A stretch of DNA of 64,000 nt from a virus. Below the pieces are notes generated by a model that was not told where the DNA came from, made no database searches, and saw only the letters and a list, made by a program, of their open reading frames with translations. Every line of letters begins with the position of its first letter. Positions within the stretch are counted from its first letter, which is position 1. The stretch lies in the IMG/VR virus record IMGVR_UViG_3300001533_002564, positions 40,189 to 104,188 of that record, one strand, 5' to 3'. Positions 1 to 64,000 of this stretch are shown here, piece after piece. Position numbers and translations under genes: made by a program.

Positions 1-1
1 A

Positions 2-37
2 ACATTTGCTGGTGGTGGTAGAAGTAGATTAGGATAA
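2..37 (+). CDS. 3' end of an upstream gene (partial, ...TFAGGGRSRLG*)
   Basis: Open frame from the window edge to TAA at 35-37, followed by a terminator hairpin. Confidence 0.5.
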   Translation, partial: TFAGGGRSRLG

Positions 38-58
38 TAAAAATAATATTAAAATATA

Positions 59-90
59 AAAAAACCGAAAATTAATTTTCGGTTTTTTTT
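59..90 (+). terminator. Rho-independent terminator
   Basis: aaaaccgaaaat..attttcggtttt inverted repeat followed by a T-tract. Confidence 0.75.
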
Positions 91-119
91 GTAACATATA
101 GTTTAATTAGTCGTATAAT
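88..119 (+). promoter_or_regulatory. ECF-sigma-like promoter TTTGTAACATAT-N-CGTATAAT
   Basis: Same two boxes with identical 21-nt GTAAC-to-CGTA offset recur at 34631-34662. Confidence 0.55.
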
Positions 120-136
120 AATAAAAATGATTAATT

Positions 137-550
137 ATGATACATAGAACATTTGAAGGTTTTAAGTTAACAAGAATTTATCTTGGTGGTTCTAAGAAAA
201 AAGAAAAAGATATATTTTCAACTGTCCAAGATGTTGAAAATGATTATCTTGCTTGTGATTGGTTAGAATTTAGAAGAATTATTGTAAAATATTGGGACGA
301 TATATTACATGTAATACATTCATGGGAAATTATATTAAAATTAATTACATTATTTTTATTGATATCATCAATATTATTATTTAAATATCAACATACTTCC
401 TTGATATTGTTTAGTATTTCAATAATCTTTTTTTCTATTTATTCTTATATAAAACAAAGAAGAATTCATATATTAAAAATGTATGGTTTTACATTATCAA
501 TAACTAATGATAAAATAAAAGAATTATTTGGTTTTGATTCATTAGTTTAA
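137..550 (+). CDS. Hypothetical membrane protein (2 predicted TM helices)
   Basis: 137 aa ORF with two hydrophobic stretches. Confidence 0.65.
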   Translation: MIHRTFEGFKLTRIYLGGSKKKEKDIFSTVQDVENDYLACDWLEFRRIIVKYWDDILHVIHSWEIILKLITLFLLISSILLFKYQHTSLILFSISIIFFSIYSYIKQRRIHILKMYGFTLSITNDKIKELFGFDSLV

Positions 551-572
551 GTATTTATATTAAAATCATATT

Positions 573-1058
573 ATGGATTACGATGAAAAAAATTTAAAGC
601 TAATTTATGTATTAAAAATTGGTTATAATGCAAAAGATGAAGGATTATATGAATTTATTTTTTCATTAGACCCAGAAAATATTGAAGTTGAAGATTGGTG
701 CTGGGATTTAAGTCCTGCGTGTGACAATGTGTTACCACCAACTGAAAATTATATTAATGGTATTTTTAATTTAAAAACAAGTTCATTTGATTTATTCTGT
801 TTGCATGAAGCTGTTGATAGAGAATATATGCATGGTTATCATACAATTCATGCATTAGCTTATGAAATTGAGAAAGAAGATGATAGTCCAGCACCTTTTA
901 GTGATTATGAAAGTATGTTCGAAAACAATAATGATGATATTCCATTATTAGTTTTTCATTATGGTATGACGCTTGAGAAAGTTAAGAATCTATTAATTTC
1001 AAGAAAGATGATTTTAAAAAACAATAGTTTTGTTGAAACTTCATCAATTGAATTATAA
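573..1058 (+). CDS. Hypothetical acidic phage protein upstream of terminase
   Basis: 161 aa ORF preceded by GTATTTAT motif at 551. Confidence 0.75.
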   Translation: MDYDEKNLKLIYVLKIGYNAKDEGLYEFIFSLDPENIEVEDWCWDLSPACDNVLPPTENYINGIFNLKTSSFDLFCLHEAVDREYMHGYHTIHALAYEIEKEDDSPAPFSDYESMFENNNDDIPLLVFHYGMTLEKVKNLLISRKMILKNNSFVETSSIEL

Positions 1059-1200
1059 TTACTAATCTTATTATATAAAAAATTTAAATATTCAATAATT
1101 AAGTTCATCTTGCCGTTCAGAAGAAGGAAATCGAAACACGATATATTAAAATATATGTCGTGTTTTGCTATTTATAGTATTTATTTATAAATATTTATAA

Positions 1201-3621
1201 ATGACTGACGAACTTGATATTAATTTAGATTCTTCTGAAAAAAATGATGTTAGTTTAAATCTTAATTTAAATGAACAATCTAAAAGTGATGATTCTAATT
1301 TTCCAGAACACATTCCTTTAATACCTATTGATACACAAAGACAACAAGAAAAGGATGATGCAAGAAAATTAGCTAAAAAATTAAAAAAACAAGGAAAGAT
1401 TCAACCAATTATCATCACAAAAACTCGTGGTGTTAAAAAGGTTAGTGAATTAAATTTTACTGAACAAGAAGATGAAATTCTTCGTTGTGCAATGAATCCA
1501 ATTTATTTCATTGAAACATATTTAACAATTTTTGACCAAACACAAGGTGTTTCTGGTACAATTGTACCATTTAAATTATTTGACTTTCAAAAAGATTTAA
1601 TTAAATCATATCAAAACCATCGATTTGTTGTTGCTAATAAATATCGTCAGGCTGGTGTTAGTACAACAACATGTGCATATATTGCTTGGTATATAATGTT
1701 TAATCGAAATAGACAAGTTGCAATTGTTGCTGATAAATTAGAAACAGCCACTGGTGAATTAATGAGTGATGTTGTTGATTTTATTGATAGTTGTCCTGCG
1801 TGGCTTAGACCTAAAACTGGTAGAAATACTGAAAAGAATTTAAAAGATACTCAAAAACTTAAAATATATGATAATGATTCAAAATTAGGTGCATTCGCAT
1901 CTAAAAGTTTACGTGGTTATACACCAACATTATTATTTTGGGATGAAACTGCATGGGCAGAAAAAGGAAATGAATTTTGGACAGCAGCTTTACCATCATT
2001 AGTTACTGGTGGTCGTGCAATAATGGTTAGTACGCCTTCAGGACTTGATGCTGTTTTCTACAAAACATTTGATGGTGCAAGAAAAAATGAAAATAATTTC
2101 CATGCAGTTGAACTTTGGTGGTATAATGACCCAAGATATAATAAAGACTTGGTTTGGTTAAAAAATAAAGGTAAGAAAAATGAAATTACATTAGAAGATA
2201 ATGGTAGGTCTCATGAACAAAGAAAACAATTAGTTGAAGATGGTTGGGAAGCAAGTAACGCTTGGTTTGATATACAAGTGCGTAATGCTAATGGTGATAT
2301 GCGTAAAGTTGCACAAGAGTTATTGTGTGTTTATGGTAATGCATCATTAACTATTAGAAATAAAAAAACTGGTGAAATTGGAAAAATTAGTATTGAAAAT
2401 TTATATAAAAAATTAAAAGAGCAAAACAATTCTTCTGAGTATTTATATAAAAGTAAATTTATGAATAAAATAAAATTATTAAATAAGATATTATCGATTA
2501 ATATTGAAAAATATAGAATAAAAGGTGGGTTATCAATGTTTAATAAAGATTTTCCAAATTTAATTAATGTAGTTAATGAATATACTAAAGACATGCAAAT
2601 ATGTTCCATGAATAAAACATTATATGCAAAATTATTATTTTTAAAAAAATATTATTGTAATATTAACAATATCACAATAAATGATAAAATAATGGTTTTT
2701 GATAGAACCATAGGAGATTTTATTGAAAAATCAGATAACTCAGCAAAAAAATATTGGGATAATATAAATCAAACTATAAAAAACACCAATAAATTTTATA
2801 CTAAAGAAGAAACAATTGAACTCTTAAAAAATGATTATAAAAATTATTTAGGAAAATCAGGTAATAGAAAATTAATTTCCAAAGATATTAATTTATATTG
2901 TAGTGTTTATCATCACACCAAACACATGGATAATTTAAATAAAAATTTAAATAAATTTTCATATAGATTATTAATTTTAATTAATAATGTTAATATTTAT
3001 TGTGAAAAACACAATAAATTAAAACATTGGAAGTTCAATGCAGATAATGAATTGGTTATCGGGTGTGCACAATGTGAGCCTAAATATCCATCAAAAAATT
3101 GGTTTAAATTAAAATTTGGTGATGATTGGAGAAAGCATTATGAATTTAGAAAAAATAAGGTTAAATTAAATAAAACAAATAGTTTAGAATGGCATATTAA
3201 TAAATATGGTGATGTAGGCATTGAAAAATATGAAAAATATGTTTTAAAAAAAATGAAGACATTAACTAAATTAAAAGCAAATCGATATAGTAAAATTTCT
3301 CAAGAATTATTTTGGGAGTTATATGATTCAATTCCAGATAAAGAAGACACATATTTCCATAATTTAAATCATGAATATGTTATCCGAATACCAAAGAAAT
3401 ATAATCACGAAAATATAATAATGATGATAGATTTTAAACATAAAAATAAAATTATTGAATATAATGGAAATTATTGGCATAATAAAGAAAAGAATAATAT
3501 TAGATATTCAATTTTAAGAAAGATGGGTTATCAAATACTAATTATTACATCTGACGATTATAATCGAAATAAAAAACCTAAAGAAATTATCAATAAATGT
3601 CTTAAATTTTTAACATGTTAA
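1201..3621 (+). CDS. terL: Terminase large subunit N-part (ATPase) + split-intein N-fragment + in-frame Vsr-like endonuclease
   Basis: T4 gp17-like motifs (NPIYFIETY, L(F)DFQKDL, KYRQAGVST, Walker B LFWDETAW, VSTPSG); intein starts at CVYG (2326). Confidence 0.9.
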   Translation: MTDELDINLDSSEKNDVSLNLNLNEQSKSDDSNFPEHIPLIPIDTQRQQEKDDARKLAKKLKKQGKIQPIIITKTRGVKKVSELNFTEQEDEILRCAMNPIYFIETYLTIFDQTQGVSGTIVPFKLFDFQKDLIKSYQNHRFVVANKYRQAGVSTTTCAYIAWYIMFNRNRQVAIVADKLETATGELMSDVVDFIDSCPAWLRPKTGRNTEKNLKDTQKLKIYDNDSKLGAFASKSLRGYTPTLLFWDETAWAEKGNEFWTAALPSLVTGGRAIMVSTPSGLDAVFYKTFDGARKNENNFHAVELWWYNDPRYNKDLVWLKNKGKKNEITLEDNGRSHEQRKQLVEDGWEASNAWFDIQVRNANGDMRKVAQELLCVYGNASLTIRNKKTGEIGKISIENLYKKLKEQNNSSEYLYKSKFMNKIKLLNKILSINIEKYRIKGGLSMFNKDFPNLINVVNEYTKDMQICSMNKTLYAKLLFLKKYYCNINNITINDKIMVFDRTIGDFIEKSDNSAKKYWDNINQTIKNTNKFYTKEETIELLKNDYKNYLGKSGNRKLISKDINLYCSVYHHTKHMDNLNKNLNKFSYRLLILINNVNIYCEKHNKLKHWKFNADNELVIGCAQCEPKYPSKNWFKLKFGDDWRKHYEFRKNKVKLNKTNSLEWHINKYGDVGIEKYEKYVLKKMKTLTKLKANRYSKISQELFWELYDSIPDKEDTYFHNLNHEYVIRIPKKYNHENIIMMIDFKHKNKIIEYNGNYWHNKEKNNIRYSILRKMGYQILIITSDDYNRNKKPKEIINKCLKFLTC
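2326..2424 (+). mobile_element. Atypical split intein, short N-fragment (~30-35 aa, CVYGNASLTIRNKKTGEIGKISIENLYKKL)
   Basis: Intein block A starting with Cys after the extein AQELL; resembles AceL-TerL IntN (CVYG...IEDLYK.L); end position approximate. Confidence 0.8.
2461..3621 (+). mobile_element. Vsr-like (PD-(D/E)XK) homing endonuclease, 386 aa, with own ATG and late promoter
   Basis: ATG at 2461 preceded by GTATTTATATAAA at 2439; C-terminal SKISQELF...IDFKHKNKIIEYNGNYWH...GYQILIIT nuclease motif; K/N-rich composition unlike the terminase. Confidence 0.75.
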
Positions 3622-3938
3622 TAAATACCGATTTTGAAATATTAAATTCGTCAGGTGAGTTCGTTGATTTTGCAGGTATTAGTAAAACAAAAAAAGATAT
3701 CGCATATAAGATTACTCTTGAAAATGATGATACAATTATTGTTAGTGAAGACCATGTATTTATTGCAGGTAATGTTAATGTTTTTGTTAAATCTATTGTA
3801 CCTTACGTATCATATTTAACTACAACTGATGGTGATTTTTTTGTTAAATCAATTGAGATTGTTGATGGGTGTGATTTTTATGATGTGATTGATACTGAAA
3901 ATGCTGAATATTTTGCAAATAATATATTAAATCATAAT
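3615..3938 (+). mobile_element. Atypical split intein, long C-fragment (108 aa)
   Basis: Block B (VSEDH), block F (FYDV) and block G (NHN) with Cys+1 at 3939. Confidence 0.85.
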
Positions 3939-4916
3939 TGTTCTTTCCTTGGTTCAGGTGATAACTTTATTGCTAAAGAATATCTTAAAAGAATTCAAGA
4001 TAATGAAATTTTACCACCAATACGTCAAGAATATGTTGATAATAATATGTGGATTTGGGAAGAACCTGTTGTTGGAGAGAATTATATAATGGCAATGGAT
4101 GCTTCACCGGGTCATGGAGAAGATTTTTCAACATTAAATATGTTAAAAACTGTTGAAATTATTGAAGAAAAAGTTATTAATAAAAATGGTAAAATAAAAA
4201 AAGTAAAAATTAAACGACATAAAGTAGAACAGGTCGCTGAATATTATGGTAAAATAAGTCCACAATTACTTGCAGAAATTGCATATCAATATGGTAAAAG
4301 ATATAATAATGCATATGCTGTTATTGATATTACTGGTGGTCATGGTGTCCATACTGTTGAAAAGTTGCTTGAAATTGGTTATGATAATGTGCATCATGCT
4401 GAAATAACACATAAACCTACTAGAGATAGATTACAAGGTTATATCAAAAAAGGTCAAAAAACTATGTCTGATGGTGCTATATCGGCTGTTGATTTAATTC
4501 CCGGGTTTTACATCGGTAATAATCGTCCATCAATTTTACTTGAGATGCAAAGAGCAATTCATTTAGAAGATGTTATTATTAGGTCAAGTAGATTATTATC
4601 TGAATTAAAAACATTTATTACTGTCCCCGGAAATCGTGTAGCTGATCATAAACGTACATTTCATGATGATAGTATAATGGGTTTGGCAATTGGTTTATTT
4701 GTATTAAATTTTGATATGGCTAAATTCAAACAAAATAGAGGTATTAATGAAAAAATGATTAAAGGCATTCTTACCTTAAATGATATTGATGAAATAGGGA
4801 AAAATATAAAAAATTTAAAGAAACCAATGTTTGATAGAGATGAAGCAAATCCTCTAAATCCGTATGGTGCAAACTCATGGTTATTTAAAGAAATTAAAGA
4901 AACAAATAAAAGATAA
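3615..4916 (+). CDS. terL: Terminase large subunit C-part (split-intein C-fragment + RNase H-like nuclease domain)
   Basis: IntC ends YDV...YFANNILNHN followed by CSFLGSG; nuclease motifs YIMAMDASPG.GEDFST and HDDSIMGLAI. Confidence 0.9.
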   Translation: MLINTDFEILNSSGEFVDFAGISKTKKDIAYKITLENDDTIIVSEDHVFIAGNVNVFVKSIVPYVSYLTTTDGDFFVKSIEIVDGCDFYDVIDTENAEYFANNILNHNCSFLGSGDNFIAKEYLKRIQDNEILPPIRQEYVDNNMWIWEEPVVGENYIMAMDASPGHGEDFSTLNMLKTVEIIEEKVINKNGKIKKVKIKRHKVEQVAEYYGKISPQLLAEIAYQYGKRYNNAYAVIDITGGHGVHTVEKLLEIGYDNVHHAEITHKPTRDRLQGYIKKGQKTMSDGAISAVDLIPGFYIGNNRPSILLEMQRAIHLEDVIIRSSRLLSELKTFITVPGNRVADHKRTFHDDSIMGLAIGLFVLNFDMAKFKQNRGINEKMIKGILTLNDIDEIGKNIKNLKKPMFDRDEANPLNPYGANSWLFKEIKETNKR

Positions 4917-4987
4917 TTTGTATTTATATTTAACTGACTTTTCCAAAATATTAAAGTATTTATAAAAAACTATAAAAAATTATAAAA

Positions 4988-6973
4988 ATGGCTGCCGAAA
5001 AAGAAAATAAAGGAACAATATACCAACAATTAAATAAGATGTTAAATCTTGATGGTTTTGGTCATCAAGAAGCATCACCAATTGCACCTGTAGCAAGTCC
5101 TGATAAATCAAAGATTGTTATTAAAGGGAATAGTCCTGAAGAAATACATAGAAAAGGATTAGAATTAGAACAAAAACGTGAACTTCAAAGTAAATTTTTC
5201 CGTACAACAGATAGGGGATTTCAAAAAGCACTTCAATATGAAGCAGCAAGACTTCCAGCATATATTGATTATGAAGGTATGGAGTATTATCCAATAATTA
5301 GTAGTGCATTGGATTTATTTATGGAAGAAGCAACTAGTATTGGTTTGAACGGTAAAATGATGAATATTTATTGCAATAAAGAAAGAATAAAACTATTATT
5401 AGAAGAATTCTTTTATGATATTGTAAATGTTAATGTTAATTTACCTTTCTGGGTAAGAAATGTTTGTAAATATGGTGATAATTTTGTTTTATTATATGGT
5501 GAACGTAAAAAAGGTATTACTCACGTAAAACAGTTGGTTAATTACGAAATTGAACGATTTGAAAGAATTCAAGACGGTAAACCAATGGTTAAGTTTAAAG
5601 AAAGAATGACTGGTGACGAATTTAATGTATTTGAAATTGCTCATTTTAGACTATTAGGTGATGATAAATATTTACCCTATGGTTCATCATTATTGAATAA
5701 GGTGCGTAGAGTATTTCGTCAATTAGTAATGGCTGAAGATGCTATGCTTACTTATCGTATTATTCGTGCAGGTGAGAAAAAAGTATTTAAAATTGATGTT
5801 GGAAATATTGATGAAGACGATATTGAAGATTACATCTATAAAGTTGCAACAACTTTTAAGAAAAAAGCACAAGTACAGCCAAATGATGGTCAAATTGATT
5901 ATCGTTTTAATATATTAGGTAATGATGAAGATTACTTTTTGCCTGTAAGAAATGCCAATACCGAAACAGGTATTGAAACGCTTCCGGGTGCTTCGAATCT
6001 TGACCAAATACACGATATTGAATATCTTAGAGATAATTTATTTATTGGTCTTGGTATCCCTAAACCATTTTTAAGTTTTCAAGATGCCACTGGTGGTGGA
6101 AAAAATATGGCACAATACGATATTAGATTTGCAAAAAAAATTAATCGTATTCAACAAGCAATGATTCAGGAACTTAATAAAATGGCGATGGTTCATCTTT
6201 ATTTATTAGGTTATAGTGGTGAAGATTTAAGTAGTTTTTCAATAACATTAACAAATCCTAGTACACAACAAGAATTATTGAAATCAGAATTACTTCGTGA
6301 TAAAGCACAAACATATACTGAATTAACTCGTGGTGAAGGAGGTATTGCAGCAATGTCACATACAACAGCAAAACGTATGATTTTCAATATGAGCGATAGA
6401 GAAATTGTTGATGATTTGAAACAACAAAAAATGGAAAAAGTTGTTATGCAGGAATTACAAGATTCTCCAGTTACAATTAAGAAATCTGGTTTATTTACTG
6501 ATATTGACAAGAGATTTGGTGAACCTATTGAAGATATGCCACTTACTGGTGATACTCAAGGTGGAATGCCACCAGAAGAAGGTGGTGAAGAAGGTGAAAT
6601 GCCACCATTAGGTGGTGGTGCTCCTCCTGCTCCTGTAGGTGGTGAAGAAGGTGAAATGCCACCATTAGGTGGTGGTGCTCCTGTTGGTAGTGGTGCTCCA
6701 CCTATGATGGAAAATATGAGCGAAGATGAATACATTAAACAAGTAGAGAAATTAGTTTATGGTAGTCCACAAGAACCTGAAAAAGATAAACAAGTTAAAG
6801 AAAAAGAAATAATTCAAGAAAATAATAATATTAATGATAAATTAAATAAAGGTGCTGAAAATATGATTAATGAGATTGATATTTTATTAAAATCAACTGA
6901 AAGCATTAATAAAACAGAAAAAATAAACGAAACTCAAGATATTGATATTGAAAATATTGACTTAGAAGAATAA
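4988..6973 (+). CDS. Portal protein (T4 gp20-like)
   Basis: YGSS.L, LVMAEDAMLTYRIIRA.EKKVFKIDVGN, EDYFLP, IETLPG motifs; follows terminase. Confidence 0.93.
   Translation: MAAEKENKGTIYQQLNKMLNLDGFGHQEASPIAPVASPDKSKIVIKGNSPEEIHRKGLELEQKRELQSKFFRTTDRGFQKALQYEAARLPAYIDYEGMEYYPIISSALDLFMEEATSIGLNGKMMNIYCNKERIKLLLEEFFYDIVNVNVNLPFWVRNVCKYGDNFVLLYGERKKGITHVKQLVNYEIERFERIQDGKPMVKFKERMTGDEFNVFEIAHFRLLGDDKYLPYGSSLLNKVRRVFRQLVMAEDAMLTYRIIRAGEKKVFKIDVGNIDEDDIEDYIYKVATTFKKKAQVQPNDGQIDYRFNILGNDEDYFLPVRNANTETGIETLPGASNLDQIHDIEYLRDNLFIGLGIPKPFLSFQDATGGGKNMAQYDIRFAKKINRIQQAMIQELNKMAMVHLYLLGYSGEDLSSFSITLTNPSTQQELLKSELLRDKAQTYTELTRGEGGIAAMSHTTAKRMIFNMSDREIVDDLKQQKMEKVVMQELQDSPVTIKKSGLFTDIDKRFGEPIEDMPLTGDTQGGMPPEEGGEEGEMPPLGGGAPPAPVGGEEGEMPPLGGGAPVGSGAPPMMENMSEDEYIKQVEKLVYGSPQEPEKDKQVKEKEIIQENNNINDKLNKGAENMINEIDILLKSTESINKTEKINETQDIDIENIDLEE
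6580..6682 (+). repeat. 46 bp exact direct repeat (6580-6625, 6637-6682) encoding GGEEGEMPPLGGGAP twice in the portal C-terminal tail
   Basis: Read directly from the sequence. Confidence 0.9.
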
Positions 6974-7053
6974 TTCAAGTATTTATTAATAAATTACATG
7001 AAATAAATATTTGTAATTAATAATAGTATTTATATTAAATCAAATTATATAAT

Positions 7054-7833
7054 ATGAAAAACATCAACATAGGAATTGCTAATATAATAATTTCTAATAA
7101 ATTAAATGAATCATATCTAAATGATAAATTAATTGAAGAATCAAAAAAAATCGCATTTGATTTTTTTGATGTCATAAAAAAATCACCTGTTCTTCAATTA
7201 GAATTTAAAGTGTTTAATAATATTGAAAGTAAACACATAGATAATGATATTTTCGCTAAAGAATATATTGATAATAATATTAAATTATTTGAAGTTTATA
7301 CTATTGATGAAATTATTAAGGAACGTCAAAAATTAAATAAATTCATTAATGAAGATATTCTAAATGAAGATGATGAAAAGGTTCAATTATATAATGCAAT
7401 TAATAATCTAATTGATGAATCATTAAAAACTAATGATGATGTTGATGTTGATAAAATTCATGAATCATTTACATTCGTTTTTAATTATATTAAAACTCCA
7501 AAGAAAGCATTACTTGAAAATGTTGATGTCGAAGAAATAAATGAAGATGTTATTGAAATTGCTGTTAGTAAATTTAACGAAAAATATGAAAGTCTTGATG
7601 AAGGTGATAAAGAATTATTAAAAACACTAATTAAAGCAAGTACTAAGGAAAAAAAATCATTACTTGAAACTTATAAGAAAGACACACTCAATATTTTAGA
7701 AGGAATTGATAAAGCTAATATTCAAGACAATATTCAGAAAGCAATTGAGAAAATAAAAGAAATGGTTTATAATCAAAAAAATGTTGATGATAATATTATT
7801 GGACTCCATGATTTGAAGAAGGAATTATTATAA
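7054..7833 (+). CDS. Hypothetical head-module protein (helical, late)
   Basis: 259 aa; late motifs at 6979 and 7026; lies between portal and protease. Confidence 0.7.
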   Translation: MKNINIGIANIIISNKLNESYLNDKLIEESKKIAFDFFDVIKKSPVLQLEFKVFNNIESKHIDNDIFAKEYIDNNIKLFEVYTIDEIIKERQKLNKFINEDILNEDDEKVQLYNAINNLIDESLKTNDDVDVDKIHESFTFVFNYIKTPKKALLENVDVEEINEDVIEIAVSKFNEKYESLDEGDKELLKTLIKASTKEKKSLLETYKKDTLNILEGIDKANIQDNIQKAIEKIKEMVYNQKNVDDNIIGLHDLKKELL

Positions 7834-7851
7834 ATTAATAAACGTTTTAAT

Positions 7852-7885
7852 AAAAAAGGTATGTATTATATTACATACCTTTTTT
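7852..7885. terminator. Bidirectional terminator between convergent genes
   Basis: aaaaaaggtatgta-ttatat-tacatacctttttt. Confidence 0.8.
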
Positions 7886-7887
7886 AT

Positions 7888-8727
7888 TTAACCAAGAGTA
7901 CCAAAAAATTTATCGAAATTTTTTGCTCCTTCTTCTGTTATATTAAGTTGTTTATAACCAAATCTATCATATAATAATTTAAATATTTTATATACATAGT
8001 TAATGCCTTCAAGCTCATAGTTTGGTTCATGTCTTTTTGCAGCATTTATCCAAATGGTATATGATGATGATGGTTCATTTAATAAATACGGTCCACGACT
8101 GTATCCAAATAACGTACAACTTGCTAAATCATCACATTTTTTTGAAATCTCATCCATATATACACACTGTGCTTTAATCATAATTTCAGGATTATCGATA
8201 ATGTTTTGAAAAATTATTATTCTATTTTCTAATCCTTCAGAATTGTTTTGAATGAATGATTTTTTTGATGGAATTTCGTCTGGTTTATATGTGTAATCAA
8301 TCATACCCTTTGTAATTGCTTTTATATCACTACCATTCATTCCTTTAAATTTGTTATCAATAATAACATCATAAATTGTTGGATATGTAAATTGACTAAT
8401 TCCAGATGCGCTACTAGGAAATGGAGCATAATTCCATACTTTATATCCTGATTCAATATATGCTTGTGCTGCTATAATATTTGCGTCAACATTATATAAT
8501 GCAGCATACTTATTATACCAATTAATTATTGCTTTAGCAAGTTCATCGTTGGTTTCAATACCACCATTAATATCTGGATTTGAAGTCCAATATCTATCTG
8601 GTGATATTGGTGTTGGAGTAAAAGGTAAAACATAATCATTTTTTCCTTTAAGATTTGAATTACCTTTCCCTTTACATTTTTCTTTAATATGTTCTTCACC
8701 TAATGTTGTTAATCTTTTATATGGCAT
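7888..8727 (-). CDS. Lytic transglycosylase (SLT domain), probably virion-associated
   Basis: IIAAQAYIESGY and ASGISQF SLT motifs. Confidence 0.8.
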   Translation of the reverse strand: MPYKRLTTLGEEHIKEKCKGKGNSNLKGKNDYVLPFTPTPISPDRYWTSNPDINGGIETNDELAKAIINWYNKYAALYNVDANIIAAQAYIESGYKVWNYAPFPSSASGISQFTYPTIYDVIIDNKFKGMNGSDIKAITKGMIDYTYKPDEIPSKKSFIQNNSEGLENRIIIFQNIIDNPEIMIKAQCVYMDEISKKCDDLASCTLFGYSRGPYLLNEPSSSYTIWINAAKRHEPNYELEGINYVYKIFKLLYDRFGYKQLNITEEGAKNFDKFFGTLG

Positions 8728-8731
8728 ATTA

Positions 8732-11700
8732 TTAAATTTTTAATGTAATTTCATTTTTATCATCAAAATTATTTGGGTACATTGCCAAATAATGTGTCTG
8801 AACATTATTACTAACAGTAATTTGACTTTGTTCAAAAGCAAGAGTAGCTGCATCTGCTCCGCTTAATCCATTATATCTACTTAAAGCATTTGCTTCTAAT
8901 ACTCTTGGTATTGGATATTCTAATAATTTTGTACCACTAAAACTTGTTATCATTTTATTTGGAGTTATATCATGTTCAACATTTAAGATAATATATGCCC
9001 CATTAAATAATGGAATATTTTCTAATTGAAAATATTGTGTTGGTTGAATCATTACATTTCCTAATCCAGTAACTGTTGCTTTATATGACCTGTTCTCATA
9101 TAAATTATAAAGATTTTGTCCAATTGGAACTTTAGCATCTGGACTATTATCACTAGCCAATCTTGATAAAATTTGAATACTTTCATTAGTTTCTGGATAT
9201 TCTTTACTATCAATTTTTATATCAGTAAACATTGATTGGTTTTGTTCTCCAAATCTAACTCTAAATGCTCTTACTTGACTCCAAGGAAAATTATCATTTT
9301 TTTTAACTTGATTAACATTTTCAGTATAACTTTCTTCATCAGTATTTCTTGAAAACCCACTAATATTTGGTTTACTAATATCGATAATCCCATCATTTTG
9401 AAAACCATTATTTGATATTGATGGATAACTTGATGACCCACCAACATACATACATACAAAATGTGTATTTTGAATATCATCATATCCACCATCATGTATT
9501 TTAAATGAATCAACCCAACTATTTTTTGTTTCAAAATTTAAAAAATTTTGTAATGGAAAAAATTCAAAACCATTTAATGATAATAATTGTGATAACACTG
9601 AAAACAGACTAATATTAGGGTCTTCTAACATTTCAGTTAAAATTTCACAATTAATGATTGTTTCACCAATTGGGTTCATTCCTCTATCAACAAATGCAAA
9701 TGAATCAATTAAATTTTTATTTTTATAATTAAATGGATATTTTTTATCACTATTTGATTGATTATACAACCATTTATCATTAATATTTTTAAATGAATAA
9801 TATAATTGATTTATAATGTGGTCATTTCCTTTTATTCTTTTTAATTCATCATTTTTATTATCAATCTCATCTTGAATTTCATTAAGATTTTTTTTTAAAT
9901 TTAAAAAAAAGTTTTTAAAATATTTTTCATTATATTTTTCATAAACAGAATTTTCTTCATTTAATGATTTAATTGAAGAATAATTAGTTGGGTATGTTTC
10001 TACCATCTTAAATGTTTGTTCTGAAAAATTAATTATATTTTTTCTTTCAATTAAATTACTTAAAATAGGATTAAAATATATTCCTTTATTACCAATATAA
10101 TTATATTCATCATATTTATTACCTATATTTGAGTCTAATAGATAAAGGTAAATCGAGATTTTACTATTATATTGAATTTCTTTCATTTTTGTTAAGCCTT
10201 CAATATCTTTACTATCAATATATTTTCCTTTATTTGTAACATTAACAGCGTCATACATATCTTTAATACTTAACACAATACCATTATGAATATTATTTTT
10301 ATATCTATTATATATTAATTTAAATTGTTCTTTATCATAATCAGATAAATACTTATTAACGTCATGTAAATCAGCTAAAACATAGAATCCACGATTTTCA
10401 AATTTACTACCAGTTTTTGTTGTAAAATATTCAAAAATATCATCATCCCATCCATCTTCAATCGCAGTGAGAAGTGCACCAATATATGGTGAATAAAATG
10501 CTGGAACTTGAAATACTGCTGCATTATTAAAAATTTGAGAATTTAATGAATTTTTATATACATTAAATGGACTAATTGTGTATCCAAAATTAGATAAAAT
10601 TAATAATCGACTTAAATTTTGTGTTGTTGAACCAATAATTGTATCAATTATTTCATTATCTAATTTACCAAAAATAGTTGCCCATATTGTAATAATATTA
10701 TTACCATAATCAAAAACATTATTTTCATCTAATTGTTTAAATGAAATATTACCAAGATCTCGTGCAATTGTTTGTCTTTCAGAATCAGTACCAGTTCCCG
10801 GGAAGTCGGTATTTTTTGTTGAGAAATCAAATTTTGGGTCTGGATAAGCATATTTTTCTCTTTCACTATAATAACTTAAGTATTCACCCTCTGCTAAATA
10901 CCTGCTATAAGTTTGTACACCACCAATAACGTTTTCATCTCTATCTTTACTCAAGAATGAGTCCGTAACAACATTAGTAACATCTAATATATATATTAAA
11001 TTTTCTGTTGTATATTTAAAATAATATTGAATATCATTTAATTTTAAATATTTAGTATACCAAGCATCAGTACCAAATGTATTTAACCAAGTATTGATTG
11101 ATGTTTCAGAAGATGTATCTCCTTGATAACTTATATTATTAACTTCCAAGTTTACACCCTTAAAATTGGGATTTTTTTTATCAACATAAACATCGCCATC
11201 ACCAATTTGAAAACTTTCTGGTTCATCTGAAAAATCATATATTGTACCATAATCAGTATTTATTTTACCCATTGCAGTATATAAATTATTAATTGATTTA
11301 GAATATTTATTAACCATATCAGTAAAAAGACCAATGTTTTTTTCAGTAATAAATGACATTAAATTAATTGCTTCGGCTTCAGAATATAAATCAATATTTG
11401 CGCTAGCTAATGAAATATATTCATCATTTATTGGGTAAAATGATTCTGTAAGTGTTCCTTGACTTAAAACATAAAAACGTTCAACTAATTTTTTTAATAC
11501 TTCATCATGAATGTTATCTGTTATTTCTAAGTATGGACTTTTTGATGATGCACCACCAAGTGTTGAATCATATGGAGATATTGGTATCCAATTATTAACA
11601 TTATCTTCATTTTTATCGTCTCTAGCAAAATATTGTTGAGTAAAAGTGATTTGGTCACTAAATGCATCAATAAATTTATCAACAAGATTAAGTTCAGGAA

Positions 11701-13387
11701 AAGGAACTTTTCTACTCAATTCTAGTGGTGCTACACGACTTTGTCTACCTGCTGTAGTGTTAACTATTAATGGAAATGGATAAATATGAGGATTATTTTC
11801 TTTATCTTCATTATATGAACTATCAGCTAAAATTATTCTTTTATTTGAACTTATATTATGTGACTCATCAGCAGTAGTTACTGTTGAATTTAATGTAAAA
11901 AAGAATTTATCTACATCATCTAATATTATTTTAAATATATTGTATATTGACGGGGTCATTCCCAATTTTTCTAGAGTTAATGCATTAATTTTTGTTGTTA
12001 ACTCTATTGCAATATTTCTATTTTTTATTTCTAATTTATCTTTTTGTTTATATAACTTAGTATAATATGTTGTAATATCAATACCATAATATTTTGTATT
12101 AGTTTTACTATTATTATCTCTAAAATCTTTTATATTATAAAATGATTCTGGTTTACCAATATCACTATCACTAATATTATCTAATAATACATTTTGATTT
12201 AGTAAAATTTTTCTATATTCAAGCAATGGTGTTTCAAATAATGAATTGTCTTCAGTTGTAAATTCCCAAAAAGATTCTTTGGGTTTATTTTCACTAATTG
12301 TTTTATTTGTTCCAGCAACATAAAGAATAAATAATTTTGTTGATGATAATGTTTCAATACCATTTGATTCTTGATTTTTAATTCTATTATTAATTACTGA
12401 TAAATCATTAATTTCTGTTATATCATTATCACTTAGAATACTGTTTTGAGTGTTATCTTGATTTTTTACATGATTCGTATCAACCATAACTAAATATGAT
12501 TCATTTTTATTTAATATTTCATTATTTTTAATATTTGAAGGATTTAACATTTCCATAACTGAATTAATTGATTTAATAATGTCAAGATTATTCTTTATAT
12601 CATTATTTTCTTGTTCAGTTTTCAATAAATCAGAAGTCGCACTATAAAGACTTTTTAATTGTAATATTAATTGAAAAGTGTTCTTTGGTATTTCTTTTGG
12701 TTCAGGGTTCATTGAGTTATTACCATCATCATTATTATCAATTAATGATGTATTAACAACATATCCAAATAAAATATCTGTTAATGGTGCAAATGTTAGT
12801 GCAACAAATTGTGCATCAATAACAAAATTACCATTAGCAGCATTAAATTCTGATGTATATTTAACTAAGTGTAAGTCATATGCTATTGGTTTTCCATAAT
12901 ATCCTTTAACTGTTAATTTAAATATTGGTGGTGGAAAATCAAATAGCATTTGATATGGTGAATCAGTTTGATTAAAAAATGCCAATCCTCTAATATCAAT
13001 AAATTGAATATTGACTTGTGGAATAAACGATGAATTTATTGTAATTTTTATATTATTAATACCGAAACCTTCATAATGCTGTCCATCTGGATTACTTCCA
13101 TCATAATAATTTGTAGTAAAATTTAAATGATTGGGGTCGTTCGTTTCATTATCTTGATTGTTACCAATAAAGTTAATTGGGGGTTTTGATTTAGTACTAC
13201 TTACATTATTATCAATGATAACAGTTCTTTCTTTACTTTTTGCAGTTAATTCAGCAAAAATATACATATTTTCATATTGAGGTATACCATTAACAATATT
13301 ATTATTAATATTTATTGTATTTGGGTCAATTAATATTACGTTACCATTATCATCTACATTCTCTTCAGCCATTATTATATTTTTCAT
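8732..13387 (-). CDS. Large virion structural protein (baseplate hub-like), 1551 aa
   Basis: Late motif at 13388-13395; C-terminal VTGLGNVMIQPTQYFQLENIP..NGAYIILNVEHDI resembles hub/late-control-D folds; next to SLT gene. Confidence 0.55.
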   Translation of the reverse strand: MKNIIMAEENVDDNGNVILIDPNTININNNIVNGIPQYENMYIFAELTAKSKERTVIIDNNVSSTKSKPPINFIGNNQDNETNDPNHLNFTTNYYDGSNPDGQHYEGFGINNIKITINSSFIPQVNIQFIDIRGLAFFNQTDSPYQMLFDFPPPIFKLTVKGYYGKPIAYDLHLVKYTSEFNAANGNFVIDAQFVALTFAPLTDILFGYVVNTSLIDNNDDGNNSMNPEPKEIPKNTFQLILQLKSLYSATSDLLKTEQENNDIKNNLDIIKSINSVMEMLNPSNIKNNEILNKNESYLVMVDTNHVKNQDNTQNSILSDNDITEINDLSVINNRIKNQESNGIETLSSTKLFILYVAGTNKTISENKPKESFWEFTTEDNSLFETPLLEYRKILLNQNVLLDNISDSDIGKPESFYNIKDFRDNNSKTNTKYYGIDITTYYTKLYKQKDKLEIKNRNIAIELTTKINALTLEKLGMTPSIYNIFKIILDDVDKFFFTLNSTVTTADESHNISSNKRIILADSSYNEDKENNPHIYPFPLIVNTTAGRQSRVAPLELSRKVPFPELNLVDKFIDAFSDQITFTQQYFARDDKNEDNVNNWIPISPYDSTLGGASSKSPYLEITDNIHDEVLKKLVERFYVLSQGTLTESFYPINDEYISLASANIDLYSEAEAINLMSFITEKNIGLFTDMVNKYSKSINNLYTAMGKINTDYGTIYDFSDEPESFQIGDGDVYVDKKNPNFKGVNLEVNNISYQGDTSSETSINTWLNTFGTDAWYTKYLKLNDIQYYFKYTTENLIYILDVTNVVTDSFLSKDRDENVIGGVQTYSRYLAEGEYLSYYSEREKYAYPDPKFDFSTKNTDFPGTGTDSERQTIARDLGNISFKQLDENNVFDYGNNIITIWATIFGKLDNEIIDTIIGSTTQNLSRLLILSNFGYTISPFNVYKNSLNSQIFNNAAVFQVPAFYSPYIGALLTAIEDGWDDDIFEYFTTKTGSKFENRGFYVLADLHDVNKYLSDYDKEQFKLIYNRYKNNIHNGIVLSIKDMYDAVNVTNKGKYIDSKDIEGLTKMKEIQYNSKISIYLYLLDSNIGNKYDEYNYIGNKGIYFNPILSNLIERKNIINFSEQTFKMVETYPTNYSSIKSLNEENSVYEKYNEKYFKNFFLNLKKNLNEIQDEIDNKNDELKRIKGNDHIINQLYYSFKNINDKWLYNQSNSDKKYPFNYKNKNLIDSFAFVDRGMNPIGETIINCEILTEMLEDPNISLFSVLSQLLSLNGFEFFPLQNFLNFETKNSWVDSFKIHDGGYDDIQNTHFVCMYVGGSSSYPSISNNGFQNDGIIDISKPNISGFSRNTDEESYTENVNQVKKNDNFPWSQVRAFRVRFGEQNQSMFTDIKIDSKEYPETNESIQILSRLASDNSPDAKVPIGQNLYNLYENRSYKATVTGLGNVMIQPTQYFQLENIPLFNGAYIILNVEHDITPNKMITSFSGTKLLEYPIPRVLEANALSRYNGLSGADAATLAFEQSQITVSNNVQTHYLAMYPNNFDDKNEITLKI

Positions 13388-13461
13388 ATAAATACCTTAG
13401 AATAAAAAATATAATAATTACTACCAAATTGAATTATTTAAACTATTTATATTAAACGAAA

Positions 13462-13878
13462 ATGATGTTATTAAAAGCAACAGAGATATTAAATCAAAAT
13501 ATTCATTCAATTTGGGAAAATATATTCTTCTATTTATTTATTGTAATAATATTATTTTTTTTAATATCAATATTTTTCCATATAAAAATTTTTAGAAAGA
13601 AGAATAATGAAATTAAATTATTACAACAACAAAATATAACACGAATAGATAATATTAGAAAAGAAAATTCAAGTGTTTTAGATAATCTTAGAGTTGAAAT
13701 GTTAAAACATGAAAATGAGAGAATCCGTCAATGGATGGAAAGTGAAAAAGAAACCCTTCATGTTTTAAATGGTGTTTCAACATTATTAGAATTAAGTGAT
13801 AAAGTTGATAAGGTTGAATTTAAAAATATTCGTGAAGCATTAAATGTAATTGAAAAATTAATAAAAGACCTTAAATAA
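13462..13878 (+). CDS. Membrane-anchored coiled-coil protein (possible lysis/holin-like)
   Basis: One strong TM segment then coiled coil; CTATTTAT motif at 13443. Confidence 0.5.
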   Translation: MMLLKATEILNQNIHSIWENIFFYLFIVIILFFLISIFFHIKIFRKKNNEIKLLQQQNITRIDNIRKENSSVLDNLRVEMLKHENERIRQWMESEKETLHVLNGVSTLLELSDKVDKVEFKNIREALNVIEKLIKDLK

Positions 13879-13890
13879 AATAGAATTCTG

Positions 13891-14040
13891 ATGGGAAAAA
13901 TTAATAAACTTAAGGAAATTAATAAGAAAATAAGTAGAATATTAAATGACTTAGAGACGGATATATTTATAAAAAATATTGATATTGAAAACAATAGAAT
14001 CATTAAGAAATATAATCAAACCCTTATTAACTCAAAATAA
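13891..14040 (+). CDS. Small hypothetical protein, 49 aa (MGKINKLKEIN...)
   Basis: ATG-TAA ORF filling the gap; below the ORF-track size cutoff. Confidence 0.5.
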   Translation: MGKINKLKEINKKISRILNDLETDIFIKNIDIENNRIIKKYNQTLINSK

Positions 14041-14072
14041 AATTATTAACTATTTATTAAAAACAAATTAAT

Positions 14073-14789
14073 ATGTTTAAAAAAAAATTAAGCAGAATAT
14101 TAGAAGAAGGTGATACTGGTTTCGGTATTTTAATTGAACATGATGCTGGATTTATTAATTCTGAAATTAACAAAAATATCCTTAATGAAAATTTTGAATT
14201 AAAACCTAATGAACCCGTACTAGTTAATTGTATATTACAAAAATGGGGTGTAAAAAATAAAAATGGTAGGATTTATCCAAAGGAAGTATTATTACCACAA
14301 GTTAATATATATCAAGAATTAGTTAATACAAATAGTGCTGTATCTGAAGCAGACCATCCTGATTCATCAATAATATCATTAAATAATATATCACATATGA
14401 TAACTAAAATGTGGTGGGGTATTGGTGAACAAGAAAATGTATTATTTGGTCAATTAAAATTAATTGTATCACCGGGATACATTAATTTTGGTATTGTTTC
14501 AGTTATTGGTGATAAAATTGTATTGTATTTACAAAATAAAATTAAATTAGGTATTTCAAGTCGTGGAGTAGGAACTTTAAAAGAAATTAATGGTGAAAAT
14601 TTAGTTCAAGATGATTTTGAATTAATTGGGTTTGATTTAGTGGCAACGCCAAGTACACCGGGAGCATTTCTTTTTCCTGAAAAAAATGGTGATATGAGTT
14701 TCGGAGAAAATTATGTAAATAAAAACGGTATTTTATTAAAAGAAGATAACAATAAAATAATAACTGCAATAGATAAATTTTTATTATAA
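14073..14789 (+). CDS. Prohead protease (T4 gp21-like)
   Basis: KNKNGRIYPKEVL, EADHP, SH, LGISSRGVG, FDLVATPSTPGA motifs. Confidence 0.92.
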   Translation: MFKKKLSRILEEGDTGFGILIEHDAGFINSEINKNILNENFELKPNEPVLVNCILQKWGVKNKNGRIYPKEVLLPQVNIYQELVNTNSAVSEADHPDSSIISLNNISHMITKMWWGIGEQENVLFGQLKLIVSPGYINFGIVSVIGDKIVLYLQNKIKLGISSRGVGTLKEINGENLVQDDFELIGFDLVATPSTPGAFLFPEKNGDMSFGENYVNKNGILLKEDNNKIITAIDKFLL

Positions 14790-14918
14790 AAGCGCATAAT
14801 ATAATGATAAAAAATTGTATATGCAAGAAAATTAGGTGTTTTTTATTAAAAATTACACTTTTTCATAATAAGAATGTATTTATATAAAAATTATAGTATT
14901 AGATATTACATATAAATA

Positions 14919-16445
14919 ATGAAAAACGATAAAAAAAAATCGGTAATTAAAGAAGCACTTGTTGAATATACTGAGATTCAAGAAGCTGCTATTGCTAATG
15001 CTAAAAAAAATTTAGCTGAAAAATATCCTGAAAAGTTTAATGATTTATTAAAGGAAGAATTAAATAAAAATAAAAAGACAAAAGAGTCATATAAAAAAAT
15101 AGACGAAAGTAAAGAATCTGAAAAAGATGATGTCGAAACTAATAAAGAAGATGATGTTATGAAAAAACAAACTAAAGAGACTAAAAAAGTTGTAAAAGAA
15201 GGTAAAGAAAAGAATCAACCATTTGATGAAAAAGCACCAGAAAACGGACCTGACGTTGTGAAAGAAGAACGTGAGAAAGATTTCATGGGAGATGTTGAAA
15301 AAGATACTCCTAATAAAGCTGATGGTAAAACCGAAGACGGTGATACTTACAGTGAAAAAATTACTACAAAAAAAGAAACTCTTGCGAATAAGACTTCTGT
15401 AAAAGAAGAGTTTGATATGACAGACCTTGACCAACAAGCTGTTGGTTCTGCAATCGAAGAAGCAGAAGATGATGATGAAATTATCACAATGAATGAAATT
15501 GAAAATGAAATTCAAGGGATGGACTCTTTAGAAGAAGAACTTAGCGACATGAGTGGATTGCCTCGTCCAGAATTAGAACCACGTGGTTCTGCTCAAGGTC
15601 AAGAAGGTGATGCATTTACTAAATTAGTTAAGATGAGAGAACAACTTGACGAAATGATAAGTGGAATGAATGTTGCCGAACAAAAAAATAATGGTGGACA
15701 GGGTGCTAATAAAGTAAATGCTGGCGGACCGACTCAATCAATGATTGATGAAGAAGATATTACTGATGCTGATGTTGAAGCAGTTTTAGGTTCTGCTCCA
15801 GAAATGGATGAACAAGAAATTGTTGATGAACAAGAAGTTGATGAAAATATGGAACATACTCAAACTCATCATAATGCAAGAAAAACAGGTTCTCATAACA
15901 ATACCAATTATGGTAAAGAAAATAGATTGCGTGACGCAATGAAAGAAAATGAAAATAAAAAGATTAGTAGTTTAATTAGTGAAAACAAAGGTTTAACAAA
16001 GAAATTGAACGAAACTAAGAAATTCAAGCAGTCAGTGACTACATTAGTAGAACAATATAAGTCTGCACTTGAAAAATATCGTAATCAACTTAAAGAAATG
16101 GCTACATTTAATACCAATTTGGCACATGTAAATAACCTATTGGTTAATGAAAGTCTTGCTTTAACTCAACAAGATAAAATTAAGATTATCAACGAGTTTA
16201 AAAAAGTAGATACAATTGCTGAATCACAGAAAAAGTATAAAACATTTTTATCAGAAATGAAAGAAAATAAACCTACTTTATCTGAAAGTATTGAAAAAAA
16301 GGTGAGTGCCTCTATCTCACCATCTTCAAAACAAAATATTGAGGAAGCAAAAGAAGTAACAGCATACGCAGATGATGAACACATCAATAAAATGAAAAGA
16401 TTAATCGAGTATGTTGAAAAAAGAGAGAATAAAAAAATAATTTAA
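14919..16445 (+). CDS. Prohead scaffold/core protein (gp22-like)
   Basis: Very acidic, coiled-coil protein between protease and major capsid protein. Confidence 0.75.
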   Translation: MKNDKKKSVIKEALVEYTEIQEAAIANAKKNLAEKYPEKFNDLLKEELNKNKKTKESYKKIDESKESEKDDVETNKEDDVMKKQTKETKKVVKEGKEKNQPFDEKAPENGPDVVKEEREKDFMGDVEKDTPNKADGKTEDGDTYSEKITTKKETLANKTSVKEEFDMTDLDQQAVGSAIEEAEDDDEIITMNEIENEIQGMDSLEEELSDMSGLPRPELEPRGSAQGQEGDAFTKLVKMREQLDEMISGMNVAEQKNNGGQGANKVNAGGPTQSMIDEEDITDADVEAVLGSAPEMDEQEIVDEQEVDENMEHTQTHHNARKTGSHNNTNYGKENRLRDAMKENENKKISSLISENKGLTKKLNETKKFKQSVTTLVEQYKSALEKYRNQLKEMATFNTNLAHVNNLLVNESLALTQQDKIKIINEFKKVDTIAESQKKYKTFLSEMKENKPTLSESIEKKVSASISPSSKQNIEEAKEVTAYADDEHINKMKRLIEYVEKRENKKII

Positions 16446-16467
16446 AAAACATAAAAAATATAAATAA

Positions 16468-18138
16468 ATGGGATTTTTAATGGAAAGTGCGGAAGTTGGT
16501 AATATTGGATTAAAACAACTCCGTGAACAAAGAGAAATAACATCTAATCGTTGGGAAAAGATTGGATTGTTAGAAGGATTAGAAGGAAATATAAAAGAAA
16601 ACTGTGCTCAATTATTTGAGAATCAGTTGTCACACATGATTAATGAATCATCAGATTCATCTAATAGTGGTCAATTTGAAACAGTTGCTTTTCCTGTAAT
16701 TCGAAGAGTATTCGCTAAATTATTAGCAAATGATATCGTGTCAGTACAAGCACTTAACTTACCTATTGGTAAATTGTACTATATTAACCCTAAAACTAGT
16801 GTTAGATCAGAACAAACTGCTGGCGTTCATACTTCACCTGATGGTGCTTATGGAAATGCTGCTGATAAAGCTGCTGATTCAAGAACTCAGTTCGAAACTC
16901 GTTCATTATATGATGCATTCTATGCAAGTAAATATGATGAAGAAGGTACATCATTATTTGACCGTTCAAAAGGTGATATTACTGTTGTAACTGGTGCAAC
17001 TACTGCTGAAACATTTACAATTGGTATTGATAAATATGTACAATTAACTGTTGGTGATATTTATAGTACTGCTGAAGGTAAATTGGTAGGACCTACTGGT
17101 GTTCCAATGGACACTGAATCATTCCTTGCTGGTTTAAGAGTTGTTGCTGACGTTGATTTAACTGCTCCAGCACCTTATACTGAAGAAGGTATTACTGCTG
17201 GTGATGCAATTCCTTTCAATGTAAAAGTACAGAAATACGGACAAGCTATTGTAAGTAAAGACGGTGAATTAATTTTACTTGTTGACCTTACTTATGCTGG
17301 TACTAATGGTTATCAACCACTTAGTGGTGCAAGTACACTTAATTTCAGTGTAACTTACAGAACATATTCTGACCTTGAAGAAGACTCAAGAATGGCTGAA
17401 GTTTCCTTCCAATTAGACCAAGTTCCTGTTTCTGTTGAAACACGTAAAATGCGTGCTATGTGGACACCTGAATTAGCCCAAGACGTTTCTGCATTCCATA
17501 ATATCGATGCTGAAGCAGAATTAACTGCTTTATTATCTGAACAAATGGCTGCTGAAATAGACCGTGAAATTCTTCGTGACTTACGTAAAGGTGCTGCTTG
17601 GACTGCTCGTTGGGATTATAATGGACTACGTAAACAAGGTAGTACTAATCAATATTACGGTGTACAAAAAGACTGGAATCAAACATTGGTTACTAAAATC
17701 AATCAGATTTCTGCACAAATTCACAAAGCAACACTTCGTGGTGGTGCATCTTGGGTAGTTGTTTCTCCTGAAGTATCTGCTGTATTTGATGACCTTGAAT
17801 ATTTCCACGTATCTAATGCTGCTCCAGAGCAGGATAAATACAACATGGGTATTGAGAAAATCGGTATTTTAAGTGGACGTTATTTAGTATATCGTGACCC
17901 ATATTCTCCAGCTAACACTGTGCTTATTGGTCATAAAGGAACTAGTATTCTTGAGACCGGTTACATATATGCGCCATACGTTCCTATGCAGTTAACTCCT
18001 GTAATGTATAATCCGTTTGATTTCACACCAATACGTGGTATCATGACTCGTTATGCTAAGAAAATGGTATTAAACCGTTACTATGGTAGAATCTATTGCG
18101 ATGGTCTTCAGACTTTCGGAATCGGTGACTTACAGTAA
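16468..18138 (+). CDS. Major capsid protein (T4 gp23-like)
   Basis: LLENQ-like LFENQ, DIVSVQAL, RKMRAMWTPELAQD..AFHNIDAEAEL, EIDREI, YAPYVP, GIMTRY. Confidence 0.96.
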   Translation: MGFLMESAEVGNIGLKQLREQREITSNRWEKIGLLEGLEGNIKENCAQLFENQLSHMINESSDSSNSGQFETVAFPVIRRVFAKLLANDIVSVQALNLPIGKLYYINPKTSVRSEQTAGVHTSPDGAYGNAADKAADSRTQFETRSLYDAFYASKYDEEGTSLFDRSKGDITVVTGATTAETFTIGIDKYVQLTVGDIYSTAEGKLVGPTGVPMDTESFLAGLRVVADVDLTAPAPYTEEGITAGDAIPFNVKVQKYGQAIVSKDGELILLVDLTYAGTNGYQPLSGASTLNFSVTYRTYSDLEEDSRMAEVSFQLDQVPVSVETRKMRAMWTPELAQDVSAFHNIDAEAELTALLSEQMAAEIDREILRDLRKGAAWTARWDYNGLRKQGSTNQYYGVQKDWNQTLVTKINQISAQIHKATLRGGASWVVVSPEVSAVFDDLEYFHVSNAAPEQDKYNMGIEKIGILSGRYLVYRDPYSPANTVLIGHKGTSILETGYIYAPYVPMQLTPVMYNPFDFTPIRGIMTRYAKKMVLNRYYGRIYCDGLQTFGIGDLQ

Positions 18139-18159
18139 TCAATAAACTGAAATATTTTT

Positions 18160-18190
18160 AAAAAGAGTTGGAATGTTCCAACTCTTTTTT
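18160..18190 (+). terminator. Terminator after major capsid gene
   Basis: aaaaagagttggaa-tg-ttccaactcttttt. Confidence 0.85.
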
Positions 18191-18198
18191 TATTTTTG
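18168..18198 (+). promoter_or_regulatory. Bacteroidota housekeeping-sigma promoter (TTG-N20-TATTTTTG)
   Basis: Matches -33 TTG / -7 TAnnTTTG; overlaps the terminator; 22 nt before ATG at 18221. Confidence 0.5.
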
Positions 18199-18220
18199 TA
18201 TTGCATTAACACATATCTTT

Positions 18221-19678
18221 ATGGAAGCATATCAATTTAAAATAAGAAAACAAAAATCTCAATCAGAAAAAATTGATTTTGATTTAAATCAAATTACGCT
18301 TAAAAATTCTGAAATTAAATTAATTGATAAAGAAACAGCAAAAAAAATAATTATTGAATATGAATGGTTAGAATCAATGCCATTTATAGTTAAATATTGT
18401 TTTGGTATTTATTTTAACGTTAATAATAAAAAACAAATTGGTGGTGTATTAGTTTTTAGTAATGATTATGCCGATAATACTGGTGTCTGGGATAAATATG
18501 GTTTTACTGATAAATTAATATTATTAAGTAGAGGAGTTTGTTTATGGTGGACACCAAAAAATACAGCATCATATTTTATATCAAAAGCTACTGATTGGTT
18601 AAAAAAGAATACTAAATATAGAATAATAACAGCAACAGTAGACCCTGCTGCTGGTGAAGTTGGAACAATATATCAATCATTAAATTGGAAATATGTTGGT
18701 GTTATGAGTGGAAATTATTATCATAAAAAAGAATCTAAGAGATTTGGAGTCATAATTGATGGAAAATTGAGAGGTAGTAGGTGGTGTAGAAGTAATTTAG
18801 GTTGTATGAAGAAAGAAGTTATTTTATCGAAATACCCTGATGCTAAGTTTGTTCATCAATATAGAAAAAAACGATATTTTTATTTTATCGATACTAAAGC
18901 AAATAATAAAAAACATCTAAATGCAATTAAACATCTTCTTTTACTCTATCCTAAAAGGAATCAAGATATAATTGGTATCATTTATTTAATTAGGAATAAA
19001 GTAAATGATAAAAAATATGTCGGTCAAACAATTCGTGCATTAAGTGATAGAATTAATGACTATAAAAGAGGTTTTGGTAATGATTATTTAAATAATTCAT
19101 TTAATAAATATGGTTGGGATAATTTCGAATTTTCAGTTATTGATTCAGCACAAACTATTGAAGAACTAAATTCGAAAGAAATTAAATACATTTTAAAATA
19201 TAATACAACTAACAAAGAATTTGGATATAATATTGAAATAGGTGGTTGTAATTCAATTCCAAATATCGAAACTTTAGAAAAAATGTCCAAATCTCATTTA
19301 GGTATTAAACAAACAGATGAATGGATTAATAAAAGAATAGCTAAAGCAGGAACTGATAATGCTAAAAAATATGGTAAAATAAAGACTGATGATGAAAAAC
19401 AAGAACTTAGTCTAAAATCACCAAAATATTGGTTAGGTAAAAATCATGATATTGAGACAAGAGAAAAAATAAGTAAAACAAAAAAAGAAAGGGGTTTATC
19501 TGTTAAACAAAAAGAAGTGTTATGTAAGAAAGTATATAAAATAAATATTATTGATAATAATACAATTGATTATGATTCAACAAAACATGCTTCAATAATT
19601 GAAGGTGTAAATCAATCAACAATATCAAGATGGTGTAAAAACAAAAAAACTATTAATGGATTTTTATGGAAATATTAA
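18221..19678 (+). CDS. Mom-like (GNAT) DNA-modification domain fused to GIY-YIG endonuclease with NUMOD/HTH tail
   Basis: LSRGVC..TPKNTASYFIS..IITATVDP..GEVGTIYQSLNWKYVG; then IIGIIYLIRN..KKYVGQT, GYN, NUMOD3-like and HTH repeats; start moved from 18173 (inside terminator) to 18221. Confidence 0.75.
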   Translation: MEAYQFKIRKQKSQSEKIDFDLNQITLKNSEIKLIDKETAKKIIIEYEWLESMPFIVKYCFGIYFNVNNKKQIGGVLVFSNDYADNTGVWDKYGFTDKLILLSRGVCLWWTPKNTASYFISKATDWLKKNTKYRIITATVDPAAGEVGTIYQSLNWKYVGVMSGNYYHKKESKRFGVIIDGKLRGSRWCRSNLGCMKKEVILSKYPDAKFVHQYRKKRYFYFIDTKANNKKHLNAIKHLLLLYPKRNQDIIGIIYLIRNKVNDKKYVGQTIRALSDRINDYKRGFGNDYLNNSFNKYGWDNFEFSVIDSAQTIEELNSKEIKYILKYNTTNKEFGYNIEIGGCNSIPNIETLEKMSKSHLGIKQTDEWINKRIAKAGTDNAKKYGKIKTDDEKQELSLKSPKYWLGKNHDIETREKISKTKKERGLSVKQKEVLCKKVYKINIIDNNTIDYDSTKHASIIEGVNQSTISRWCKNKKTINGFLWKY

Positions 19679-19689
19679 TTTACTTATTT

Positions 19690-19971
19690 TTATTCTTCTA
19701 AAGCAATCCATTTTAATACACTAAATCCTTTATTTAAATTTTCAAATTCATCAACTCTTTTATTCAGAATAAAAAGAACTTGTTCCATATTTTCTTGAAT
19801 ATCTTCTAATGAAATATCTAATTTATCATGAATAATTTTACTAAAAATTTCCCAATTATTTTTAGCTTTATATTCACCATTAAAAATGATTTTTTCATCA
19901 ATAGGATTAAATATTATTCGAATCCTTTTATTCTTGTTTTCTTCACCTTCTATTTTAACAATCCAATCCAT
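19690..19971 (-). CDS. Hypothetical protein
   Basis: 93 aa ORF; start overlaps the end of the upstream HEN. Confidence 0.7.
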   Translation of the reverse strand: MDWIVKIEGEENKNKRIRIIFNPIDEKIIFNGEYKAKNNWEIFSKIIHDKLDISLEDIQENMEQVLFILNKRVDEFENLNKGFSVLKWIALEE

Positions 19972-20773
19972 GATTAACTTTTTTTATCCATTTATAATTA
20001 TTATATATCTGACTTTTACTTATATTACATGCATATCTTAACGCATTATCAGAAGTTTTATTAATTCTTGCTGCTTCTTTGTATGAATCATAGGTTTCTA
20101 CAATACGATTTGTTTTTATATCTATTTTATGAATCTTAATAGATTTTCTCTTATTAGACAAATGTTTTTCAGTTTCTTTAATTTTTCTTATTAAATTTTC
20201 AACATTAAATTCATTTTCATACATCCATATATATTCACCAGATGAATATCTTTTTCCTCTTAAACAATTACTTATTGATGAAATTGAAATATTAGAATAT
20301 ATCGATGCCTTTTTTATGGAAGAAAAATGTTTAATAAATTGACCATCGATTGTAAACATAATAATTTCTTTTCTATTTACAGCATTTTTACCATAATTAT
20401 AATGTTTTTCACCACGACATGCATCACCAATTTTCTTTTTATGACTTTCAGTAAATTCTCTTTTTTTAATAAAATTAATTCCACTACCTCCCTTAGTCAT
20501 ATTTTTTAAATCACTACCGTAGAATGATATCCAATATTTTTCTCTATTATTTAATAGTTCAATGTCAATTTCTTCAATTAATTCGATTATAGGTAATGAA
20601 TTTTTATCTAATAAACTATTAATCCATAAATATATATTTTGATTTTTAGTTTCTTCATACCTACAATTTCTAATGTGCTCATTAAGTCTCTTAATTAAAC
20701 TAAATTTAGTTTGACCAACATATTTAATTTTATTAGTTATAGGGTCTTTTAATGAATATATTTTTCCTTTCAT
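19955..20773 (-). CDS. Free-standing GIY-YIG homing endonuclease (NUMOD3 + NUMOD1)
   Basis: GKIYSLKDP...KYVGQT, REKYWI, FSSIKKAS, YDSYKEAAR; late-motif variant at 20787-20794. Confidence 0.85.
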   Translation of the reverse strand: MKGKIYSLKDPITNKIKYVGQTKFSLIKRLNEHIRNCRYEETKNQNIYLWINSLLDKNSLPIIELIEEIDIELLNNREKYWISFYGSDLKNMTKGGSGINFIKKREFTESHKKKIGDACRGEKHYNYGKNAVNRKEIIMFTIDGQFIKHFSSIKKASIYSNISISSISNCLRGKRYSSGEYIWMYENEFNVENLIRKIKETEKHLSNKRKSIKIHKIDIKTNRIVETYDSYKEAARINKTSDNALRYACNISKSQIYNNYKWIKKVNHGLDC

Positions 20774-20837
20774 AACATCTTTTAATGTAAATACTAAGAA
20801 ATTATAAAAAGTTTGCTCATGTAAAGTCTAAGTAAAA

Positions 20838-23348
20838 TTAATCTTCATCTGACCAATTATGGTCATAAATTAAGTCTAAACGACTTCTTGTTATTGCGAC
20901 ATATTCCAAGTTTTTTTCTTGAGCAAATTGCCAAGGTTTTGCTGTTTGCATTGGTAATAAATCTGGTCTGATAATAAAAACTCTATCTGTTTCTAATCCT
21001 TTAATTTTATGTACTGTACTTAATACAATTCCCTGTATTTCATCAGTAAAAATTGTTTTTATTTTATATTTTAAATCCAATATGCTATCAGAAATTCTAG
21101 CAAGAAATAATAATGTCATTACTTTATCTTCAAGTGCTGTATATCCACTATGGTCATTTGGGTTTAAAATGCCTTCTTTTTTTAAATCTTTTCTAAATGA
21201 CTGAAGTTCTGTTTCCCAAAAACTTTTTAATTTTTCAATATTATTAATTTTACCAATTAATTCAATTAAATGAACTCCAATATCACTTCCCTTAATAATT
21301 GCTTTTTTACGTTGTGTAAGAAATTCAAAAAAGAGTTTTACTAGTGGCATTGTTGTTCTACAAAGTACAAAATCACCACTACGTGCTTCTTCTAAAACAT
21401 TACCATCTCTAACACTGCCTTCTGGAGCATCTGGAAGTGCTTTTATATTAGGAACAATCTCTTGCGCTTTTCTAATAACTGCTTGTGAACATCTAAATGA
21501 TACTGAAAGTGGTAATATTTTAGTATTAGGAAATTTCTCAAACCACTGAAAACTTTTTTCATCAGCAGCATTAAAACCATAAATTCCTTGAAAGAAATCT
21601 CCGACACTAATTAATCTACCTTCAAGTTTTTTTGTTGTTCGATTACGTTTTAAAACCTTTTCAATTATTCTAATCTGACAACGATTTAAATCCTGTACTT
21701 CATCAACAAAAACATAGTCTTGTGGAAAAAACCAAATACTATTATCAATTGCAGGTAGAAAAACCATATCTGTATAATCAAATGTTTTTCTATCTGTTGT
21801 CATAAAATCCAATACTTTTAAGATACGTTTAATATCTTTTGGTTTATTAAGTGGAATATCATAGCGTTCTGATATATATGGAATAAATTCTGGTTTTATT
21901 GTTAAAGTCAATCTACATAAATTACAGAGTTTCTTCATGTTATTGAGGTATATCGAAATTTCTTCTTCAGATTTTAATTCATCATCCAATCCCCATGATT
22001 TCGATTTTTTTAAAATAACCTTATCTGCCTTAAATTCATCAAATTGGATTTTATCACCATATTTTCTTTTAATTGCACCCATACCCAAACCATATGTAGT
22101 ATAACATCTAACGTGTTTAGGTAATTTTGTACCAAGTTCTTCTTTAATATGTTTATTAAACGCCAAAAACATTATTGATTTATCAACAGGTAATAATTTA
22201 ACTGCTTCAACAATTGTACTAGTATTGTGTGTTATTGTGAAATCACCTAATAAAAATCTTCCATTACCGTCTAATGTAAAACCATAATATTTTCCAATAC
22301 CAATATTTTTAACCTTAAATCCTGTTCTTAAAACAGATTTTATTTGTTTTCTTGCTTCACATTTCTTTCTAACTAATAAACAAGGTAGATTTTCAAATGA
22401 ACCTGTTATTATTATTCTCCAATAATTACCAATAAAGTTTAGTAATTTAATTCTCCCCTTTTTAGGTATGATATATGCACCAAAACCCAAACTTCTTGCA
22501 AGAAATAATAAATCTTTTGCAAATTCAGTATGTTTTGTTGTAATCTCATAATATTTATTATTTGAATGTCCATCACTATCAATGATTCCAGCCAATAGTT
22601 TTAATCTATTCTCTTTTGAATTAATTAAATAATTTTTAGGTATTGAAAAACTACCATTAGTATTTAAGCATTTCTTAAACTCATCTCTTACTATATTATT
22701 TACTTTTCTCCCGTTAAAATTAGGTGTGGTTAATGAGACAGTTATTAATTTTTTTTGATATTCATTGAATTTTGGTGTAATATTTTTATATTTAATATTA
22801 CCTAAATATTCTAAGATGGGTTTTTCATTAACATTTACTGAAATTGTCGGTGACCCATTTTTTTTTGTTCCATCACCTAACCATAAACCCATTAAATATG
22901 GGTCAATTTTTATTGTCTGTGTCTTAAAATCAACCCCAACTCTTTGTAGTCTTGCATACTTGAAATTACCGTTTGGGTATTTAGGGTAATTTAATTCATT
23001 TAATGGAATATCCAATAATTTCTTTTTTTGTTCATGATGGTGAGTTAAAACATGAACATCATTACATACCCATTCATCCCCTTTTGTTGGTATCACCTTA
23101 AATAAATCACCAAAACCATTATTAGTTTTTAATACTTTTCTCGGTGTTGAATCATCACCAATTAATAAATCACCAATTTTAATATCTTGAACAAATTTAA
23201 TTGTACCATCATACATTAATATTGGAGTATTAATTCCTAGACATTTTCCTGTACCTGCGTATGCCTTAATCAAAATATTTTCAGGTCTTTTTCTCGTGAA
23301 CATGAATATTCTTTCCTGTTCTGGTGTTGCTATAATCATACTATCCAA
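20838..23348 (-). CDS. UvrD/Rep-like SF1 DNA helicase containing an intein
   Basis: AYAGTGK/T Walker A, LAFNK, VDEVQD, VGD..Q.IYGF, SFRCS, STVHKIKGLE, YVAITRS. Confidence 0.92.
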   Translation of the reverse strand: MDSMIIATPEQERIFMFTRKRPENILIKAYAGTGKCLGINTPILMYDGTIKFVQDIKIGDLLIGDDSTPRKVLKTNNGFGDLFKVIPTKGDEWVCNDVHVLTHHHEQKKKLLDIPLNELNYPKYPNGNFKYARLQRVGVDFKTQTIKIDPYLMGLWLGDGTKKNGSPTISVNVNEKPILEYLGNIKYKNITPKFNEYQKKLITVSLTTPNFNGRKVNNIVRDEFKKCLNTNGSFSIPKNYLINSKENRLKLLAGIIDSDGHSNNKYYEITTKHTEFAKDLLFLARSLGFGAYIIPKKGRIKLLNFIGNYWRIIITGSFENLPCLLVRKKCEARKQIKSVLRTGFKVKNIGIGKYYGFTLDGNGRFLLGDFTITHNTSTIVEAVKLLPVDKSIMFLAFNKHIKEELGTKLPKHVRCYTTYGLGMGAIKRKYGDKIQFDEFKADKVILKKSKSWGLDDELKSEEEISIYLNNMKKLCNLCRLTLTIKPEFIPYISERYDIPLNKPKDIKRILKVLDFMTTDRKTFDYTDMVFLPAIDNSIWFFPQDYVFVDEVQDLNRCQIRIIEKVLKRNRTTKKLEGRLISVGDFFQGIYGFNAADEKSFQWFEKFPNTKILPLSVSFRCSQAVIRKAQEIVPNIKALPDAPEGSVRDGNVLEEARSGDFVLCRTTMPLVKLFFEFLTQRKKAIIKGSDIGVHLIELIGKINNIEKLKSFWETELQSFRKDLKKEGILNPNDHSGYTALEDKVMTLLFLARISDSILDLKYKIKTIFTDEIQGIVLSTVHKIKGLETDRVFIIRPDLLPMQTAKPWQFAQEKNLEYVAITRSRLDLIYDHNWSDED
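22224..23243 (-). mobile_element. Cis intein (340 aa) with LAGLIDADG endonuclease, inserted in Walker A
   Basis: GTGK|CLGINTPILMYDG...LLGDFTITHN|T; internal GLWLGDG and LAGIIDSDG motifs. Confidence 0.93.
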
Positions 23349-23592
23349 TTATTTCAATATTTGTTTCACGTATATCTAATTCATCATGTGTCATTTTGGG
23401 GTATTCAATACTTTTAGTTAAGAATCTTCTACTACTTAAATGCAATATATTATCTAATTCTATTAAAGATATTGTATTATTTAAATCACATTCATAAATA
23501 TTTTTTGTAAATAATTCTAAAATTAAAGAATATTCTTTTCGTGATAATCCCTGCACATCCAATTGGATATTAAATTTAATATTATTTATCAT
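23341..23592 (-). CDS. Hypothetical protein
   Basis: 83 aa; overlaps both neighbours. Confidence 0.6.
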   Translation of the reverse strand: MINNIKFNIQLDVQGLSRKEYSLILELFTKNIYECDLNNTISLIELDNILHLSSRRFLTKSIEYPKMTHDELDIRETNIEIIG

Positions 23593-24136
23593 TTCTATCT
23601 AATTTTTCATTAATTTCTTCAGTACTTAATTTAACCCAATGGTCATTAGTTATTCCATCAACTAATTCATATATTTCAATAATTGGTGAGAAATCATGTT
23701 GTCTATAAAAATATTTATTTTCACCACGTGGGTCACTATTAAGTTGAACACGTAATCCTTCTACCCTATCAAATAGTTTACCATTAAAAAAAATTTCTTT
23801 ATTAGGTAATGCGTCTCTTTCTTCAATAGATTTTACATTAATATGATATAACTTATCTAACATCATATTTAATTCTCCTTGTGCCTTCATATTACCGTAT
23901 AATAGTCCAGCTACTTCATCACCTATTTGTCCAATTACTCTTTCAGACTCATCAATTGCCGTTATAATTTGTTGGTCTAAGTCTTGTATTCTTCGTGTAA
24001 GTAAATCTTGTAACATCCATCTTGCTATTTCAATTACAAAAAAACGGTCTTCGGGTTGGTGTTCATAATCTTCAGGTAATTCAATATAAGGTCTTCCTTG
24101 TTCGTTTAATCCAATATTATATTCGATTTTATACAT
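23582..24136 (-). CDS. Hypothetical protein
   Basis: 184 aa; TATATTTG promoter box at 24162-24169. Confidence 0.75.
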   Translation of the reverse strand: MYKIEYNIGLNEQGRPYIELPEDYEHQPEDRFFVIEIARWMLQDLLTRRIQDLDQQIITAIDESERVIGQIGDEVAGLLYGNMKAQGELNMMLDKLYHINVKSIEERDALPNKEIFFNGKLFDRVEGLRVQLNSDPRGENKYFYRQHDFSPIIEIYELVDGITNDHWVKLSTEEINEKLDRNDK

Positions 24137-24161
24137 AATACATAATTTACGTTAATAACTA

Positions 24162-24169
24162 CAAATATA
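24162..24169 (-). promoter_or_regulatory. Bacteroidota -7 box TATATTTG
   Basis: Upstream of the minus-strand helicase operon. Confidence 0.5.
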
Positions 24170-24238
24170 TAATAAACTTTTGATATTGAAACCCTTTTTT
24201 AAAAAAACTTTATAGTATTTATATTAAACATTTAAATA

Positions 24239-25363
24239 ATGGCACTAATAACTGTAGCAGAAAAGAATAAATTATACCTTAAAGTTAAACATGAATTAGG
24301 GTATCCGTTAAGACCATGCATAATAAAAGATAAAATGATGGATTCTTATTTAGAAATGGTTGTTGAAGATTATTCTTCAATTGTTAATCAATGGTTAATT
24401 CATCAACAATGGATTGGTTTAGAAGGAATGAATAAAGAAACAGGTGATTTTCTTGCAGCATTCACAACTAAATCAAATGCATATATGGAGAATTTTACTT
24501 ATGCATATAGTCATCAAGTTGGTTTAGGTACAAATGCTCCAGCAGCAAGAGGCTGGGAGCTTAAAAGAGACTTTATTATTACTTCAGCACATACTCAACA
24601 TTATATTATACCTGCTGGTAGAGAAGTTAATGAAGTACTTTGGGAAACACCACCACCAATTGATGGTGGATTAGTTGACCCGTTTGCATTAAATGCTTGG
24701 AGTGCTGGTATGATGGGAATGTCTTATCTTGGTCGTCCTGCATTATATGTTCAACCAACATATTCAACATTATTATCAGCACAAGACCGAATGACAAAAA
24801 GAAGAATTTTACAATCAATATTAACTTATCGTATAACTGGTTTGGCTTCTGGTGAGAAAATGTTACATCTATATCCAGTACCTAATGACCGTCACGAAAT
24901 AGCAAATAGTTGGGGAAAACATTATAGTGGTAGAAAAGTCTGGTATTGGTATTATGATACTGATGGTACTGATGAAAGTAGAGAAAAATGTTTAAATGAT
25001 AATAAAGATGTCGTTAAGTTACCATCAGACCCACCAACAACAATATTAGAATGGAGTAAAATGAATGATGTGGCGAAGCAACAAATCAGAAATTTTTTAA
25101 TTGCTAAAGTAAAAATGGTAGTTGGTGGTATTAGAGGTTTTTATGGTGGTGAACTCGGTGTTACCGAAAAACAACTAACAATGGATTATCGTCATTTACT
25201 TGATGAAGGAACTAAATTAAAAGAAGAAACTGAAAAAATCATACTTGACCAATTAACAAAAATTAGTCAAGCTAATTTAACTAAAGAACGTGCAGAAATT
25301 GCTGAAAACGTTAATAAAGAACGTGGTTATCAACCACCAATGTTCCCAATTATACCGATTTAA
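24239..25363 (+). CDS. Neck/head-completion protein (gp13-like)
   Basis: KVKHELGYP start and LLDEG..L.EE end typical of gp13-like proteins; late motif at 24215. Confidence 0.7.
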   Translation: MALITVAEKNKLYLKVKHELGYPLRPCIIKDKMMDSYLEMVVEDYSSIVNQWLIHQQWIGLEGMNKETGDFLAAFTTKSNAYMENFTYAYSHQVGLGTNAPAARGWELKRDFIITSAHTQHYIIPAGREVNEVLWETPPPIDGGLVDPFALNAWSAGMMGMSYLGRPALYVQPTYSTLLSAQDRMTKRRILQSILTYRITGLASGEKMLHLYPVPNDRHEIANSWGKHYSGRKVWYWYYDTDGTDESREKCLNDNKDVVKLPSDPPTTILEWSKMNDVAKQQIRNFLIAKVKMVVGGIRGFYGGELGVTEKQLTMDYRHLLDEGTKLKEETEKIILDQLTKISQANLTKERAEIAENVNKERGYQPPMFPIIPI

Positions 25364-25377
25364 TATTCTAATTACTA

Positions 25378-25941
25378 ATGAAAAAGAAAAAACAGTTCAA
25401 AAATATTGAAGATGAAAGAATGGGGTTATTTATGAATAATAATTCTTTTGATTTGGATATTATGTATGGTAGAAATTTTTTACAAACAGATAATGCACAA
25501 ACAGTTATTATTCATAAAATAAATCTTATTGAAACTAAATCACATGCTTTATATGGTCAATCAAAAACTAAAGATAAAAAATTTATGACACCAGTAACTA
25601 TAAATGTTATGGTTAATATTGAAGATAGTAAACAAGAATATTATGGTAATAGTCAGGGTGGAATATCACGTGATGATAGTGGAAGTATTAGTTTTGGTGT
25701 TTATCTCGAAGAATTAAAAGAAAAACAGATTGAAATTGATAGAGGTGATATTATTGAATACAATATGAGTGGTGAAAAAAATAGATATTACGAAGTTGAA
25801 AATGCAAATAATGTTACTGATGAAACAAAAAAAACAATTGGAGGATTCAAAAGTTACTGGAAAAAAGTTACTGGAGTTCCCGTAAAATCCGATTCAGTCC
25901 CATTTTATGATAATGAAGAAACTGGTGAATCAATGGTCTAA
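25378..25941 (+). CDS. Head-closure protein (gp14-like) with HEN-supplied C-terminus
   Basis: HALYGQS, I.RGDII..YYEV motifs; follows gp13-like gene. Confidence 0.6.
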   Translation: MKKKKQFKNIEDERMGLFMNNNSFDLDIMYGRNFLQTDNAQTVIIHKINLIETKSHALYGQSKTKDKKFMTPVTINVMVNIEDSKQEYYGNSQGGISRDDSGSISFGVYLEELKEKQIEIDRGDIIEYNMSGEKNRYYEVENANNVTDETKKTIGGFKSYWKKVTGVPVKSDSVPFYDNEETGESMV

Positions 25942-26970
25942 ATATATGTAATTAGTGAAATTATTACTTCTTAATCTATCCCAAATTAATTGTTGTTTCA
26001 ATTTAAGTTTATTTGATGCATCAGTTAATGAATGATATTTAACATCATCAATTTTAAACGGTTTATTATTTAATGCGTAATTATTACCCTTATTTTTTTT
26101 TGATATTTTTTTATTTATTTCTTCAATTGTTATTAATTCATTAATATTTTTTGGTTTGTTTTTATAAAAATAATTCATAAATGTTATAGTATTACTATTA
26201 ATACGATAAATTAGTGTTGCGTATTTAATTTTCAATTTTTGTGATGCTATTTTAGGGTTAATATATTCAACATCATTAATGACAACAGGATTGTTTTTAT
26301 ATGTTTGTTTCTGATTTTTTTTACGACAATCTTTATGATATTTAGCATATTTACTAATTTCTTTTCCGCATCCGCATATACAATAATATTTTTTCTTAAT
26401 AAATGGTTTATAAAAATATATTTTATGTTTTATAGAATCATATTCACCTATTTTTGGATTGTTTTCGTAATACCAGTTTTTATTTTTCCAATTTTTAAGT
26501 TTACTTGAAATTGATTTAATATCAACACATAATTCATTAGCAGCATCTTGTAATTTATCATATCTAATATTATTAATATAAAATGGTTTAGTGTGTTTAC
26601 CTAAATTACCAACACTCATTTTAAGACGAATTTCTTTTTGATTTGGATGTATTGATAAATCATAATTATTTCCTGAAGCAATTCGTGAAATATTATATAC
26701 GTTTTTCCAATTACTTATATTATTTAAATAATTTTGTTCTATCAATAAAACATCACTTTTTTTACACTTTTCTAATAATTCAACAATAAAAACATTTTTA
26801 CCATATTTATTATATGCATTTTGTAAATGTATACTATGATGACAATTTCTTTTTAATAATTCAAAATGTTTACGTATTCTTATTTTTATGTTATATGATG
26901 AACCAACATAATATTTATTATTGATAACATTAGTTATTTTATAAATTCCAGACACATTTAAATCTTTCAT
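25930..26970 (-). CDS. Free-standing GIY-YIG homing endonuclease
   Basis: SGIYKITN..NNKYYVGSS, HLQNAYNKYG, EQ.YL, YN; three repeated IND..Y.S...AS..L DNA-binding modules; late motif at 26985-26992. Confidence 0.88.
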   Translation of the reverse strand: MKDLNVSGIYKITNVINNKYYVGSSYNIKIRIRKHFELLKRNCHHSIHLQNAYNKYGKNVFIVELLEKCKKSDVLLIEQNYLNNISNWKNVYNISRIASGNNYDLSIHPNQKEIRLKMSVGNLGKHTKPFYINNIRYDKLQDAANELCVDIKSISSKLKNWKNKNWYYENNPKIGEYDSIKHKIYFYKPFIKKKYYCICGCGKEISKYAKYHKDCRKKNQKQTYKNNPVVINDVEYINPKIASQKLKIKYATLIYRINSNTITFMNYFYKNKPKNINELITIEEINKKISKKNKGNNYALNNKPFKIDDVKYHSLTDASNKLKLKQQLIWDRLRSNNFTNYIYLDH

Positions 26971-26999
26971 ATCACTAATTTAATATAAATACTTAGAAA

Positions 27000-27071
27000 T
27001 GGAAAAGAATTGTTGAAGTTCCTATTAAGGAAGATGTTGTTCCATTTTTAAGTGAAACAAAAGGGAGTTAA
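27000..27071 (+). pseudogene. Relic original 3' end of the gp14-like gene (WKRIVEVPIKEDVVPFLSETKGS*)
   Basis: 9/16 identical to WKKVTGVPVKSDSVPF at 25858; its stop abuts the convergent gene. Confidence 0.75.
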
Positions 27072-27082
27072 TTAACTCCCTT
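27061..27082. terminator. Perfect 22 bp palindrome spanning two convergent stop codons
   Basis: aagggagttaa-ttaactccctt. Confidence 0.6.
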
Positions 27083-27320
27083 CATTTTTTAAGTGTTTTT
27101 TCTTAATCTTTTCTAATTCTTCAACAAGTTTTTTATGTTGGTCTTTAGATTGGATTCCTAAGTCATCACCATATTCTTTAAAAATATCTATAACAAAAAT
27201 AATAAATTCTTTTTCTTTTTTAGATAAATATATTGATTTTTTAGCAAATAAATATAATGCCATTGCAAGCAATAGTATAACTACTACTAATAGTAAAATA
27301 ACTATATACGACATCGGCAT
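27072..27320 (-). CDS. Small membrane protein
   Basis: N-terminal hydrophobic helix. Confidence 0.7.
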   Translation of the reverse strand: MPMSYIVILLLVVVILLLAMALYLFAKKSIYLSKKEKEFIIFVIDIFKEYGDDLGIQSKDQHKKLVEELEKIKKKHLKNEGS

Positions 27321-27325
27321 TCAAT

Positions 27326-27598
27326 TTATTTAAGTATTTTTTCTCTAACTAATGCGATATGTGCTTCACCCATTATTTTACTCCAAGGAATTGGAACACC
27401 ATTTTCAACAAAATCATTATAATAATCTTGCATTTTTAAAAACCAACGTGTTTCTTGATTCATACCATTATAAACTAAACCACGTTCTTTCCAAGTATCA
27501 CCCCAACGCTTTTCATCATCTGATAATTGGTCTTCTACATCGCAAAATGTTTGACCTAATTCATTAATTAAATCAATATCCTTTAATCTTTCGTCCAT
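27326..27598 (-). CDS. Hypothetical protein
   Basis: 90 aa ORF in the thyX operon. Confidence 0.7.
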   Translation of the reverse strand: MDERLKDIDLINELGQTFCDVEDQLSDDEKRWGDTWKERGLVYNGMNQETRWFLKMQDYYNDFVENGVPIPWSKIMGEAHIALVREKILK

Positions 27599-27601
27599 AA
27601 T

Positions 27602-28243
27602 TTAATATTTTATATCATCAAAAATTATTGGTAATAAATCTTTGATTTCTTCAAGTAATGGTATTGCCAATTCTCTCATTTGTGGGTGTGCTGCCTTTGA
27701 ACATCTTAATTTTAAAAAATGTCTCCATTCCCTTAAATTCATTTTTACATTTATTTCTGTTTTTAATCCATTTGGTAATATATATCTTGCTTCTTGTGGT
27801 GATGCACCTAAATCGATTAATTTATTATATGCTTTTTCAATATCAATTAAAACTTGTTTTAAAATTGCATATTTTTCACAATCATCATCAGATTCAGGAC
27901 AATTTGACCAAAAATTGGGTTGAATGTAAGTAATTTGATTTCCAAACTTATCTTTTGAATAATTACAATATCTTGTACTTTCTTCTGCATAACTTGCTAA
28001 TCTATGTCTAACAATTTCATGTGAAACACCTCTATCACATATGAATTTAACTGTAATATCAAAAAATTCAATCATTGCTTCATGACCACTATTAATTAAT
28101 CGTGTAATTAATTTTTTTGATGATTCATTATCAATTTTATCTTCTGACTTATAACAAGTTCTTGCTATTTTTTCAATTGTTTTTAAAATTTCATCACCAT
28201 TAATTGTTGTTAAAATTTCATAATTTGGTTTAATAATTTTCAT
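27602..28243 (-). CDS. thyX: FAD-dependent thymidylate synthase
   Basis: RHRLASYAEESTRY signature, GHEAMIE, ARYILP, NLREWRHFLKLR..AHPQMR. Confidence 0.95.
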   Translation of the reverse strand: MKIIKPNYEILTTINGDEILKTIEKIARTCYKSEDKIDNESSKKLITRLINSGHEAMIEFFDITVKFICDRGVSHEIVRHRLASYAEESTRYCNYSKDKFGNQITYIQPNFWSNCPESDDDCEKYAILKQVLIDIEKAYNKLIDLGASPQEARYILPNGLKTEINVKMNLREWRHFLKLRCSKAAHPQMRELAIPLLEEIKDLLPIIFDDIKY

Positions 28244-28254
28244 AATTTTTAATT

Positions 28255-28941
28255 TTATTGTTTATATTTCCATTTATATCCAAATGCTGTTTTATTTCGT
28301 TTTCTTAAACATTGCATTATACCACTACGACCATAATTAAGAATTCTTGATGCTTCACTAATTGATTCAAATTTATTAATTATATTCTCATTTAAATCTA
28401 ATTGTAATATTGGTTTTTTATTAACCACATTACGTTTCATATTTAAATAATCAATTTTTCTATTTTTTATTGATTTCTTCCATGAAACCCAATCAGTATT
28501 TTCTTTAATTTTTCTTAATCTTTCTGGATTATTATAATCAATTTTTAATGTTCTATTTTTTATAAATAACTTCTTTTCCTCTTCAGATGAAAAATTATTT
28601 AAATGTTTACTTCTTTCAAAAGTATGAAATATTTGTTTATTATAATCAATATATTTTGAAGTGTCACCACCATCACCATTTTCAATTCGTAAATTTGCCC
28701 AAACTTTAGATTCTACCACATTATATTTTAAACTAAATTCAATTCCTTTTTCTATTAATGTTTTTTCATTATCAGTTTCTAATATAATTTCTGTTTGAAT
28801 GTCGATAGATTTTAAATTATGTTTTTTTAAATGTCTTTTCCATAATTCACCACTACCATTATATTTAAACGGATTTTTTGTTGTTTTACCTAAATATTTT
28901 AATCCTAACGGACTTGTTTTAACATACAAATAGTATTTCAT
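28255..28941 (-). CDS. Free-standing GIY-YIG (Seg-like) homing endonuclease with NUMOD1
   Basis: YLYVK...LKYLGKT, Y.GSG..W..HLKKH; C-terminal FESISEASR...GYKWKY; late motif at 28956-28963. Confidence 0.82.
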   Translation of the reverse strand: MKYYLYVKTSPLGLKYLGKTTKNPFKYNGSGELWKRHLKKHNLKSIDIQTEIILETDNEKTLIEKGIEFSLKYNVVESKVWANLRIENGDGGDTSKYIDYNKQIFHTFERSKHLNNFSSEEEKKLFIKNRTLKIDYNNPERLRKIKENTDWVSWKKSIKNRKIDYLNMKRNVVNKKPILQLDLNENIINKFESISEASRILNYGRSGIMQCLRKRNKTAFGYKWKYKQ

Positions 28942-28991
28942 AACTTAATTTTATTATAAATACTATGGTGATGGATATTGGTGTTACTTTT

Positions 28992-29177
28992 TTATACTCT
29001 TTTATTTAAAACTTCAATTTGATTATTAATGCGTTTTTTATCTCCATCGGTTAATGGAATTTTTTTGGTTGTTGTTTTACCATCATTTTTTTCAGGTTTT
29101 AAACCTGTTTTAAGTTGTGCTTCTAATTGTTCTAAAGCACTATTTCTTCTTAATCTATGTCCTGATTTACCTTTCAT
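28992..29177 (-). CDS. Small basic hypothetical protein
   Basis: 61 aa ORF. Confidence 0.65.
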   Translation of the reverse strand: MKGKSGHRLRRNSALEQLEAQLKTGLKPEKNDGKTTTKKIPLTDGDKKRINNQIEVLNKRV

Positions 29178-29574
29178 AATTATTTAATTTAGAATTTAAT
29201 TATTTTTATTTTAATTCCTTCTATCCAATATTGATTCATATAATTTCATTTTCTGATTATATATATTAACATTTTTATTTTCATATGATAATATTATGAT
29301 TTTTATTATTTCATTAAATATATTAATATTTTTATTATAATCATTCACATCTATTAACGAATTCATTAATATCATTTTTGCTAGTTCTTCATATGAACTA
29401 GGGTTTATATATTCTACAATATCGATAACTTCAGACATCTTTATTTTAGGTTTAACTAAATTTAAACAATCGAAAACCCATAAATCAAAATCATAATAAT
29501 TTAAATATTTTATTTTTTTCATATGGATTTATTTTCCTAATTTACCTTTCATAATTATTTAATTTAGAATTTAA
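29160..29574. repeat. 40 bp direct repeat (29160-29199 and 29535-29574, one mismatch) flanking a 103 aa ORF
   Basis: tcct(g/a)atttacctttcataattatttaatttagaatttaa; includes the leader and MKGK start of the 61 aa gene. Confidence 0.9.
29211..29522 (-). CDS. Hypothetical protein inserted between direct repeats
   Basis: 103 aa ORF. Confidence 0.6.
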   Translation of the reverse strand: MKKIKYLNYYDFDLWVFDCLNLVKPKIKMSEVIDIVEYINPSSYEELAKMILMNSLIDVNDYNKNINIFNEIIKIIILSYENKNVNIYNQKMKLYESILDRRN

Positions 29575-29582
29575 GTATATAT

Positions 29583-30056
29583 TTATTTTCCTGAACTACC
29601 AAAACCACCTCTATTTTTAAATTTTAAACTATTAGTTTCAATAAATTTAATTTTATTATCAATTAACCATTTTAATTTAATATACCAAGGTGCTTTCATT
29701 ATTAATCTAATTTCAAATTGACAAATTCTATCGCCAGTATTGACTTCAGTATTTTTTAAAGCAATTGCATTAAACATCCAAATATCATTATTGCCCGAAT
29801 ATCCATCAGAAACATTGTCAGGTCCATCCACAACACCATAATGATTTGCCTGAATTAACGAATATTTTTTATATGTTCCACTTCTGGGTACTATATTTGC
29901 TTGATAATATTTAGGTAAGCGTATTGAAACACCTAACGGAATTAATTTATTTTCAAATTTTTTAAATTGAATATTTTCTGATGATTTTAAATCAATCCAA
30001 TTACCGTGTTGTTCTAAATAACAATTTTTATTATGATATTTAACTAATATATTCAT
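29583..30056 (-). CDS. dut: Trimeric dUTPase
   Basis: WIDL, VPRSGT, GVVD..Y.G, GDRICQF, RGGFGSSG motifs. Confidence 0.92.
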   Translation of the reverse strand: MNILVKYHNKNCYLEQHGNWIDLKSSENIQFKKFENKLIPLGVSIRLPKYYQANIVPRSGTYKKYSLIQANHYGVVDGPDNVSDGYSGNNDIWMFNAIALKNTEVNTGDRICQFEIRLIMKAPWYIKLKWLIDNKIKFIETNSLKFKNRGGFGSSGK

Positions 30057-30668
30057 TAATATTTTCTTTTTGTTTAATAATATTTAATGGTAATAATTTT
30101 TTTGCTTTTTCAGGATTTTTACACCAAGAACATAATTCTTCTAAAGATACTTTATTATGACAATATGCCCATAATGTTGCATTTCCAAAATTTTTATGTA
30201 ACCATCTATGATTACTCCAAGTAATTAGTAATAAATTTTCTTCCGAATTATTAGTAATTTCACAATCCCTATGATGAACACAATAATTTTCAGGTAATTT
30301 ATTAATATCTAAATATTCAAATACTACTTTATGATGTAATTTTATTCTACCAAATCTAGGTAAATTACTCAATAAATATTCATTATCATGTGTTGTGTTT
30401 CTAAAATTAGGATTTTTATCACCAAAATATGCTTTTTTTCTAAAATTAGCAACACATTTGGTTGAACAAAAATAGCCATGAGTTCTTTTGTATCTTTTTT
30501 GGAAGATTCTTTTAAATGAAATAATTCACCACATTCAGTACAAACAGTATTTAATTCACCTTTTAATTTTTCGTTTGCACAAACTTTAGAACAATATTTA
30601 GCACTATCTTCTCTACTATTAATAACTTCGAATCTATTACCACAATTTAAACATTTTTTCTCAACCAT
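30040..30668 (-). pseudogene. HNH homing endonuclease with N-terminal zinc fingers, split by a 1-nt frameshift in an A6 run near 30495-30500
   Basis: MVEKKCLNCG..YCSKVC..CTECG, then other frame GYFCSTKC...YCVHHRD...NNSEENL..H..LH; late motif at 30684-30691. Confidence 0.8.
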
Positions 30669-30735
30669 AATATTTACATTAGAATAAATACTCGGTGTTA
30701 TTGAAAATAACAATAAACACAAGATTATTTTATAT

Positions 30736-31050
30736 TTAATCTGTATCATTAATTTCTTTAATTTTATTAATTATATTTATAATATTTTCAGGAGTTTCTT
30801 CTTTTTCTACATTGTTAATAATTTCATCATAATCAGACTCAATTTTTTTATTAATCTTATCTAATTCATTAATAGTTTTTAATACAAATCTTGCTTGATG
30901 ACCATTATCTATTGCAACTGGAGCATCTCTATTTTTATAAAACAAATAATTTTCTTCATTAGCATAAAATAATAATGCTTGTTTTAATAATTCAATAGTA
31001 TTTAAATAATTTTCTTCATTAATCATCTTCTTCAGATTTATTTTCAACAA
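30736..31050 (-). CDS. Hypothetical protein
   Basis: ~100 aa ORF overlapping its neighbours. Confidence 0.65.
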   Translation of the reverse strand: MLKINLKKMINEENYLNTIELLKQALLFYANEENYLFYKNRDAPVAIDNGHQARFVLKTINELDKINKKIESDYDEIINNVEKEETPENIINIINKIKEINDTD

Positions 31051-31351
31051 TATTTTTTAATTCATTTATTTCATTAGGATAAAGTGTAAATTCTTTACGA
31101 TAAGGATATTCGTCTTTCTTATTTATATTTTTATAAAAAAATTTACCATGTGATTCAGCATCTTCAAATTCTTCATAAAATTCAGGTGTAATATTTTCAT
31201 AAGAATATGTATGACCACGACTAAATGCAATATATAATCGCTGCATTTTTGGGAAATATGTTGTTTTTAATATATTATCTGATTTAAAAACAGATTCAAT
31301 ATATCCTATTGACTTGTCTTCATTTAATATTTCTTTTCTTTCTACTATCAT
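31019..31351 (-). CDS. KTSC-domain protein
   Basis: S.NI...Y..L.I.F..G.TYSYENI....YEEF..AES.GKFF..NI pattern. Confidence 0.8.
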   Translation of the reverse strand: MIVERKEILNEDKSIGYIESVFKSDNILKTTYFPKMQRLYIAFSRGHTYSYENITPEFYEEFEDAESHGKFFYKNINKKDEYPYRKEFTLYPNEINELKNIVENKSEEDD

Positions 31352-31358
31352 AATTGAG

Positions 31359-31389
31359 CAAATATAATTAATTAATAATTAAAATCAAA
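31359..31389 (-). promoter_or_regulatory. Bacteroidota promoter TTTG-N19-TATATTTG
   Basis: Full consensus match; back to back with the late motif at 31392. Confidence 0.7.
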
Positions 31390-31413
31390 GAGTATTTATA
31401 TAAAAAAGTTTAA

Positions 31414-32181
31414 ATGGCACTTCCTAAAAAGAAAAATAAATTAACATTGGATATTAATCCACCTGAAGTAGGTACTAAATACTTGAAATATGGTTTTGAC
31501 AGAATTGAAGAACTTATGGGAAAAACAGATGTCAATACTAAGTATCTACCAAGAACAATTTTATTAGAAGACCTCGACCAAGCACTTTTTAATTATATTA
31601 ATGAAGAAGGTATGGAATTAACCCTCGATGGTAAATTAGTTCCTAATTTTTATCTTGATAATGACCGTTGGGGTGAATTTAGTAAGACATGGAAGTTTAT
31701 GGATAATGATAAAAATGTACCAACACCATATATTACTGTTAGACGTATTGATAAACAAGCAGGTACAAGGCTTGGTACTAAATATAGGATACCACAACCA
31801 CGTAGTTTTAGATATATTAATGTTCCAATTATGGATGAAGGTCAATTAATTTATTTACAAATTAAAATACCTGAACCAGTAAACGTTGATATGATTTATG
31901 AAGTTGCTTTATTTACAAAATATCGTGTTGATGTAAATCTATATGATGAACAAGTACTAAAGAATTTCGCAAGTCGTCAAGAATATGTTTGGGTTAAAGG
32001 AAATCCATTACCATTACTTTTCGAAGGATTTGCTGAGTCTAATCCAATTGAAAATATTGATGGTGATAGATTCTTTGTATCAAAATATGCGTTAAAAATA
32101 TTAGGTTTTATTCAAGATGAAAAAGAATTTGAAATTGTTAAAACTATTAGAGTTCCTAGAGTTGGTTATAATGTTTCATAA
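31414..32181 (+). CDS. Tail terminator/sheath stabiliser (gp15-like)
   Basis: PYITVRR and PEPVNVDMIYEV motifs; late motif at 31392. Confidence 0.6.
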   Translation: MALPKKKNKLTLDINPPEVGTKYLKYGFDRIEELMGKTDVNTKYLPRTILLEDLDQALFNYINEEGMELTLDGKLVPNFYLDNDRWGEFSKTWKFMDNDKNVPTPYITVRRIDKQAGTRLGTKYRIPQPRSFRYINVPIMDEGQLIYLQIKIPEPVNVDMIYEVALFTKYRVDVNLYDEQVLKNFASRQEYVWVKGNPLPLLFEGFAESNPIENIDGDRFFVSKYALKILGFIQDEKEFEIVKTIRVPRVGYNVS

Positions 32182-32996
32182 TCACCATTTTCAGGATTAA
32201 ATATATTACCATCTGGATATTCTTGTTGTTTATTATCAAATTTCTCAACACTATCATTAATTTTATTTGAATATAAATTATTTAATGGAATTTGATATGC
32301 TTTTTGAAATGAACCTTCATCAAAATACCATGTCATGTTTAATAAATCTAATTTTACTTTAAAATATAATTTTTCGGCAGTACTAAGACTTTCATTATAT
32401 TTATTATAAAATAATGAAATCTGACCTGTTTTAGCATTATAAAAACTGAATTTAATATAACCTTCTGCAATTATATTTCCAGATAATAAATTATTGTCAA
32501 TAAATCTTTTAGGTACATACCAATAATTAAATTGATTTATTTTATTATCAGATAACCTATATTTTGGTATTGGAATGTAATTACTTACTTCACTATTTAA
32601 TATTTGTGTGTTGTAAATGGTAAAGAACTTATTTTGGTCATAATAATTGAAATTATCATAAAAATCCATAATAAAGAAACTTTTTCTTAAATTAATACTT
32701 TTATCAGAAATTTCTTTTGATGTAAAATTAGCTGCACCTGAAAGAAAAGAATTATCATATGAATTACCATTAGTAATGAAGTAAAAAATGATATTACTTG
32801 TGAAAATTGTAGATGTTTTATATTTAAATCTTCTAACTTCATTATCAATAATTGGATTAGTTAAATCTACTTTAACTTGTTCAGTTAATTTGTCAATTTC
32901 TTGTTGATAACCAATATGATTAGTATTTCTATCTAAAGTAATTTTTAGATTAATATCTTGATTAGTTGATTTTATTCTTTCTTTAATTATTGACAT
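32166..32996 (-). CDS. Putative virion structural protein
   Basis: 276 aa; co-oriented with a late operon. Confidence 0.55.
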   Translation of the reverse strand: MSIIKERIKSTNQDINLKITLDRNTNHIGYQQEIDKLTEQVKVDLTNPIIDNEVRRFKYKTSTIFTSNIIFYFITNGNSYDNSFLSGAANFTSKEISDKSINLRKSFFIMDFYDNFNYYDQNKFFTIYNTQILNSEVSNYIPIPKYRLSDNKINQFNYWYVPKRFIDNNLLSGNIIAEGYIKFSFYNAKTGQISLFYNKYNESLSTAEKLYFKVKLDLLNMTWYFDEGSFQKAYQIPLNNLYSNKINDSVEKFDNKQQEYPDGNIFNPENGDYETL

Positions 32997-34597
32997 GGTT
33001 TTCCTATATTATCTAACTCAGTTATTGGTGTTTTATCGATAATTGTTGCATCATCACTAAATGATATTTCATTAAATACATTAATGGTATTTGTATGTTT
33101 TTCAAAACTTTCATTACTTAAATTCGGAACAACACTAAATGTTATTGGTGAAAATAAATATCTTTTTCCATTAAAAAATGGATAGTCAACACCTAAATTA
33201 GAAATTGGTTCGGTATATCCTTGTTGAACAATATCACGCCAAACATATTTACCATCATTTTCAATAATCGTTGCAAAATCAGGTATTATTTCTAATTTTC
33301 TTTCATTTGGATTTGGAATAAGACCAACTCTTATTCTTATGTAATCACCAGAATTATAATATTTTTCAATTATAACTCCTTCAGTTGAATTTGTTTCAAG
33401 ATATTTTCTAGTTGTATTTGGTATTTTAACCCAACTAGTTCCATTAGTTGATTTTTCTAAATATGTTTCTGCTAAATATTTGTCAGTACCATCAGATAAA
33501 TATATTTGTGTTTTAAAATTAATTTTATATGTTCTAGAATTTAAAAATTTAAGTGTACCTGTATTGGCATTAAAATTAAAATATGTATTTGTTTGAGTGT
33601 CCCAATTAGTAATTGTTCTTGTTATTGTATTAAGATTTTGTTTTAAACTTTTAGTTGCGTTAATCTTATTTTTTGAACTATCATCTATTTTATATACATC
33701 AAGAGTTGTTGTGTTTTCGACAATTTTACTTAATTTAGCTGTACTAAGTACGCCATCAAAATATCTTAATTTAAACGGAATTAATGGATTATAACTCCAT
33801 TCAAGATATTTCGTTGTACTACCTACTTTATATGGTGTTCTTATATAATATTTTTGATTTTCAATTTGGTTTTGTGAATATTCACTATCATTATATTCTA
33901 TAAAATCATTAATTAATCCACCGTTTACTTGAGCAAGATTATCACCAATATTTATATGTGCTGATGGTCTTCCAACATAACTACTTTTAAAATGATTACC
34001 TCTTGATGACCACTTAATATATGACATTGATTCGGAAGTAATTTTCTTATATTGAGCATATAAAAATAATTCAGTTATTGGAAATCCAAAGGCATCATAT
34101 AAATTATTAACATCAAAATCTAAATTAAAACTAAATGCGTAACTTTGTTCACCAAATACATTATTACTAAATCCTGCATTATATATTTCAAAATTATTTG
34201 GTTTTGCCAGTACTTTAAAACTTCTTTTATATTTATTAGTATTTCTTCCTATCTTAATATAACCAGTATCTGATGGTGCTACTAAATAAAAATCAAATGA
34301 ATTAAATATATCTTTAAAACTTCCAGTCTTTTTAGGGTTAAAAAAATCTTCTAATTTATCATAACCTGATTTTAATCCATTTAATAATGATAAATATTCA
34401 ATTCTACCATATATTCTATATATAGCATTAGCTTCTCTTTCATTATCAAATTGTTCTGTAGCATTTACAACATCATTAACAGTAAACTCAGTTATTCTAC
34501 TTTCTTTTTTTGTTAATTCAATTTTATTGTAGTTGTCAACATTAACACTATTAATATTTTTCTCACTACCAAGTAATATTTTTAATTTATTATCCAT
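32987..34597 (-). CDS. Putative virion structural protein
   Basis: 536 aa; late motif at 34603-34610. Confidence 0.55.
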   Translation of the reverse strand: MDNKLKILLGSEKNINSVNVDNYNKIELTKKESRITEFTVNDVVNATEQFDNEREANAIYRIYGRIEYLSLLNGLKSGYDKLEDFFNPKKTGSFKDIFNSFDFYLVAPSDTGYIKIGRNTNKYKRSFKVLAKPNNFEIYNAGFSNNVFGEQSYAFSFNLDFDVNNLYDAFGFPITELFLYAQYKKITSESMSYIKWSSRGNHFKSSYVGRPSAHINIGDNLAQVNGGLINDFIEYNDSEYSQNQIENQKYYIRTPYKVGSTTKYLEWSYNPLIPFKLRYFDGVLSTAKLSKIVENTTTLDVYKIDDSSKNKINATKSLKQNLNTITRTITNWDTQTNTYFNFNANTGTLKFLNSRTYKINFKTQIYLSDGTDKYLAETYLEKSTNGTSWVKIPNTTRKYLETNSTEGVIIEKYYNSGDYIRIRVGLIPNPNERKLEIIPDFATIIENDGKYVWRDIVQQGYTEPISNLGVDYPFFNGKRYLFSPITFSVVPNLSNESFEKHTNTINVFNEISFSDDATIIDKTPITELDNIGKPCQ

Positions 34598-34630
34598 TTA
34601 ACATAAATACATTTATTTTTTTTTCTGATT

Positions 34631-34662
34631 TTTGTAACATATTAATTTTTATACCGTATAAT
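34631..34662 (+). promoter_or_regulatory. ECF-sigma-like promoter (second copy)
   Basis: TTTGTAACATAT...CGTATAAT, same spacing as 88-119. Confidence 0.55.
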
Positions 34663-34690
34663 GAGTATGTTTAACTAAAAACTTATAAAA

Positions 34691-35182
34691 ATAAAAAAAT
34701 TAACTTATTTATTATTAGCAATGTTCGCAGTTGTACTTATGAGTACAAGTTGTGAAGAAGAAAATGTTACTCCTGATGAACTTACTGAAACACCAAAAAT
34801 TACATTAGAAGAATTCGAAGATTTATGGAATTTTGTTCAAGCCGAATATGATGATAAAACTTATTATAGTTGTGCTGATGTTGAAGATGACCCTGATGCC
34901 GATTCAAGATTACGACTTGTTGAGATTAGAATTGAATTGATTCCATCTAATTATATTGTTGAAGAATATAATTGTAAAATATATTATAACCCTATTTGTC
35001 AAGATGGAAATGTTTGGGGTATTTATTGTAACTTAGATGAAACACAAAATACTTTTAAATTAGAAGGTGGGATGGTATTTAAAATATTAGAATATAATAA
35101 ATCAACAGAAGAATTAAAAGGAGAATTAATTGAAGGTTCGGGATATAATCTAGTTGGAGTAAAATATGTTTGGCAAAAATAA
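34691..35182 (+). CDS. Bacteroidota-type lipoprotein (lipocalin-like); signal peptide begins at an ATA codon
   Basis: (I/M)KKLTYLLLAMFAVVLMSTS-CEEE lipobox followed by acidic residues; in-frame stop at 34676 excludes an upstream ATG. Confidence 0.7.
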   Translation: MKKLTYLLLAMFAVVLMSTSCEEENVTPDELTETPKITLEEFEDLWNFVQAEYDDKTYYSCADVEDDPDADSRLRLVEIRIELIPSNYIVEEYNCKIYYNPICQDGNVWGIYCNLDETQNTFKLEGGMVFKILEYNKSTEELKGELIEGSGYNLVGVKYVWQK

Positions 35183-35202
35183 TTTATTAAATTATAAATT
35201 TT

Positions 35203-35228
35203 AAACCCACCTAATTGGTGGGTTTTTT
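35203..35228. terminator. Terminator between convergent genes
   Basis: aaacccacc-taatt-ggtgggtttttt. Confidence 0.85.
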
Positions 35229-35229
35229 A

Positions 35230-37320
35230 TTAAATATTTAATATTGATGCAACAAATTTAATTGAATCTGCTGAGTCAAATCCTTTGTAAAAATAAAATT
35301 TATCATCTTTAGAATTAGTATTACTCACAGGATTGCCATTATTACCACCCCCTTTTATTGGGCATGGGTCTCCACCCCAAGAAGGTGGTGTTTTACCATT
35401 TCGATAATCACCTTTTAAGTTATTATCTGCTAAATAATTATCTGTTGTATTATCAAATCCTTTTTTATTAAAATTATTTAATATTTTTATGTCGGTTTTA
35501 GGTACTTTAATAAAATCAGTCCAATGTAAATCAGAACGTAAATACCATTTATTATTAACAATTCCATCAGCAATTAATCTTTCATTATTATTAGTAAAAA
35601 AATCATTATAACTACCATTATATCTTTGAAAATATGAATTAGTTTTCATATTACCAAAATCACTCGTGACAACATAACCGATGTTAGGTAAATAAATTGA
35701 AAAATTTAACCAATTTGAACCAAAAGCCTTCGTAGTTGAAACATTAGTAGTACCATTACTTGGAAATTCATTATCATCATCAATTACTACAACACCAACA
35801 TTCCAATTTGGGTCAAATTGTAATTTATTTATAGTATCACTGTTTTCAAAACCATTATCTGGTGTTCCTGTTTCAGACCCACTAGTATTTGCTACAAGAC
35901 CGTTAAATTTTGCAACACTATATACTTCATTTGCTTTAAATGTATAATGTTGATTATTCCATTTAAATGCATGTGGATAATACGAAAAATCCTTATTTCT
36001 TGGTGCGTGTTGAGGAATTTTTATTCTTGTTCTAAAAACAGTAACTGAATTATTATTACTGCCAATAGCATTATCATATTTTTTATTTGGGGTTGATAAA
36101 TCTTCTTCGGTTATTTCTAAGGTTATGAATCCTTTAAACTCAGTATATACACCACCATCATATGAATCATCAACTTCTATTGGGTCGCCTACTTCATTCT
36201 CAATTATTTTTTTCCGATTACAATTGATAATAAAAACAAATTCACCATCATTTTTATGAATAGTATATTGGCTTTTATCTAAAACTAACATTTTTTTTGC
36301 TAGTTCTTCAGTATAATAATTTTCATTTATTTCAGTATCACTAATATTGTTTGGATAATAATATATTTTTTCAGTAATATTACCAATTCGCTTACTACTA
36401 ATTTTATAATTATCACCTTTATTAATTCTATATAATTGTTCAACAGCATGAACTTCATTATCACTTTCCCAATTAGCCGCCCATCTTGATTCATATGCAT
36501 CAGTAAATATACTTCCAAAAATAGTAAATGTATTGTTTAGTTCAGCACGAATTCTAAAATCTTGTCTTGTAATACCTATTTCAAAATTTTCAACATCACC
36601 CCAAAACGGAATAATATCAACACTAATTTCTTGTGTTTCAATATGTGGTAAATCAACTAAATCTTTACTTGGTTTTATTCTAGTATTATTGTTTGTAAAT
36701 AAATTAGGTGAATAACCTAGATTAATAACCATTGCAGCAGGTGTCATACTATATTCTCCAATATCTGTAATATCAACACTCAAATGAACAGTTTGTGTAC
36801 CAACAGGTACTCCAAAAATCATATAATCACCATTACTATTGGTTAATGCAGTATATTTATAATATTTTTTATATATATCAAGATATTGTTTATTAGCTAA
36901 TATTTCTTCTTTAGTTGGAAAACTCCCAAATGATTGTTGTGGTGTTATAAGTTCAGTATTGGGGTCTTTAGTTGAGACTCTCGGTAATAAATTATATTTT
37001 TTACCTTCATTATTTTTTATTCTCGGAGTACTATATGGATATATACTATATATATCTGAATTTAATGCATCTTCTTCTGTTAGTGGTATAAATATACTGA
37101 TTTTAGCATTAGGAATTCCAATCCCTTTATTTGCAATCACTCTACCAACTAAAACACCATAATCTGAATTAAAATTTTGATATATATCAGCAGTTCCTAT
37201 TTTTAAAGACATGAACTCAAGTGTTTCAACATCTTGGTCAAGCTTGACTTTAATATATTTATCTTGATTTCGGTTACCAGTATCACCTGTACTCAAATAA
37301 ATTCGTTGTGATTTGTTCAT
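35230..37320 (-). CDS. Putative virion structural protein with carboxypeptidase-regulatory-like beta-sandwich N-terminus
   Basis: GVLVGRV...GIPNAKISIF and TNSNGDYMIFGVPVG motifs; late motif at 37336-37343. Confidence 0.55.
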   Translation of the reverse strand: MNKSQRIYLSTGDTGNRNQDKYIKVKLDQDVETLEFMSLKIGTADIYQNFNSDYGVLVGRVIANKGIGIPNAKISIFIPLTEEDALNSDIYSIYPYSTPRIKNNEGKKYNLLPRVSTKDPNTELITPQQSFGSFPTKEEILANKQYLDIYKKYYKYTALTNSNGDYMIFGVPVGTQTVHLSVDITDIGEYSMTPAAMVINLGYSPNLFTNNNTRIKPSKDLVDLPHIETQEISVDIIPFWGDVENFEIGITRQDFRIRAELNNTFTIFGSIFTDAYESRWAANWESDNEVHAVEQLYRINKGDNYKISSKRIGNITEKIYYYPNNISDTEINENYYTEELAKKMLVLDKSQYTIHKNDGEFVFIINCNRKKIIENEVGDPIEVDDSYDGGVYTEFKGFITLEITEEDLSTPNKKYDNAIGSNNNSVTVFRTRIKIPQHAPRNKDFSYYPHAFKWNNQHYTFKANEVYSVAKFNGLVANTSGSETGTPDNGFENSDTINKLQFDPNWNVGVVVIDDDNEFPSNGTTNVSTTKAFGSNWLNFSIYLPNIGYVVTSDFGNMKTNSYFQRYNGSYNDFFTNNNERLIADGIVNNKWYLRSDLHWTDFIKVPKTDIKILNNFNKKGFDNTTDNYLADNNLKGDYRNGKTPPSWGGDPCPIKGGGNNGNPVSNTNSKDDKFYFYKGFDSADSIKFVASILNI

Positions 37321-37601
37321 TTTAAAATGTTTACTATAAATACTAATACGAAAAAAACTAAAAAATATTGATTTTTTTTATTTTAAAATTTAAAGAAATT
37401 GAAACAAATTTAAACTAAAAAATCTCATTTTTTTTAAAATTAACACATAAAAATTAAAAAAACAATAAAATCAGGTCTTATTGATAAGAATAGCAATATT
37501 ATAATAATTAAATCAAAACTTCTTTTCGATATTTTTTAAGTATTTATTGAAAAGAACGAGCATAATAAAATAAAAATAATAAAATTTAAAATAAAAATAA
37601 T

Positions 37602-40358
37602 ATGGCAGATTTCGTATTCACCTCTCCGGGTGTAAAATTTAAAGAACGTGACCTTACTTTTGTAACACGTAATGTGGGTATAACAACATTAGGTCTAGTT
37701 GGTGAAACATTGAAGGGTCCTGCATTTGAACCTGTTTTCATTCAAGACCAAGGACAATTTTCAGATAAATTTGGAACGCAAAGCACAAAAAGATTTCAGA
37801 ATAAAACATTACAATATCAATTACCTTATATTGCAAATGCATATTTAGGTGAAGCACAACAACTTTGGGTAACCAGAGTTCTAGGACTTAGTGGTTATCA
37901 GGCAGGAACTGCTTGGAACATTACTTTAGATGCTGGTGTTGATACTTCTACTAGTGGTGTTACTAATACAATTACAAATACAGGTATTGCGTTTACAGAT
38001 AATACATATTTAGGTGTACCATTAACAGACACAGATGCAACTGGTTCATTAGAATCTGGTTATACAAAAAATGGAAGTACTTTTACTCAGGTTGTTCATG
38101 AATTTACTGCAACAACATATAATGGTACTACAGGTGATGGTGAAGTTACAGATAAAGAAACTACTTATACAGCATCATCATATGTTGAATATGAAAATAT
38201 GGTTCTTGCTACAATTAGAAGTAGAGCTGATTCAAAAACACCAATTGATAGTGCTCCTGTTACGACATTCATAACAGATAGTCTTGAAATAACAGCTAAC
38301 ACTACTTCTGGTGCAATGAATCCAACGGGTGATTTATTTAGTAATTTTACTTTACTTGCAAAAGATACTGGTGGAACAACTATTGGAACATATAAGGCAT
38401 CATTAAATCCAAATGATAGTAATTATTTACCAAATGTAATTGGTAATGAACCAAAAGATAAAAATACTGCTATTTGGGTACAAGCAATTTATCCTGACTT
38501 AATAAAAAAACTTGATGAAGATGGTATTGCATATGCAATCAATACTAAAATGATTACTGGTTCTACTGATGTATTTACTGATTATCAAATTGGATTTCAA
38601 ACACCTGAAACACCTTGGGTTGTTTCACAATTAAAAGGTAATGGTGTTGAAAGATTGTTTAAATTCATTAGTATATCTGATGGAGATAGTGCTAATCAAG
38701 AAATTAAAATTACAATTGGTAATATTGACTCATATACTGGTGAATTTGATGTTGCTATTCGTAATTTTTATGATACTGATGCAAATCCTATTACATTAGA
38801 AACATATACTAAGTGTAGTATGCTTAAAAGTGCTTCAAATTATGTTGGTCAGCGTATTGGTACAAGTGATGGTGAATTTACTCTTAAAAGTGATTATGTG
38901 ATGCTTGAAATGGCAGAAGACATTTCATTAGATGTATATCCAGCAGGTTTTGAAGGTTATATGTTTAATAATTATGCTAGTTCAGCTACAGGTGATGGTA
39001 CTACAACAGGTATTGCACCAAAAATATTCTATAAAACCGAATATGAAGATACAGATAAAGTTTCTAAAACATATTTAGGTATTTCTGAACTTGCACATAC
39101 TAATGATGGTATTAATCAAAACATGTTTAACTTTAATAATTGGTATAATGGTCAAGATTCAGATGATTTTAGTAAATCTAAAGGTTTTCATATGGATTCT
39201 GGAGCAACTAGTATATTAATTGATGGTAATATTACTGGTGAATTTGAAGTGGGTGAAGGAACATTTGGAGCAGTAAGTGATATTAATACAGATAATCCTT
39301 ATTTTGATAAAAAGAAAAGAAAATTTACTTTAGTTCCTGCTGGTGGTTTTGATGGATGGGATGTTCATAGAAAAGAACGTTCATATGGTGATATGTTTGT
39401 GCAGGGTGGTAGACAGAGTGGTCATCCGGGTGAGCCATTAGTGATTCCAACTAATGATTTTCAAGCATGGGAAATGGCAGTTGATACTTTTGCTAATCCT
39501 GAAAATATTACAATTAACCTTTTTGCAACTCCGGGTATTAATTGGGCATATCAAACTACATTAGTTCAGAACACAATTGATATGATTGAACAACAAAGAA
39601 CTGATACATTATATGTGATTGATTCACCTCAAGGTTCTGTTGAACCAACTGTTGCTGATGGTGGTAAGGCTGATGTTAATGCAGCAGATGATATTGTCGG
39701 ATTACTTGGTGATACTGAAATCGATAGTAGTTATGCTTGTACTTATTATCCTTGGATTCAAATGAGAGACGTTCAAAATAATGTTAATGTTTATATTCCA
39801 CCTACTGGTGAAGTAGTAAAAGCAATGGCATTCACTGATAATATTTCATTCCCTTGGTTTGCACCTGCTGGTTTAAATCGTGGTGTAACTAATGCAAGAA
39901 AATCACAATATAAATTATCGTTAGAAGCACGTGATATTCTTTATGAAGCAAGAATTAACCCAATGGCAGATTTTGCAGATAGTGGTACTGCAATTTTCGG
40001 ACAGAAAACACTTCAAGTTAGAGAAAGTGCACTTGATAGAATTAATGTTCGTAGATTATTGCTTCAGATTAAAGTTCTTATTTCAAATATTGCAGTTAGA
40101 CTTTTATTTGAACAAAATGACCAAGCAACAATTGACCAATTCTTAAATAAAGCAAATCCTATTCTTGATAGTATTAAAAGAGAACGAGGCTTAACTGATT
40201 TTAGAATAACTATGGATAATACAAATAATACTCCAGAAACTAGAGATAGAAACGAATTATATGGAGAGATATTTTTAAAACCAACTAGAGCAGTTGAATT
40301 TATTGGAATTACGTTTACTATTACTCCTTCAGGAGCATCATTTGATGATGTATCATAA
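37602..40358 (+). CDS. Contractile tail sheath protein (gp18-like)
   Basis: FTSPGV..KERDL, PWFAPAGLNRG, FGQKTLQ..SALDRINVRRLL, KPTRAVEFI. Confidence 0.95.
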   Translation: MADFVFTSPGVKFKERDLTFVTRNVGITTLGLVGETLKGPAFEPVFIQDQGQFSDKFGTQSTKRFQNKTLQYQLPYIANAYLGEAQQLWVTRVLGLSGYQAGTAWNITLDAGVDTSTSGVTNTITNTGIAFTDNTYLGVPLTDTDATGSLESGYTKNGSTFTQVVHEFTATTYNGTTGDGEVTDKETTYTASSYVEYENMVLATIRSRADSKTPIDSAPVTTFITDSLEITANTTSGAMNPTGDLFSNFTLLAKDTGGTTIGTYKASLNPNDSNYLPNVIGNEPKDKNTAIWVQAIYPDLIKKLDEDGIAYAINTKMITGSTDVFTDYQIGFQTPETPWVVSQLKGNGVERLFKFISISDGDSANQEIKITIGNIDSYTGEFDVAIRNFYDTDANPITLETYTKCSMLKSASNYVGQRIGTSDGEFTLKSDYVMLEMAEDISLDVYPAGFEGYMFNNYASSATGDGTTTGIAPKIFYKTEYEDTDKVSKTYLGISELAHTNDGINQNMFNFNNWYNGQDSDDFSKSKGFHMDSGATSILIDGNITGEFEVGEGTFGAVSDINTDNPYFDKKKRKFTLVPAGGFDGWDVHRKERSYGDMFVQGGRQSGHPGEPLVIPTNDFQAWEMAVDTFANPENITINLFATPGINWAYQTTLVQNTIDMIEQQRTDTLYVIDSPQGSVEPTVADGGKADVNAADDIVGLLGDTEIDSSYACTYYPWIQMRDVQNNVNVYIPPTGEVVKAMAFTDNISFPWFAPAGLNRGVTNARKSQYKLSLEARDILYEARINPMADFADSGTAIFGQKTLQVRESALDRINVRRLLLQIKVLISNIAVRLLFEQNDQATIDQFLNKANPILDSIKRERGLTDFRITMDNTNNTPETRDRNELYGEIFLKPTRAVEFIGITFTITPSGASFDDVS

Positions 40359-40382
40359 CAATAATGATAACAAATAAATATA

Positions 40383-40410
40383 AAAAAACCTGCAAATTTG
40401 CAGGTTTTTT
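40383..40410 (+). terminator. Terminator after sheath gene
   Basis: aaaaaacctgca-aatt-tgcaggtttttt. Confidence 0.85.
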
Positions 40411-40460
40411 ATTTTACAAGTATTTAGATATAAATTATAGTAATTAAAATTTAAATAATT

Positions 40461-40922
40461 ATGATTAGAAAAAAGAAAAATGTTCTTAATCAAAATATAA
40501 AAAAGGAACCAATAATCGAAAAAGAGAATATTGAAGAAGAAGAATTAAAATATAATGAAGATTATGTTGAAAATACTGAATCAAATAAAAATAGATGAGA
40601 AAATTCACCTTATTTACTGGGTTTAAATGGTAATACTGATGAATCAAAAACAAAATTATTTGAAGCAACTCCAAAACAACGAGTACCTGAAAATAATGAA
40701 TTAAATAATCAAGATTCATTAACTGGTTTAAAAAATGATGAACAACCACAATATCCATTACAAGATGAAAATATTGAAGAAGCTCCTGAAGAAATTGTTC
40801 AACAAATATTAGAATATTATCCAAAAAAAGATAAAGTGGAAGAAAAACCATAAAGAACATTAAAGAGTCTTAGTAAATCAGAACTTAGATTTTATCAAAG
40901 AACAGGTATTATGCCTAAATAA
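40461..40922 (+). pseudogene. Acidic low-complexity ORF (153 codons) interrupted by two in-frame stops (TGA 40596, TAA 40851)
   Basis: One frame with phage-like codon usage from MIRKKK to ...SELRFYQRTGIMPK*; missed by the ORF track. Confidence 0.65.
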
Positions 40923-41013
40923 CATTTATTAATAATATTCAGTATTGTTTTCAAATACACGAGTATTTATTATTAAACGTAAAAATAAATAAAACAAATT
41001 AAATTTAGATAAA

Positions 41014-41511
41014 ATGGCAGCAGAAGAAACAATGATAAGAACGATGCCTTTTGATTACGAACCAAAAAGAGTCAATAGATTCTTTGCAGTTTTTAATGAT
41101 TCATTAGGAATTCAGGTTTGGAAGGTTCAAAAGTTTAAAAGACCTTCAATGAAAATAAATAGTGTTCCAATTCAATATATGAACGAGCAAAACTATGTTG
41201 CTGGTAGATATACTTGGGATACTATGTCGATTACATTTCTTGACCCAATCGGTCCGTCTACTTCACAACAATTAATGGAATGGGTTCGTTTACATGCAGA
41301 ATCACTTACTGGACGTATGGGTTACGCAGCAGGTTATAAAAAAAACATAACACTTAAATCATTAGACCCAACAGGTGTTGAAGTTGAAAAATGGTTTTTA
41401 GAACAATGTATGATAACAAGTATTGATTTTGGTGAAAATGATTATACTAATGATGAATTAACTAATATAACATTAGAGATTCAGCCGTGGAGATGTATTT
41501 TAAATCTGTAA
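41014..41511 (+). CDS. Tail tube protein (gp19-like)
   Basis: EPKRVNRF, YVAGRYTWDTMSITFLDPI, LMEWVR, LDPTG..VEKW.L; follows sheath; late motif at 40963. Confidence 0.9.
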   Translation: MAAEETMIRTMPFDYEPKRVNRFFAVFNDSLGIQVWKVQKFKRPSMKINSVPIQYMNEQNYVAGRYTWDTMSITFLDPIGPSTSQQLMEWVRLHAESLTGRMGYAAGYKKNITLKSLDPTGVEVEKWFLEQCMITSIDFGENDYTNDELTNITLEIQPWRCILNL

Positions 41512-41530
41512 TAATCAAATATTTAAAATT

Positions 41531-41570
41531 ATTTATTTAAAGCCACCAATATTGGTGGTTTTAAATAAAT
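41531..41570. terminator. Long inverted repeat/terminator after tube gene
   Basis: atttatttaaagccacca-atat-tggtggttttaaataaat. Confidence 0.8.
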
Positions 41571-41598
41571 TAATAATGGGAAACGTAAACAAATTAAT

Positions 41599-42261
41599 AT
41601 GAAAAATCAAAAAGTAAATGCAATTGATTTTAAAGAAATTAAAACATTAGCACATGCATATATCCTTGGGTTGTTATGGGCAGATGGAACAGTAATTTTT
41701 GCAAATAATAATGCTAAAACACCACAAATAAAACACTCTGCAAAAAAAGATGACAATATATCATTTAGAAAAATTTTTTAAATGACTGGTGATTGGGGTT
41801 TATATAAAACAAGAAATCAGGGGTCATTTACTAAAAAAAATAATATTCTTGAAGTAAATTGGACATCTAATAGAGAATTAGGTGAATTTTTAATTCAAAA
41901 TGATTATAGAAATAAAATAAAATCACCAAATAAAATATTAAATAAGTTAGGTGTATTAGAAAAACAATTATGGTTTAGAGGTTTTTTTGATGGTGATGGT
42001 TCAATTACTATTATACCTAATGGACATCATTCAATAGCATTTACTGGTTCAAAATTTCAAAATTGGGAGTTTATTAAAAATTTATTTAATGAAATTGGAA
42101 TTGAGCGATATAAGGAAAGAATTATTAAAAGTAGAAATGCGTTTTCTTCACAGATAAGAATAACTAATAAAAAAGATATTAATATATTCTATAATTATCT
42201 ATATCAAAATTCGTTAAATATTGGATTAATGAGAAAACAAGAAAAATTTATATTACTTTAA
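41599..42261 (+). pseudogene. Two-motif LAGLIDADG homing endonuclease broken by in-frame TAA at 41779
   Basis: AYILGLLWADG in the first ORF, WFRGFFDGDG in the second, same frame. Confidence 0.82.
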
Positions 42262-43033
42262 TTTCATCAATTCTTTTACTTATAATAAGATTTACATAAT
42301 ATGATAAATCTTTCATCTTAATAATTTTATATGATGAATTATTATGAGAATACCAAATAATATATGATTTTCCGAGCTTAATTCCTGTAACTTTCTCTAT
42401 AATATATTTATATATTCCTAATTGTAATGAATATATATTTAAATCAGAATCATCTAACATAAAAAGTTCATTATTCATTTTCCTTTCAGAACTTAATGAT
42501 AGTTTTTTGTTTGTTTTATGGTCCCAAATTTGAAATTCTTTGGCTTTAACGTTATAAAATAACATATCAAGCATTCCTCCAATCAATGATTCTTTATCAT
42601 AAACAATCATTTCTGTTCGAATTGGTATTAACTTACCTTTAACGTCTTTATGAAATTTATCAACATGTTTTTTTGTAATATTATATTCTTCTAAAATAGG
42701 GTCAAAACCAAATTCATTTAATATTTGTTGTTTTGGGTATGGGAATATTTTATTTAAAAAAAGATTTTCAGCATAATCATGAATTGCTGAACCTTTCATT
42801 GTTCCTTTTTTATTAATAAATCTCCAAGCACGTATAACTTCTTTTTGTGAAATACCGTATTCCTGACTTTTAACTTTTGACCAATATTCTTCATTAAATT
42901 CTTCTTTATATTTATGAAGTATTGTTGTTACACTTATTAATTCTTTATTATTAATATAATATTTATGTGGTTCATCATGATAAACCACATTATTAAAGGA
43001 AGTATATAAAATATTAGGTATTTCGATATTCAT
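42248..43033 (-). CDS. PD-(D/E)XK family exonuclease
   Basis: H.YY, SVTTIL, G.AIH..AE, TEM.V, GMLDML, IWDHKTNK, YSLQL..Y. Confidence 0.8.
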   Translation of the reverse strand: MNIEIPNILYTSFNNVVYHDEPHKYYINNKELISVTTILHKYKEEFNEEYWSKVKSQEYGISQKEVIRAWRFINKKGTMKGSAIHDYAENLFLNKIFPYPKQQILNEFGFDPILEEYNITKKHVDKFHKDVKGKLIPIRTEMIVYDKESLIGGMLDMLFYNVKAKEFQIWDHKTNKKLSLSSERKMNNELFMLDDSDLNIYSLQLGIYKYIIEKVTGIKLGKSYIIWYSHNNSSYKIIKMKDLSYYVNLIISKRIDEIKVI

Positions 43034-43037
43034 TAAG

Positions 43038-43066
43038 CAAATATATGAAAAATTAATTAATTACAA
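43038..43066 (-). promoter_or_regulatory. Bacteroidota promoter TTG-N18-TATATTTG
   Basis: Directly upstream of the exonuclease ATG. Confidence 0.55.
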
Positions 43067-43946
43067 TATTATTTTGCATTATTTGTTCAAATTGAATTGA
43101 TTCGAGTTTATTAATAATATCATTTTTATCTGCAGAAATACCAGAATATCCATGTATATGATTAATTAAGGCAAGTCTTATTATTTCCAATGCTTCAACA
43201 AGTACATCAGCACGTGCCATAGGATGTCCTTGTTCAAATATTCTTTTTCTATCTTCTGATGATAATTTTGCTGCTTTAAAATTAGGAATTCCATCATGAC
43301 TAATTATTGCTATTTTATCACTTTGAATAACAGTATTACTATAATAATTATCATTATTTTCTTCAGTTGGTTCAAAAACCATATTAATTGAAGCAGGATT
43401 TTCAGTATTAAGTTTTAAAATATTATTATTTTCATGTTTACCTGCTCTAATATGGACTTCATTAACTCTTAAAATAACATCAGTATTAACTTTTCCAACA
43501 ATAGCAATATCTGATTTTAATGGAAATACACCTTCGGCATCAGGATATGTTGATGGTGCTTTTTCTGGTCTGGTTAAACCAAGATTAGTTGTTGAAAGTG
43601 CAGTAAATTTAGAATCAAAACCAATTTTTTGTGGTTGAGAAATTATACTTCCAATCCAAAATCTACTTCTTTCAGGGAATTTGTTATCTTCAATAAGAAT
43701 TCTAACCATTTCACCAACTTGTGGATAAACATGAAAAAACTTAGGTAATAATGGATATGCCCAAGGTAAATGATTATTTGCTGTTTGATTATCTAGTTCA
43801 GGTATTTTAACTTTTATTCTACCACCATCACTATCATCAGTAATACTTATTACTTCACCATAAAAAATCGTTCTATTCCTAACAATACTTGCATATTCTT
43901 TTTTATTAGGATTACTTGTTTGTATTATCGGTTTATCAAATCCCAT
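43053..43946 (-). CDS. Baseplate spike/hub protein, gp5/VgrG OB-fold
   Basis: GEVISITD...GRIKVKIP...LPWAYPL...PQVGE.V....RFWIG. Confidence 0.8.
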   Translation of the reverse strand: MGFDKPIIQTSNPNKKEYASIVRNRTIFYGEVISITDDSDGGRIKVKIPELDNQTANNHLPWAYPLLPKFFHVYPQVGEMVRILIEDNKFPERSRFWIGSIISQPQKIGFDSKFTALSTTNLGLTRPEKAPSTYPDAEGVFPLKSDIAIVGKVNTDVILRVNEVHIRAGKHENNNILKLNTENPASINMVFEPTEENNDNYYSNTVIQSDKIAIISHDGIPNFKAAKLSSEDRKRIFEQGHPMARADVLVEALEIIRLALINHIHGYSGISADKNDIINKLESIQFEQIMQNNIVIN

Positions 43947-44149
43947 TATTCTACTAGTTTTTCAATAATCATTACATATTTTTTTTCAAGGTCTTCTAAA
44001 TTTTTTATTTTAACATTAATTTTATCTTCAAGTTCTTGCATTTCATATGTATGGTCAATAATTTCTTTTTTCAAGGCATCATGTTGTGCTTTGATATCAT
44101 TACCCATTTTTTGAAGTTGTATTGCTGTATATTTATCTAAATCTTTCAT
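43946..44149 (-). CDS. Small coiled-coil hypothetical protein
   Basis: 67 aa; TAATG overlaps on both sides. Confidence 0.7.
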   Translation of the reverse strand: MKDLDKYTAIQLQKMGNDIKAQHDALKKEIIDHTYEMQELEDKINVKIKNLEDLEKKYVMIIEKLVE

Positions 44150-44556
44150 TATTGTGCTATACCATATGCTTTAGTTAATGTTATTGTTGAGCCAAATACG
44201 GATACAGGTCCAGCAGCCGAAACTCCTGCTGCAGTTAATGTTATACCCGGGGGAATTGCAACACTTATAATCATATCTTGTTGTATTGCTTTAATAATTT
44301 CTTCAACTCTAATTCTTTCCATTATTTCATCAGGATTAATTCCACCCGATGGTAATGCGCCAATTGGTAAACCTGCTTCAGATTTCCTTGAAATTATATT
44401 TGATGCGATTTTAGTTGGTGATAATCCAGTACGAGTAGGTACACCAACTAAAATAAGTGGTGTTGGTATGGAAGGTGGTCCTCCAATCGATGAAAGACTT
44501 AATACTTTAGTAAATCCTCCAATAATCCCATCAATACTACTAAAATCAATTGCCAT
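44149..44556 (-). CDS. Hypothetical (possible baseplate spike-tip-associated) protein
   Basis: 135 aa, G/P/S-rich, adjacent to the gp5-like gene. Confidence 0.5.
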   Translation of the reverse strand: MAIDFSSIDGIIGGFTKVLSLSSIGGPPSIPTPLILVGVPTRTGLSPTKIASNIISRKSEAGLPIGALPSGGINPDEIMERIRVEEIIKAIQQDMIISVAIPPGITLTAAGVSAAGPVSVFGSTITLTKAYGIAQ

Positions 44557-44557
44557 A

Positions 44558-44731
44558 TTATTTCATTTTTAATTTTTTTATATCAATCCATTTCCAACCT
44601 AAGAATAATTTCATGCATAATCTCCTAAACCAATTTGGCTTAGAAGTAGTTACAAGTTGAGTACCTTCTTTTTTTCCATCGATAAGATATACTCCAACAA
44701 ACGGTTTATTTAATTTTTGGTCTATTATCAT
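44558..44731 (-). CDS. Small hypothetical protein, 57 aa (MIIDQKLNKPFVG...)
   Basis: ATG-TAA ORF filling the gap; absent from the ORF track. Confidence 0.55.
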   Translation of the reverse strand: MIIDQKLNKPFVGVYLIDGKKEGTQLVTTSKPNWFRRLCMKLFLGWKWIDIKKLKMK

Positions 44732-44742
44732 AATTTTATGTT

Positions 44743-46053
44743 TTAAATACTAACTGGTATTAAACTTTTTAAAAGGTCAATATATTGTTTTACCTTTTCT
44801 TTAATAACCCTTTTTATTACTGGTTTTAATAATTTAATTAAATATGAAACAGCTAATAAAAATAAAAACTCAGATATTAGTGTTTTTATTTCTTTTGATA
44901 AACATTTAATTAATGTTTTAAAATTTTTTGCTGTATCAACAACATTATTTGATAAACTTCCAATTCCACCTTGAAGTTTATCCATTATCGCAAATAATAC
45001 TAATATTTGAGGTGCTGCTGTTAATGCTTCAATTATTTTAAGAATAAATGTATTAATTAATAATTCAAAAAACCCATTCTTTACAGTTTCTTTATTTTGA
45101 TTTGTTGTTTCAGGTGAAGTACTACTTTCATCAATTGTTGATTCAAGCTGGTCACCAACATAATATGGGTCTGTTGACCCAGAAATATTTTTTATTAATT
45201 TATCAAAATCATCAAAATTTAATTTAGATGAAATTAAACCACAACCCATATCATAATTAATAATTCCTTTAGATATTTCCTGTGCTTTATTAAGTAATTT
45301 ATCATTATCTTCAGGTGATATTTCAAAAGAGTCATCGCCTTCAATAACTTGTTTTAAACTTTGTTCAAGAACTAATTCATTATATATTTGTTCTGATGTT
45401 TTATTTTGGTTATTACTTAATGTTCCATAAACACTATCCATAACTGAACTAATTATTTCTTTTTCATTTAATATTTCAGTATTGTCAATATAACTATTAA
45501 AAAATTCTCCAACATTTTGATTTCCTAAACTTGAATTAGGTTTAATTTGAAAACTATCACTACTTTCAATATATTTAATTGATAGATTATTATATGTTTC
45601 AAAATTTCCTGAATTTTGAATTGCATCATATGCTGTTGCATCAAAACTATCTGATGGTGAACCGTAAATTAAACTTCCAGTATTTGAATTTGGATTAGTT
45701 TTAAATTTATTTTTATTGTCAATTGATTTAACTGATGTAGTTATACCATTAGTTTTAAATGTACTTGAAAATTCTTGGTCTGAATTTGATTGTGTTAATT
45801 GTTTCTTTAGTGATGTTTTTAATTTTGGTTCAACTTCTTTTATTAAACCAGAAAATATTTTACCTATGGTAGATTTAACTGCTTCAGTACCTGCAATAGA
45901 ATTCATTACATTAATAATAAAAGAAAAACTATTGTCTTTATTATTAATTGATGAAAACGTATCATTTAGTAATGCAGGTTTTTGTTCTTCATCTAAAGAC
46001 TTATATACACCAACCTGATTTATAACACTTCTTTTATCATCAGCAATACTCAT
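44743..46053 (-). CDS. Hypothetical late protein with hydrophobic C-terminal helices
   Basis: 436 aa ORF in a late operon. Confidence 0.65.
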   Translation of the reverse strand: MSIADDKRSVINQVGVYKSLDEEQKPALLNDTFSSINNKDNSFSFIINVMNSIAGTEAVKSTIGKIFSGLIKEVEPKLKTSLKKQLTQSNSDQEFSSTFKTNGITTSVKSIDNKNKFKTNPNSNTGSLIYGSPSDSFDATAYDAIQNSGNFETYNNLSIKYIESSDSFQIKPNSSLGNQNVGEFFNSYIDNTEILNEKEIISSVMDSVYGTLSNNQNKTSEQIYNELVLEQSLKQVIEGDDSFEISPEDNDKLLNKAQEISKGIINYDMGCGLISSKLNFDDFDKLIKNISGSTDPYYVGDQLESTIDESSTSPETTNQNKETVKNGFFELLINTFILKIIEALTAAPQILVLFAIMDKLQGGIGSLSNNVVDTAKNFKTLIKCLSKEIKTLISEFLFLLAVSYLIKLLKPVIKRVIKEKVKQYIDLLKSLIPVSI

Positions 46054-46436
46054 TATTTTTTACCTTTTTTTTCAAGTTCTTCATGAACAAAACTTAATAA
46101 CTCATTTCTTCTGTCAGTACCAACTTCACCAGTTTCATCATCACCACCTGATACATTTTTTATTGTACCTTCACCTTTTTTATCAAAAACAACTTCTTTT
46201 AAATAACGTAATAACATAATTTTTTGGTCTTGATTTTTTGCTTCTGCTGATATAAGTTTAACTATTTGATCGCCAATTGCAGCAACTTCACCAGTTTCTT
46301 TTATTTTAGTTTCCCATTTAGTAAATAATCTAGTGATTTTTGCTTTCTGATTATGACTCTCATCATAGATTTCTTGAAGAAGTTTATTAACACTTTCTTC
46401 ATCAAATTTTAATTTTTTTCTTTTTGGTCTACTCAT
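46053..46436 (-). CDS. Hypothetical coiled-coil protein
   Basis: 127 aa; start overlaps the HEN stop. Confidence 0.7.
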   Translation of the reverse strand: MSRPKRKKLKFDEESVNKLLQEIYDESHNQKAKITRLFTKWETKIKETGEVAAIGDQIVKLISAEAKNQDQKIMLLRYLKEVVFDKKGEGTIKNVSGGDDETGEVGTDRRNELLSFVHEELEKKGKK

Positions 46437-47046
46437 TGTCGTATAATATTAGTCTTTTTTTATAATTTATGATATCACTAATATGTGATGGGTCAACATT
46501 ATACATATTAGCTAATATACATTGTTTTATATTATCATTTTCATATAATAATCTAATCTTCTTCACATCATTATTTAACAATTTTCTTTTATAATTATGT
46601 AAACCAATTAATCTTTTTGCTTCAGAACTATGTTTTTTATTATAAAAATTATTTCCTTTACCACTCATTCTTCTTTTTTTATCTTCAATACCCCTTTGAT
46701 GTTTAGAACCTAAGTTATTTTTTGCTAAAGGGCAGATATTATAACCATATTTATTATTAAATGATTTATATTTATTAATATAGTTTTGTTCAATTAATAC
46801 TAAATTATCAATATTGTTTATTATTTCAATAACACCAAATATAAACATATTTTCGCCATATTTATTCCATGCATTTTATAAATGCCTAGAATGATATTTA
46901 TTATTATTTAATAAAAATCGATGACTTGATAATCTACTAATTAAACATTTAGCACTTCCAATATAGACTTTACCATTATATAAATTTTTTATTAAGTAAA
47001 CACCCGAATCTTTTATATTTATTCCATATTTACTTGATCGTGCCAT
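46429..47046 (-). pseudogene. GIY-YIG homing endonuclease with premature TAA (46878-46880)
   Basis: MARSS...SGVYLIKN..NGKVYIGSA...HSRHL*NAWNKYG (paralog at 25930 has HLQNAYNKYG), then GYN, NUMOD3, HTH; late motif at 47061-47068. Confidence 0.82.
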
Positions 47047-47072
47047 ACTTTTTATTTATTATAAATACTAAT

Positions 47073-47361
47073 CATTCTAAAAGATATTCACTAATAATTG
47101 ATTTTCTATAATTTAAATTAAATGATGATTTTATTGATGTTTTAAATTCTTTATTAAGTTCAGGGTTAAATTTAATTATTAAATATGATTCAATAATATG
47201 CATGTTTGAAATATTTTTTAATTCAAAAATTTAAATCTTATTAAACATTTTATTTACAGTGTATTATTTAATAAGTTTTAATCATCTAAATTGTAATTAA
47301 TAAAAATTCTCTTATCATAAAAATCATTACCGTGTATATGTATAATATATGCAAGTTTCAA
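47073..47361 (-). pseudogene. Heavily decayed ORF, possibly GIY-YIG-like
   Basis: MKLAYII start, several stops and a frameshift, then AYIIESYLIIKFNPELN (E..LI....P.LN motif). Confidence 0.4.
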
Positions 47362-47412
47362 TAATTTTAATTATTTAATTAAATAATTAATATCGTCTTC
47401 TTTTATTTTTTA

Positions 47413-48288
47413 TTAATCATCTAAATAATCTAATTTTTCAAAAAAATAAATTTCCTTAAATGGTTTAATGCCGATTCTAATTTCTTTTGTTGTTAAACCT
47501 GTTTGTTCTTTTAAATATAATAAAATTTTATTTTTTGCAAATTTATTGGTAACACGTTTTTCATAATTACCTTCAGGACTATCTTCCATAAATAATATTT
47601 GCCAATTTTTTAAAATATTAGCAATTGCATCACCAACAAGAATTTCATTTTTTTTCATTGTTGAATTATTATCTATGAGGTCTTCAATTTTTTTAACAAC
47701 ACAATTAATTAATTTTTCAAGTTGATGCTGATTTTCCATTTCCATCTCATAAGTATATTCAGTATTACTATTAATTTCATCAACATAATTATCAAAATTT
47801 AAATTAGTCTTTTTTTCATTATAACTTTTTTTACTATGGTCTTTATAATAATTTCGAATAATTGTTTGACAATAACTAAATGCTTTAGATTTGAAAATTC
47901 TATAAGTATATCCATCATCAGATTTATTAATTTCTTTTAATTTTTTATTAGCGTCTTCAATATAAATAAATCGATAATCATTACCTAGTTTATACCACTT
48001 ATCATCAGTAGAATTATTTTTTTTACGTTCAATTATATATAATTTATACTTAATCATGTGTTCAATTAAGTGTGTGAGTGCATTAGATTCAACCTCTTCC
48101 ATATCGTAATTACCGATATGGATGGGGTATCTTCTTAATATTGATTGTATCATTTTTCTAAATGGTTCAATCAATATTTCATTATAGATTTTATTTTTTT
48201 CTTCAAATGAATCAGAATTAATATAATCTATAACTGCTTGTTCTTCTTTCTCTGCAAAATATTGCGTTGTGATTTCGGGTTTCTTCAT
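47413..48288 (-). CDS. Late-transcription sigma factor (gp55-like)
   Basis: YF...EEQAVIDY; KAFSYCQTIIRNYY region-2-like motif. Confidence 0.65.
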   Translation of the reverse strand: MKKPEITTQYFAEKEEQAVIDYINSDSFEEKNKIYNEILIEPFRKMIQSILRRYPIHIGNYDMEEVESNALTHLIEHMIKYKLYIIERKKNNSTDDKWYKLGNDYRFIYIEDANKKLKEINKSDDGYTYRIFKSKAFSYCQTIIRNYYKDHSKKSYNEKKTNLNFDNYVDEINSNTEYTYEMEMENQHQLEKLINCVVKKIEDLIDNNSTMKKNEILVGDAIANILKNWQILFMEDSPEGNYEKRVTNKFAKNKILLYLKEQTGLTTKEIRIGIKPFKEIYFFEKLDYLDD

Positions 48289-48310
48289 TCATATGTTATA
48301 AACTATATAG

Positions 48311-49123
48311 TTATTCAGCTATTACAATTTTTTTGATTTTAGACAAATCAATTGGTCTGTCATTCATAAAATTAGATTCTTTTGTTGCTGTTTCAAACCA
48401 GAATTTCCTTTCATCAATACTCATATTTTTTTGATATTCACCAAATAAACTATCTTCACGAGTTGCAAGATGTTTATAACCGATTTTTGGTATAGTAAAT
48501 ATTTTAGATGCATTATTTAATGCTCTAAGTAAAAATTCATACATAAATGCTAATTTTATGTTTGATTTATATTTACCAATATTTTCGAATTCAGATTTTT
48601 TTATAATTGCACCACTTAATTTAAAATCGGTATATTGTTTTAATATATTAATATTTAAATAACCAATTTCACCATTTTCGCCAACAAATTGTTGTGCCCA
48701 AACAGTTTCATTTGTTAATTTAATACCTTCATTTTTCTCATTTACTTCAATCATCATAGTTAAAAATATATCGATTTCAGGATAATTTTTAATATAATTT
48801 TCACCGTTTTTTATAAATGTTGAACTTAATTCATCATCAAATTCAACTACAGTAAAATATTCGGTAGTTACTGAATCAACAGCAAGATTAACTTGTGATT
48901 GATAATCAGTATTACCTTCATTTTTAATAAATGATATATTTGATTGAGTTTTACCAGAAAATTTAGATTTTATTTCATTCATCACTGATTCTGGTGATAC
49001 AATTAATATTTGTGGTAATTCTTTATTACCAACTTGTTTTGATATAGATTCAACTGCTTTATCCAAATATTTTTCAACAGTTTCATTAAATTCATGTATT
49101 GGAATTATTATTGATATATTCAT
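48311..49123 (-). CDS. Glycosyltransferase family 2 (GT-A)
   Basis: ISIIIP.H, AVESI..Q, N.AV....TEYFTVVEFDD. Confidence 0.8.
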   Translation of the reverse strand: MNISIIIPIHEFNETVEKYLDKAVESISKQVGNKELPQILIVSPESVMNEIKSKFSGKTQSNISFIKNEGNTDYQSQVNLAVDSVTTEYFTVVEFDDELSSTFIKNGENYIKNYPEIDIFLTMMIEVNEKNEGIKLTNETVWAQQFVGENGEIGYLNINILKQYTDFKLSGAIIKKSEFENIGKYKSNIKLAFMYEFLLRALNNASKIFTIPKIGYKHLATREDSLFGEYQKNMSIDERKFWFETATKESNFMNDRPIDLSKIKKIVIAE

Positions 49124-49147
49124 TTTAATTTAATTTAAAATTTATTA

Positions 49148-50296
49148 TTATTTTTCTTCAGTAACAGGTAATTCAAGTGATTTTTCTAATAAACTAATTC
49201 TTTTATCAGTTAATTCAGTATATATATCAATTATTTGAGATTCACTGTTATTTTGAGTATATTTAGCTACAACATTATTCATTGATTCATAAATTTCAGG
49301 TGAAATGTCATCATCTAAAAATTTCATAATTGTATTTCCAAGTAAAATAGGTAAATCATAATAATTTTCACTCCAAATACCAGCATTATCATTTGCTTTA
49401 ATTGGTTTATCATTTTCATCTCGTTCAATCATGTATTCAGGCATAATATCTGGTTTTAAACAAATAGGTATTGTTCCTGATTTCATACATTCTAAAGGAA
49501 ATGTTCCAAAAGAAGAAATTCTGTCAATCCAGATTGCTGCAAAATTATTTTGTAGTCTTTTTGCAAAATCTACTCTACGCATTGGTTGTGGTGGTTTACT
49601 TTTTGTTAACATAGTATCAAAAGTAATCCAATTATATTCAGGAAATTTATTAAAAAATAATTTTACAAATTTTGAAATTTCATTAGCATTTCTACCAATA
49701 ACAGAAATTACTGGTTTTTGTGGTTTATCTGTTTTTTCAAAATATTCAGGAATACCAATATCATATGTTTTAATATTAAATCTATTTTCACCATAATATA
49801 TTTCAAATAATTTTTTTAATGTTTCTGATGTAGTTATAACATCTTGAATACCAAAAGACGACCAATCAGTACCGGGAATCAAGGAATTCGTCATATAATC
49901 AATCGACTGTAATAAACCTACTCTCAAACAAGGTAAATTTTTTGTTTGTTCCATTATGTTTGAATATACTTCTGGAATTATCATCACATCTTCAGGACCG
50001 ACCATCAATTTAGGGTCTGCCATTGACATATGTACGTGGTCGGTAAGTTCTTTTTCAATCCAAGTTGGTACGACATAATCACCTTTTTCAACCATTACAA
50101 TTACTTCATAACCTAAATTTTTTACAACTGTTGCATGAAAATAAATCTCATATATACTTGCAACAGGACTTTGTGATTCAGGCACAATAAATAAAAATTT
50201 TGATTTCTTATTTTTTAACTTATCGAGACTAGTTTTAATTTTCTCGATTTTTTCTACTTCAGCATTTTGTGCTGCATTTGTTAATTCTTCACTCAT
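49148..50296 (-). CDS. GT-B-fold glycosyltransferase-like protein
   Basis: DVMIIPEVY and SSFGTFPLECMKSG motifs. Confidence 0.7.
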   Translation of the reverse strand: MSEELTNAAQNAEVEKIEKIKTSLDKLKNKKSKFLFIVPESQSPVASIYEIYFHATVVKNLGYEVIVMVEKGDYVVPTWIEKELTDHVHMSMADPKLMVGPEDVMIIPEVYSNIMEQTKNLPCLRVGLLQSIDYMTNSLIPGTDWSSFGIQDVITTSETLKKLFEIYYGENRFNIKTYDIGIPEYFEKTDKPQKPVISVIGRNANEISKFVKLFFNKFPEYNWITFDTMLTKSKPPQPMRRVDFAKRLQNNFAAIWIDRISSFGTFPLECMKSGTIPICLKPDIMPEYMIERDENDKPIKANDNAGIWSENYYDLPILLGNTIMKFLDDDISPEIYESMNNVVAKYTQNNSESQIIDIYTELTDKRISLLEKSLELPVTEEK

Positions 50297-50297
50297 T

Positions 50298-51038
50298 TTA
50301 TTTTTTCCTTTTATATTTAATTATTTTTTCAAAATCACTATTATTAATTAAATCAGCAATTTGTAAGACTTCTAATGAACCTGCTTTAATATTTTCATTA
50401 TAAGGTCTTTTTATTTTTATAATCTTCTTACCCCAAGGAGCACCGATTTTTAAAATTTCTGGGTCTGTTGTTATTAAAATATCAACATGTTTCCACATAT
50501 CTGTTGATTTATTAACAAATTTATAATTATTAAATCTCGATGATATTTTACTTAAAAAGAATAATGTCGGTGGTATACTAAATCTGTTTTCAACAGATAA
50601 TACAGTATAATCAACCTTATTTTCATATTTTTGTAAAAAATTATTTACATCTAAATCTAATTGCGGATACATTTTAGGAGCAGCACCATGAATTTCAAAA
50701 AGAAAATCTTCATACATAAATCTATTATATACTTCTTTTGCACTTAATTTAACTTTTTTAACTGGCTTAAATAACATAAAATCAGCAGGTGCTTCACCAT
50801 TTTTATCTAATTGATAATCAATCGGATTAATTTCTTCAGGTGTGTCTTCTGGTTCACGCATTTCTTTTATTTCTTCAACAACATCCTTCCAAGGATAATT
50901 ATTAAAAAAATCATAAACATATGGTTGTTCTTCTGGGATATCTTTATCACCAAATTCTTGTACATAGAATCTATCAAATTGTAACCATTTTGCTCTTAAT
51001 ATTTCATCAATATCAATACCTATTTTTTTCTTACTCAT
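50298..51038 (-). CDS. HAD-superfamily (5'-nucleotidase-like) protein
   Basis: IGIDIDEILR motif I; DILIT..P; RPYN. Confidence 0.65.
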   Translation of the reverse strand: MSKKKIGIDIDEILRAKWLQFDRFYVQEFGDKDIPEEQPYVYDFFNNYPWKDVVEEIKEMREPEDTPEEINPIDYQLDKNGEAPADFMLFKPVKKVKLSAKEVYNRFMYEDFLFEIHGAAPKMYPQLDLDVNNFLQKYENKVDYTVLSVENRFSIPPTLFFLSKISSRFNNYKFVNKSTDMWKHVDILITTDPEILKIGAPWGKKIIKIKRPYNENIKAGSLEVLQIADLINNSDFEKIIKYKRKK

Positions 51039-51312
51039 TATTATCTTTTTTTAATTCTTTCAATTGATGTTGAAGTTCTTCTTCTAACTTTTCCATCAAT
51101 TTAGTATGTTTATTAATTAAGTTTTTTCTTGTAATATATTCTGGATTAATACATTCAATTCTAGTATCAGATGATTGTACAGGTATAACAATTATTTCAC
51201 CTTGAAATGTTGAAGGAATAATTTTTTTTGCAATTTTATTTGTGTAATACTCAATATCTTCAATTCTGATACCTTGAACACCAATATATATAACTAATAT
51301 TTTATTTTTCAT
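51031..51312 (-). CDS. Hypothetical protein
   Basis: 93 aa ORF. Confidence 0.7.
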   Translation of the reverse strand: MKNKILVIYIGVQGIRIEDIEYYTNKIAKKIIPSTFQGEIIVIPVQSSDTRIECINPEYITRKNLINKHTKLMEKLEEELQHQLKELKKDNNE

Positions 51313-51314
51313 AA

Positions 51315-52121
51315 TTAACTATTTAATAATTGTCTTCTATGATTTTTTTCTTTTATATCAACATTATCAAAATACTCATTATATTTATCTTCAATGACAC
51401 TTATTAATGGATTTCTGATGTTTGTATCGGCTTCTGACATCTTGATAACACCTATCTTCGAAACGTCTTCAAATAGGCTTAAAAGTACTTCTAATGAACT
51501 TTCTTTTTTATTTCTAATATCAATTTGATTAGTATCTCCAAGTAATATTATTTTTGAATTATTACCGATTCTAGTAAGTAATGTTCTTGAATTATCTAAA
51601 CTTACATTTTGCATCTCATCAGCAATAATAATACAATCATCAAGACTAGCACCTCTAATATATGCTAAAGGACAAGGTCTGATAATTTCTTTTTCAATTA
51701 ATGACTTTATTGAACTTTCTAATACAAGTTTTTCCATATTAAGATAAAAACTCCACATTATAGGTTCTAATTTTTCTTTTAAATCACCTTTAAGAAAACC
51801 AACTTCTTCATTTTTTAATGTAGTAACTGATTTTACTAAATATATTTTTTTAAATCTATTATTTGCTTTTCTTAATAAACTTAAAGCATATGCCATTGCA
51901 ACATAGGTTTTACCAGTACCTGCTGGACCGGCAGCAATCGTAATTTCATTATTTTTTATAGATTTTATTAAATTTTTTTGACTTTCATTTTTTGATACAA
52001 TTTTAATATCTTTTGCTAATAATGAACTAACTTCTTTTTTTATTTTAGAAATTTCCATTTCACTATTAACAGAAATTATTTCTTCAAATTCTTTATCTTC
52101 TTTATATCTATCTCTACCCAT
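51315..52121 (-). CDS. phoH: PhoH-like ATPase
   Basis: GPAGTGKT, GFLKGDL.EK, LAYIRG.S, IIADEMQN, LLTRIG, GDTNQID; start placed at MGRD (52121). Confidence 0.92.
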   Translation of the reverse strand: MGRDRYKEDKEFEEIISVNSEMEISKIKKEVSSLLAKDIKIVSKNESQKNLIKSIKNNEITIAAGPAGTGKTYVAMAYALSLLRKANNRFKKIYLVKSVTTLKNEEVGFLKGDLKEKLEPIMWSFYLNMEKLVLESSIKSLIEKEIIRPCPLAYIRGASLDDCIIIADEMQNVSLDNSRTLLTRIGNNSKIILLGDTNQIDIRNKKESSLEVLLSLFEDVSKIGVIKMSEADTNIRNPLISVIEDKYNEYFDNVDIKEKNHRRQLLNS

Positions 52122-52277
52122 ATAATATTTAATGTTATTATTTAAATAATTTTTATAATTAAAACACATTCACATATATATGTTAATACGAAAAAAATAT
52201 TTTTTTCTTGAATTATGTATAAAAATTTTTTCATAGTATTTATGGAAAATGATAATAAAATATAAAATATTATAAAA

Positions 52278-53249
52278 ATGGAAAATAATCAAGTACCTTC
52301 AAAAGAACCAATTGGTGATTTATTAAAAAAATATAAACAAATGCATAATGACGGAACATTACCACCACCAGAATCAGTACAATCTGTACCGATTGATAAT
52401 GTACCAACAGAACCACCTGTGTCTGCACCCTTACCTTCATCATCAATTCCATCAGCAGCATCAACTTTTAATGCTGAAGAATATGAAAATATTATGAATA
52501 AAGAAACCGACCCAGATTTAATGACTTCATATGAAATAGTTAAATTACCATCAAAAGGATTATTTTATAAAAATAGAATTTCAGAAGTAAGTGTTGAATA
52601 CATGACATCTAAAGATGAAGATTTACTTACTACACCATCACTAATTGAAAATGGTACTGTTATAGATGTTTTATTAAAGAGAAAAATTAAAACAAAAGGT
52701 GTTGATATTAATAATTTACTTGCTGGTGATAGAAATGCTATAATATTATTTTTACGTAGTTCAAGTTATGGTTCAGAATATACTGTACAAGTACCTGACC
52801 CAAGAACAAATAAATCATTTAAAACAACTGTTGATTTACTTAAATTAAAATATAAAAAAGTTAATGAATTACCTGATGAAGAAGGACATTTTACAATAAA
52901 AATTCCAATGCGAAAGAAAACTGTTAAATTTAAATTATTAACTTCTGGTGAAGAAAACATTTTACTTAAACAAGCTGAAGCACATAAAGATGCTTATAAT
53001 CAAGAATTTAGTGAATACACCACTCTTAAATTAAAATCACATATAGTTAGTATTGATGGTAAAACTGACAGAACTTATATAAGTAAATTTGTTGATGCTA
53101 TGCCAGCAATGGATGCTTTAACTATTCGTACAAAAATATTAGATATAAGTCCTGATGTCGATATGAATTATGAATTTACAGCTAAAGACGGTTATAAATT
53201 TAATGCTGAATTATCTGTTGGTATAGATTTTTTTTTCCCAAACATCTAG
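52278..53249 (+). CDS. Tail/baseplate assembly chaperone (gp26-like)
   Basis: V.LPSKGLFY, YMT.KDEDLL, LL.GDRNAI..FLR..SYG..Y, ends DFFFP; precedes tape measure. Confidence 0.75.
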   Translation: MENNQVPSKEPIGDLLKKYKQMHNDGTLPPPESVQSVPIDNVPTEPPVSAPLPSSSIPSAASTFNAEEYENIMNKETDPDLMTSYEIVKLPSKGLFYKNRISEVSVEYMTSKDEDLLTTPSLIENGTVIDVLLKRKIKTKGVDINNLLAGDRNAIILFLRSSSYGSEYTVQVPDPRTNKSFKTTVDLLKLKYKKVNELPDEEGHFTIKIPMRKKTVKFKLLTSGEENILLKQAEAHKDAYNQEFSEYTTLKLKSHIVSIDGKTDRTYISKFVDAMPAMDALTIRTKILDISPDVDMNYEFTAKDGYKFNAELSVGIDFFFPNI

Positions 53250-53428
53250 CAGGTGAATATAAAAAAATGGTCGATGAAGAAATTTATATATTGACCAATC
53301 ATGCTAATTTTCAAGCAGAATATATTGAAAGAATTCCTATATATAGAAGAAGACATTTTTTATTTTTATTAAATAAAGAAAATGAAGAAATAGAAAAAAT
53401 AAGAGATAGAGAAAAAAATAAAAGATAA
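53228..53428 (+). CDS. -1 frame extension of the chaperone (or separate 53 aa gp51-like gene from ATG 53267)
   Basis: T9 run at 53228-53236 leads into an open -1 frame PKHLAGEYKKMVDEEIYIL...IPIYRRRHFL. Confidence 0.65.
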   Translation, partial: FFFPKHLAGEYKKMVDEEIYILTNHANFQAEYIERIPIYRRRHFLFLLNKENEEIEKIRDREKNKR

Positions 53429-53431
53429 AAA

Positions 53432-53478
53432 ATAAATACAAAAAACTGAGATAATAAAACTCAGTTTTTTGTATTTAT
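53432..53478. terminator. Perfect 19 bp inverted repeat whose arms include the late motif
   Basis: ataaatacaaaaaactgag-ataataaaa-ctcagttttttgtatttat. Confidence 0.75.
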
Positions 53479-53497
53479 ATTATAAACAAGAAATAAA

Positions 53498-56026
53498 ATG
53501 GCTGATAAAATAGATGCTAAATATTTACAAGAACTTTTAAAATATCAAAAGAAACTAAATAATTCAATGGGTAGTGCTATAAATATCCAAGATAAAATTA
53601 GAATAAATGAAGAATTAATTAGTAATGAAAAACGTATTCAAAATGAATATGAAAATGCATCTAAATTATCAAAAAAAGAAATATCTAATTTAACTAATGA
53701 TGAACAGAAATTATTAAATGATATTATTAATAAAGAAAAGTCCATTAATTCCGAATTAGATAAACAAATAAAAAGAAGACAGAATACTGTTAATTTAGCA
53801 AAACTATTAACTCAACAATTAAAAATAGGTTGGAAATATCTTCAAGACCAAGATAAAATAATTAAAAGTACTAATCTTAGTCTTGGTATGTCAGGAGCAA
53901 AAGCAGTTGCAATGCGTGATGCATTTGAAAAATCTGCTGGATACGTTACTAGATTAGGTGGAACAATAGGTGATATTCAAAGTGTTATGCAGGGATATGC
54001 CGATGAAACTGGTCGTGCTCGTGTAATGAGTGCTGAAATGGTTAAAGATATAACTAATATTGGAAAAGGTACTACACTTGGAATTGAAAACGCAACTAAA
54101 TTAGGAGCACAATTTGAATTAATGGGATATGATGCCAGAAGAACAATGGAATTTGTTCAAGGTGTTGTTGATACAACAGAAAGAATGGGTGTTAATACTA
54201 CAAAAGTACTTAAAGTAGTTAATGATAATTTTAAAAAATTAAATACATATACTTTTCAACAAGGTGTTAAAGGTTTTGCTGAAATGGCAAGCTATGCCGA
54301 AAAATTTAAAATTGATATTTCAGATGCACTTAATGCTGCTGATGTTGCACGTAGTCTTGAAGGTGCAATTGATTTAGCTGCACAACTACAGGTAATGGGT
54401 GGTGAATTTGCAAAAACAGACCCATTTGAAATGTTATTCCTTAGTCGTAATGACCCAGCAAAATTTACTGAAAAAATTGCTGATATGACTAAAGGTGTTG
54501 TTAGTTTTAGAAAAGTAACTGATAGTGCTGGAAAAACAGTATTTGAAAAATTTATTAGTCCTGCTGACCGTGATAGACTTGCTGCTGTTGCAAAATCATT
54601 AGGTATGGAAGCCAGTGCTTTAACTGAAATAGCACAAAGACAGGCTGAAATTCAAAAAATGCGTCAACAAATGAGTGGTTTAGGTTTATCTAAAGAACAA
54701 AAAGAAATTATTGAAGGCGCAGCACATTTTGATACAAAATCAGGTAAATTTCAAGTACAACTTGGTCAGACTATGCATAATATTGGTGAATTAACATCAA
54801 AACAAGCAGAAAAATTTAAAGTTGAACAAAAATTATTAGAAGAACGTGCTAAACAAGCAATGACATTTGACGAAACCTTTAAAGCAACAATTGAAACACT
54901 AAAAGCAAGTCTCTTACCATTATTAAAACAAGTAAATTGGTTACTTGACCATACAATCAAACCAATTGCTGACCTTGCATCAAAAGGTTGGGGTGTAGGT
55001 GGTGCTGCTGTTGCATTAATTAGTGCAGCACTTGTATGGAAAGGAGTAACTAATAAATTAGGAAATGTTGTTAGTAAATGGGTTCAAAATAGTGGTGGAA
55101 AAGGTATTGCTGGTGCTTTTGGTAAAGTCAATCGTGGTGGTAGTTTAACTGAAACATTATCTACTCAAGGAAGTGAATCAGGACTATTCGAACAACGAAA
55201 AGGTATTGGAATGGGTGCTGCTGCAAAAGGACAGGGTATGGAAAGTCTTGGTAAAGGTGTTGGTATTGGTGCTGCTGGAGCAGGTGTTGGTGCTGGTATT
55301 ATGATGGGAGCAAAAGGTATTGGTGAATTAGCTCAAGCAATTAAAAATGTTGATGTTGATAAATTAAAGGTAATGAATGGTACTATAGCAATATTAGGTG
55401 TAACAATGGTAGGAATATTAGTACCAGCAATCTTTGCAATGGGTGGTGCAGGTACTGCTGGTGCAGTAGGTTTACTTGCAGTAGGTGCAGCAGCAGTTGG
55501 AATTGGTTTCGGTATTAATCTTGCAACAAAAGGTATTGGTAAAATGAGTGAAGGTATTGCTAAAATGAATAAAACTGGTGGAGGTGCTGGTAAAGAATTA
55601 CTTGCTATTGCTGGTGGTATTGGTGCAATTACTGTTGCTATGGCTGGTGGTGGTATATTAGGTATTGCTATATTTAATAGACAATTGAAAAAAATGAATG
55701 AAAATATTGGTGGAATTCAAAAAATTGGTGCTGCATTTGCTAATATTGAAGCAGTATTATCTGGAAGTAAAGATGATTTTATTGCTGTTCAAAATGCAGT
55801 TACTGCAATTGGAAATACTAATATTAAAAGTGGTGGAATGTTTTCAGAATTAGCTAAATTATTAAAAAATCCACTTCAAGTAGAATTCAAAGATAAAAAT
55901 GTTGCCGTTGTTAGTAATATTACAATGGAAATTGATGGTAAAAAATTATTTAATCAATCATATAGTGTTTCTGGTGCAGTTCAAAAAGAACAAAATCTAA
56001 GACATAATAAAGGAGATTTATCATAA
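53498..56026 (+). CDS. Tail tape measure protein
   Basis: 842 aa helical protein with a G/A-rich hydrophobic C-half; follows the chaperone. Confidence 0.8.
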   Translation: MADKIDAKYLQELLKYQKKLNNSMGSAINIQDKIRINEELISNEKRIQNEYENASKLSKKEISNLTNDEQKLLNDIINKEKSINSELDKQIKRRQNTVNLAKLLTQQLKIGWKYLQDQDKIIKSTNLSLGMSGAKAVAMRDAFEKSAGYVTRLGGTIGDIQSVMQGYADETGRARVMSAEMVKDITNIGKGTTLGIENATKLGAQFELMGYDARRTMEFVQGVVDTTERMGVNTTKVLKVVNDNFKKLNTYTFQQGVKGFAEMASYAEKFKIDISDALNAADVARSLEGAIDLAAQLQVMGGEFAKTDPFEMLFLSRNDPAKFTEKIADMTKGVVSFRKVTDSAGKTVFEKFISPADRDRLAAVAKSLGMEASALTEIAQRQAEIQKMRQQMSGLGLSKEQKEIIEGAAHFDTKSGKFQVQLGQTMHNIGELTSKQAEKFKVEQKLLEERAKQAMTFDETFKATIETLKASLLPLLKQVNWLLDHTIKPIADLASKGWGVGGAAVALISAALVWKGVTNKLGNVVSKWVQNSGGKGIAGAFGKVNRGGSLTETLSTQGSESGLFEQRKGIGMGAAAKGQGMESLGKGVGIGAAGAGVGAGIMMGAKGIGELAQAIKNVDVDKLKVMNGTIAILGVTMVGILVPAIFAMGGAGTAGAVGLLAVGAAAVGIGFGINLATKGIGKMSEGIAKMNKTGGGAGKELLAIAGGIGAITVAMAGGGILGIAIFNRQLKKMNENIGGIQKIGAAFANIEAVLSGSKDDFIAVQNAVTAIGNTNIKSGGMFSELAKLLKNPLQVEFKDKNVAVVSNITMEIDGKKLFNQSYSVSGAVQKEQNLRHNKGDLS

Positions 56027-56060
56027 TTAAAAATATTTTTTAATAATATTATAAAAATAC

Positions 56061-56091
56061 TTGTTTCTTAATTTATTTTTTTATAACTTTG
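56061..56091 (+). promoter_or_regulatory. Bacteroidota promoter TTG-N20-TAACTTTG in a non-coding gap
   Basis: Consensus match; no ORF follows for about 310 nt. Confidence 0.5.
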
Positions 56092-56404
56092 ACAAGTTTT
56101 TCAAATATTCAAAACTCTTACTTCGTCTCTTCGAAACAAAGTACAAAGATTATAAGTTTATCTTTAAATTCTTCGAATATAAATAAAACTTAATATTAAG
56201 GGATAACTATATTTATTTCTAAACGAAATAAATTAAATAATCTAGTGTTATTATTTAATAAATTAACTTAATTTTATTTAACATTATCCAAAAATTTTTT
56301 AATCGTAAGATATATTATCACGTTTTTCAGTTGACATAGTTTTTGGCAAGGTAAAAATATACATTATAAAATTATTATACAAGTATTTATTAAAAAACTT
56401 TTAA

Positions 56405-59400
56405 ATGTCAAGATTATTAGATGGAAATATTGAGTATAACGGTAGAACAATTTCTATTGAAGAATATCGTGAAAAAATATCTGCACGTAGTTTATATAGT
56501 ATTGATAATGAATATGAAAATACTAATTTATTTTCATTAAATAATAAAGGTAATGTTGCAAGTAGTATTTCCACAGTATTAAATGTAATTCCACAATATA
56601 ATAGAATGCAAGTTAATACCAATTTATTAGGTAATACATTTGATGTATTAAGAGATGATGGTTCAGCATTAGCCAAAATAGGTTTAATCATGTTAGGTAA
56701 ACATATGGCATATAATTCAGCAATGAATTTATCTGTTAAATATATTCCTAGTGTTGATTTATCTCAAGCACTTAAAGGTAATCTTAAAGATGTTTTTACT
56801 ATTAATCATAATAATACTATTACTGTAAAAGATTCTGATAATAATACTTTTTTAGATAATGTCGGAAATACTGCAAGTAATATTTTAGGTATTGATACTT
56901 ATGATGTATTTGGTAATGCAAATCCATTTTCAAAAAATCCAAGTAATATTGATTATTTAGAAAATACAGGAAAAGCACAATTATCACGTTTTTTAGGTGC
57001 AGTAAGTTTAAATATTTATAAACCATTAAATAATCTCACTAATTCACAATATTCTCAAGTATTAACAGAGAAAATGAATACGGTAGGTCCTAAACTACTT
57101 TCATCTGCAAAAACAATATTTTCTGATAATAATTCTGGTCAATATAGACCAATTTTTAATTTTGATGATAATAAAGCACATCCTTATTTTAATAGATTTT
57201 TATCATTTAAATTAAGTATTGCTAATGTTGAAGCAAGTGAAAATATGATTTTAAGTTATAGTGTTACTGGCGATACTGTACAAGAATATGCACCTACTTC
57301 TGAATATATTAGATTTAACTTTGGTGATACTACAAAAAAAAGACCTGAAGATGATATTAATGAAATCGTTAAGGATATTTCAAATTTTAGTGGCGAAGAT
57401 TTAAATAATCAAATTGTTTGGGGTCGTGATGGTGTTGGTGATGAAGCTAAAAATTATATTAATAATTTAAGAGGTAATAATGACTCGGCTGATAATCATC
57501 CTGATAGTAATATTTTTAATACTAATAATATACGAAAAGGTATATTAGAATATACAAGAAATCTTTTAAATGCTAGTGAAGGTAATTTTGTTGACATGAC
57601 GAGAAAAGTATTTAAAAATGGTAATCATATTATTGGTTTTAATGGTTCACCATTATGGACAGGTAATAATTCTGAATATTCAAGTGGTAGTAGAAATGAT
57701 GGTAAAACTGGTATAAGACAACATACAATATTAGACCCATATGATAAAGTAAGTAAATTAATAAGATTTAAAGGAAATACTGTATATAATAATGATAGCG
57801 GAAATAAATATTCTGTAATATATAAAAATGTTTTACCAAGAATTCATCCAACAGATGATGAAAATAGTAATAAAAACTTAATGTTTAGTCTTGAAAATCT
57901 TGCAATTGGAACAATTAGAAGAGATAGATTTGGTATTATTGATGATGAATTTGGAACACCAATTCCATTAAGTGAAGTAGGACAATTTGGTGGACGTAAA
58001 ATGTGGTTTCCACCATATAATATTCAACTTAATGAAGTATCTACTGCTAAATATGAGTCAACTGTGATGGTTGGTAGAAATGAACCAATGTATAATTATC
58101 AGAACTCTGAAAGAAGTGCAGTACTTAGTTTTTCATTATTAGTTGATTATCCCGAACAATTAAGAAATTTAATTGGTAAAAATAAAAATAAAGAAATTGC
58201 TGATTTTTTTGCTTTTGGTGGTGATAAATTACCATTAGAATCAGATTTACAACAAATTGAGAAAAAAATTGATAAATTAAAAAAACAATTGGACGATGAT
58301 AGTCCAACAGAACCAAGTGATTTATCTTCAAAATCAGATAAATCTGTAAATATTTATTTTCAAAACAATAAACCAGCAAAAGGTGAAGAATCAGTAGTTA
58401 TTCAAACAATGTATGATAACCCAAATCATTATGAAATTATTGAAGGTTTATTATCTGCTAATGATGAAAATGGTTTTGGACTTAATAATGATATTTATTA
58501 TGTTCAAGGTGTAGTTGAAAAATCTAATAGTATAAATGCTAATGATAAATATATATTAATTGGTGGTGTTAATCAATATGATAAAGGAATTAATGATAAT
58601 TTTGGTAATGTTAATAGATTAACTGAATATTTAAAAGATTTTTTTGATGACGAAGATAATAGAAAATATTATAATATAACTATTTCGGGTTATGCATCAA
58701 AATTATTTTTAGTCGAAGGTGGATCAACATACAATAAAAAAATTGCTGAAAGACGTATTAATGCAGCAATTGTGTTAATAAAAGCAAGATTAACTGCTTT
58801 ATATGATGCAACTGTTGCTAATGATATTATTAATAATAATATACAAACAATTAATTATGGTGATAGTCGTGCCAATCCTATATCAGCAGACCCTAAAAAT
58901 ATTCATGATAAAGAAGTAAAAGAAGAAAGAAGAGTAACTATAAAATTTGCTAGAAATAGTGTACCAGTTGATAAAAAAGAACAATTAAAATCAGCAAGTG
59001 ATATAGAAAGAGAAGAGAAAATAAAAAAAGAAATTAATATTCTTGAAAATGAACGTAAAATTATTGAAAATGATATTAAAGAAAATATTTTTAAAGAAAG
59101 AGATGAAGTTATTTTAAATAGTTTTGAATCAATAAGTAAAAATAAATATTATCCAGTATTTCATTCACAAACACCTGAAGATTTTCATAGAAGATTAACA
59201 TTTTTACAACAATGTACAAGACAAGGTGCTGCAAAACGATATGATGTTGTTGATGAAAACGGTGTTTTAAGAGCTAAAAATTCTGTTTTTGGTAAACAAC
59301 CAATATGTATTTTAAGAGTTGGTGATTTTTTTAATACTAAAGTTATTATTGAAAGCGTTACTATTGATTATAATGATACTACTTGGGATTTAAATCCTGA

Positions 59401-59683
59401 AGGATTTGGATTACAACCAATGATTGCAAATATAACATTACAAATGAAATTAATTGGTGGTCAATCATTGAAAGCACCAATTGACGCACTTCAAAATGCA
59501 GTTAGTTTTAATTATTATGCTAATTCAACATTTACTGATAGAGGTGTTTATAAAGCTGCAACAGAAGTAGCAAATGATAATTATTCTTATTTAAAAGGTG
59601 TTGTTATTAAAGAAAAAAATGAAAAATTAAATGCTGCATATGAAACATTAATTAATGATAAAGTAAAGGAAGGAGATGAATAA
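56405..59683 (+). CDS. Baseplate/tail-tube-initiator-like virion protein with inserted OmpA-like domain
   Basis: MWFPPY..., GRNEP.YNYQN.ER, PICILRVGDF..TKVII; internal ITISGYAS..YN..IAERR..TINYGD..RRVTI. Confidence 0.6.
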   Translation: MSRLLDGNIEYNGRTISIEEYREKISARSLYSIDNEYENTNLFSLNNKGNVASSISTVLNVIPQYNRMQVNTNLLGNTFDVLRDDGSALAKIGLIMLGKHMAYNSAMNLSVKYIPSVDLSQALKGNLKDVFTINHNNTITVKDSDNNTFLDNVGNTASNILGIDTYDVFGNANPFSKNPSNIDYLENTGKAQLSRFLGAVSLNIYKPLNNLTNSQYSQVLTEKMNTVGPKLLSSAKTIFSDNNSGQYRPIFNFDDNKAHPYFNRFLSFKLSIANVEASENMILSYSVTGDTVQEYAPTSEYIRFNFGDTTKKRPEDDINEIVKDISNFSGEDLNNQIVWGRDGVGDEAKNYINNLRGNNDSADNHPDSNIFNTNNIRKGILEYTRNLLNASEGNFVDMTRKVFKNGNHIIGFNGSPLWTGNNSEYSSGSRNDGKTGIRQHTILDPYDKVSKLIRFKGNTVYNNDSGNKYSVIYKNVLPRIHPTDDENSNKNLMFSLENLAIGTIRRDRFGIIDDEFGTPIPLSEVGQFGGRKMWFPPYNIQLNEVSTAKYESTVMVGRNEPMYNYQNSERSAVLSFSLLVDYPEQLRNLIGKNKNKEIADFFAFGGDKLPLESDLQQIEKKIDKLKKQLDDDSPTEPSDLSSKSDKSVNIYFQNNKPAKGEESVVIQTMYDNPNHYEIIEGLLSANDENGFGLNNDIYYVQGVVEKSNSINANDKYILIGGVNQYDKGINDNFGNVNRLTEYLKDFFDDEDNRKYYNITISGYASKLFLVEGGSTYNKKIAERRINAAIVLIKARLTALYDATVANDIINNNIQTINYGDSRANPISADPKNIHDKEVKEERRVTIKFARNSVPVDKKEQLKSASDIEREEKIKKEINILENERKIIENDIKENIFKERDEVILNSFESISKNKYYPVFHSQTPEDFHRRLTFLQQCTRQGAAKRYDVVDENGVLRAKNSVFGKQPICILRVGDFFNTKVIIESVTIDYNDTTWDLNPEGFGLQPMIANITLQMKLIGGQSLKAPIDALQNAVSFNYYANSTFTDRGVYKAATEVANDNYSYLKGVVIKEKNEKLNAAYETLINDKVKEGDE

Positions 59684-59994
59684 TGCCATATAGAGATTAT
59701 AATAGATATGAAATATTAAAAAATAGTAATGGTACAACCGATGCAATGCCATTTATTAATTTACCTGTGAATACAAGTGATAAATATGAATATTGGAATT
59801 TGGGTTTTAGTAGAATGGATAAAATCGCTCAAAAATATTACGGAAATCCATTTTATGATTTTCTAATTTTATATGCAAACAAAATTTATTTAAATGAATT
59901 TGATATACCTGATAGCGCACTTATTCGTATACCATTTCCTTTAAACAAAGCTAAAGCAGATTATGAAGCACTTCTAACTAACTTTAAAAAATAA
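59683..59994 (+). CDS. Baseplate wedge LysM-like protein (gp53-like)
   Basis: RMDKIAQKYYGNP....LIL.AN...IP....IRIP. Confidence 0.75.
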   Translation: MPYRDYNRYEILKNSNGTTDAMPFINLPVNTSDKYEYWNLGFSRMDKIAQKYYGNPFYDFLILYANKIYLNEFDIPDSALIRIPFPLNKAKADYEALLTNFKK

Positions 59995-59999
59995 ATTCC

Positions 60000-60030
60000 T
60001 TGTATTTCTCATAATAAATTATTAGGTTTG
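60000..60030 (+). promoter_or_regulatory. Bacteroidota promoter TTG-N20-TAGGTTTG
   Basis: Upstream of the Bro-N gene. Confidence 0.6.
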
Positions 60031-60061
60031 CAGTTACACAAATTGTAAATATGATAATATC

Positions 60062-60859
60062 ATGAAATTTAATGAAATTGTACATCAATTCCAACACAAT
60101 GTTTTTGGAAATCTTACAACAATAAGGAGTTTTAAAGATAAAAATAAAATTTGGTTTCTTGGTGCAGAAGTTCAAAAGTTTATTGGTCACAGTAATTTAA
60201 CACAAGCAATTAAAGATGCAAATTTAAATTTTGATGAATTTTTTAAATTTAAAAAACTATCTAATCCTCAGTTCTTTACAGAGGTGACTAAGCAGTCCTT
60301 AGTCGGCTATGGAAAGTATTCATCATCAATTACTTTCATTTCAGAGAGTGGACTTTATAAACTAATCCTTCGTTCAAATAAACCTGAAGCACAAAAATTC
60401 GCAGATTGGATAACTAGAGAAATTCTCCCTAAATTAAGACAAGCAGTTGAAGAAGATTTAGTATTTAAAAATACTTCTGTTGAAATTAGCAGACATCTTG
60501 ATATCTTACATCAAAAGCAAGAATCAAAAAATATTAATGGGTTTAATTTTCGAACTGGCGGTGTAAATAAAGCAGTAAAATATAATCGAAATAGTTGTTT
60601 AGACCATTCAGGACAAACACCTAGTGAATAAAAAAAATGGGCAGAAGAAAATGGTATACCTTCATCAAAAAGAACGTCAGGTAAAAAAGTTTTAAGATTA
60701 GTGAATATGCCTGTAGCAGCATCAATGTCATTAACTGATAGTTTGGTTTCAAATGGTATTTCATATGAAAAAGCATTACCAATAAGTAAATGTGCTGGAA
60801 AAGAATTATTTAAACAATTAATTGAAATAGGTGTAAAATCTAAAGAATTAGAATTATGA
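60062..60859 (+). pseudogene. Bro-N (antirepressor-like) DNA-binding protein with in-frame TAA at 60629
   Basis: FISESGLYKLILRSNKPEAQKFADWITREILP; frame continues 75 codons past the TAA to a TGA overlapping the next ATG. Confidence 0.75.
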
Positions 60860-60987
60860 AAAATAACATCGTAGTAATATTTTCTTCACATCTGAGCGAA
60901 GAAGAAAACCAAAAATTCATAAAACATATTGATAATACAATTGGTGTTAAACATAAAGTAGTTTGTTATCCTAATTTTAATAATTAA
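60856..60987 (+). pseudogene. Relic original 5' end (43 aa) of the downstream glycosyltransferase
   Basis: MKNNIVVIFSSHLSEEENQKFIKHIDNTIGVKHKVVCYPNFNN*; 30/42 identical to the N-terminus of 62016..63644. Confidence 0.9.
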
Positions 60988-61012
60988 GTATTTATATAAA
61001 AAATACTATAAA

Positions 61013-62035
61013 ATGAAAATATGGACGAATGAAGAAAAAGAATTTTTAACCAATTATTTTTCAATAAGTGGAACTAATTTTTGTATAAATGAACTAAATA
61101 GGAGTTGGTCATCGGTTATTGGAATGGCTACTAAATTAGGATTAAAAGCAAAAAAATCTAATTCATATACTAATAATGAATTAGATTTTTTAATAAGAAA
61201 TTATTCATCTCATGGTGTTGAATATTGTATGAATTATTTAGGAAGAACAAAACAAGGAATATGTGCGAAAGCACATAAATTAAATTTATATGTTGATGAT
61301 AATACTAAATCACAAAATATTAGTGAGAAAAGGAAAATTAATAACTATAAAAAATATGATGTTAATAATATAATTAATATTAATGATAAATATGTTATTT
61401 ATTTTTTAGGTTATTTGTGGGCAGATGGTAATTTAAATAAAACAAATTCATATTTAACATCAATTAATTTAATTAAAGATGATGCTGAGTTTTTGTATGA
61501 AATAATTAATTTATTTAGTTCTGGGTGGACAATTGGTGGTGAAATAAAAAAATATTGGAAAAACGATAAAGGTAAAATCAAACAAGCAAAAAATCAAAGA
61601 ACAATACGATGTTATTCACAAGAATTATATAAATTTTTATCCGAAAATGATTATAAAAATAAATCTGATGTTAATTTTTATAAAATTTGGAATAAATTTC
61701 CAAATAAATTTAAGTCATATTTTTTGTTAGGCTTATTTGATGGTGATGGTCATTTTAATTATCAATTTAGAAAAAACAAATATCATTCTGGAGAATTTGT
61801 AGTTAGTGGTTTATATAATTATGATTGGAGTATTTTAGAAAATTATTTTAATAATAATAATATTAAATATTCAATATATAGACTTAATGTTAAATTAGGT
61901 CAAGTATCAAGAATTATAGTAAGAAAGAAAGAATCATTAATTATATTATTTGATTTACTTTATCCTAATGAATTTCATGGTTTAGAAAGAAAATATTTAA
62001 AATTTTTAAAATATTATGAAAAAACGAAAAAATAA
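61013..62035 (+). CDS. Free-standing LAGLIDADG homing endonuclease with N-terminal Myb-like repeats
   Basis: WTNEEKEFL / YTNNELDFL repeats; YFLGYLWADG and FLLGLFDGDG; late motif at 60988. Confidence 0.87.
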   Translation: MKIWTNEEKEFLTNYFSISGTNFCINELNRSWSSVIGMATKLGLKAKKSNSYTNNELDFLIRNYSSHGVEYCMNYLGRTKQGICAKAHKLNLYVDDNTKSQNISEKRKINNYKKYDVNNIININDKYVIYFLGYLWADGNLNKTNSYLTSINLIKDDAEFLYEIINLFSSGWTIGGEIKKYWKNDKGKIKQAKNQRTIRCYSQELYKFLSENDYKNKSDVNFYKIWNKFPNKFKSYFLLGLFDGDGHFNYQFRKNKYHSGEFVVSGLYNYDWSILENYFNNNNIKYSIYRLNVKLGQVSRIIVRKKESLIILFDLLYPNEFHGLERKYLKFLKYYEKTKK

Positions 62036-63644
62036 AATTGTTGTAATATTTTCATCACATTTAGGTGATGAGAAAAATAATAAATTTATTAATCATATAC
62101 ATGAGACAATTGGGGTAAAACATGATGTTGTTTGTTACACGAATTATAATCAATATAGTCTTACTGAAATATATAATGATGCAATTGATAAATATAATAA
62201 TGAAAATGTAATTATGGTATTTTGTCATCCAGATATAATAATAAAAACAAAAAATTGGGGTAAGATTTTATTAATAAAATTTAATAGTACTTATTTAGAT
62301 ATAATTGGTGTTGCTGGAAGCACGTTTCTACCTGAATCAGGTACGTGGTGGGAAGACCGAAGTAAAATGTGTGGTATTGTTGAACATACAAATGAAATAA
62401 ATACTTGGGTTAATGAATATAGTCCAGAAATTCGTGGAATTAAGGAAGTAGTTATAATTGACGGATTATTTATGGCAGTTGATTGTAATAAGATTGTTCA
62501 TAAATTTGATATAAATTATAAGGGATTTCATTTTTATGAGATTTCAATGGTAGTTCCTAATTATCTGGATGGTTGTAATATAGGAGTAAGTACTTCAATA
62601 AGAATTTTACATAAGTCCGTTGGTCAAACTAATCAAGAATGGGAAAATAATAGACAGCAATTTGCAAAACAATATGCTGATGAACTTCCAATAAAACATG
62701 TTAGTGAAGATAAATTAAAGGTGTTAATCTGTTGTCAATTCTTTAAAAATTATACTGGTTCTGAAGTCAGTAATTATGAATTATCAAAGGAATTAGTTAA
62801 ATTAGGTTGTGATGTTACAATTATTTCATCAATGATAGGTGAACCATTATTAAGTAAAGCACAAAAAAATGGTGTTAAAGTTTATGGATTTAATAATTTA
62901 CCTAATCATAAATTAGTTGATGGAAAATTTAATTTTTATCAAAATGAAGTTGATTTTGATATTATTCATATTAATCATAAACCAATTGGTGAAATAATAT
63001 TACAACTTTATCCAAATACACCTGCTGTAATGCATGTTAGAAGTGAAGTAATACCAAGATTTGAAGAACCAATTATTAATCCAGTAATTAAACGTTATAT
63101 TAGTATTAGAGAAAGTATTACCGAATATATTAAGACATTTGGAATTGCTGATAATAAAATTATTGAAATTGACAATCCTTTTGACTCAACACGTTTTAAT
63201 ACTGATTATAAACCAGTAAAAAATAAAAAAGAAATTATATTATTTATTGGAACATTGGATTATTTACGGGAAATGATTTTACATGATTTAGCCAAAATGG
63301 TTAGAGAAAATAATCAAGAACTCTGGATTATCGGTGCTGATAATGGTGGGTATTCTGGTGAATTTACAAATCAGGAAAATATAAAATATCTTGGTGTTAA
63401 ATCAAATGTTGAAGATTATATTAAAAAATGTGATTATACTGCTGGTATTTTTAAAGGTAGAACAACAATTGAAGGATTTCTATGTGGAAAAAAAGGTTGG
63501 ATATATTATGTTGATAAAGACGGTAAGATTTTAGATAAAAAATTAACAGATGTTCCAGAAGATATTGAAAAATATAAATCGGAGTTTTCAGCAAACCAAG
63601 TATTTAAATTATATAATGATGTACTTGACGAAACTTGGTTATGA
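62016..63644 (+). CDS. Two-domain glycosyltransferase (GT-A + GT-B)
   Basis: YN.AI...VFCHPDI, IIGVAG, DGLFMA, GFHFY; then YTGSE...ELSKEL...G.DV, FIG, GRTTIEG. Confidence 0.82.
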   Translation: MKKRKNKIVVIFSSHLGDEKNNKFINHIHETIGVKHDVVCYTNYNQYSLTEIYNDAIDKYNNENVIMVFCHPDIIIKTKNWGKILLIKFNSTYLDIIGVAGSTFLPESGTWWEDRSKMCGIVEHTNEINTWVNEYSPEIRGIKEVVIIDGLFMAVDCNKIVHKFDINYKGFHFYEISMVVPNYLDGCNIGVSTSIRILHKSVGQTNQEWENNRQQFAKQYADELPIKHVSEDKLKVLICCQFFKNYTGSEVSNYELSKELVKLGCDVTIISSMIGEPLLSKAQKNGVKVYGFNNLPNHKLVDGKFNFYQNEVDFDIIHINHKPIGEIILQLYPNTPAVMHVRSEVIPRFEEPIINPVIKRYISIRESITEYIKTFGIADNKIIEIDNPFDSTRFNTDYKPVKNKKEIILFIGTLDYLREMILHDLAKMVRENNQELWIIGADNGGYSGEFTNQENIKYLGVKSNVEDYIKKCDYTAGIFKGRTTIEGFLCGKKGWIYYVDKDGKILDKKLTDVPEDIEKYKSEFSANQVFKLYNDVLDETWL

Positions 63645-64000
63645 AAAGTAAGAAACGTAATGTAAAAAAAATAATAAAAAAAAGAATTGAATTACAACAA
63701 ACAAAAATGGGTATAAGAGACAAAATAAGAATATCTAGAACTCCACCAAGACCAATGCCTGTTGATTTAGTAAGTAGAAGTGAAATAAGGAGTAATATAG
63801 TTGTTATTGGTAAAAAAACCCTACCTTTACCAGAAGAAAGAAAACCAATAAGTATTATTATTACTGCATATAAATCAGAAGAATTTATTGAAGAAACATT
63901 AGATTCAATTGAAAACCAAACATATTTCATTAATAATGACAATTATGAGGTGTTAATTGGGGTTGATGCATGCGAAGAAACCTTACAAAAAATACTTGAA
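63641..64000 (+). CDS. Glycosyltransferase family 2 (partial, runs off the window)
   Basis: ATGA overlap; ISIIITAYKSEEFIEETLDSIENQTY...EVLIGVDAC. Confidence 0.8.
   Translation, partial: MKSKKRNVKKIIKKRIELQQTKMGIRDKIRISRTPPRPMPVDLVSRSEIRSNIVVIGKKTLPLPEERKPISIIITAYKSEEFIEETLDSIENQTYFINNDNYEVLIGVDACEETLQKILE

Follow-up and report, generated by a model that had tools for sequence, protein, structure and literature searches.

A giant uncultured phage carries its DNA-packaging enzyme TerL in two genes that a two-piece intein would be needed to rejoin, and the short N-terminal intein fragment (IntN) reads in frame into an endonuclease (HEN). [quoted passage not shown] The evidence supports a fractured TerL gene with a predicted atypically split intein of the AceL/GOS/Cat class and a Vsr-like (EDxHD) HEN between its halves. 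We propose, with a probability of roughly 0.7, that this is a fractured terminase of known type, in which an EDxHD HEN cassette follows block A of an atypically split class-1 intein and the stop codon after IntN has been lost. From 2326 to 3621 the frame stays open, and IntN is followed by no stop ahead of the HEN ATG at 2461, which confirms the observation in the preliminary description that IntN continues in frame into the HEN. Between the exteins the polypeptide of intein and HEN is interrupted, by a stop and a change of frame at 3615-3621.

Table 1. Predicted features of the fractured terminase locus (window coordinates)
Feature	Position	Strand	Description or evidence
ORF1	1201-3621	+	806 aa; TerL ATPase half, IntN, open tail of 15 codons, HEN
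ORF2	3615-4916		433 aa; IntC and TerL nuclease half; -1 frame
TerL N-extein, ATPase half, 375 aa, last residues AQELL	1201-2325	+	Pfam Terminase_6N; PHROG terminase large subunit
IntN core, 30 aa, Cys1, block A only	2326-2415	+	Alignment with L024 mini-intein; AF2 superposition on CatN
IntN tail and linker, KEQNNSSEYLYKSKF	2416-2460	+	Equals the conserved 5' end of the HEN cassette; stop codon absent in the window
EDxHD/Vsr-like HEN, 386 aa, in frame with IntN, own ATG kept	2461-3621	+	Match to 3r3p in sequence and fold; full-length alignment A2
AAT (Asn) at catalytic Asp site (I-Bth0305I D222)	3493-3495	+	Profile alignment
ATGTTAA overlap of HEN stop and IntC start	3615-3621	+	ORF2 in -1 frame
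IntC, 108 aa, blocks B, F and G, C-terminal HN	3615-3938	+	phmmer matches to CatC (6dsl_B) and gp41-1
TerL C-extein, nuclease half, 325 aa, first residues CSFLGS	3939-4916	+	tblastn matches to phage terminases

The insertion point is defined by intein-less relatives, in which the N-extein runs straight into the C-extein with the junction exactly AQELL|CSFLGS. These alleles bear out the earlier proposal that splicing would restore a gp17-like motif, and support AQELL-CSFLGS as the predicted ligation product. All of the residues expected for splicing are present: Cys1 (Cys376 of ORF1) is encoded by the TGT codon at 2326-2328, directly after AQELL; IntC contains the block B histidine (SEDH) and a terminal NHN (3936-3938), both invariant in alignment A4; and Cys+1 follows at 3939-3941.

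The IntN core is 46% identical to the first 30 residues of a contiguous mini-intein from a relative (L024) over 35 residues including the extein end. Its AF2 model is a beta-hairpin followed by a helix that superposes on CatN (6dsl_A) with an rmsd of 1.7 over 30 residues at 37% identity. IntC matches CatC (6dsl_B) over residues 6-110 with an E value of 0.0037 (phmmer), and also the gp41-1 intein; the similarity scores to CatC and CatN are weak to moderate, and IntN alone gave only chance-level matches against PDB sequences. Every Foldseek match at E <= 0.001 to the AF2 model of the contiguous L024 relative is an intein, although that model is poor in its first 53 residues because MAFFT misplaced the short IntN rows in alignment A3; A4 was used instead. 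The block A-only IntN, the similarity to CatC and CatN and the presence of the splicing residues uphold the assignment to the AceL/GOS-TerL class. The length of about 30 aa first given for IntN holds for the core, but in stop-bearing relatives IntN is 39-41 aa long and ends in ...EQNNSCEYL, leaving only about five codons truly extra in the window.

Splicing by the proposed fractured terminase would begin with the docking of the ~30-aa IntN into IntC, completing the HINT fold. Cys376 and Cys+1 would then perform the standard class-1 steps, with cyclisation of IntC Asn108, to yield a 700-aa TerL and a released 431-aa IntN-HEN that stays non-covalently bound to IntC. The PI-PfuI intein is active in trans with its endonuclease domain retained (PMC7090010). 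The HEN's own ATG at 2461, remarked on in the preliminary description, is retained, and the corresponding Met is conserved in every read-through form whose HEN is intact, so internal initiation probably supplies free HEN as well. Ribosomes translating ORF1 terminate at the ATGTTAA overlap, and read-through may thus, speculatively, couple the synthesis of the two TerL halves.

Comparison with related TerL loci, which had been suggested as a check, found read-through in 13 protein clusters (90% identity) and a stop after ...EYL in 20, though the related sequences with read-through are not independent of one another. In the sister loci the TAA or TAG immediately follows ...EYL. In the HEN tree, read-through accounts for eight of the nine rows of one starred deep clade and for a separate three-row subclade; it was lost at least once within the clade (L085). 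The element is 91-95% identical to that of one relative (L002) in windowed comparisons while the exteins are 79-85% identical, suggesting that the read-through cassette moved recently. Against the same relative, dN/dS is 0.146 for the HEN, 0.24 for IntN plus linker and 0.10 for IntC, values that indicate purifying selection on all three. Two distant lineages (P0125 and P0147) have IntN joined directly to a HEN without an internal Met, which suggests that such fusions are expressed elsewhere, and the mirror fusion, HEN-IntC, occurs in others (Vibrio phage Va1 and Aeromonas phage PX29). As a state of the mobile element, read-through is heritable and long-lived; it is no lesion confined to this genome. 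The layout is thus not the peculiarity of this sequence that it first appeared to be: it fills an entire clade and reappears in other lineages, and PX29 has a GenBank record in which a fusion of a nuclease with an intein half is already annotated.

A single insertion site presents a series of an empty site, a cis mini-intein, a split intein with free HEN, an IntN-HEN fusion and a decayed HEN. That series and the mirror HEN-IntC fusions fit the earlier suggestion of an intermediate between split and endonuclease-containing cis inteins; the other end of the proposed path is missing, since no fully cis HEN-containing form was found in the close-relative search or among the best 150 HEN-family representatives, none of which is long enough. 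Tentatively, the IntN-HEN fusion may be a selected 'split bifunctional intein', in which the N-precursor carries the HEN, ribosomes passing through it feed the overlapping start of the C-half, and later in-frame loss of the HEN would heal the gene into a cis mini-intein; we regard this as possible and rather doubtful. Cis inteins with remnants of the cassette end would then be the trace of healing, and one candidate (P0079) has such a 'HEN-deletion footprint', a weak match at 8 of 13 residues.

The open frame could instead be a silent accident, with the fusion hardly made because the HEN is transcribed separately or ribosomes drop off, and the locus behaving as a canonical three-product fractured gene. 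Retention of the HEN's ATG in all intact-HEN read-through forms would fit such an accident. Shuffling leaves a single 15-nt linker open in 42-62% of cases, and one instance of read-through could therefore be chance. The nucleotide motif of the tail and linker is conserved in all cassettes, stop forms included (alignment A1), and its conservation is therefore no sign of selection on the fusion protein; AF2 gives pLDDT < 50 for residues 34-44, predicting a flexible linker. Yet nothing in the sequence would halt the ribosome, and no terminator-like site or conserved RNA structure was found between IntN and the HEN. RNAalifold returned no conserved structure upstream of the HEN ATG (a hairpin shared by the window and L002 is not common to other loci), and a search of positions 1-8000 with Rfam gave neither a group I intron nor any other RNA family. 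The promoter for the HEN that had been placed at 2439 is a chance-level match: there are 30 sigma-70-like sites where 36.6 would be expected, TATAAATA shows no enrichment (36 copies, 32 expected), and its exact copy at 2440-2447 is on the minus strand. The lack of anything to halt transcription or translation between IntN and the HEN, the persistence of read-through over a deep clade, its recurrence, and the Met-less fusions of other lineages make a silent accident unlikely.

The HEN resembles I-Bth0305I in sequence (3r3p, E 0.002-0.005) and in predicted fold, for which 3r3p is the top Foldseek match (probability 1.0, target-normalised TM 0.72); matches to Pfam DUF559 and MTES_1575 fall below threshold. 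Its catalytic set, judged by equivalents of I-Bth0305I D196, H213 and D222, is incomplete: His340 is in place, and D196 probably corresponds to Asp324, but Asn345 occupies the D222 position. All 16 of the other distinct full-length relatives listed have Asp there, the Asn being confined to the window, and a relative in run X6 has a G at 3493, giving Asp. The D222N substitution in I-Bth0305I blocks cleavage (PMC3239194), and the window's HEN is probably nuclease-dead through the same Asp-to-Asn change. Loss of the catalytic Asp had escaped the preliminary description.

A HEN that lacks its catalytic Asp, and the truncated or frameshifted HENs of relatives (L004 and L093), might be taken as signs that the terminase gene is decaying and no longer functional and that the genome is defective or a dead end. 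That is very unlikely: purifying selection acts on the exteins, IntN and IntC, with every splicing residue kept, the same layout is present on phage contigs of 320-350 kb, TerL has no second copy, and decay limited to the HEN is what the late phase of a homing cycle should bring and leaves TerL unaffected.

The 3' end of the HEN overlaps the start of IntC, by 1, 4 or 7 nt, in 12 of 13 distinct loci. Nine of the 13 have the 4-nt offset ATGnTAA/TGA, read-through or not; in three others the overlap is 1 or 7 nt, and in L085 the start position reads GTT. A -1 ribosomal slip on the T-run just ahead of the overlap might yield one polyprotein, a cis-splicing intein with an EDxHD domain; in its favour, the frame of ORF2 is -1, and the window and several relatives have TTTTTA 4 nt ahead of the ATG. 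Such a frameshift is unlikely and the polyprotein most improbable, as L013, L009 and L089 lack the T-run, which does not have the canonical X XXY YYZ form of a slippery site. Moreover, the longest cis inteins in the close-relative search reach only 143-164 aa, fully fused forms being absent and the best 150 HEN-family representatives too short, and the conserved ATG and stop-start overlap fit reinitiation better.

The weakest alternative, an assembly or sequencing error that removed a stop or shifted the frame in this AT-rich, low-complexity sequence, is already effectively refuted, because the junction is common to many independent contigs, with the same open junction in the 13 clusters; a 5224-nt Logan contig of depth ~21 from two runs, which may represent the source sample, agrees with the window at every position across 2000-4200 (0 differences, 0 gaps); and a relative from a different study covers 2284-3463 without gaps at ~92% identity. 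A third run from the same study spans 3505-3657 without any difference and, with the Logan contig, leaves the window sequence unchanged at 3605-3621, where an indel might have hidden one continuous ORF.

Our preferred reading, a split-intein terminase that has lost its post-IntN stop, draws on an intein class, a nuclease family and a fractured layout that are all known, and the window presents a variant of an established arrangement. Metagenomes commonly contain the fused form, and GenBank already has annotation of its mirror image. For intein biology, the comparisons suggest that natural split inteins can carry a whole endonuclease on the short fragment; we know of no described natural HEN-containing intein in which the HEN follows block A. 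With respect to the homing cycle, nearly all stages between the empty site and the decayed nuclease can be seen at one site in one phage group, so that the gene-breaking model of Dassa et al. becomes testable on a real sequence series. For protein engineering, the family offers many natural pairs of a 30-40-aa IntN and a 108-aa IntC, and a hint that IntN may tolerate large C-terminal cargo.

The closest inteins are those of AceL-TerL, GOS-TerL and their consensus, Cat (PDB 6DSL; reviewed in PMC11766414), which share with the window a TerL host, a block A-only IntN, Cys1 and Cys+1, and an IntC of ~104-122 aa with blocks B, F and G; the window IntC aligns with CatC over its whole length. The differences are low identity, the continuation of the window IntN into a 386-aa endonuclease without a stop, and an activity that for the window is predicted. 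The fractured genes of Dassa et al. 2009 (PMC2677866), which include a 'Terminase' locus with a 122-aa IntC, likewise have three co-oriented parts, a Vsr-like HEN and an overlap of the HEN 3' end with the IntC start. They differ in having a stop and a non-coding spacer of 27-51 nt before the HEN, where the window has none and parts 1 and 2 are one ORF. Step IIa of their model foresees in-frame insertion of a HEN; no description of a half-fusion was found in that paper, nor in the literature one of the IntN-HEN read-through layout.

For the nuclease, the prototype of the EDxHD family is I-Bth0305I (PMC3239194, PDB 3R3P), with which the window protein shares a C-terminal Vsr-like fold, equivalents of N208 and H213 and probably D196, and a long N-terminal DNA-binding region. 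The gene for I-Bth0305I, however, lies in a recA intron, and the window's protein has Asn at the D222 position. The T4-like phages Va1 (Va1_136, MK387337) and PX29 (gene 17B, NC_023688) also have atypically split TerL inteins with a HEN fused in frame to one half, and the Va1 HEN is homologous to that of the window at 32% identity; in both, however, the fusion partner of the HEN is IntC, a stop terminates IntN, and the layout is thereby a mirror image of that in the window. The PX29 nuclease is of the GIY-YIG type. Bifunctional cis-inteins such as PI-SceI and PI-PfuI resemble the window, at least on the N side, in uniting intein and HEN in one polypeptide. Unlike them, the window's element is broken before IntC, carries its HEN after block A and not at the canonical B-F site, and uses an EDxHD enzyme in place of LAGLIDADG or HNH.

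The terminase large subunit (TerL) of the window is encoded in two overlapping pieces, with a portal gene directly downstream. ORF1 opens with a T4-type ATPase domain, recognised by hits to Pfam Terminase_6N and to the PHROG family for the terminase large subunit, and continues into the N-terminal intein piece (IntN) and an EDxHD/Vsr-like homing endonuclease (HEN). ORF2 encodes first the C-terminal intein piece (IntC), 108 residues ending in NHN, and then the nuclease half of TerL, whose first residues are CSFLGS. The ORF2 start codon and the ORF1 stop codon share a single overlap, ATGTTAA; of 13 distinct loci, nine show the same 4-nt offset from ATG to stop at the IntC start, and another three have 1- or 7-nt overlaps. 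The source is a 104-kb IMG/VR virus record with a G+C content of about 25%; its CheckV completeness is 32%, and it is therefore a fragment of a jumbo phage. A terminator-like hairpin lies upstream of the TerL ATG at 1132-1167 and is followed by an exact plus-strand TATAAATA (1186-1193), 8 nt ahead of that ATG and a possible candidate for the late-promoter start of the TerL transcript.

Features of the fractured terminase locus and of insertions in related TerL genes (window positions unless prefixed with a locus)
Feature	Position	Strand	Description
ORF1	1201-3621	+	806 aa; TerL ATPase half, IntN, tail and HEN
IntN start (Cys376)	2326	+	directly after AQELL; IntN of 30 residues
IntN tail	between IntN and Met421	+	15 codons, KEQNNSSEYLYKSKF, in the ORF1 reading frame
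HEN start (Met421)	2461	+	opens a 386-aa protein
ORF2	3615-4916	+	433 aa; -1 frame
Contiguous mini-intein	L024:5884-6312		protein clusters P0072-P0090
Second N-extein insertion	L004:3833-5155; L024:4186-5526		LAGLIDADG_3 (PF14528) domain; proteins P0003, P0010, P0012, P0073-P0090

The preliminary description proposed a split intein whose removal would restore AQELL-CSFLGS, and this is borne out. TerL is uninterrupted in most of 80 related viral loci, whose two exteins meet in frame precisely at AQELL|CSFLGS, and this fixes both splice junctions. In sequence searches IntC matches the gp41-1 intein and CatC (6dsl_B, residues 6-110), the C-terminal piece of Cat, a consensus of the atypically split AceL/GOS-TerL inteins. 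The splicing residues Cys1, block-B His, His-Asn and Cys+1 are all present and conserved. Modelled by AF2 within the IntN-HEN protein, IntN adopts a β-hairpin and a helix that superpose on CatN with an rmsd of 1.7 over 30 residues. Members of this class combine an IntN of 25-37 aa with an IntC that measures about 104-122 aa and contains all motifs except N1 (PMC2677866, PMC11766414). In L024/L025, as in at least 19 protein clusters, the same position in TerL is occupied by a contiguous mini-intein of 143-164 aa that lacks a HEN; in L024 its first 30 residues align with the window IntN and its last 105 with IntC. For the L024 intein, AF2 gives a confident model of the IntC-equivalent part only; the Foldseek matches of this model at E ≤ 0.001 are all inteins, with Cat further down the list. 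Many relatives carry another insertion of about 1.3 kb near residues 254-278 of the TerL N-extein, presumably a second, bifunctional intein, which is absent from the window.

No stop codon separates IntN from the HEN, and this open frame is genuine. Two runs, possibly representing the source sample, contain a 5224-nt Logan contig that is identical to the window over 2000-4200, and positions 2284-3463 are covered gaplessly by a contig from a different study. The ORF1/ORF2 overlap is spanned, with zero differences, by a third run. The layout had been regarded as peculiar to this phage; instead, the same open junction is found in loci L002/L003, L004, L005/L006, L013, L014 and L090, and in 13 protein clusters (90% identity; JGI, ENA and Logan). 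Twenty other clusters stop 39-41 residues past Cys1, ending ...EQNNSCEYL. Their DNA has TAA or TAG right after a TTA codon where the read-through forms have TAT or TCT; the two states thus differ by a few bases, with about five codons between the old stop position and the HEN ATG.

The HEN tail aligns end to end with nine relatives and has a dN/dS of 0.146 against L002. Over its last 60 residues it matches the catalytic domain of the EDxHD prototype I-Bth0305I (3r3p; E 0.005 for the single sequence, 0.002 for the profile), which is also the best structural match of its AF2 model (probability 1.0, target-normalised TM 0.72), with Vsr lower in the list. Among 1.84 billion cluster representatives, an HMM search identified 1133 relatives at E ≤ 0.001, the majority free-standing proteins of 300-400 aa. 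In the profile alignment, a conserved family Asp five residues past the WH motif falls on I-Bth0305I D222. This position is Asp in 16 of 16 other distinct full-length relatives and in the wider family, and Asn (AAT, 3493-3495) in the window. The A at 3493 is supported by the Logan contig mentioned above (21x), and the contig from the other study, a 92%-identical relative, has G there, giving Asp. Since D222N is a catalytically inactive variant of I-Bth0305I (PMC3239194), homology indicates that the window HEN is probably dead or impaired, a point missed in the preliminary description.

When 20 HEN sequences are placed on a maximum-likelihood tree, read-through forms make up eight of nine rows in a starred clade; the ninth, L085, has a rearranged junction in which stop and start overlap. 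They also form a separate starred three-row subclade within a mostly stop-bearing clade, forcing at least two state changes. The linker varies in residues among clusters and is constant in length at five codons; by shuffling, each such linker has a 42-62% chance of being open. Persistence across many lineages suggests constraint, without proving it, because the relatives are not independent. All read-through forms whose HEN is intact retain the HEN Met, which is lost in L004, where the HEN is truncated; this argues that internal initiation is still in use. The HEN cassette opens with a motif of roughly 28 nt, GAACAAAAYAATTCTTSTGAGTATTTAT (2416-2445 and equivalents), whose conservation extends to third codon positions and far exceeds that of the preceding IntN core; it is absent from L085 and L094. 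The promoter previously assigned to the HEN is not upheld: in DNA this rich in AT its match is no better than chance, and at 2440 it is the opposite strand that carries the exact late-promoter octamer.

Standard class-1 trans-splicing would join ORF1 residues 1-375 to ORF2 residues 109-433, releasing an IntN-HEN protein that would remain bound to IntC. The linker is flexible in the AF2 model (pLDDT < 50, residues 34-44), and a domain hanging at the IntN C-terminus should not block assembly, because this terminus and the IntC N-terminus adjoin in contiguous relatives. An artificially split intein retaining its endonuclease domain is reported to be active in trans (PMC7090010). More speculatively, ribosomes traversing the HEN would finish on the ORF2 start, so that the fusion could tie together the output of both TerL halves.

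The window and L002 share 91-95% identity across the intein-HEN element but 79-85% across the exteins on either side, and dS is 0.24-0.42 within the element against 0.89 in the C-extein. This suggests that the whole read-through cassette was swapped between TerL alleles fairly recently. Two read-through loci look like stages of nuclease decay: with both intein halves intact, the HEN is truncated after 96 residues in L004 (L004:5648-5935) and frameshifted near residue 217 in L093 (L093:624-1912). Short stretches in the cis mini-inteins P0079, P0072 and P0076 weakly resemble both HEN cassette ends at the protein level and may be footprints of HEN loss.

The intein class, HEN family and fractured layout are already published. 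The stop-less IntN-HEN junction is apparently undescribed, no account of it being found in the searchable literature; Dassa et al. report a non-coding spacer before the HEN (PMC2677866), whereas the window has an open frame. More distant lineages contain further fusions. In P0125 (residues 330-470) and P0147 (185-275), Terminase_6N and a short IntN run straight into the HEN zinc-finger region with no Met, which leaves the TerL N-precursor as the sole way of making the nuclease there. In P0116, P0149 and P0176 the nuclease comes first, followed by IntC and Terminase_6C. No HEN fused to both intein halves was found among close-relative cis inteins or the best 150 HEN-family representatives. Yersinia phage MHG19 shows the canonical three-ORF layout. 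The mirror form is present in cultured phages: Aeromonas phage PX29 (L162, 2805-4604) has HEN, IntC and the TerL C-terminal half in one ORF, gene 17B, annotated in GenBank as containing a GIY-YIG endonuclease and the C-intein. Vibrio phage Va1 (L164, MK387337, 2692-4977) also has the mirror form, in a single CDS annotated merely as 'putative terminase'; its IntN ends with a stop and its EDxHD HEN is 32% identical to that of the window.

What the first reader, a model, noticed from the sequence alone, without database searches (positions are those of the whole stretch)
18168..19678. Mom-like DNA-modification enzyme fused to a GIY-YIG nuclease: possible single-polypeptide modify-and-cut element
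Seen: the first ~250 aa carry Mom-family GNAT motifs (LSR..., NTASYFIS, TVDP..GEVGTIYQSLNWKYVG), joined without a stop to an intact GIY-YIG + NUMOD nuclease beginning near 18968. Most other HENs here have the late motif; this gene instead has a host-type TTG-N20-TAnnTTTG promoter embedded in the capsid terminator. Known: Mu Mom modifies adenine and protects DNA against restriction. Inference: this is either a phage-encoded restriction-modification-like weapon (protect self, cut host or competitor DNA) or a HEN that spreads by carrying an anti-restriction gene.
Basis: partly seen in the sequence, partly recalled or inferred. Interest (0 to 1): 0.8.

Follow-up and report, generated by a model that had tools for sequence, protein, structure and literature searches.

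The report
Mom-domain GIY-YIG homing endonuclease gene
Just behind the capsid gene of an uncultured T4-like jumbo phage sits a mobile, selfish DNA-cutting gene fused to a relative of phage Mu's DNA-modifying enzyme Mom; the fusion is real, old and widespread, but nobody has tested what the Mom part does for it.

Summary
One ORF (most likely 18221-19678, 485 aa) encodes a complete Mom domain, a 6-residue linker, an I-TevI-like GIY-YIG domain and a NUMOD/HTH tail. It is not a read-through: more than 100 protein clusters share the architecture at 46-77% identity, and the catalytic residues of both domains are invariant.

The gene behaves as a free-standing homing-endonuclease cassette.
- **Sporadic presence.** Of 58 non-redundant relatives, 14 carry Mom-GIY, 13 carry a Hef-type GNAT fused to the same GIY-YIG half, 5 carry other combinations and 26 carry nothing.
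- **Exact insertion site.** The insert lies between the capsid terminator and the stop codon of the convergent neighbouring gene.
- **Linked capsid allele.** A silent capsid-gene base (17958; C in 23/25 carriers, 2/23 non-carriers) marks a candidate target or immunity site.

Mom or Mom-like GNAT domains are also fused to HNH and REase nucleases. This suggests a functional link, which Iyer et al. 2021 predicted for Mom-REase fusions, but no test exists. The restriction-modification "weapon" reading is neither supported nor excluded.

This scan found the same gene type earlier on other DNA (e1-5677034, e1-5948138). I rate it a new variant of a known kind, of moderate interest.

The parts
16468..18138 (+). 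Major capsid protein gene (gp23-type). It is the conserved left flank of the cassette.
   Evidence: 556-aa ORF. Relatives are 73-91% identical.
17945..17980 (+). Candidate homing target or immunity site inside the capsid gene (codons for LETGYIY). The key silent base is C at 17958, in the Thr codon ACC.
   Evidence: C occurs in 23/25 cassette carriers and 2/23 non-carriers (Fisher 4e-9). In 9 independent pairs on the capsid DNA tree it goes the same way in 8.2 and the opposite way in 0 (sign test p about 0.008). It is the top-associated column of the whole gene (0.83, next 0.58), and 17952, 17967 and 17976 also rank high. Its function as a target is inferred.
18160..18189 (+). Intrinsic terminator of the capsid gene. 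In cassette-less relatives it also ends the convergent gene.
   Evidence: 13-bp stem, 4-nt loop and a T-run. The hairpin is conserved in relatives.
18168..18198 (+). Promoter-like TTG-N20-TAnnTTTG element (TTG 18168-18170, TATTTTTG 18191-18198).
   Evidence: Read from the sequence. A TAnnTTTG box follows the terminator in 12 of 21 relatives. The pattern is not enriched in the window. Function is not shown.
18221..19678 (+). Mom-GIY-YIG fusion gene (485 aa, stop codon included).
18221..18955 (+). Complete Mom-type GNAT domain (aa 1-245). It ends in the YPK motif that also ends Mu Mom.
   Evidence: Pfam Mom. A profile built on this domain hits PDB 8bv8 at E 8.9e-7 over chain positions 28-232 of 232. 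Foldseek's top hit is 8bv8. R104, S117, D141 and Y151 are invariant.
18974..19255 (+). GIY-YIG catalytic domain (aa 252-345).
   Evidence: Pfam GIY-YIG. Fold match to I-TevI 1mk0. Y255, Y266, G268, R277, E320 and N337 are invariant.
19256..19525 (+). Helical linker with NUMOD3-type motifs (aa 346-435).
   Evidence: NUMOD3 is below threshold in this protein (10.7 bits) and above threshold in relatives (P0123 31.2, P0133 36.4). Model confidence is low here.
19526..19675 (+). C-terminal HTH-type DNA-binding tail (aa 436-485). This is the fastest-evolving segment.
   Evidence: phrog_20162 and a CII-like HTH match. Mean pairwise identity is 0.36, against 0.63 for Mom. It is replaced by another tail in the variants of about 575 aa.
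19690..19971 (-). Convergent 93-aa gene of unknown function. It is the conserved right flank of the cassette.
   Evidence: In cassette-less relatives its stop codon abuts the capsid terminator. It has no Pfam match.

Best explanation
This is a free-standing, I-TevI/Seg-like GIY-YIG homing-endonuclease cassette. It consists of its own promoter-like element plus one ORF, inserted exactly between the capsid-gene terminator and the convergent downstream gene. The nuclease carries a complete, probably active Mom-type GNAT domain at its N-terminus.

**Shown:**
- The architecture is real and both domains fold as expected.
- The fusion is conserved, and both catalytic centres are under purifying selection.
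- Presence is sporadic at one site.
- The cassette's history is independent of the adjacent capsid gene.
- A silent capsid-gene allele is tightly linked to cassette presence.

**Inferred:**
- In mixed infections the nuclease cuts the capsid gene of cassette-less relatives near 17945-17980.
- Repair from the carrier genome then copies the cassette in (homing, or marker exclusion).
- Carriers escape cutting through the silent change at that site.
- The Mom domain, tethered by the same DNA-binding tail, acylates adenines in DNA, probably from an aminoacyl-tRNA as Mu Mom does. This would either shield further sites from the fused nuclease or from host restriction, and so keep the selfish gene tolerable or useful. 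This last step is the least supported.
For: - **Architecture and folds:**
- **Conservation:** more than 100 clusters at 46-77% identity with full coverage. Mom R104/S117/D141/Y151 and GIY-YIG Y255/Y266/R277/E320/N337 are invariant. dN/dS is 0.1-0.4 for Mom and 0.14-0.7 for GIY-YIG.
- **Mobility:** of 58 non-redundant relatives, 14 have Mom-GIY, 13 have X-GIY, 5 have other combinations and 26 have none. The closest relative, L086 (capsid 91% identical), is among the empty ones. The insertion junction is exact. At least 13 gains or losses of the cassette are needed on the capsid tree. Carriers of the two types are interleaved on the capsid tree with high support, whereas the GIY-half tree needs only 2 changes of N-domain type. 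Against its nearest Mom-GIY carrier, the window has capsid 90%, fusion 65% and helicase 82% identity.
- **Target-site signal:**
- **Functional link:** Mom or Mom-like GNAT domains are joined to three nuclease folds. These are GIY-YIG (here), HTH-HNH/EndoVII-Mom in more distant phages at the same locus, and REase in Hef-like proteins.
Against: - No activity of either domain has been measured.
- Mu's essential R151 is not conserved here (A/M/S/D at position 143), and Mu H58 aligns with an invariant Glu. The chemistry or the donor may therefore differ.
- If a silent change already protects the target, the Mom domain is not needed for immunity at that site, and its role stays open.
- The capsid-gene association could in part be a co-conversion footprint rather than the recognition site itself.
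- dS is near saturation in this AT-rich DNA, so the dN/dS values are rough.
Confidence: 0.72

Rival explanations
1. Single-chain restriction-modification-like weapon (the Iyer et al. 2021 model for Mom-REase fusions). Mom modifies adenines across the phage genome, and the GIY-YIG domain degrades unmodified host or superinfecting DNA. Homing plays no part.
For: - Modification and nuclease domains sit in one chain, and both active sites are conserved.
- Mom/GNAT domains are repeatedly joined to three nuclease folds.
- The gene lacks the late motif and has a host-type promoter-like box, which is compatible with early expression.
- The idea is stated in PMC7824862.
Against: - The architecture is that of long-site homing enzymes: I-TevI-like catalytic domain, NUMOD linker and HTH tail.
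- 26 of 58 close relatives lack any such cassette at this locus, and the gene comes and goes at one exact site.
- A silent allele in the neighbouring gene tracks the cassette.
- The alternative allele uses a different GNAT that lacks the Mom serine.
Confidence: 0.2
2. A homing endonuclease with beneficial cargo. The Mom domain acts genome-wide as an anti-restriction function for the phage, independently of the fused nuclease, and merely travels with it.
For: - Mu Mom protects DNA from many restriction enzymes (PMC13219725).
- Most members of the Mom family are stand-alone proteins (about 130 of the best 150 representatives).
- Mom is also fused to DNA methyltransferases, which are modification partners.
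- It is the only Mom domain in the 104-kb record.
Against: - A stable 6-residue in-frame junction, kept over a divergence down to 46% identity, and repeated independent fusions to nucleases argue for physical coupling.
- Relatives do without it.
- Only about a third of the genome is available.
Confidence: 0.3
3. The Mom/GNAT domain is a non-catalytic module used by the nuclease, for example for dimerisation or for base-flipping DNA recognition.
For: - Mu Mom is a dimer with an HTH-like DNA-binding insertion.
- Mu R151 and H58 are not conserved here.
- The Hef-type GNAT lacks the Mom serine.
Against: - R104, S117, D141 and Y151, the equivalents of Mu R111, S124, D149 and Y159, are invariant across the family.
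- The Mom segment is the most conserved part of the protein.
Confidence: 0.1

Closest known systems
Hef (phage U5) and 'Hef-like' free-standing homing endonucleases of T4-like and jumbo phages
   Same: - Both are free-standing selfish nuclease genes placed next to conserved genes.
- Both join a nuclease to a Mom-like GNAT domain. The Hef-type domain's best PDB match is also Mu Mom.
- Close relatives of this phage carry the Hef-type GNAT on the very same GIY-YIG half at the same site.
- The Hef-like gene of PA5oct also follows the major head gene.
   Different: - Hef-like proteins use zinc ribbons plus a Vsr/REase-type nuclease, with the GNAT at the C-terminus (AR9 g265).
- Here the nuclease is GIY-YIG and the GNAT is N-terminal.
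- Here the GNAT is a canonical Pfam Mom, not the Hef-type domain (hhalign probability 1.9%).
Mom-REase fusions of group 2 (T4-like) jumbo phages, predicted to be 'momylation'-restriction units (Iyer et al. 2021, PMC7824862)
   Same: A Mom-family GNAT is fused to an endoDNase in T4-like jumbo phages. The functional idea, protect self and cut others, is the same.
   Different: The nuclease fold differs (GIY-YIG, not REase). The GIY-YIG form is not mentioned in that paper. The data here point to homing behaviour rather than general restriction.
Phage Mu Mom (PF25680; PDB 8bv8), the Gly-tRNA(Gly)-dependent adenine N6 modifier
   Same: - The whole fold is shared, including the HTH-like insertion and the C-terminal PYPK motif.
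- The equivalents of R111, S124, D149 and Y159 are conserved.
   Different: - Sequence identity is about 16%.
- R151 is absent and H58 is replaced by Glu.
- The domain is fused to a nuclease.
- Donor and target sequence are unknown.
I-TevI and the Seg free-standing GIY-YIG endonucleases of T4
   Same: - The catalytic domain matches (28% identity, rmsd 1.9 A to 1mk0).
- Both are modular: a linker, then a DNA-binding tail.
- Both sit between conserved genes and occur sporadically.
   Different: This protein carries an extra 245-aa enzymatic domain at the N-terminus. Its target is not mapped.

Membership tests
Mom family (PF25680, Mu Mom-type GNAT) | Profile match above the curated cut-off over the whole domain | tested here: met
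   78.4 bits against a cut-off of 27.1, profile positions 3-196 of 202. The domain profile hits 8bv8 at E 8.9e-7 and reaches the chain's C-terminus.
Mom family (PF25680, Mu Mom-type GNAT) | GNAT fold with the Mom-specific HTH-like insertion | tested here: met
   Foldseek's top hit is 8bv8 (E 5e-10, TM 0.71). The alignment is continuous through the part of the chain that should hold the insertion (Mu 175-209), apart from one 10-residue gap. The model has helices at 186-204.
Mom family (PF25680, Mu Mom-type GNAT) | Catalytic R111 and S124 (essential in Mu), plus D149 and Y159 | tested here: met
   R104, S117, D141 and Y151 are invariant in 28 sequences. They were mapped through the 8bv8 alignment and the residue roles given in PMC13219725.
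Mom family (PF25680, Mu Mom-type GNAT) | R151 (R151A is dead in Mu) and H58/Y59 | tested here: not met
   R151 aligns with the variable position 143 (A/M/S/D). H58 aligns with the invariant E48 and Y59 with W49.
Mom family (PF25680, Mu Mom-type GNAT) | Transfers glycine from Gly-tRNA(Gly) to N6 of adenine in dsDNA | not testable with these tools
   Needs biochemistry (PURE-system assay, LC-MS).
Free-standing GIY-YIG homing endonucleases (I-TevI/Seg type) | GIY-YIG catalytic domain with intact GIY, YIG, Arg, Glu and Asn positions | tested here: met
   Pfam 40.2 bits against 22.6. Y255, Y266, G268, R277, E320 and N337 are invariant. Fold match to 1mk0 at rmsd 1.9 A. The assignment of residues to motif positions rests on my own knowledge of the motif order.
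Free-standing GIY-YIG homing endonucleases (I-TevI/Seg type) | Modular NUMOD/HTH DNA-binding tail | tested here: inconclusive
   NUMOD3 is below threshold in this protein (10.7 bits against 20.4) and above threshold in relatives. An HTH is predicted.
Free-standing GIY-YIG homing endonucleases (I-TevI/Seg type) | Sporadic presence or absence at a fixed site between conserved genes | tested here: met
   Of 58 relatives, 14 have Mom-GIY, 13 have X-GIY and 26 have none. The junction is exact.
Free-standing GIY-YIG homing endonucleases (I-TevI/Seg type) | Cuts the cassette-less allele near its own locus and is copied in by repair | not testable with these tools
   There is only indirect evidence: the silent allele at 17958 tracks the cassette.
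Hef-like homing endonucleases | Zinc-ribbon repeats plus a Vsr/REase-type nuclease, with a C-terminal Hef-type GNAT domain | tested here: not met
   This protein has no REase or zinc-ribbon match. Its GNAT is a canonical Mom, not the Hef-type domain. The Hef-type domain is absent from the 104-kb record.
Single-chain restriction-modification enzymes | The nuclease is blocked by the modification made by the fused domain | not testable with these tools
   Needs cleavage assays on modified and unmodified DNA.

The most novel reading that the evidence does not exclude
The Mom domain is aimed by the endonuclease's own DNA-binding tail. It installs an aminoacyl-tRNA-derived adenine adduct at or near the nuclease's recognition sites. 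The fusion would then be a self-immunising homing element, in effect a one-chain restriction-modification unit built from a tRNA-dependent GNAT instead of a methyltransferase. The same logic would explain why Mom-like domains ride on GIY-YIG, HNH and REase homing nucleases in hundreds of phages.
Probability: 0.22. Interest if true: 0.8.

Novelty: new variant of a known kind. Interest (0 to 1): 0.5.

Why it matters
Homing endonucleases joined to Mom-like GNAT domains are very common in large phages. The Hef-type domain alone matches 373 phage records at 920 places. No one has tested what the GNAT part does.

Mom's chemistry, glycine transfer from charged tRNA to DNA adenine, was solved only in 2026. 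This family provides three useful things:
- a canonical Mom domain on a small, well-understood nuclease scaffold;
- natural allelic controls at the same locus (Mom-GIY, Hef-GNAT-GIY and empty site);
- a defined candidate target in the capsid gene.

Together these make the question of whether modification gives self-immunity to a selfish nuclease directly testable. If true, it would be a new kind of restriction-modification logic, and a possible source of targeted DNA-acylating tools.

Tried and rejected
- **Near-identical phage record.** A search for a near-identical cultured phage found none. No INPHARED record holds the fusion at 80% coverage or more.
- **Contig look-ups.** I took synteny from IMG/VR loci instead.
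- **Mom versus Hef-type domain.** The profile-profile comparison gave only 1.9% probability. Their kinship rests on the fold alone.
- **Host-type promoter.** The stricter TTTG-N17-21-TAnnTTTG form is not enriched in the window. I rate the promoter plausible, not shown.
- **One-off read-through or assembly artefact.** Rejected.
- **Vertically inherited core gene.** Rejected.
- **Original Hef paper.** PMC1275590 is not held, so Hef's properties come from reviews.
- **First association script.** It had an indexing error and was corrected.
- **Complex prediction.** Not run, because the report makes no binding claim.

Full report
**What is there.**
The window is the last 64 kb of a 104-kb IMG/VR virus record. 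CheckV rates it about 32% complete, which implies a genome of roughly 325 kb, and its G+C is about 25%. An uninterrupted ORF runs 18173-19678. Its first ATG lies in the loop of the capsid-gene terminator hairpin at 18160-18189, and homologues are 485-490 aa long. I therefore take the ATG at 18221 as the start, which gives 485 aa.

Pfam finds a full-length Mom domain (PF25680, 78.4 bits) and a GIY-YIG domain (PF01541, 40.2 bits). PHROGs agrees. A profile of the N-terminal domain matches the crystal structure of Mu Mom (8bv8) right up to Mom's C-terminal PYPK motif. In this protein YPK (243-245) is followed by about six residues and then the first GIY-YIG strand. An AlphaFold2 model (pLDDT 81) has Mu Mom as best PDB match for the N-terminal domain (E 5e-10, TM 0.71). 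For the middle domain the best match is the I-TevI catalytic domain (TM 0.78, rmsd 1.9 A).

**The fusion is not a one-off.**
A search among proteins of similar length returned 423 relatives. More than 100 clusters (at 90% identity) have the same Mom + GIY-YIG architecture with 46-77% identity and full coverage, on contigs of up to 340 kb.

In an alignment of 28 of them:
- The Mom residues R104, S117, D141 and Y151 are invariant. They correspond to Mu R111, S124, D149 and Y159, of which R111 and S124 are the essential, universally conserved pair (PMC13219725).
- The GIY-YIG positions Y255, Y266, G268, R277, E320 and N337 are also invariant.
- Two Mu residues are not kept. R151 aligns with a variable A/M/S/D, and H58 aligns with an invariant Glu.

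Mean pairwise identity is 0.63 for Mom, 0.59 for GIY-YIG, 0.55 for the NUMOD linker and 0.36 for the HTH tail. Rough dN/dS values are below 1 for both enzymatic domains and reach about 1 in the tail. A variant of about 575 aa carries a different tail.

**It behaves as a mobile cassette.**
In relatives the gene lies directly after the capsid gene and before a convergent 93-aa gene and a UvrD-type helicase.

I anchored a survey on the capsid protein. It gave 58 non-redundant relatives (capsid 73-91% identical) with enough downstream DNA:

| Content of the slot after the capsid gene | Relatives |
|---|---|
| Mom-GIY | 14 |
| 'X'-GIY | 13 |
| Other GNAT/GIY combinations | 5 |
| Nothing | 26 |

- In 12 of the 26 empty relatives the capsid gene and the helicase are less than 1 kb apart.
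- The closest relative, L086 (capsid 91% identical), is empty.
- In empty genomes the stop codon of the convergent gene abuts the terminator T-run. In this window the cassette sits exactly there, as a promoter-like box plus the ORF, with only 11 nt between the two stop codons.
- On the capsid tree the carriers of the two cassette types are interleaved with high support. At least 13 gains or losses are needed. The tree of the GIY-YIG halves needs only two changes of N-domain type.
- Against its nearest Mom-GIY carrier the window has capsid 90%, helicase 82% but fusion protein only 65% identity.

**A candidate target.**
Across the whole capsid gene, the column most associated with cassette presence is the silent third base of a Thr codon at 17958. 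It is C in 23/25 carriers and 2/23 non-carriers (Fisher 4e-9). In 9 phylogenetically independent pairs it goes the same way in 8.2 and the opposite way in none (sign test p about 0.008). Neighbouring silent positions 17952, 17967 and 17976 also rank high.

The cluster lies about 263 nt upstream of the endonuclease start, in the codons for the conserved LETGYIY motif. This is the pattern expected of a resistant target allele in carriers of a free-standing homing endonuclease. It may be compounded by co-conversion. Both Mom-GIY and X-GIY carriers share it. The two carrier exceptions, L097 and L120, have the alternative tail.

**The alternative N-terminal domain, and other fusions.**
Domain 'X' has no Pfam match. 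It matches the C-terminal part of PHROG 'homing endonuclease' families. It folds as a GNAT whose best PDB match is again Mu Mom.

It is the domain annotated as 'Hef-like homing endonuclease' in 373 phage records. In AR9 it follows zinc ribbons and a weak Vsr/REase match. In PA5oct such a gene also follows the major head gene.

In more distant phages (capsid 51-56% identical) the gene after the capsid gene is HTH + HNH/EndoVII-like + Mom. Among the best 150 representatives of the Mom family about 17 are multi-domain. Their partners are GIY-YIG, HNH-type, REase or N6/N4 DNA methyltransferases.

**Comparison with what is known.**
- Iyer et al. [quoted passage not shown] They proposed a momylation-restriction logic. 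GIY-YIG does not occur in that paper.
- Hef has been regarded as a unique class of homing endonuclease since 2005.
- The 2026 Mom paper does not mention fusions.
- I found no paper on Mom with a homing endonuclease.

This scan has met the same gene type on other genomes, with the same conclusions, including a silent capsid-gene base that tracks the fusion. I obtained my results before reading those notes.

**Verdict.**
The finding is a real, conserved Mom-GIY-YIG homing-endonuclease cassette. It is a new variant of the known pairing of a nuclease with a Mom-like GNAT. The recurrent pairing with three nuclease folds argues that the GNAT does something for the nuclease. The data neither show nor exclude that it provides modification-based self-immunity, and the silent target allele suggests that classical immunity is also at work.

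Noticed in passing
window 19955-20773 (-): A second free-standing GIY-YIG-type endonuclease gene (272 aa; NUMOD3 and NUMOD1 matches). It overlaps the start of the 93-aa gene. Among the first 80 related loci, matches turned up only in L022 and L024, upstream of the scaffold and capsid genes rather than at this spot. It looks like a separate insertion.
   Followed up: partly
window 20838-23348 (-): The UvrD-type helicase (836 aa) carries an intein with Hint and LAGLIDADG homing-endonuclease domains. Relatives have helicases of about 500 aa without it. Three selfish nuclease elements therefore lie within 5.2 kb after the capsid gene.
   Followed up: partly
L105 (IMGVR_UViG_3300031578_000005), 90-2743 nt after the capsid gene: Two Mom-GIY genes lie in tandem, one with the standard tail and one of the alternative-tail type.
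   Followed up: no
L027, L029, L033, L039, L046 (capsid 51-56% identical): At the same position after the capsid gene there is a 460-490-aa protein with an N-terminal HTH, an HNH/EndoVII-like nuclease and a C-terminal Mom domain. This is the reverse order and a different nuclease fold.
   Followed up: partly
P0138, P0140, P0149, P0216: Mom domains fused to N6/N4 DNA methyltransferase domains. These are single-chain double modifiers.
   Followed up: no
L021:8887-9258, L023, L024, L050 and others: A gene of about 120 aa with a weak YunG-like match (phrog_12251) precedes and overlaps the X-GIY gene in many relatives. It was not seen before any of the Mom-GIY genes surveyed.
   Followed up: no
window 17955: G at the third position of the Glu codon, next to the key site, occurs in 85% of Mom-GIY carriers, 42% of X-GIY carriers and 26% of non-carriers. 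It creates GAGAC, which fits my recollection of Mu Mom's S-A-S-N-Y site. The numbers are small and this Mom's specificity is unknown.
   Followed up: no
None precedes the Mom-GIY gene, although relatives L006 and L022 do have one there.
   Followed up: partly

Follow-up and report, generated by a model that had tools for sequence, protein, structure and literature searches.

Two homing endonuclease (HEN) genes of an uncultured freshwater jumbo phage each lie between an intact conserved gene and a stranded second copy of one end of that gene. The reading we prefer, with a probability of about 0.7, is that free-standing HENs spread by intronless homing with co-conversion of the adjoining gene end, and that the stranded copies, or relics, are scars of one-sided illegitimate repair. 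The DNA comes from a fragment assembled from a metagenome, with an estimated completeness of 32%; the window is the whole 64,000-nucleotide stretch that was analysed, and all positions refer to it.

Gene-end duplications at two loci

Duplicated gene ends beside nuclease genes were firm at two loci, A (LAGLIDADG) and B (GIY-YIG), and weak at an HNH gene; a fourth case had no nuclease (Table 1). An earlier note had described nucleases of several families splitting host genes at two loci and possibly up to four. The diversity of families held and so did loci A and B, the HNH case stood only weakly, and the fourth was lost for want of a nuclease. The nuclease domains were identified by Pfam matches for GIY-YIG, LAGLIDADG and HNH. 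Each nuclease was encoded by an ORF of its own, with a separate ATG and upstream motif, out of frame with the host gene and in one case antisense to it, an organization that is neither that of an intein nor that of a group I intron, and an Rfam scan of the entire window detected no intron family. The host genes were full length beside the nuclease, and the redundant end beyond the nuclease gene repeated a part already present, so that these are not genes in pieces. When the whole genome was compared with itself for copies no more than 3 kb apart, locus A was the sole strong match, apart from one tandem repeat outside the window. A nucleotide search of phage records with positions 25858-45000 gave no match.

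Table 1. Positions of the features discussed in the text.
Feature	Position	Strand	Basis or remark
Locus B: neck-like structural gene, 187 aa, intact	25378..25941	+	Fold similarity; tail types compared in relatives
Locus B: GIY-YIG homing endonuclease, free-standing, 346 aa, I-TevI-like DNA-binding end	25930..26970	-	Pfam
Locus B: GTATTTAT promoter-like motif	26985..26992	-	14 nt before GIY-YIG ATG, at relic junction
Locus B: stranded relic of resident 'KED-type' tail	26997..27071	+	24 codons and stop
Locus B: native hairpin terminator, shared with convergent downstream gene	27061..27082	.	Read from sequence; now joined to relic
NUMOD1-bearing nuclease-like gene	28255..28941	-	Intergenic, between 61-aa gene and thyX; GTATTTAT upstream
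Orphan 103-aa gene (29211-29522) with flanking direct repeat	29160..29587	-	Repeat comparison
dUTPase, intact	29583..30056	-	Pfam dUTPase 5.6e-11; start overlaps HNH 3' end by 17 nt
HNH homing endonuclease, broken	30040..30668	-	Pfam HNH_3 and zinc ribbon; PHROG HNH endonuclease
GTATTTAT motif	30684..30691	-	15 nt before internal ATG of HNH gene
Possible short dUTPase-start relic	30714..30749	-	ATG position as in HNH-less relatives; score not significant
LAGLIDADG gene after tail-tube gene	41599..42261	+	In-frame TAA 41779-41781; relic not found
GIY-YIG/NUMOD3 gene, broken	46429..47046	-	In-frame TAA 46876-46878; GTATTTAT upstream; relic not found
Locus A: stranded relic of resident glycosyltransferase start	60856..60987	+	43 codons and TAA; ATGA-coupled to upstream frame
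Locus A: GTATTTAT motif	60988..60995	+	17 nt upstream of LAGLIDADG ATG; begins one base past relic stop
Locus A: LAGLIDADG homing endonuclease, two-motif, free-standing, intact, 340 aa	61013..62035	+	Pfam LAGLIDADG_3
Locus A: glycosyltransferase, two-domain, intact, mosaic	62016..63644	+	Pfam Glyco_tranf_2_5, Glyco_transf_4

At locus A, the order was relic, GTATTTAT, LAGLIDADG gene and intact glycosyltransferase gene, with the glycosyltransferase ATG (62016) lying inside the 3' end of the nuclease gene (20 nt overlap). The relic was 73% identical in amino acids and 76% in nucleotides to glycosyltransferase residues 5-45, with an alignment score of 162 and a shuffle maximum of 55. The nuclease had 25 homologues (56-75% identity), and both LAGLIDADG motifs were invariant in 20-25 homologues. 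The glycosyltransferase had no match in phage records.

At locus B, the GIY-YIG gene (Pfam GIY-YIG, 1.2e-7; I-TevI_DNA-bd, 3.3e-5) was antisense to and convergent with the neck-like gene, which it overlapped by 12 nt. The neck-like protein matched no Pfam or PHROG family; its AlphaFold model (pLDDT 63.6) most resembled T4 portal-neck gp13/gp14 complexes (E 7e-4, TM 0.43-0.49). Its last ~17 codons, from ~25888, were a foreign 'KSD-type' tail, and codons 161-170 were repeated in the relic. Within the window alone the relic scored 59, just above the shuffle maximum of 58. It was nearly letter-for-letter the conserved tail of HEN-less relatives, two of which (L068 and L071) also ended in ...ETKGS, and an equivalent hairpin followed the intact gene in HEN-less L068.

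Resident and imported gene ends

The two locus A copies had different affinities. The relic and the glycosyltransferase C-domain were 86.0% and 85.4% identical in nucleotides to L001, the nearest relative of the backbone, while the replacement start and the N-domain were only 75.8% and 73.3% identical, and a sliding identity profile placed the ~210 codons between the relic and the C-domain at ~73-76%. This part was nearest L189 (88%), then L039 (80-82%). The glycosyltransferase is a mosaic in which codons 1 to ~210 came in with the nuclease, the rest being resident. The tract starts exactly at the motif of the nuclease, and there is a short AT-rich match at the join. Both flanks were L001-like: the upstream 1092-aa gene shared 71% identity with L001 and no more than 56% with any other relative, and the 103-aa gene of the locus A backbone was 85% identical. 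L189 had an orthologous nuclease (74%), likewise preceded by GTATTTAT and overlapping the gene start by 20 nt, and lacked the relic. The relic state at locus A was found in this genome only; for the closest LAGLIDADG homologues (P0002-P0007), the genomic context compared was that of L189.

At locus B, orthologues of the GIY-YIG gene (59-66% identity) occupied the same site in L078, L081, L095, L108 and L112. The foreign tail was present in all six nuclease-bearing contigs, the window included. The relic was kept in the four other contigs that extend across the far junction (L081, L095, L112 and, in decayed form, L078), and GTATTTAT stood in the same place in all four. A relic-type tail without a nuclease was found in 27 of the 36 alleles in the gene-body tree, and the nuclease was absent from 31 of them. 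The five nuclease-bearing rows required five changes on this tree, and their monophyly was rejected (delta lnL 78.5, AU p=0.0017). Moreover, the relics bore the signatures of their local backgrounds; that of L081, for example, matched the tail of L089, its nearest relative in the gene body. Nucleotide identity to the L068 and L059 tails was 80% for the window's relic and 65-68% for its replacement end.

Relics resembled both the HEN-less majority and the surrounding backbone, and intact ends matched nuclease-carrying lineages, which identifies the resident copy: at both loci, the relic is the resident end and the intact end came in with the nuclease, the polarity that had been proposed earlier. 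The ~210-codon mosaic tract at A and the foreign tail of every carrier at B fit co-conversion, and the nucleases were sporadically present or absent among relatives at locus B, at the HNH site and at locus A (window and L189).

Several other claims of the earlier note were borne out by these comparisons. The homing genes are intron-less and intein-less, and protein ends, ~210 glycosyltransferase codons and ~17 neck-like tail codons, have been swapped between phage lineages. The GIY-YIG cassette is also present in five further contigs and has a polyphyletic distribution. However, the proposal that the cassette carries a built-in repair module was not supported at locus A. The LAGLIDADG relatives in L189 and L113 were intergenic and free of relics, so the replacement end at locus A was simply the native neighbour of the nuclease, co-converted with it. 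The end types of HEN-less relatives gave a divided answer, since the majority had the relic type, as anticipated, but L069 (locus B) and L039 (locus A) had the replacement type. The ends are therefore natural variants that are not specific to the cassette.

Other nuclease genes and a nuclease-free insert

Loss of a single nucleotide from an A-run near 30500 had disrupted the HNH gene, and its orthologue in L214 was an intact 235-aa ORF. The candidate relic upstream, an ATG-initiated stretch of 7-12 codons running from 30749 down to ~30714, begins with an ATG that overlaps the stop of the upstream gene exactly where HNH-less relatives start dUTPase. A scan for dUTPase relics ahead of the HNH gene gave nothing significant, the 7-12 codon stretch being too short. 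The site was empty in L213, L216, L217 and L222, and in L215 the HNH gene had been deleted, leaving a 21-nt footprint of its 3' end. These occupied, broken, empty and deleted states match the life cycle of a homing gene.

No relic was found beside three further genes; the scans took in the tail-tube and 261-aa genes next to the LAGLIDADG gene at 41599-42261, the NUMOD1 gene's neighbours thyX and the 61-aa gene, and, for the broken GIY-YIG gene, adjoining genes of 127 aa and 291 aa. Recoding of stop codons as the origin of the in-frame TAA codons was rejected, as a search of the 104-kb piece with Aragorn yielded no suppressor tRNA and ordinary genes were unfragmented.

On either side of the orphan gene lay one copy of a direct repeat (29160-29212 and 29535-29587, 89% over 53 nt), which reproduces the leader of the 61-aa gene (28992-29177) together with its first five codons. 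The orphan gene had no Pfam or PHROG family, no nuclease domain in either and no homologue in related loci. The same kind of start duplication around a nuclease-free insert indicates that such a scar can arise without a nuclease visible today, which tells against the earlier note as worded. A role for GTATTTAT as a junction mark was not supported. The motif is a general gene-start motif, present in 33 copies where 12.2 +/- 3.7 were expected, and stands ahead of many genes, mostly 14-24 nt from the ATG. Late timing would be suggested solely by the structural genes downstream of it.

Proposed route, alternatives and known systems

Each nuclease gene adjoins and slightly overlaps a diverged end of a conserved gene, which may be resistant to cleavage. 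During co-infection, the nuclease would cut the common allele of a relative, and repair of the break would copy in the nuclease gene, its GTATTTAT start motif and the gene end next to it. Where homology is lacking on the far side, repair would finish by illegitimate joining within the resident gene, whose own end would be left stranded as a relic. The arrangement of the loci, the polarity of the copies, the mosaic tracts, the sporadic and polyphyletic distribution and the stages of decay and loss were observed; cleavage, the position of the cut site and resistance of the imported end are putative. At locus B, the entire composite, relic included, has since moved among different gene backgrounds. 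The downstream gene there was homologous in all relatives, so an illegitimate join was not forced, a point against this route. It is conceivable, though we hold it only tentatively, that the locus B composite (foreign tail, antisense GIY-YIG gene, own motif and relic) is a discrete mobile unit under selection, the relic serving as a downstream homology arm that is renewed in each recipient. Homing genes would then have, besides introns and inteins, a third means of residing within the coding region of an essential phage gene, and a by-product of such units would be the exchange of structural-protein and enzyme termini from one phage lineage to another.

The nucleases might instead be passengers that play no part by cutting, the duplications having arisen at insertion hot spots when diverged phages in the same cell underwent ordinary illegitimate recombination. 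The orphan gene, with its nuclease-free scar, is in keeping with this, as is the spacer after the neck-like gene, a general insertion hot spot that holds many unrelated accessory ORFs in relatives; these ORFs were considered as nucleases and rejected, as no nuclease domains were found. We nevertheless regard passengers as improbable, since a nuclease lies exactly at the junction in three cases, carriers of the GIY-YIG cassette are polyphyletic in the gene-body tree, the imported tract at locus A begins precisely at the nuclease's motif, and the states of the sites follow a homing-gene life cycle.

Far less probable is the reverse polarity, in which the intact end is resident and the nuclease brought the short fragment. 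The window alone cannot order the two copies, and HEN-less relatives of the replacement type exist, but the affinities of relics and intact ends described above point the other way, and in L189 the nuclease accompanies the same gene start with no fragment. Least credible of all are false duplications from strain variants merged in the contig; even for an incomplete metagenome assembly, this is hard to reconcile with copies that are 24-32% diverged and a full gene apart, with a locus B arrangement repeated in five contigs from other samples, or with a locus A nuclease protein found on four contigs.

Homing with co-conversion and one-sided repair has precedents. The free-standing T4 endonucleases SegB, SegE, SegF, SegG and MobE carry out intronless homing with co-conversion of flanking markers, and the seg and mob genes, like those described here, are GIY-YIG or HNH genes outside introns and beside conserved genes, many with late or middle promoters (PMC2988022; PMC2330249; PMC2790892). 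However, the T4 genes are described as intergenic (PMC2988022), and the present phage also uses a LAGLIDADG gene. In the gene-internal cases named in that review, the host gene is divided into two parts that both work, and a stranded duplicate end is not described there (PMC2988022). In Aeh1 nrdA-mobE and T4 gene 39/60-mobA, genes are likewise in pieces through insertion of a free-standing nuclease within the coding region (PMC2988022), but both halves are needed and reassemble, whereas here the gene is whole and the fragment redundant. One-sided homing in T4, with homology on one side and the other junction at microhomology (PMC2988022), would yield exactly the scar of locus A; that work was experimental and concerned an intron, while the present case is deduced from natural genomes and free-standing genes.

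In Endoconidiophora resinifera mitochondria, part of the C-terminus of atp6 and of cob is duplicated beside homing endonuclease genes, the duplicated host-gene end being found beyond LAGLIDADG or GIY-YIG ORFs as it is here (PMC6279837). The phage differs from this organelle in having cassettes with their own promoters, both 5'-end and 3'-end versions, and an imported copy demonstrated by comparison. In ICP1 and T4-like phages, nuclease genes stand at the boundaries of genetic exchange, beside essential genes and at the edges of mosaic tracts, and often carry frameshifts (PMC10448857), features shared with the present phage; in that paper, a word search turned up no mention of relic or replacement gene ends. 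Our literature search, of incomplete coverage and thus no proof of absence, returned the mitochondrial precedent and T4 one-sided repair, and no phage with relic-plus-replacement ends. The loci are probably best considered ordinary phage homing in an unusually legible form, a variant of T4 seg/mob homing and of the fungal mitochondrial duplications.

As such, they would be a natural sequence record of free-standing homing genes entering phage coding regions without an intron or intein, and of the later fate of the gene: which copy was resident, the length of the converted tract, and the stages from empty site to deletion footprint. Exchange of protein termini by homing genes, from a neck-protein tail to a whole glycosyltransferase domain, offers a concrete route to phage mosaicism. 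The loci also supply predicted target sites for two uncharacterised nucleases, and a short orphan ORF annotated beside a nuclease gene may be the relic of the gene next to it.

Gene ends at the two nuclease loci

The earlier note had proposed that free-standing homing endonuclease genes split resident genes, stranding the original gene end on one side and leaving a diverged but intact copy on the other. This arrangement was upheld at locus A, where a relic of the glycosyltransferase start was separated from the intact gene by a LAGLIDADG gene. The relic and the start of the intact gene had 73% amino-acid and 76% nucleotide identity, with an alignment score of 162 compared to a shuffle maximum of 55. 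The motif GTATTTAT lay directly 3' of the relic's TAA, followed by the LAGLIDADG gene, whose final 20 nt overlapped the glycosyltransferase ATG.

Both flanks of locus A were closest to the related contig L001 (upstream 1092-aa gene, 71% identical; 103-aa gene, 85% identical). Nucleotide identity to L001 was 86.0% for the relic and 85.4% for the C-terminal domain of the glycosyltransferase, compared to only 75.8% for the replacement start and 73.3% for the N-terminal domain. A sliding profile placed the switch in identity at approximately codon 200-220, and the imported stretch was nearest to L189 (88%), a metagenome contig, and L039 (80-82%). An orthologous LAGLIDADG nuclease, 74% identical and with GTATTTAT and the 20-nt overlap as in the window, was found in L189, where an unrelated 227-aa gene preceded its spacer and no relic was present. 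A more distant LAGLIDADG gene occupied the same spot in L113, again with no relic, and further orthologues lay immediately downstream of the gene for the N-domain. The spacers around the N-domain gene are thus the usual home of this nuclease family. The window records a single event that brought the motif, the nuclease and some 630 nt of the adjoining gene into an L001-like genome, the left join landing at codon 43 of the resident gene, at a short AT-rich match.

The window and L001-L012 carried the glycosyltransferase as a fusion of its two domains. In L113, L114, L115, L116, L190 and L039 the N-domain was a separate gene of 228-231 aa with LAGLIDADG genes on one or both flanks.

Positions of the features in the window
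Feature	Position	Strand	Remarks
Neck-like gene	25378-25941		187 aa; KSD-type tail
GIY-YIG gene	25930-26970	antisense	I-TevI-like DNA-binding end; overlaps neck-like gene's stop by 12 nt
Neck-like tail relic	26997-27071	+	24 codons and stop; beyond GIY-YIG start and its GTATTTAT
Orphan gene	29211-29522		103 aa
Direct repeat flanking orphan gene	29160-29212, 29535-29587
Glycosyltransferase-start relic	60856-60987		43-codon ORF ending in TAA; copies glycosyltransferase residues 5-45
LAGLIDADG gene	61013-62035		intact; two motifs
Glycosyltransferase	62016-63644		intact
GTATTTAT, example sites	24215, 37540, 40963, 52236, 53471, 56383

The gene split at locus B had no family match in Pfam or PHROG. 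Its structural model, of moderate quality (pLDDT 63.6), was similar to neck proteins of phages, among them the T4 portal-neck proteins gp13/gp14 (E 7e-4, TM 0.43-0.49), which weakly suggests a neck-like protein. Here too the proposed split was borne out: the GIY-YIG gene separated the original tail, now a relic followed by the native hairpin, from a gene whose working tail was foreign. Within the window the relic was only marginally similar to the gene's own tail (score 59, shuffle maximum 58), a doubt that the relatives removed. A conserved ...KEDVVPFLSETKG tail type, matched by the relic, ended 27 of the 36 alleles, none of the 27 with a nuclease, and the relic had 80% nucleotide identity to the tails of L068 and L059. 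The working tail of the window gene belonged to the minority KSD type. Orthologues of the GIY-YIG gene (59-66% identical) occurred in L078, L081, L095, L108 and L112, every one abutting a KSD-type tail. L081, L095 and L112 retained the relic in this position, likewise preceded by the motif, and L078 had a decayed copy; L108 was excluded from this tally because the contig stops short of the junction.

A tree of the neck-like gene body, from which the tail had been left out, required five changes for its five nuclease-bearing rows, and forcing these rows into one group cost 78.5 log-likelihood units (AU p=0.0017). The relics bore the marks of their local backgrounds: the window relic had an 'IV' signature in common with L059 and L061, its nearest relatives on the gene body, and the L081 relic matched the tail of L089, the nearest body relative of L081. 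The refuting condition named in the earlier note gave a mixed outcome: the nuclease-less majority of 27 alleles carried the relic-type end, but KSD-type alleles without a nuclease occurred in L069, which was clean, and in L074, L097 and L098, which had a mini-relic of 6-7 codons directly past the stop. These may have arisen by loss of the nuclease or may be natural alleles of the donor type.

In L059-L109, insertions were concentrated in a hot spot, the spacer that separates the neck-like gene from a convergent 82-aa gene. The ORFs found there were unrelated, plus-strand and 147-362 aa long, two with DUF4313 and none with a nuclease domain; several had GTATTTAT upstream, and in L074, L097 and L098 they came after the mini-relic of the usual tail.

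The GTATTTAT motif and further insertion sites

The motif was indeed present at the junctions, as the earlier note had stated, but it was not specific to them. There were 33 copies compared to 12.2 +/- 3.7 expected, and 19 of these were located 0-67 nt, mostly 14-24 nt, ahead of the ATG of a same-strand ORF. Four nuclease genes were among those so preceded, as were large structural genes such as those for sheath, tube and baseplate. GTATTTAT is a general gene-start signal, and it occurs at the junctions because every nuclease gene has its own copy. The signal is plausibly a late promoter. Curiously, the T4 late promoter box TATAAATA(C) gives GTATTTAT(A) when reverse-complemented, yet the motif always has its gene on its own strand. 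Its distance to the ATG is usually only 14-17 nt and holds no Shine-Dalgarno sequence, which implies very short leaders.

At a third site, in L213, L216, L217 and L222, the dUTPase ATG overlapped or directly followed the stop of an upstream 84-101-aa gene. In the window and L214 this site held an HNH gene that had its own copy of GTATTTAT and overlapped the new dUTPase start with its 3' end; the upstream gene's stop was still overlapped by an ATG-initiated stretch. In this HNH case, put forward earlier as the weaker one, the stretch resembled the dUTPase start over only about 7 codons, partly constrained by the overlap; a short dUTPase-start relic is plausible. The window HNH gene was broken by a single-base deletion in an A-run near 30500, while the L214 orthologue was an intact 235-aa ORF. 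In L215 (IMGVR_UViG_3300009149_000264, 2400-2550) the HNH gene was gone, but the spacer before dUTPase kept a deletion footprint of 21 bases that exactly match the 3' end of this gene as found in the window and L214. Taken together, the contigs show the empty, occupied, broken and deleted states through which a homing gene is expected to pass.

The insertion of the orphan gene after the first five codons of the next gene left a comparable scar with no nuclease present. The flanking direct repeat (53 nt, 89%, 35-nt exact core) duplicated the leader and first five codons of that gene, creating a 7-codon micro-ORF upstream. Neither a nuclease nor a recombinase domain was found in the orphan, and the related loci held no homologue of it.

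Probable homing with co-conversion

These comparisons are best read as intronless homing in which the adjoining gene end is co-converted, the relics being scars of one-sided repair. The nuclease gene would spread by predicted cleavage, carrying the adjoining gene end with it as do the T4 seg and mob genes, and the one-sided repair would finish in an illegitimate join that leaves the relic. Such an ending was demonstrated experimentally in T4 intron homing (PMC2988022). This reading accounts for the polyphyly of the nuclease-bearing alleles, the exact start of the imported tract at the nuclease's motif, the identity of the resident copy and the existence of relic-free orthologues. It does not account for the persistence of the locus-B relic in all carriers despite the downstream homology, which leaves room for the idea that this relic is the homology arm of a discrete mobile unit.

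The fungal mitochondrial precedent cited in the earlier note is on record: duplicated atp6 and cob ends adjoin nuclease genes (PMC6279837). Phage reviews and a recent survey describe split genes, as well as nuclease genes that lie between genes or mark mosaic boundaries; word searches of these texts did not find the relic-plus-replacement layout. The layout extends the known kinds of homing and is well documented by the comparison across relatives.

Nuclease genes across the source record

The source record, from aquatic and freshwater-sediment metagenomes, had 104,188 bases, approximately 25% G+C and an estimated completeness of 32%; its relatives were contigs of 300-360 kb with T4-like sheath, tube and baseplate genes. 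The 104-kb piece was rich in homing endonuclease genes, with 4 GIY-YIG, 4-5 LAGLIDADG and 5-6 HNH matches. Two LAGLIDADG matches, at record positions 8883-9176 and 62649-62795 (window 22461-22607), fell within very large ORFs (1220 and 836 aa, respectively), a placement suggestive of inteins.

Three accessory or selfish genes, a LAGLIDADG, a GIY-YIG and a Bro-N gene, each had a single in-frame TAA (at window 41779-41781, 46876-46878 and 60629-60631, respectively), after which the frame was open and conservation persisted. Two of the three aligned with Gln of the nearest homologue or paralogue, fitting a CAA-to-TAA change. The 104-kb piece yielded no suppressor tRNA. The three are probably fresh nonsense mutations, and read-through is the less likely alternative. 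Outside the window, at record positions 2139-2861, there was a tandemly repeated coding-like stretch with many short self-matches in several frames.

Follow-up and report, generated by a model that had tools for sequence, protein, structure and literature searches.

Probable homing of a GIY-YIG endonuclease gene with a substitute 3' end into the putative neck gene of an uncultivated jumbo phage, with the native gene end displaced as a relic

The locus is located in a stretch of 64,000 nucleotides (hereafter, the window; positions 40,189 to 104,188 of IMG/VR record IMGVR_UViG_3300001533_002564). The source record, a 104-kb fragment estimated to be 32% complete, comes from an uncultivated jumbo phage, and all sequences used here were from metagenomic contigs. 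The features of the locus are as follows (positions are those of the window).

24215-24223, plus strand: GTATTTATA promoter-like motif preceding the two-gene neck operon, 16 nt before the ATG at 24239
24239-25363, plus strand: conserved gene of 374 aa ahead of the neck gene, in synteny across nearly all related loci (72-87% identity)
25378-25941, plus strand: putative neck gene, 187 aa, predicted stopper / gp14-like fold; intact, with a replaced C-terminal end; 566 homologues
25888-25941, plus strand: live tail of the neck gene from S171 to the stop, of the minority class B (non-native), tied to the endonuclease
25930-26970, minus strand: free-standing GIY-YIG homing endonuclease gene, 346 aa, I-TevI-like layout (PF01541, PHROG 314)
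26984-26992, minus strand: GTATTTATA promoter-like motif preceding the endonuclease start, 7 nt away from the relic
27000-27071, plus strand: relic of the native 3' end, 23 codons and a stop, non-coding, matching the majority tail of the homologues
27060-27083: palindromic, bidirectional terminator-like hairpin made up of the last codons of the relic and the end of the convergent gene
27072-27320, minus strand: convergent gene, 82 aa, natively adjoining the neck gene and following it in most loci

The GTATTTATA motif was present in 15 copies in the window, about four-fold the expectation of 3.4, a count that was not attained in any of 100 shuffles. For the 374-aa protein, no match was obtained in Pfam, PHROG, or the PDB sequence profile, and its AlphaFold model (pLDDT 39) was unusable. 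The 187-aa protein had no sequence-family match in the same three resources either, and a tblastn search with it against 50,697 GenBank phage records gave no match; thyX was the only part of the region that matched these records at the DNA level. The AlphaFold model of the 187-aa protein was of middling confidence (pLDDT 64), with a beta-rich core at residues 41-168 and a disordered or low-confidence stretch at residues 179-187. Foldseek matched this model to the phiXacJX1 and T4 neck complexes (E about 4e-4), and 69 matches in BFVD at E ≤ 1e-3 agreed with those in the PDB. In VIA-align, the model was superimposed on the phage Chi neck (Z 9.5, rmsd 2.8 over 103 residues) and on the T4 gp20-gp14-gp13 complex (Z 9.1), and the top 11 rows were all neck, connector, or head-to-tail entries (Z 7.6-9.5). 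An earlier note on this DNA, made from the sequence alone, had called the product a neck protein. The name is supported at the level of the modelled fold only (T4 gp14-like, SPP1 gp16-like neck or stopper protein), and sequence families gave it no backing. In distant homologues, the conserved core stopped near a PVK-x-D motif and was followed by a short, variable tail; this variation and the low-confidence residues 179-187 fit a gene that tolerates a swapped end.

The antisense gene encodes a GIY-YIG domain at residues 8-85 (PF01541, 32.3 bits, cut-off 22.6), and its product matched PHROG 314 (homing endonuclease) at 3.7e-25. The I-TevI DNA-binding domain PF20987 was matched at 24.1 bits, below the cut-off of 27, and this C-terminal region was conserved among the endonuclease orthologues. 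The stop codon of the neck gene (25939-25941) sits within the 3' end of the endonuclease ORF, and the overlap of the two ends reported in the earlier note measured 12 nt, tail to tail (25930-25941). The GTATTTATA motif of the endonuclease gene was found in the same place in all carrier loci. No terminator-like hairpin was seen between the convergent neck and endonuclease genes (window 25900-25990). Since the same promoter-like motif also precedes both genes, their transcripts are expected to overlap in antisense, with a shared end of at least 12 nt.

Homologues of the 187-aa protein (566 in a large protein collection, the majority encoded on contigs of 320-360 kb) were divided into tail classes, judged on the best 120 of the 566. 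Class A, the large majority among these 120, comprised proteins of about 183 aa with EDVVPFLSETKG conserved near the end. Class B, a minority among the 120, was longer and more variable, and included the live tail of the window. Across unrelated gene bodies, class-B tails shared the derived features S for E, an insertion of 1-2 codons, and a C-terminal extension. A search of the distant homologues for a natural donor lineage, one in which a class-B tail is native, found none; their tails were short and variable.

The codons of the neck gene from W161 (25858) on are present again beyond the endonuclease gene. This plus-strand copy at 27000-27071, 7 nt from the minus-strand motif, was located exactly as first reported, as was its agreement with the live tail at 9 of the first 16 residues. 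It is preceded by an in-frame TAG (26994-26996), lacks an in-frame start, and corresponds to class A almost letter for letter. At the nucleotide level, its identity to the class-A tails of other loci was on average 76%, close to the 78-81% of the gene body, so the relic is little decayed beyond ordinary lineage divergence. The perfect 22-bp palindrome formed with the convergent gene was confirmed at 27061-27082, and it had a terminator-like hairpin score on both strands. The suggestion that this palindrome marks a native gene end is borne out by equivalent hairpins around the stop at native gene ends, in the endonuclease-free loci L009, L010, and L012 and also in L053. In L004, the convergent gene directly adjoins the neck gene, with a gap of 15 nt. 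These results support the assignment of 27000-27071 as the native 3' end of the 187-aa neck gene, and the relic still supplies the terminator-like hairpin that it has in common with the convergent gene.

More than 80 related loci were compared (IMG/VR and a metagenome scan with an endonuclease alignment), and the scan added one partial carrier, L072. Seven carrier contigs (the window, L020, L023, L037, L050, L053, and L215) had the endonuclease gene at one and the same position, and about 45 related loci lacked it. Its presence is thus polymorphic at one fixed site among related genomes. In the six other carriers, the orthologue was full-length, conserved, and antisense directly after the neck gene, with 59-67% identity to that of the window (47% in L215). 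As the carrier endonucleases are only 47-67% identical, no recent transfer was caught in the act. All seven carriers had a live tail other than class A that abutted or overlapped the 3' end of the endonuclease gene, and in all six with the far flank available, a relic of the native type was found beyond the endonuclease start and its GTATTTATA motif. The relics were joined to the downstream DNA of each lineage's own, and in five carriers the relic begins at the same W codon. Among the related loci compared, this endonuclease was never alongside a class-A live tail, and class-B live tails were found beside the orthologous endonuclease or its remnants. The intact endonuclease gene, the substitute in-frame end, and the displaced native end make up a single unit, always located at this site.

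The earlier note had interpreted the locus as an antisense GIY-YIG insertion by which the end of the neck gene was swapped, with the original end surviving beyond the endonuclease gene. The coordinates and counts of that note were all reproduced, and both parts of its interpretation held in the wider comparison: most of the best 120 of the 566 homologues end as the relic does, and the layout recurs in L020, L023, L037, L053, and L215. Live-type ends in the absence of the endonuclease, a pattern that the note had named as counting against its reading, were formally present in L011, L016, L039-L048, L172/L211, and L212.

Empty sites were available for several carriers. L215 belongs to a more distant lineage, the endonuclease-free members of which (L218-L222) have a different, short native tail. 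L218 is colinear with L215 on both sides of the site, where an insert of 1,074 nt replaces 4 nt, and the relic of L215, shortened to 9-10 codons, is of the short tail type that is live in L218-L222. On the gene-body tree, the endonuclease-free L031 is nested among its relatives between L023 and L037, and it serves as an empty site for both. Its live tail is the same rare variant as their relics, and the sequences downstream of this tail and of the L037 relic are nearly identical. Over their first 28 nt, the live tail and the relic of L053 differ at a single position and have the same lineage-specific codons. In both L053 and L215, the live and native sequences diverge exactly after the codon equivalent to K170.

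The relics were preserved to different degrees: intact in the window, L053, and the partial contig L072, half-decayed in L023 and L037, and decayed and frameshifted in L020. In L023 (5600-5760) and L037 (5600-5765), it is the first half that has decayed, with the same odd codons in both. The second half was nearly intact in these two, though no convergent gene abuts there.

Most endonuclease-free loci with class-B tails represent footprints of loss. L011, the sister of the window on the body tree, has a class-B tail and no endonuclease; the last 10 endonuclease codons follow its class-B stop directly, on the minus strand and in frame, and are fused to the end of the convergent gene. L195 retains about 70 C-terminal endonuclease codons with an in-frame stop (a pseudogene fragment). 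In L016 and L039-L048, the last seven class-A codons lie within a few nt of the class-B stop and are followed by the native downstream promoter motif and gene. Because endonuclease remnants or truncated relics are kept in L011, L016, and L039-L048, these are former carriers and not naive genomes. The class-B tails of L172/L211 and L212 were without an endonuclease trace at the locus.

In L016 (4555-4660), one copy of a direct repeat of about 26 nt immediately follows the class-B stop, and the other is at the real start of the downstream plus-strand gene, of which the repeat takes in the leader and first codons. The seven-codon class-A relic and GTATTTATA lie between the copies, and the arrangement suggests an illegitimate or template-switch repair join. 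In L175 (3960-4060), the tail is chimeric: a class-B serine codon TCT, three changes away from the class-A GAA, is followed by a class-A end, with no endonuclease nearby. Such a tail could have arisen when a live class-B tail recombined with its relic. Mixed tails resembling that of L175 were also seen in P0037, P0094, and P0113.

A maximum-likelihood tree was built from the body of the neck gene, with the tail excluded. On this tree, tail class required six changes most parsimoniously, at least two of which were forced by well-supported branches, and the carriers were nested, with support, among class-A genomes. Given this scatter and nesting, the tail and endonuclease move, or are lost, independently of the gene body. 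A co-conversion tract, looked for as raised divergence in the gene body next to the insert, was not seen; the exchanged segment is essentially the tail itself.

Taken together, we consider it likely that a homing GIY-YIG unit carrying a substitute tail displaced the native end of the neck gene as a relic, and that the unit passes through a cycle of invasion, decay, and loss. Three other explanations were weighed against this one. The resemblance at 27000-27071 covers only 72 nt of DNA low in G+C, where a chance match might be suspected. The BLOSUM62 local score of the relic against the class-A consensus C-terminal peptide was nevertheless 111, and 100 shuffles of the 4 kb downstream gave a maximum of 39 (mean 27), so the similarity passed the comparison with shuffled controls that had been proposed for it; an equivalent relic also occupies the equivalent place in five other contigs. 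Chance similarity, with a probability close to nil, was refuted by the shuffles and by the relic of L053. It is also very improbable that the class-B tail is the ancestral gene end and the class-A relic foreign cargo on the 5' side of an endonuclease cassette. Such cargo would account for the class-B tails of the endonuclease-free L172/L211 and L212, and for a relic placed directly beside the endonuclease promoter motif. Each relic, however, is of its own lineage's native type and continuous with native downstream DNA, the relic of L215 being the short type live in L218-L222, those of L023 and L037 sharing the rare variant of the L031 live tail, and that of L053 sharing lineage-specific codons with the copy in its gene body. 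Moreover, it is the class-B tail, not the relic, that overlaps the endonuclease coding sequence. The comparisons of L215 with L218, of L031 with L023 and L037, and within L053 identify the relic as the native end rather than cargo, and its reading as a foreign part was rejected on these grounds.

A single local tandem duplication, made when the endonuclease gene was inserted illegitimately and followed by divergence of the live copy, vertical inheritance, and repeated loss without any homing, was judged unlikely, though less so than the foreign origin of the relic. The right junction shared by carriers at the W codon fits such a single origin, as do the age of the endonucleases (47-67% identity), the lack of a visible co-conversion tract, and the two copies of L053, which match over their first 28 nt except at one position. 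Against this stand the supported nesting of carriers among class-A genomes and the derived class-B features common to unrelated gene bodies. The relics of the window and L053 are, in addition, essentially undecayed despite an old endonuclease lineage, which argues for repeated entry into naive genomes, or conversion, and not for one ancient event.

For the homing unit favoured here, the following course is proposed. The mobile unit would carry the promoter-like motif, the endonuclease gene, and, on the 3' side of the latter, a diverged homologue that stands in for the final ~17 codons of the neck gene. Since the unit brings these codons, the neck reading frame stays whole, and the native end is displaced by about 1.1 kb downstream as an untranslated relic. 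From what is known of GIY-YIG enzymes and the T4 seg and mob genes (PMC2988022), the endonuclease would be made late in infection. During co-infection, it would presumably cut the native class-A tail of endonuclease-free relatives, and repair of the break would use the carrier genome as template, the gene body forming the left homology arm and the relic and downstream DNA the right arm. The substitute class-B tail is predicted to be refractory to cutting. The element would later disappear, either through a deletion or because one tail copy recombines with the other, closing a putative cycle of invasion, decay, and loss.

Being intact, the relics of the window and L053 would be expected to serve as targets too, unless the enzyme also has to recognise sequence on the upstream side of the W codon. 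In both relics, this upstream sequence is replaced by the promoter region of the endonuclease gene, and a putative two-part site, by analogy with I-TevI, would spare them. The distance from the start of the relic (W codon) to the point of tail divergence is ~28-30 nt. In I-TevI, the cleavage site is 23-25 nt from the insertion site, and the resemblance of the two intervals is suggestive. We tentatively propose, as a possibility somewhat short of even chances, that the unit is a self-contained "exon-replacement" homing cassette, in which a cut-resistant copy of the gene end is carried along, the displaced native end serves as the right homology arm, and the W-K interval corresponds to the spacing between the cut and the binding site. 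If so, a coding sequence would be invaded without an intron or intein, a fresh relic would be regenerated at each new invasion, and recombination between the two ends would excise the element and leave chimeric tails like that of L175.

The architecture matches the mobile-ORF "gene hybrids" known from fungal mitochondria, with a putative phage virion gene as an apparently undescribed host. Gene hybrids were described first in atp6 of Allomyces macrogynus and later in atp6, atp9, cox2, and nad3 of Glomus sp. (PMC3630166). In these, a LAGLIDADG ORF (GIY-YIG in atp9) lies within the 3' part of the host gene, a foreign C-terminal segment is supplied in frame and clusters apart from the host lineage, and the native segment is retained downstream, unexpressed at the mRNA level in atp6 and cox2 (PMC3630166). 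The phage locus is alike in having an endonuclease ORF in the 3' part of the host gene with an in-frame substitute C-terminal segment, and in keeping the native segment downstream of that ORF. The host here is a putative phage virion gene, whereas the mitochondrial hosts are organelle respiratory genes. The mitochondrial ORFs are also co-oriented with the host gene, often in phase, and co-transcribed, in contrast to the antisense endonuclease gene with its own promoter-like motif and tail-to-tail overlap. Further differences are that the phage relic keeps a terminator-like hairpin for the convergent gene, and that graded relic decay and endonuclease loss are visible across related phage genomes.

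Among phage elements, the T4-type seg (GIY-YIG) and mob (HNH) genes represent free-standing, intronless homing (PMC2988022, PMC2790892). They share with the present gene the free-standing position near or in an essential (here presumably essential) gene, presence/absence polymorphism, and a presumed spread by double-strand-break repair with flanking co-conversion, but those described sit between genes or split a gene in two (PMC2988022, PMC2790892). Splitting is known for mobE in Aeh1 nrdA and mobA in the T4 gene 39/60 region (PMC2988022); there, as here, an endonuclease gene invaded an important phage coding region and host function survives, except that two polypeptides reassemble there, and here the protein remains in one piece with a replacement end supplied by the element. 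I-TevI of the T4 td intron has a similar layout (N-terminal GIY-YIG, cysteine-rich linker, and C-terminal helix-turn-helix domain, to which the weak PF20987 match corresponds), but the gene here is not intron-encoded and its DNA-binding match is below the Pfam cut-off. In the full-text phage homing-endonuclease literature that was searched, subscription journals aside, no substitute gene end with a displaced native end was found.

Beside introns and inteins, and the splitting of genes, the arrangement offers a third way for an endonuclease to live in an important phage gene. The loci form a natural series, from the empty site through fresh invasion, relic decay, and a broken endonuclease to a bare footprint, which could be used for studying the homing cycle in uncultivated jumbo phages. 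For annotation, short orphan gene ends beside endonuclease genes should be regarded as scars, and C-terminal variation in virion proteins can reflect selfish elements rather than host adaptation.

A different GIY-YIG family, 30-34% identical to that of the window, was observed further downstream on the minus strand, past the 82-aa/90-aa genes, in L003, L007, L008, L010, L013, L018, L032, L040, L177, L219, and L224. With this second family in many loci and an interval from the neck gene to thyX that varies from 0.02 to 3 kb, the region is an insertion hot spot. In the window, a GIY-YIG-like ORF of 228 aa (28255-28941, minus strand), with its own GTATTTATA at 28955-28963, has thyX (27602-28243) on one side and a small basic gene on the other. 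Upstream of the neck operon, a helicase-like ORF of 836 aa (20838-23348, minus strand) has a P-loop that is apparently broken by an intein-like insert, as read from the translation only, with a Cys-Leu-Gly block right after GTGK and a His-Asn end before Thr.
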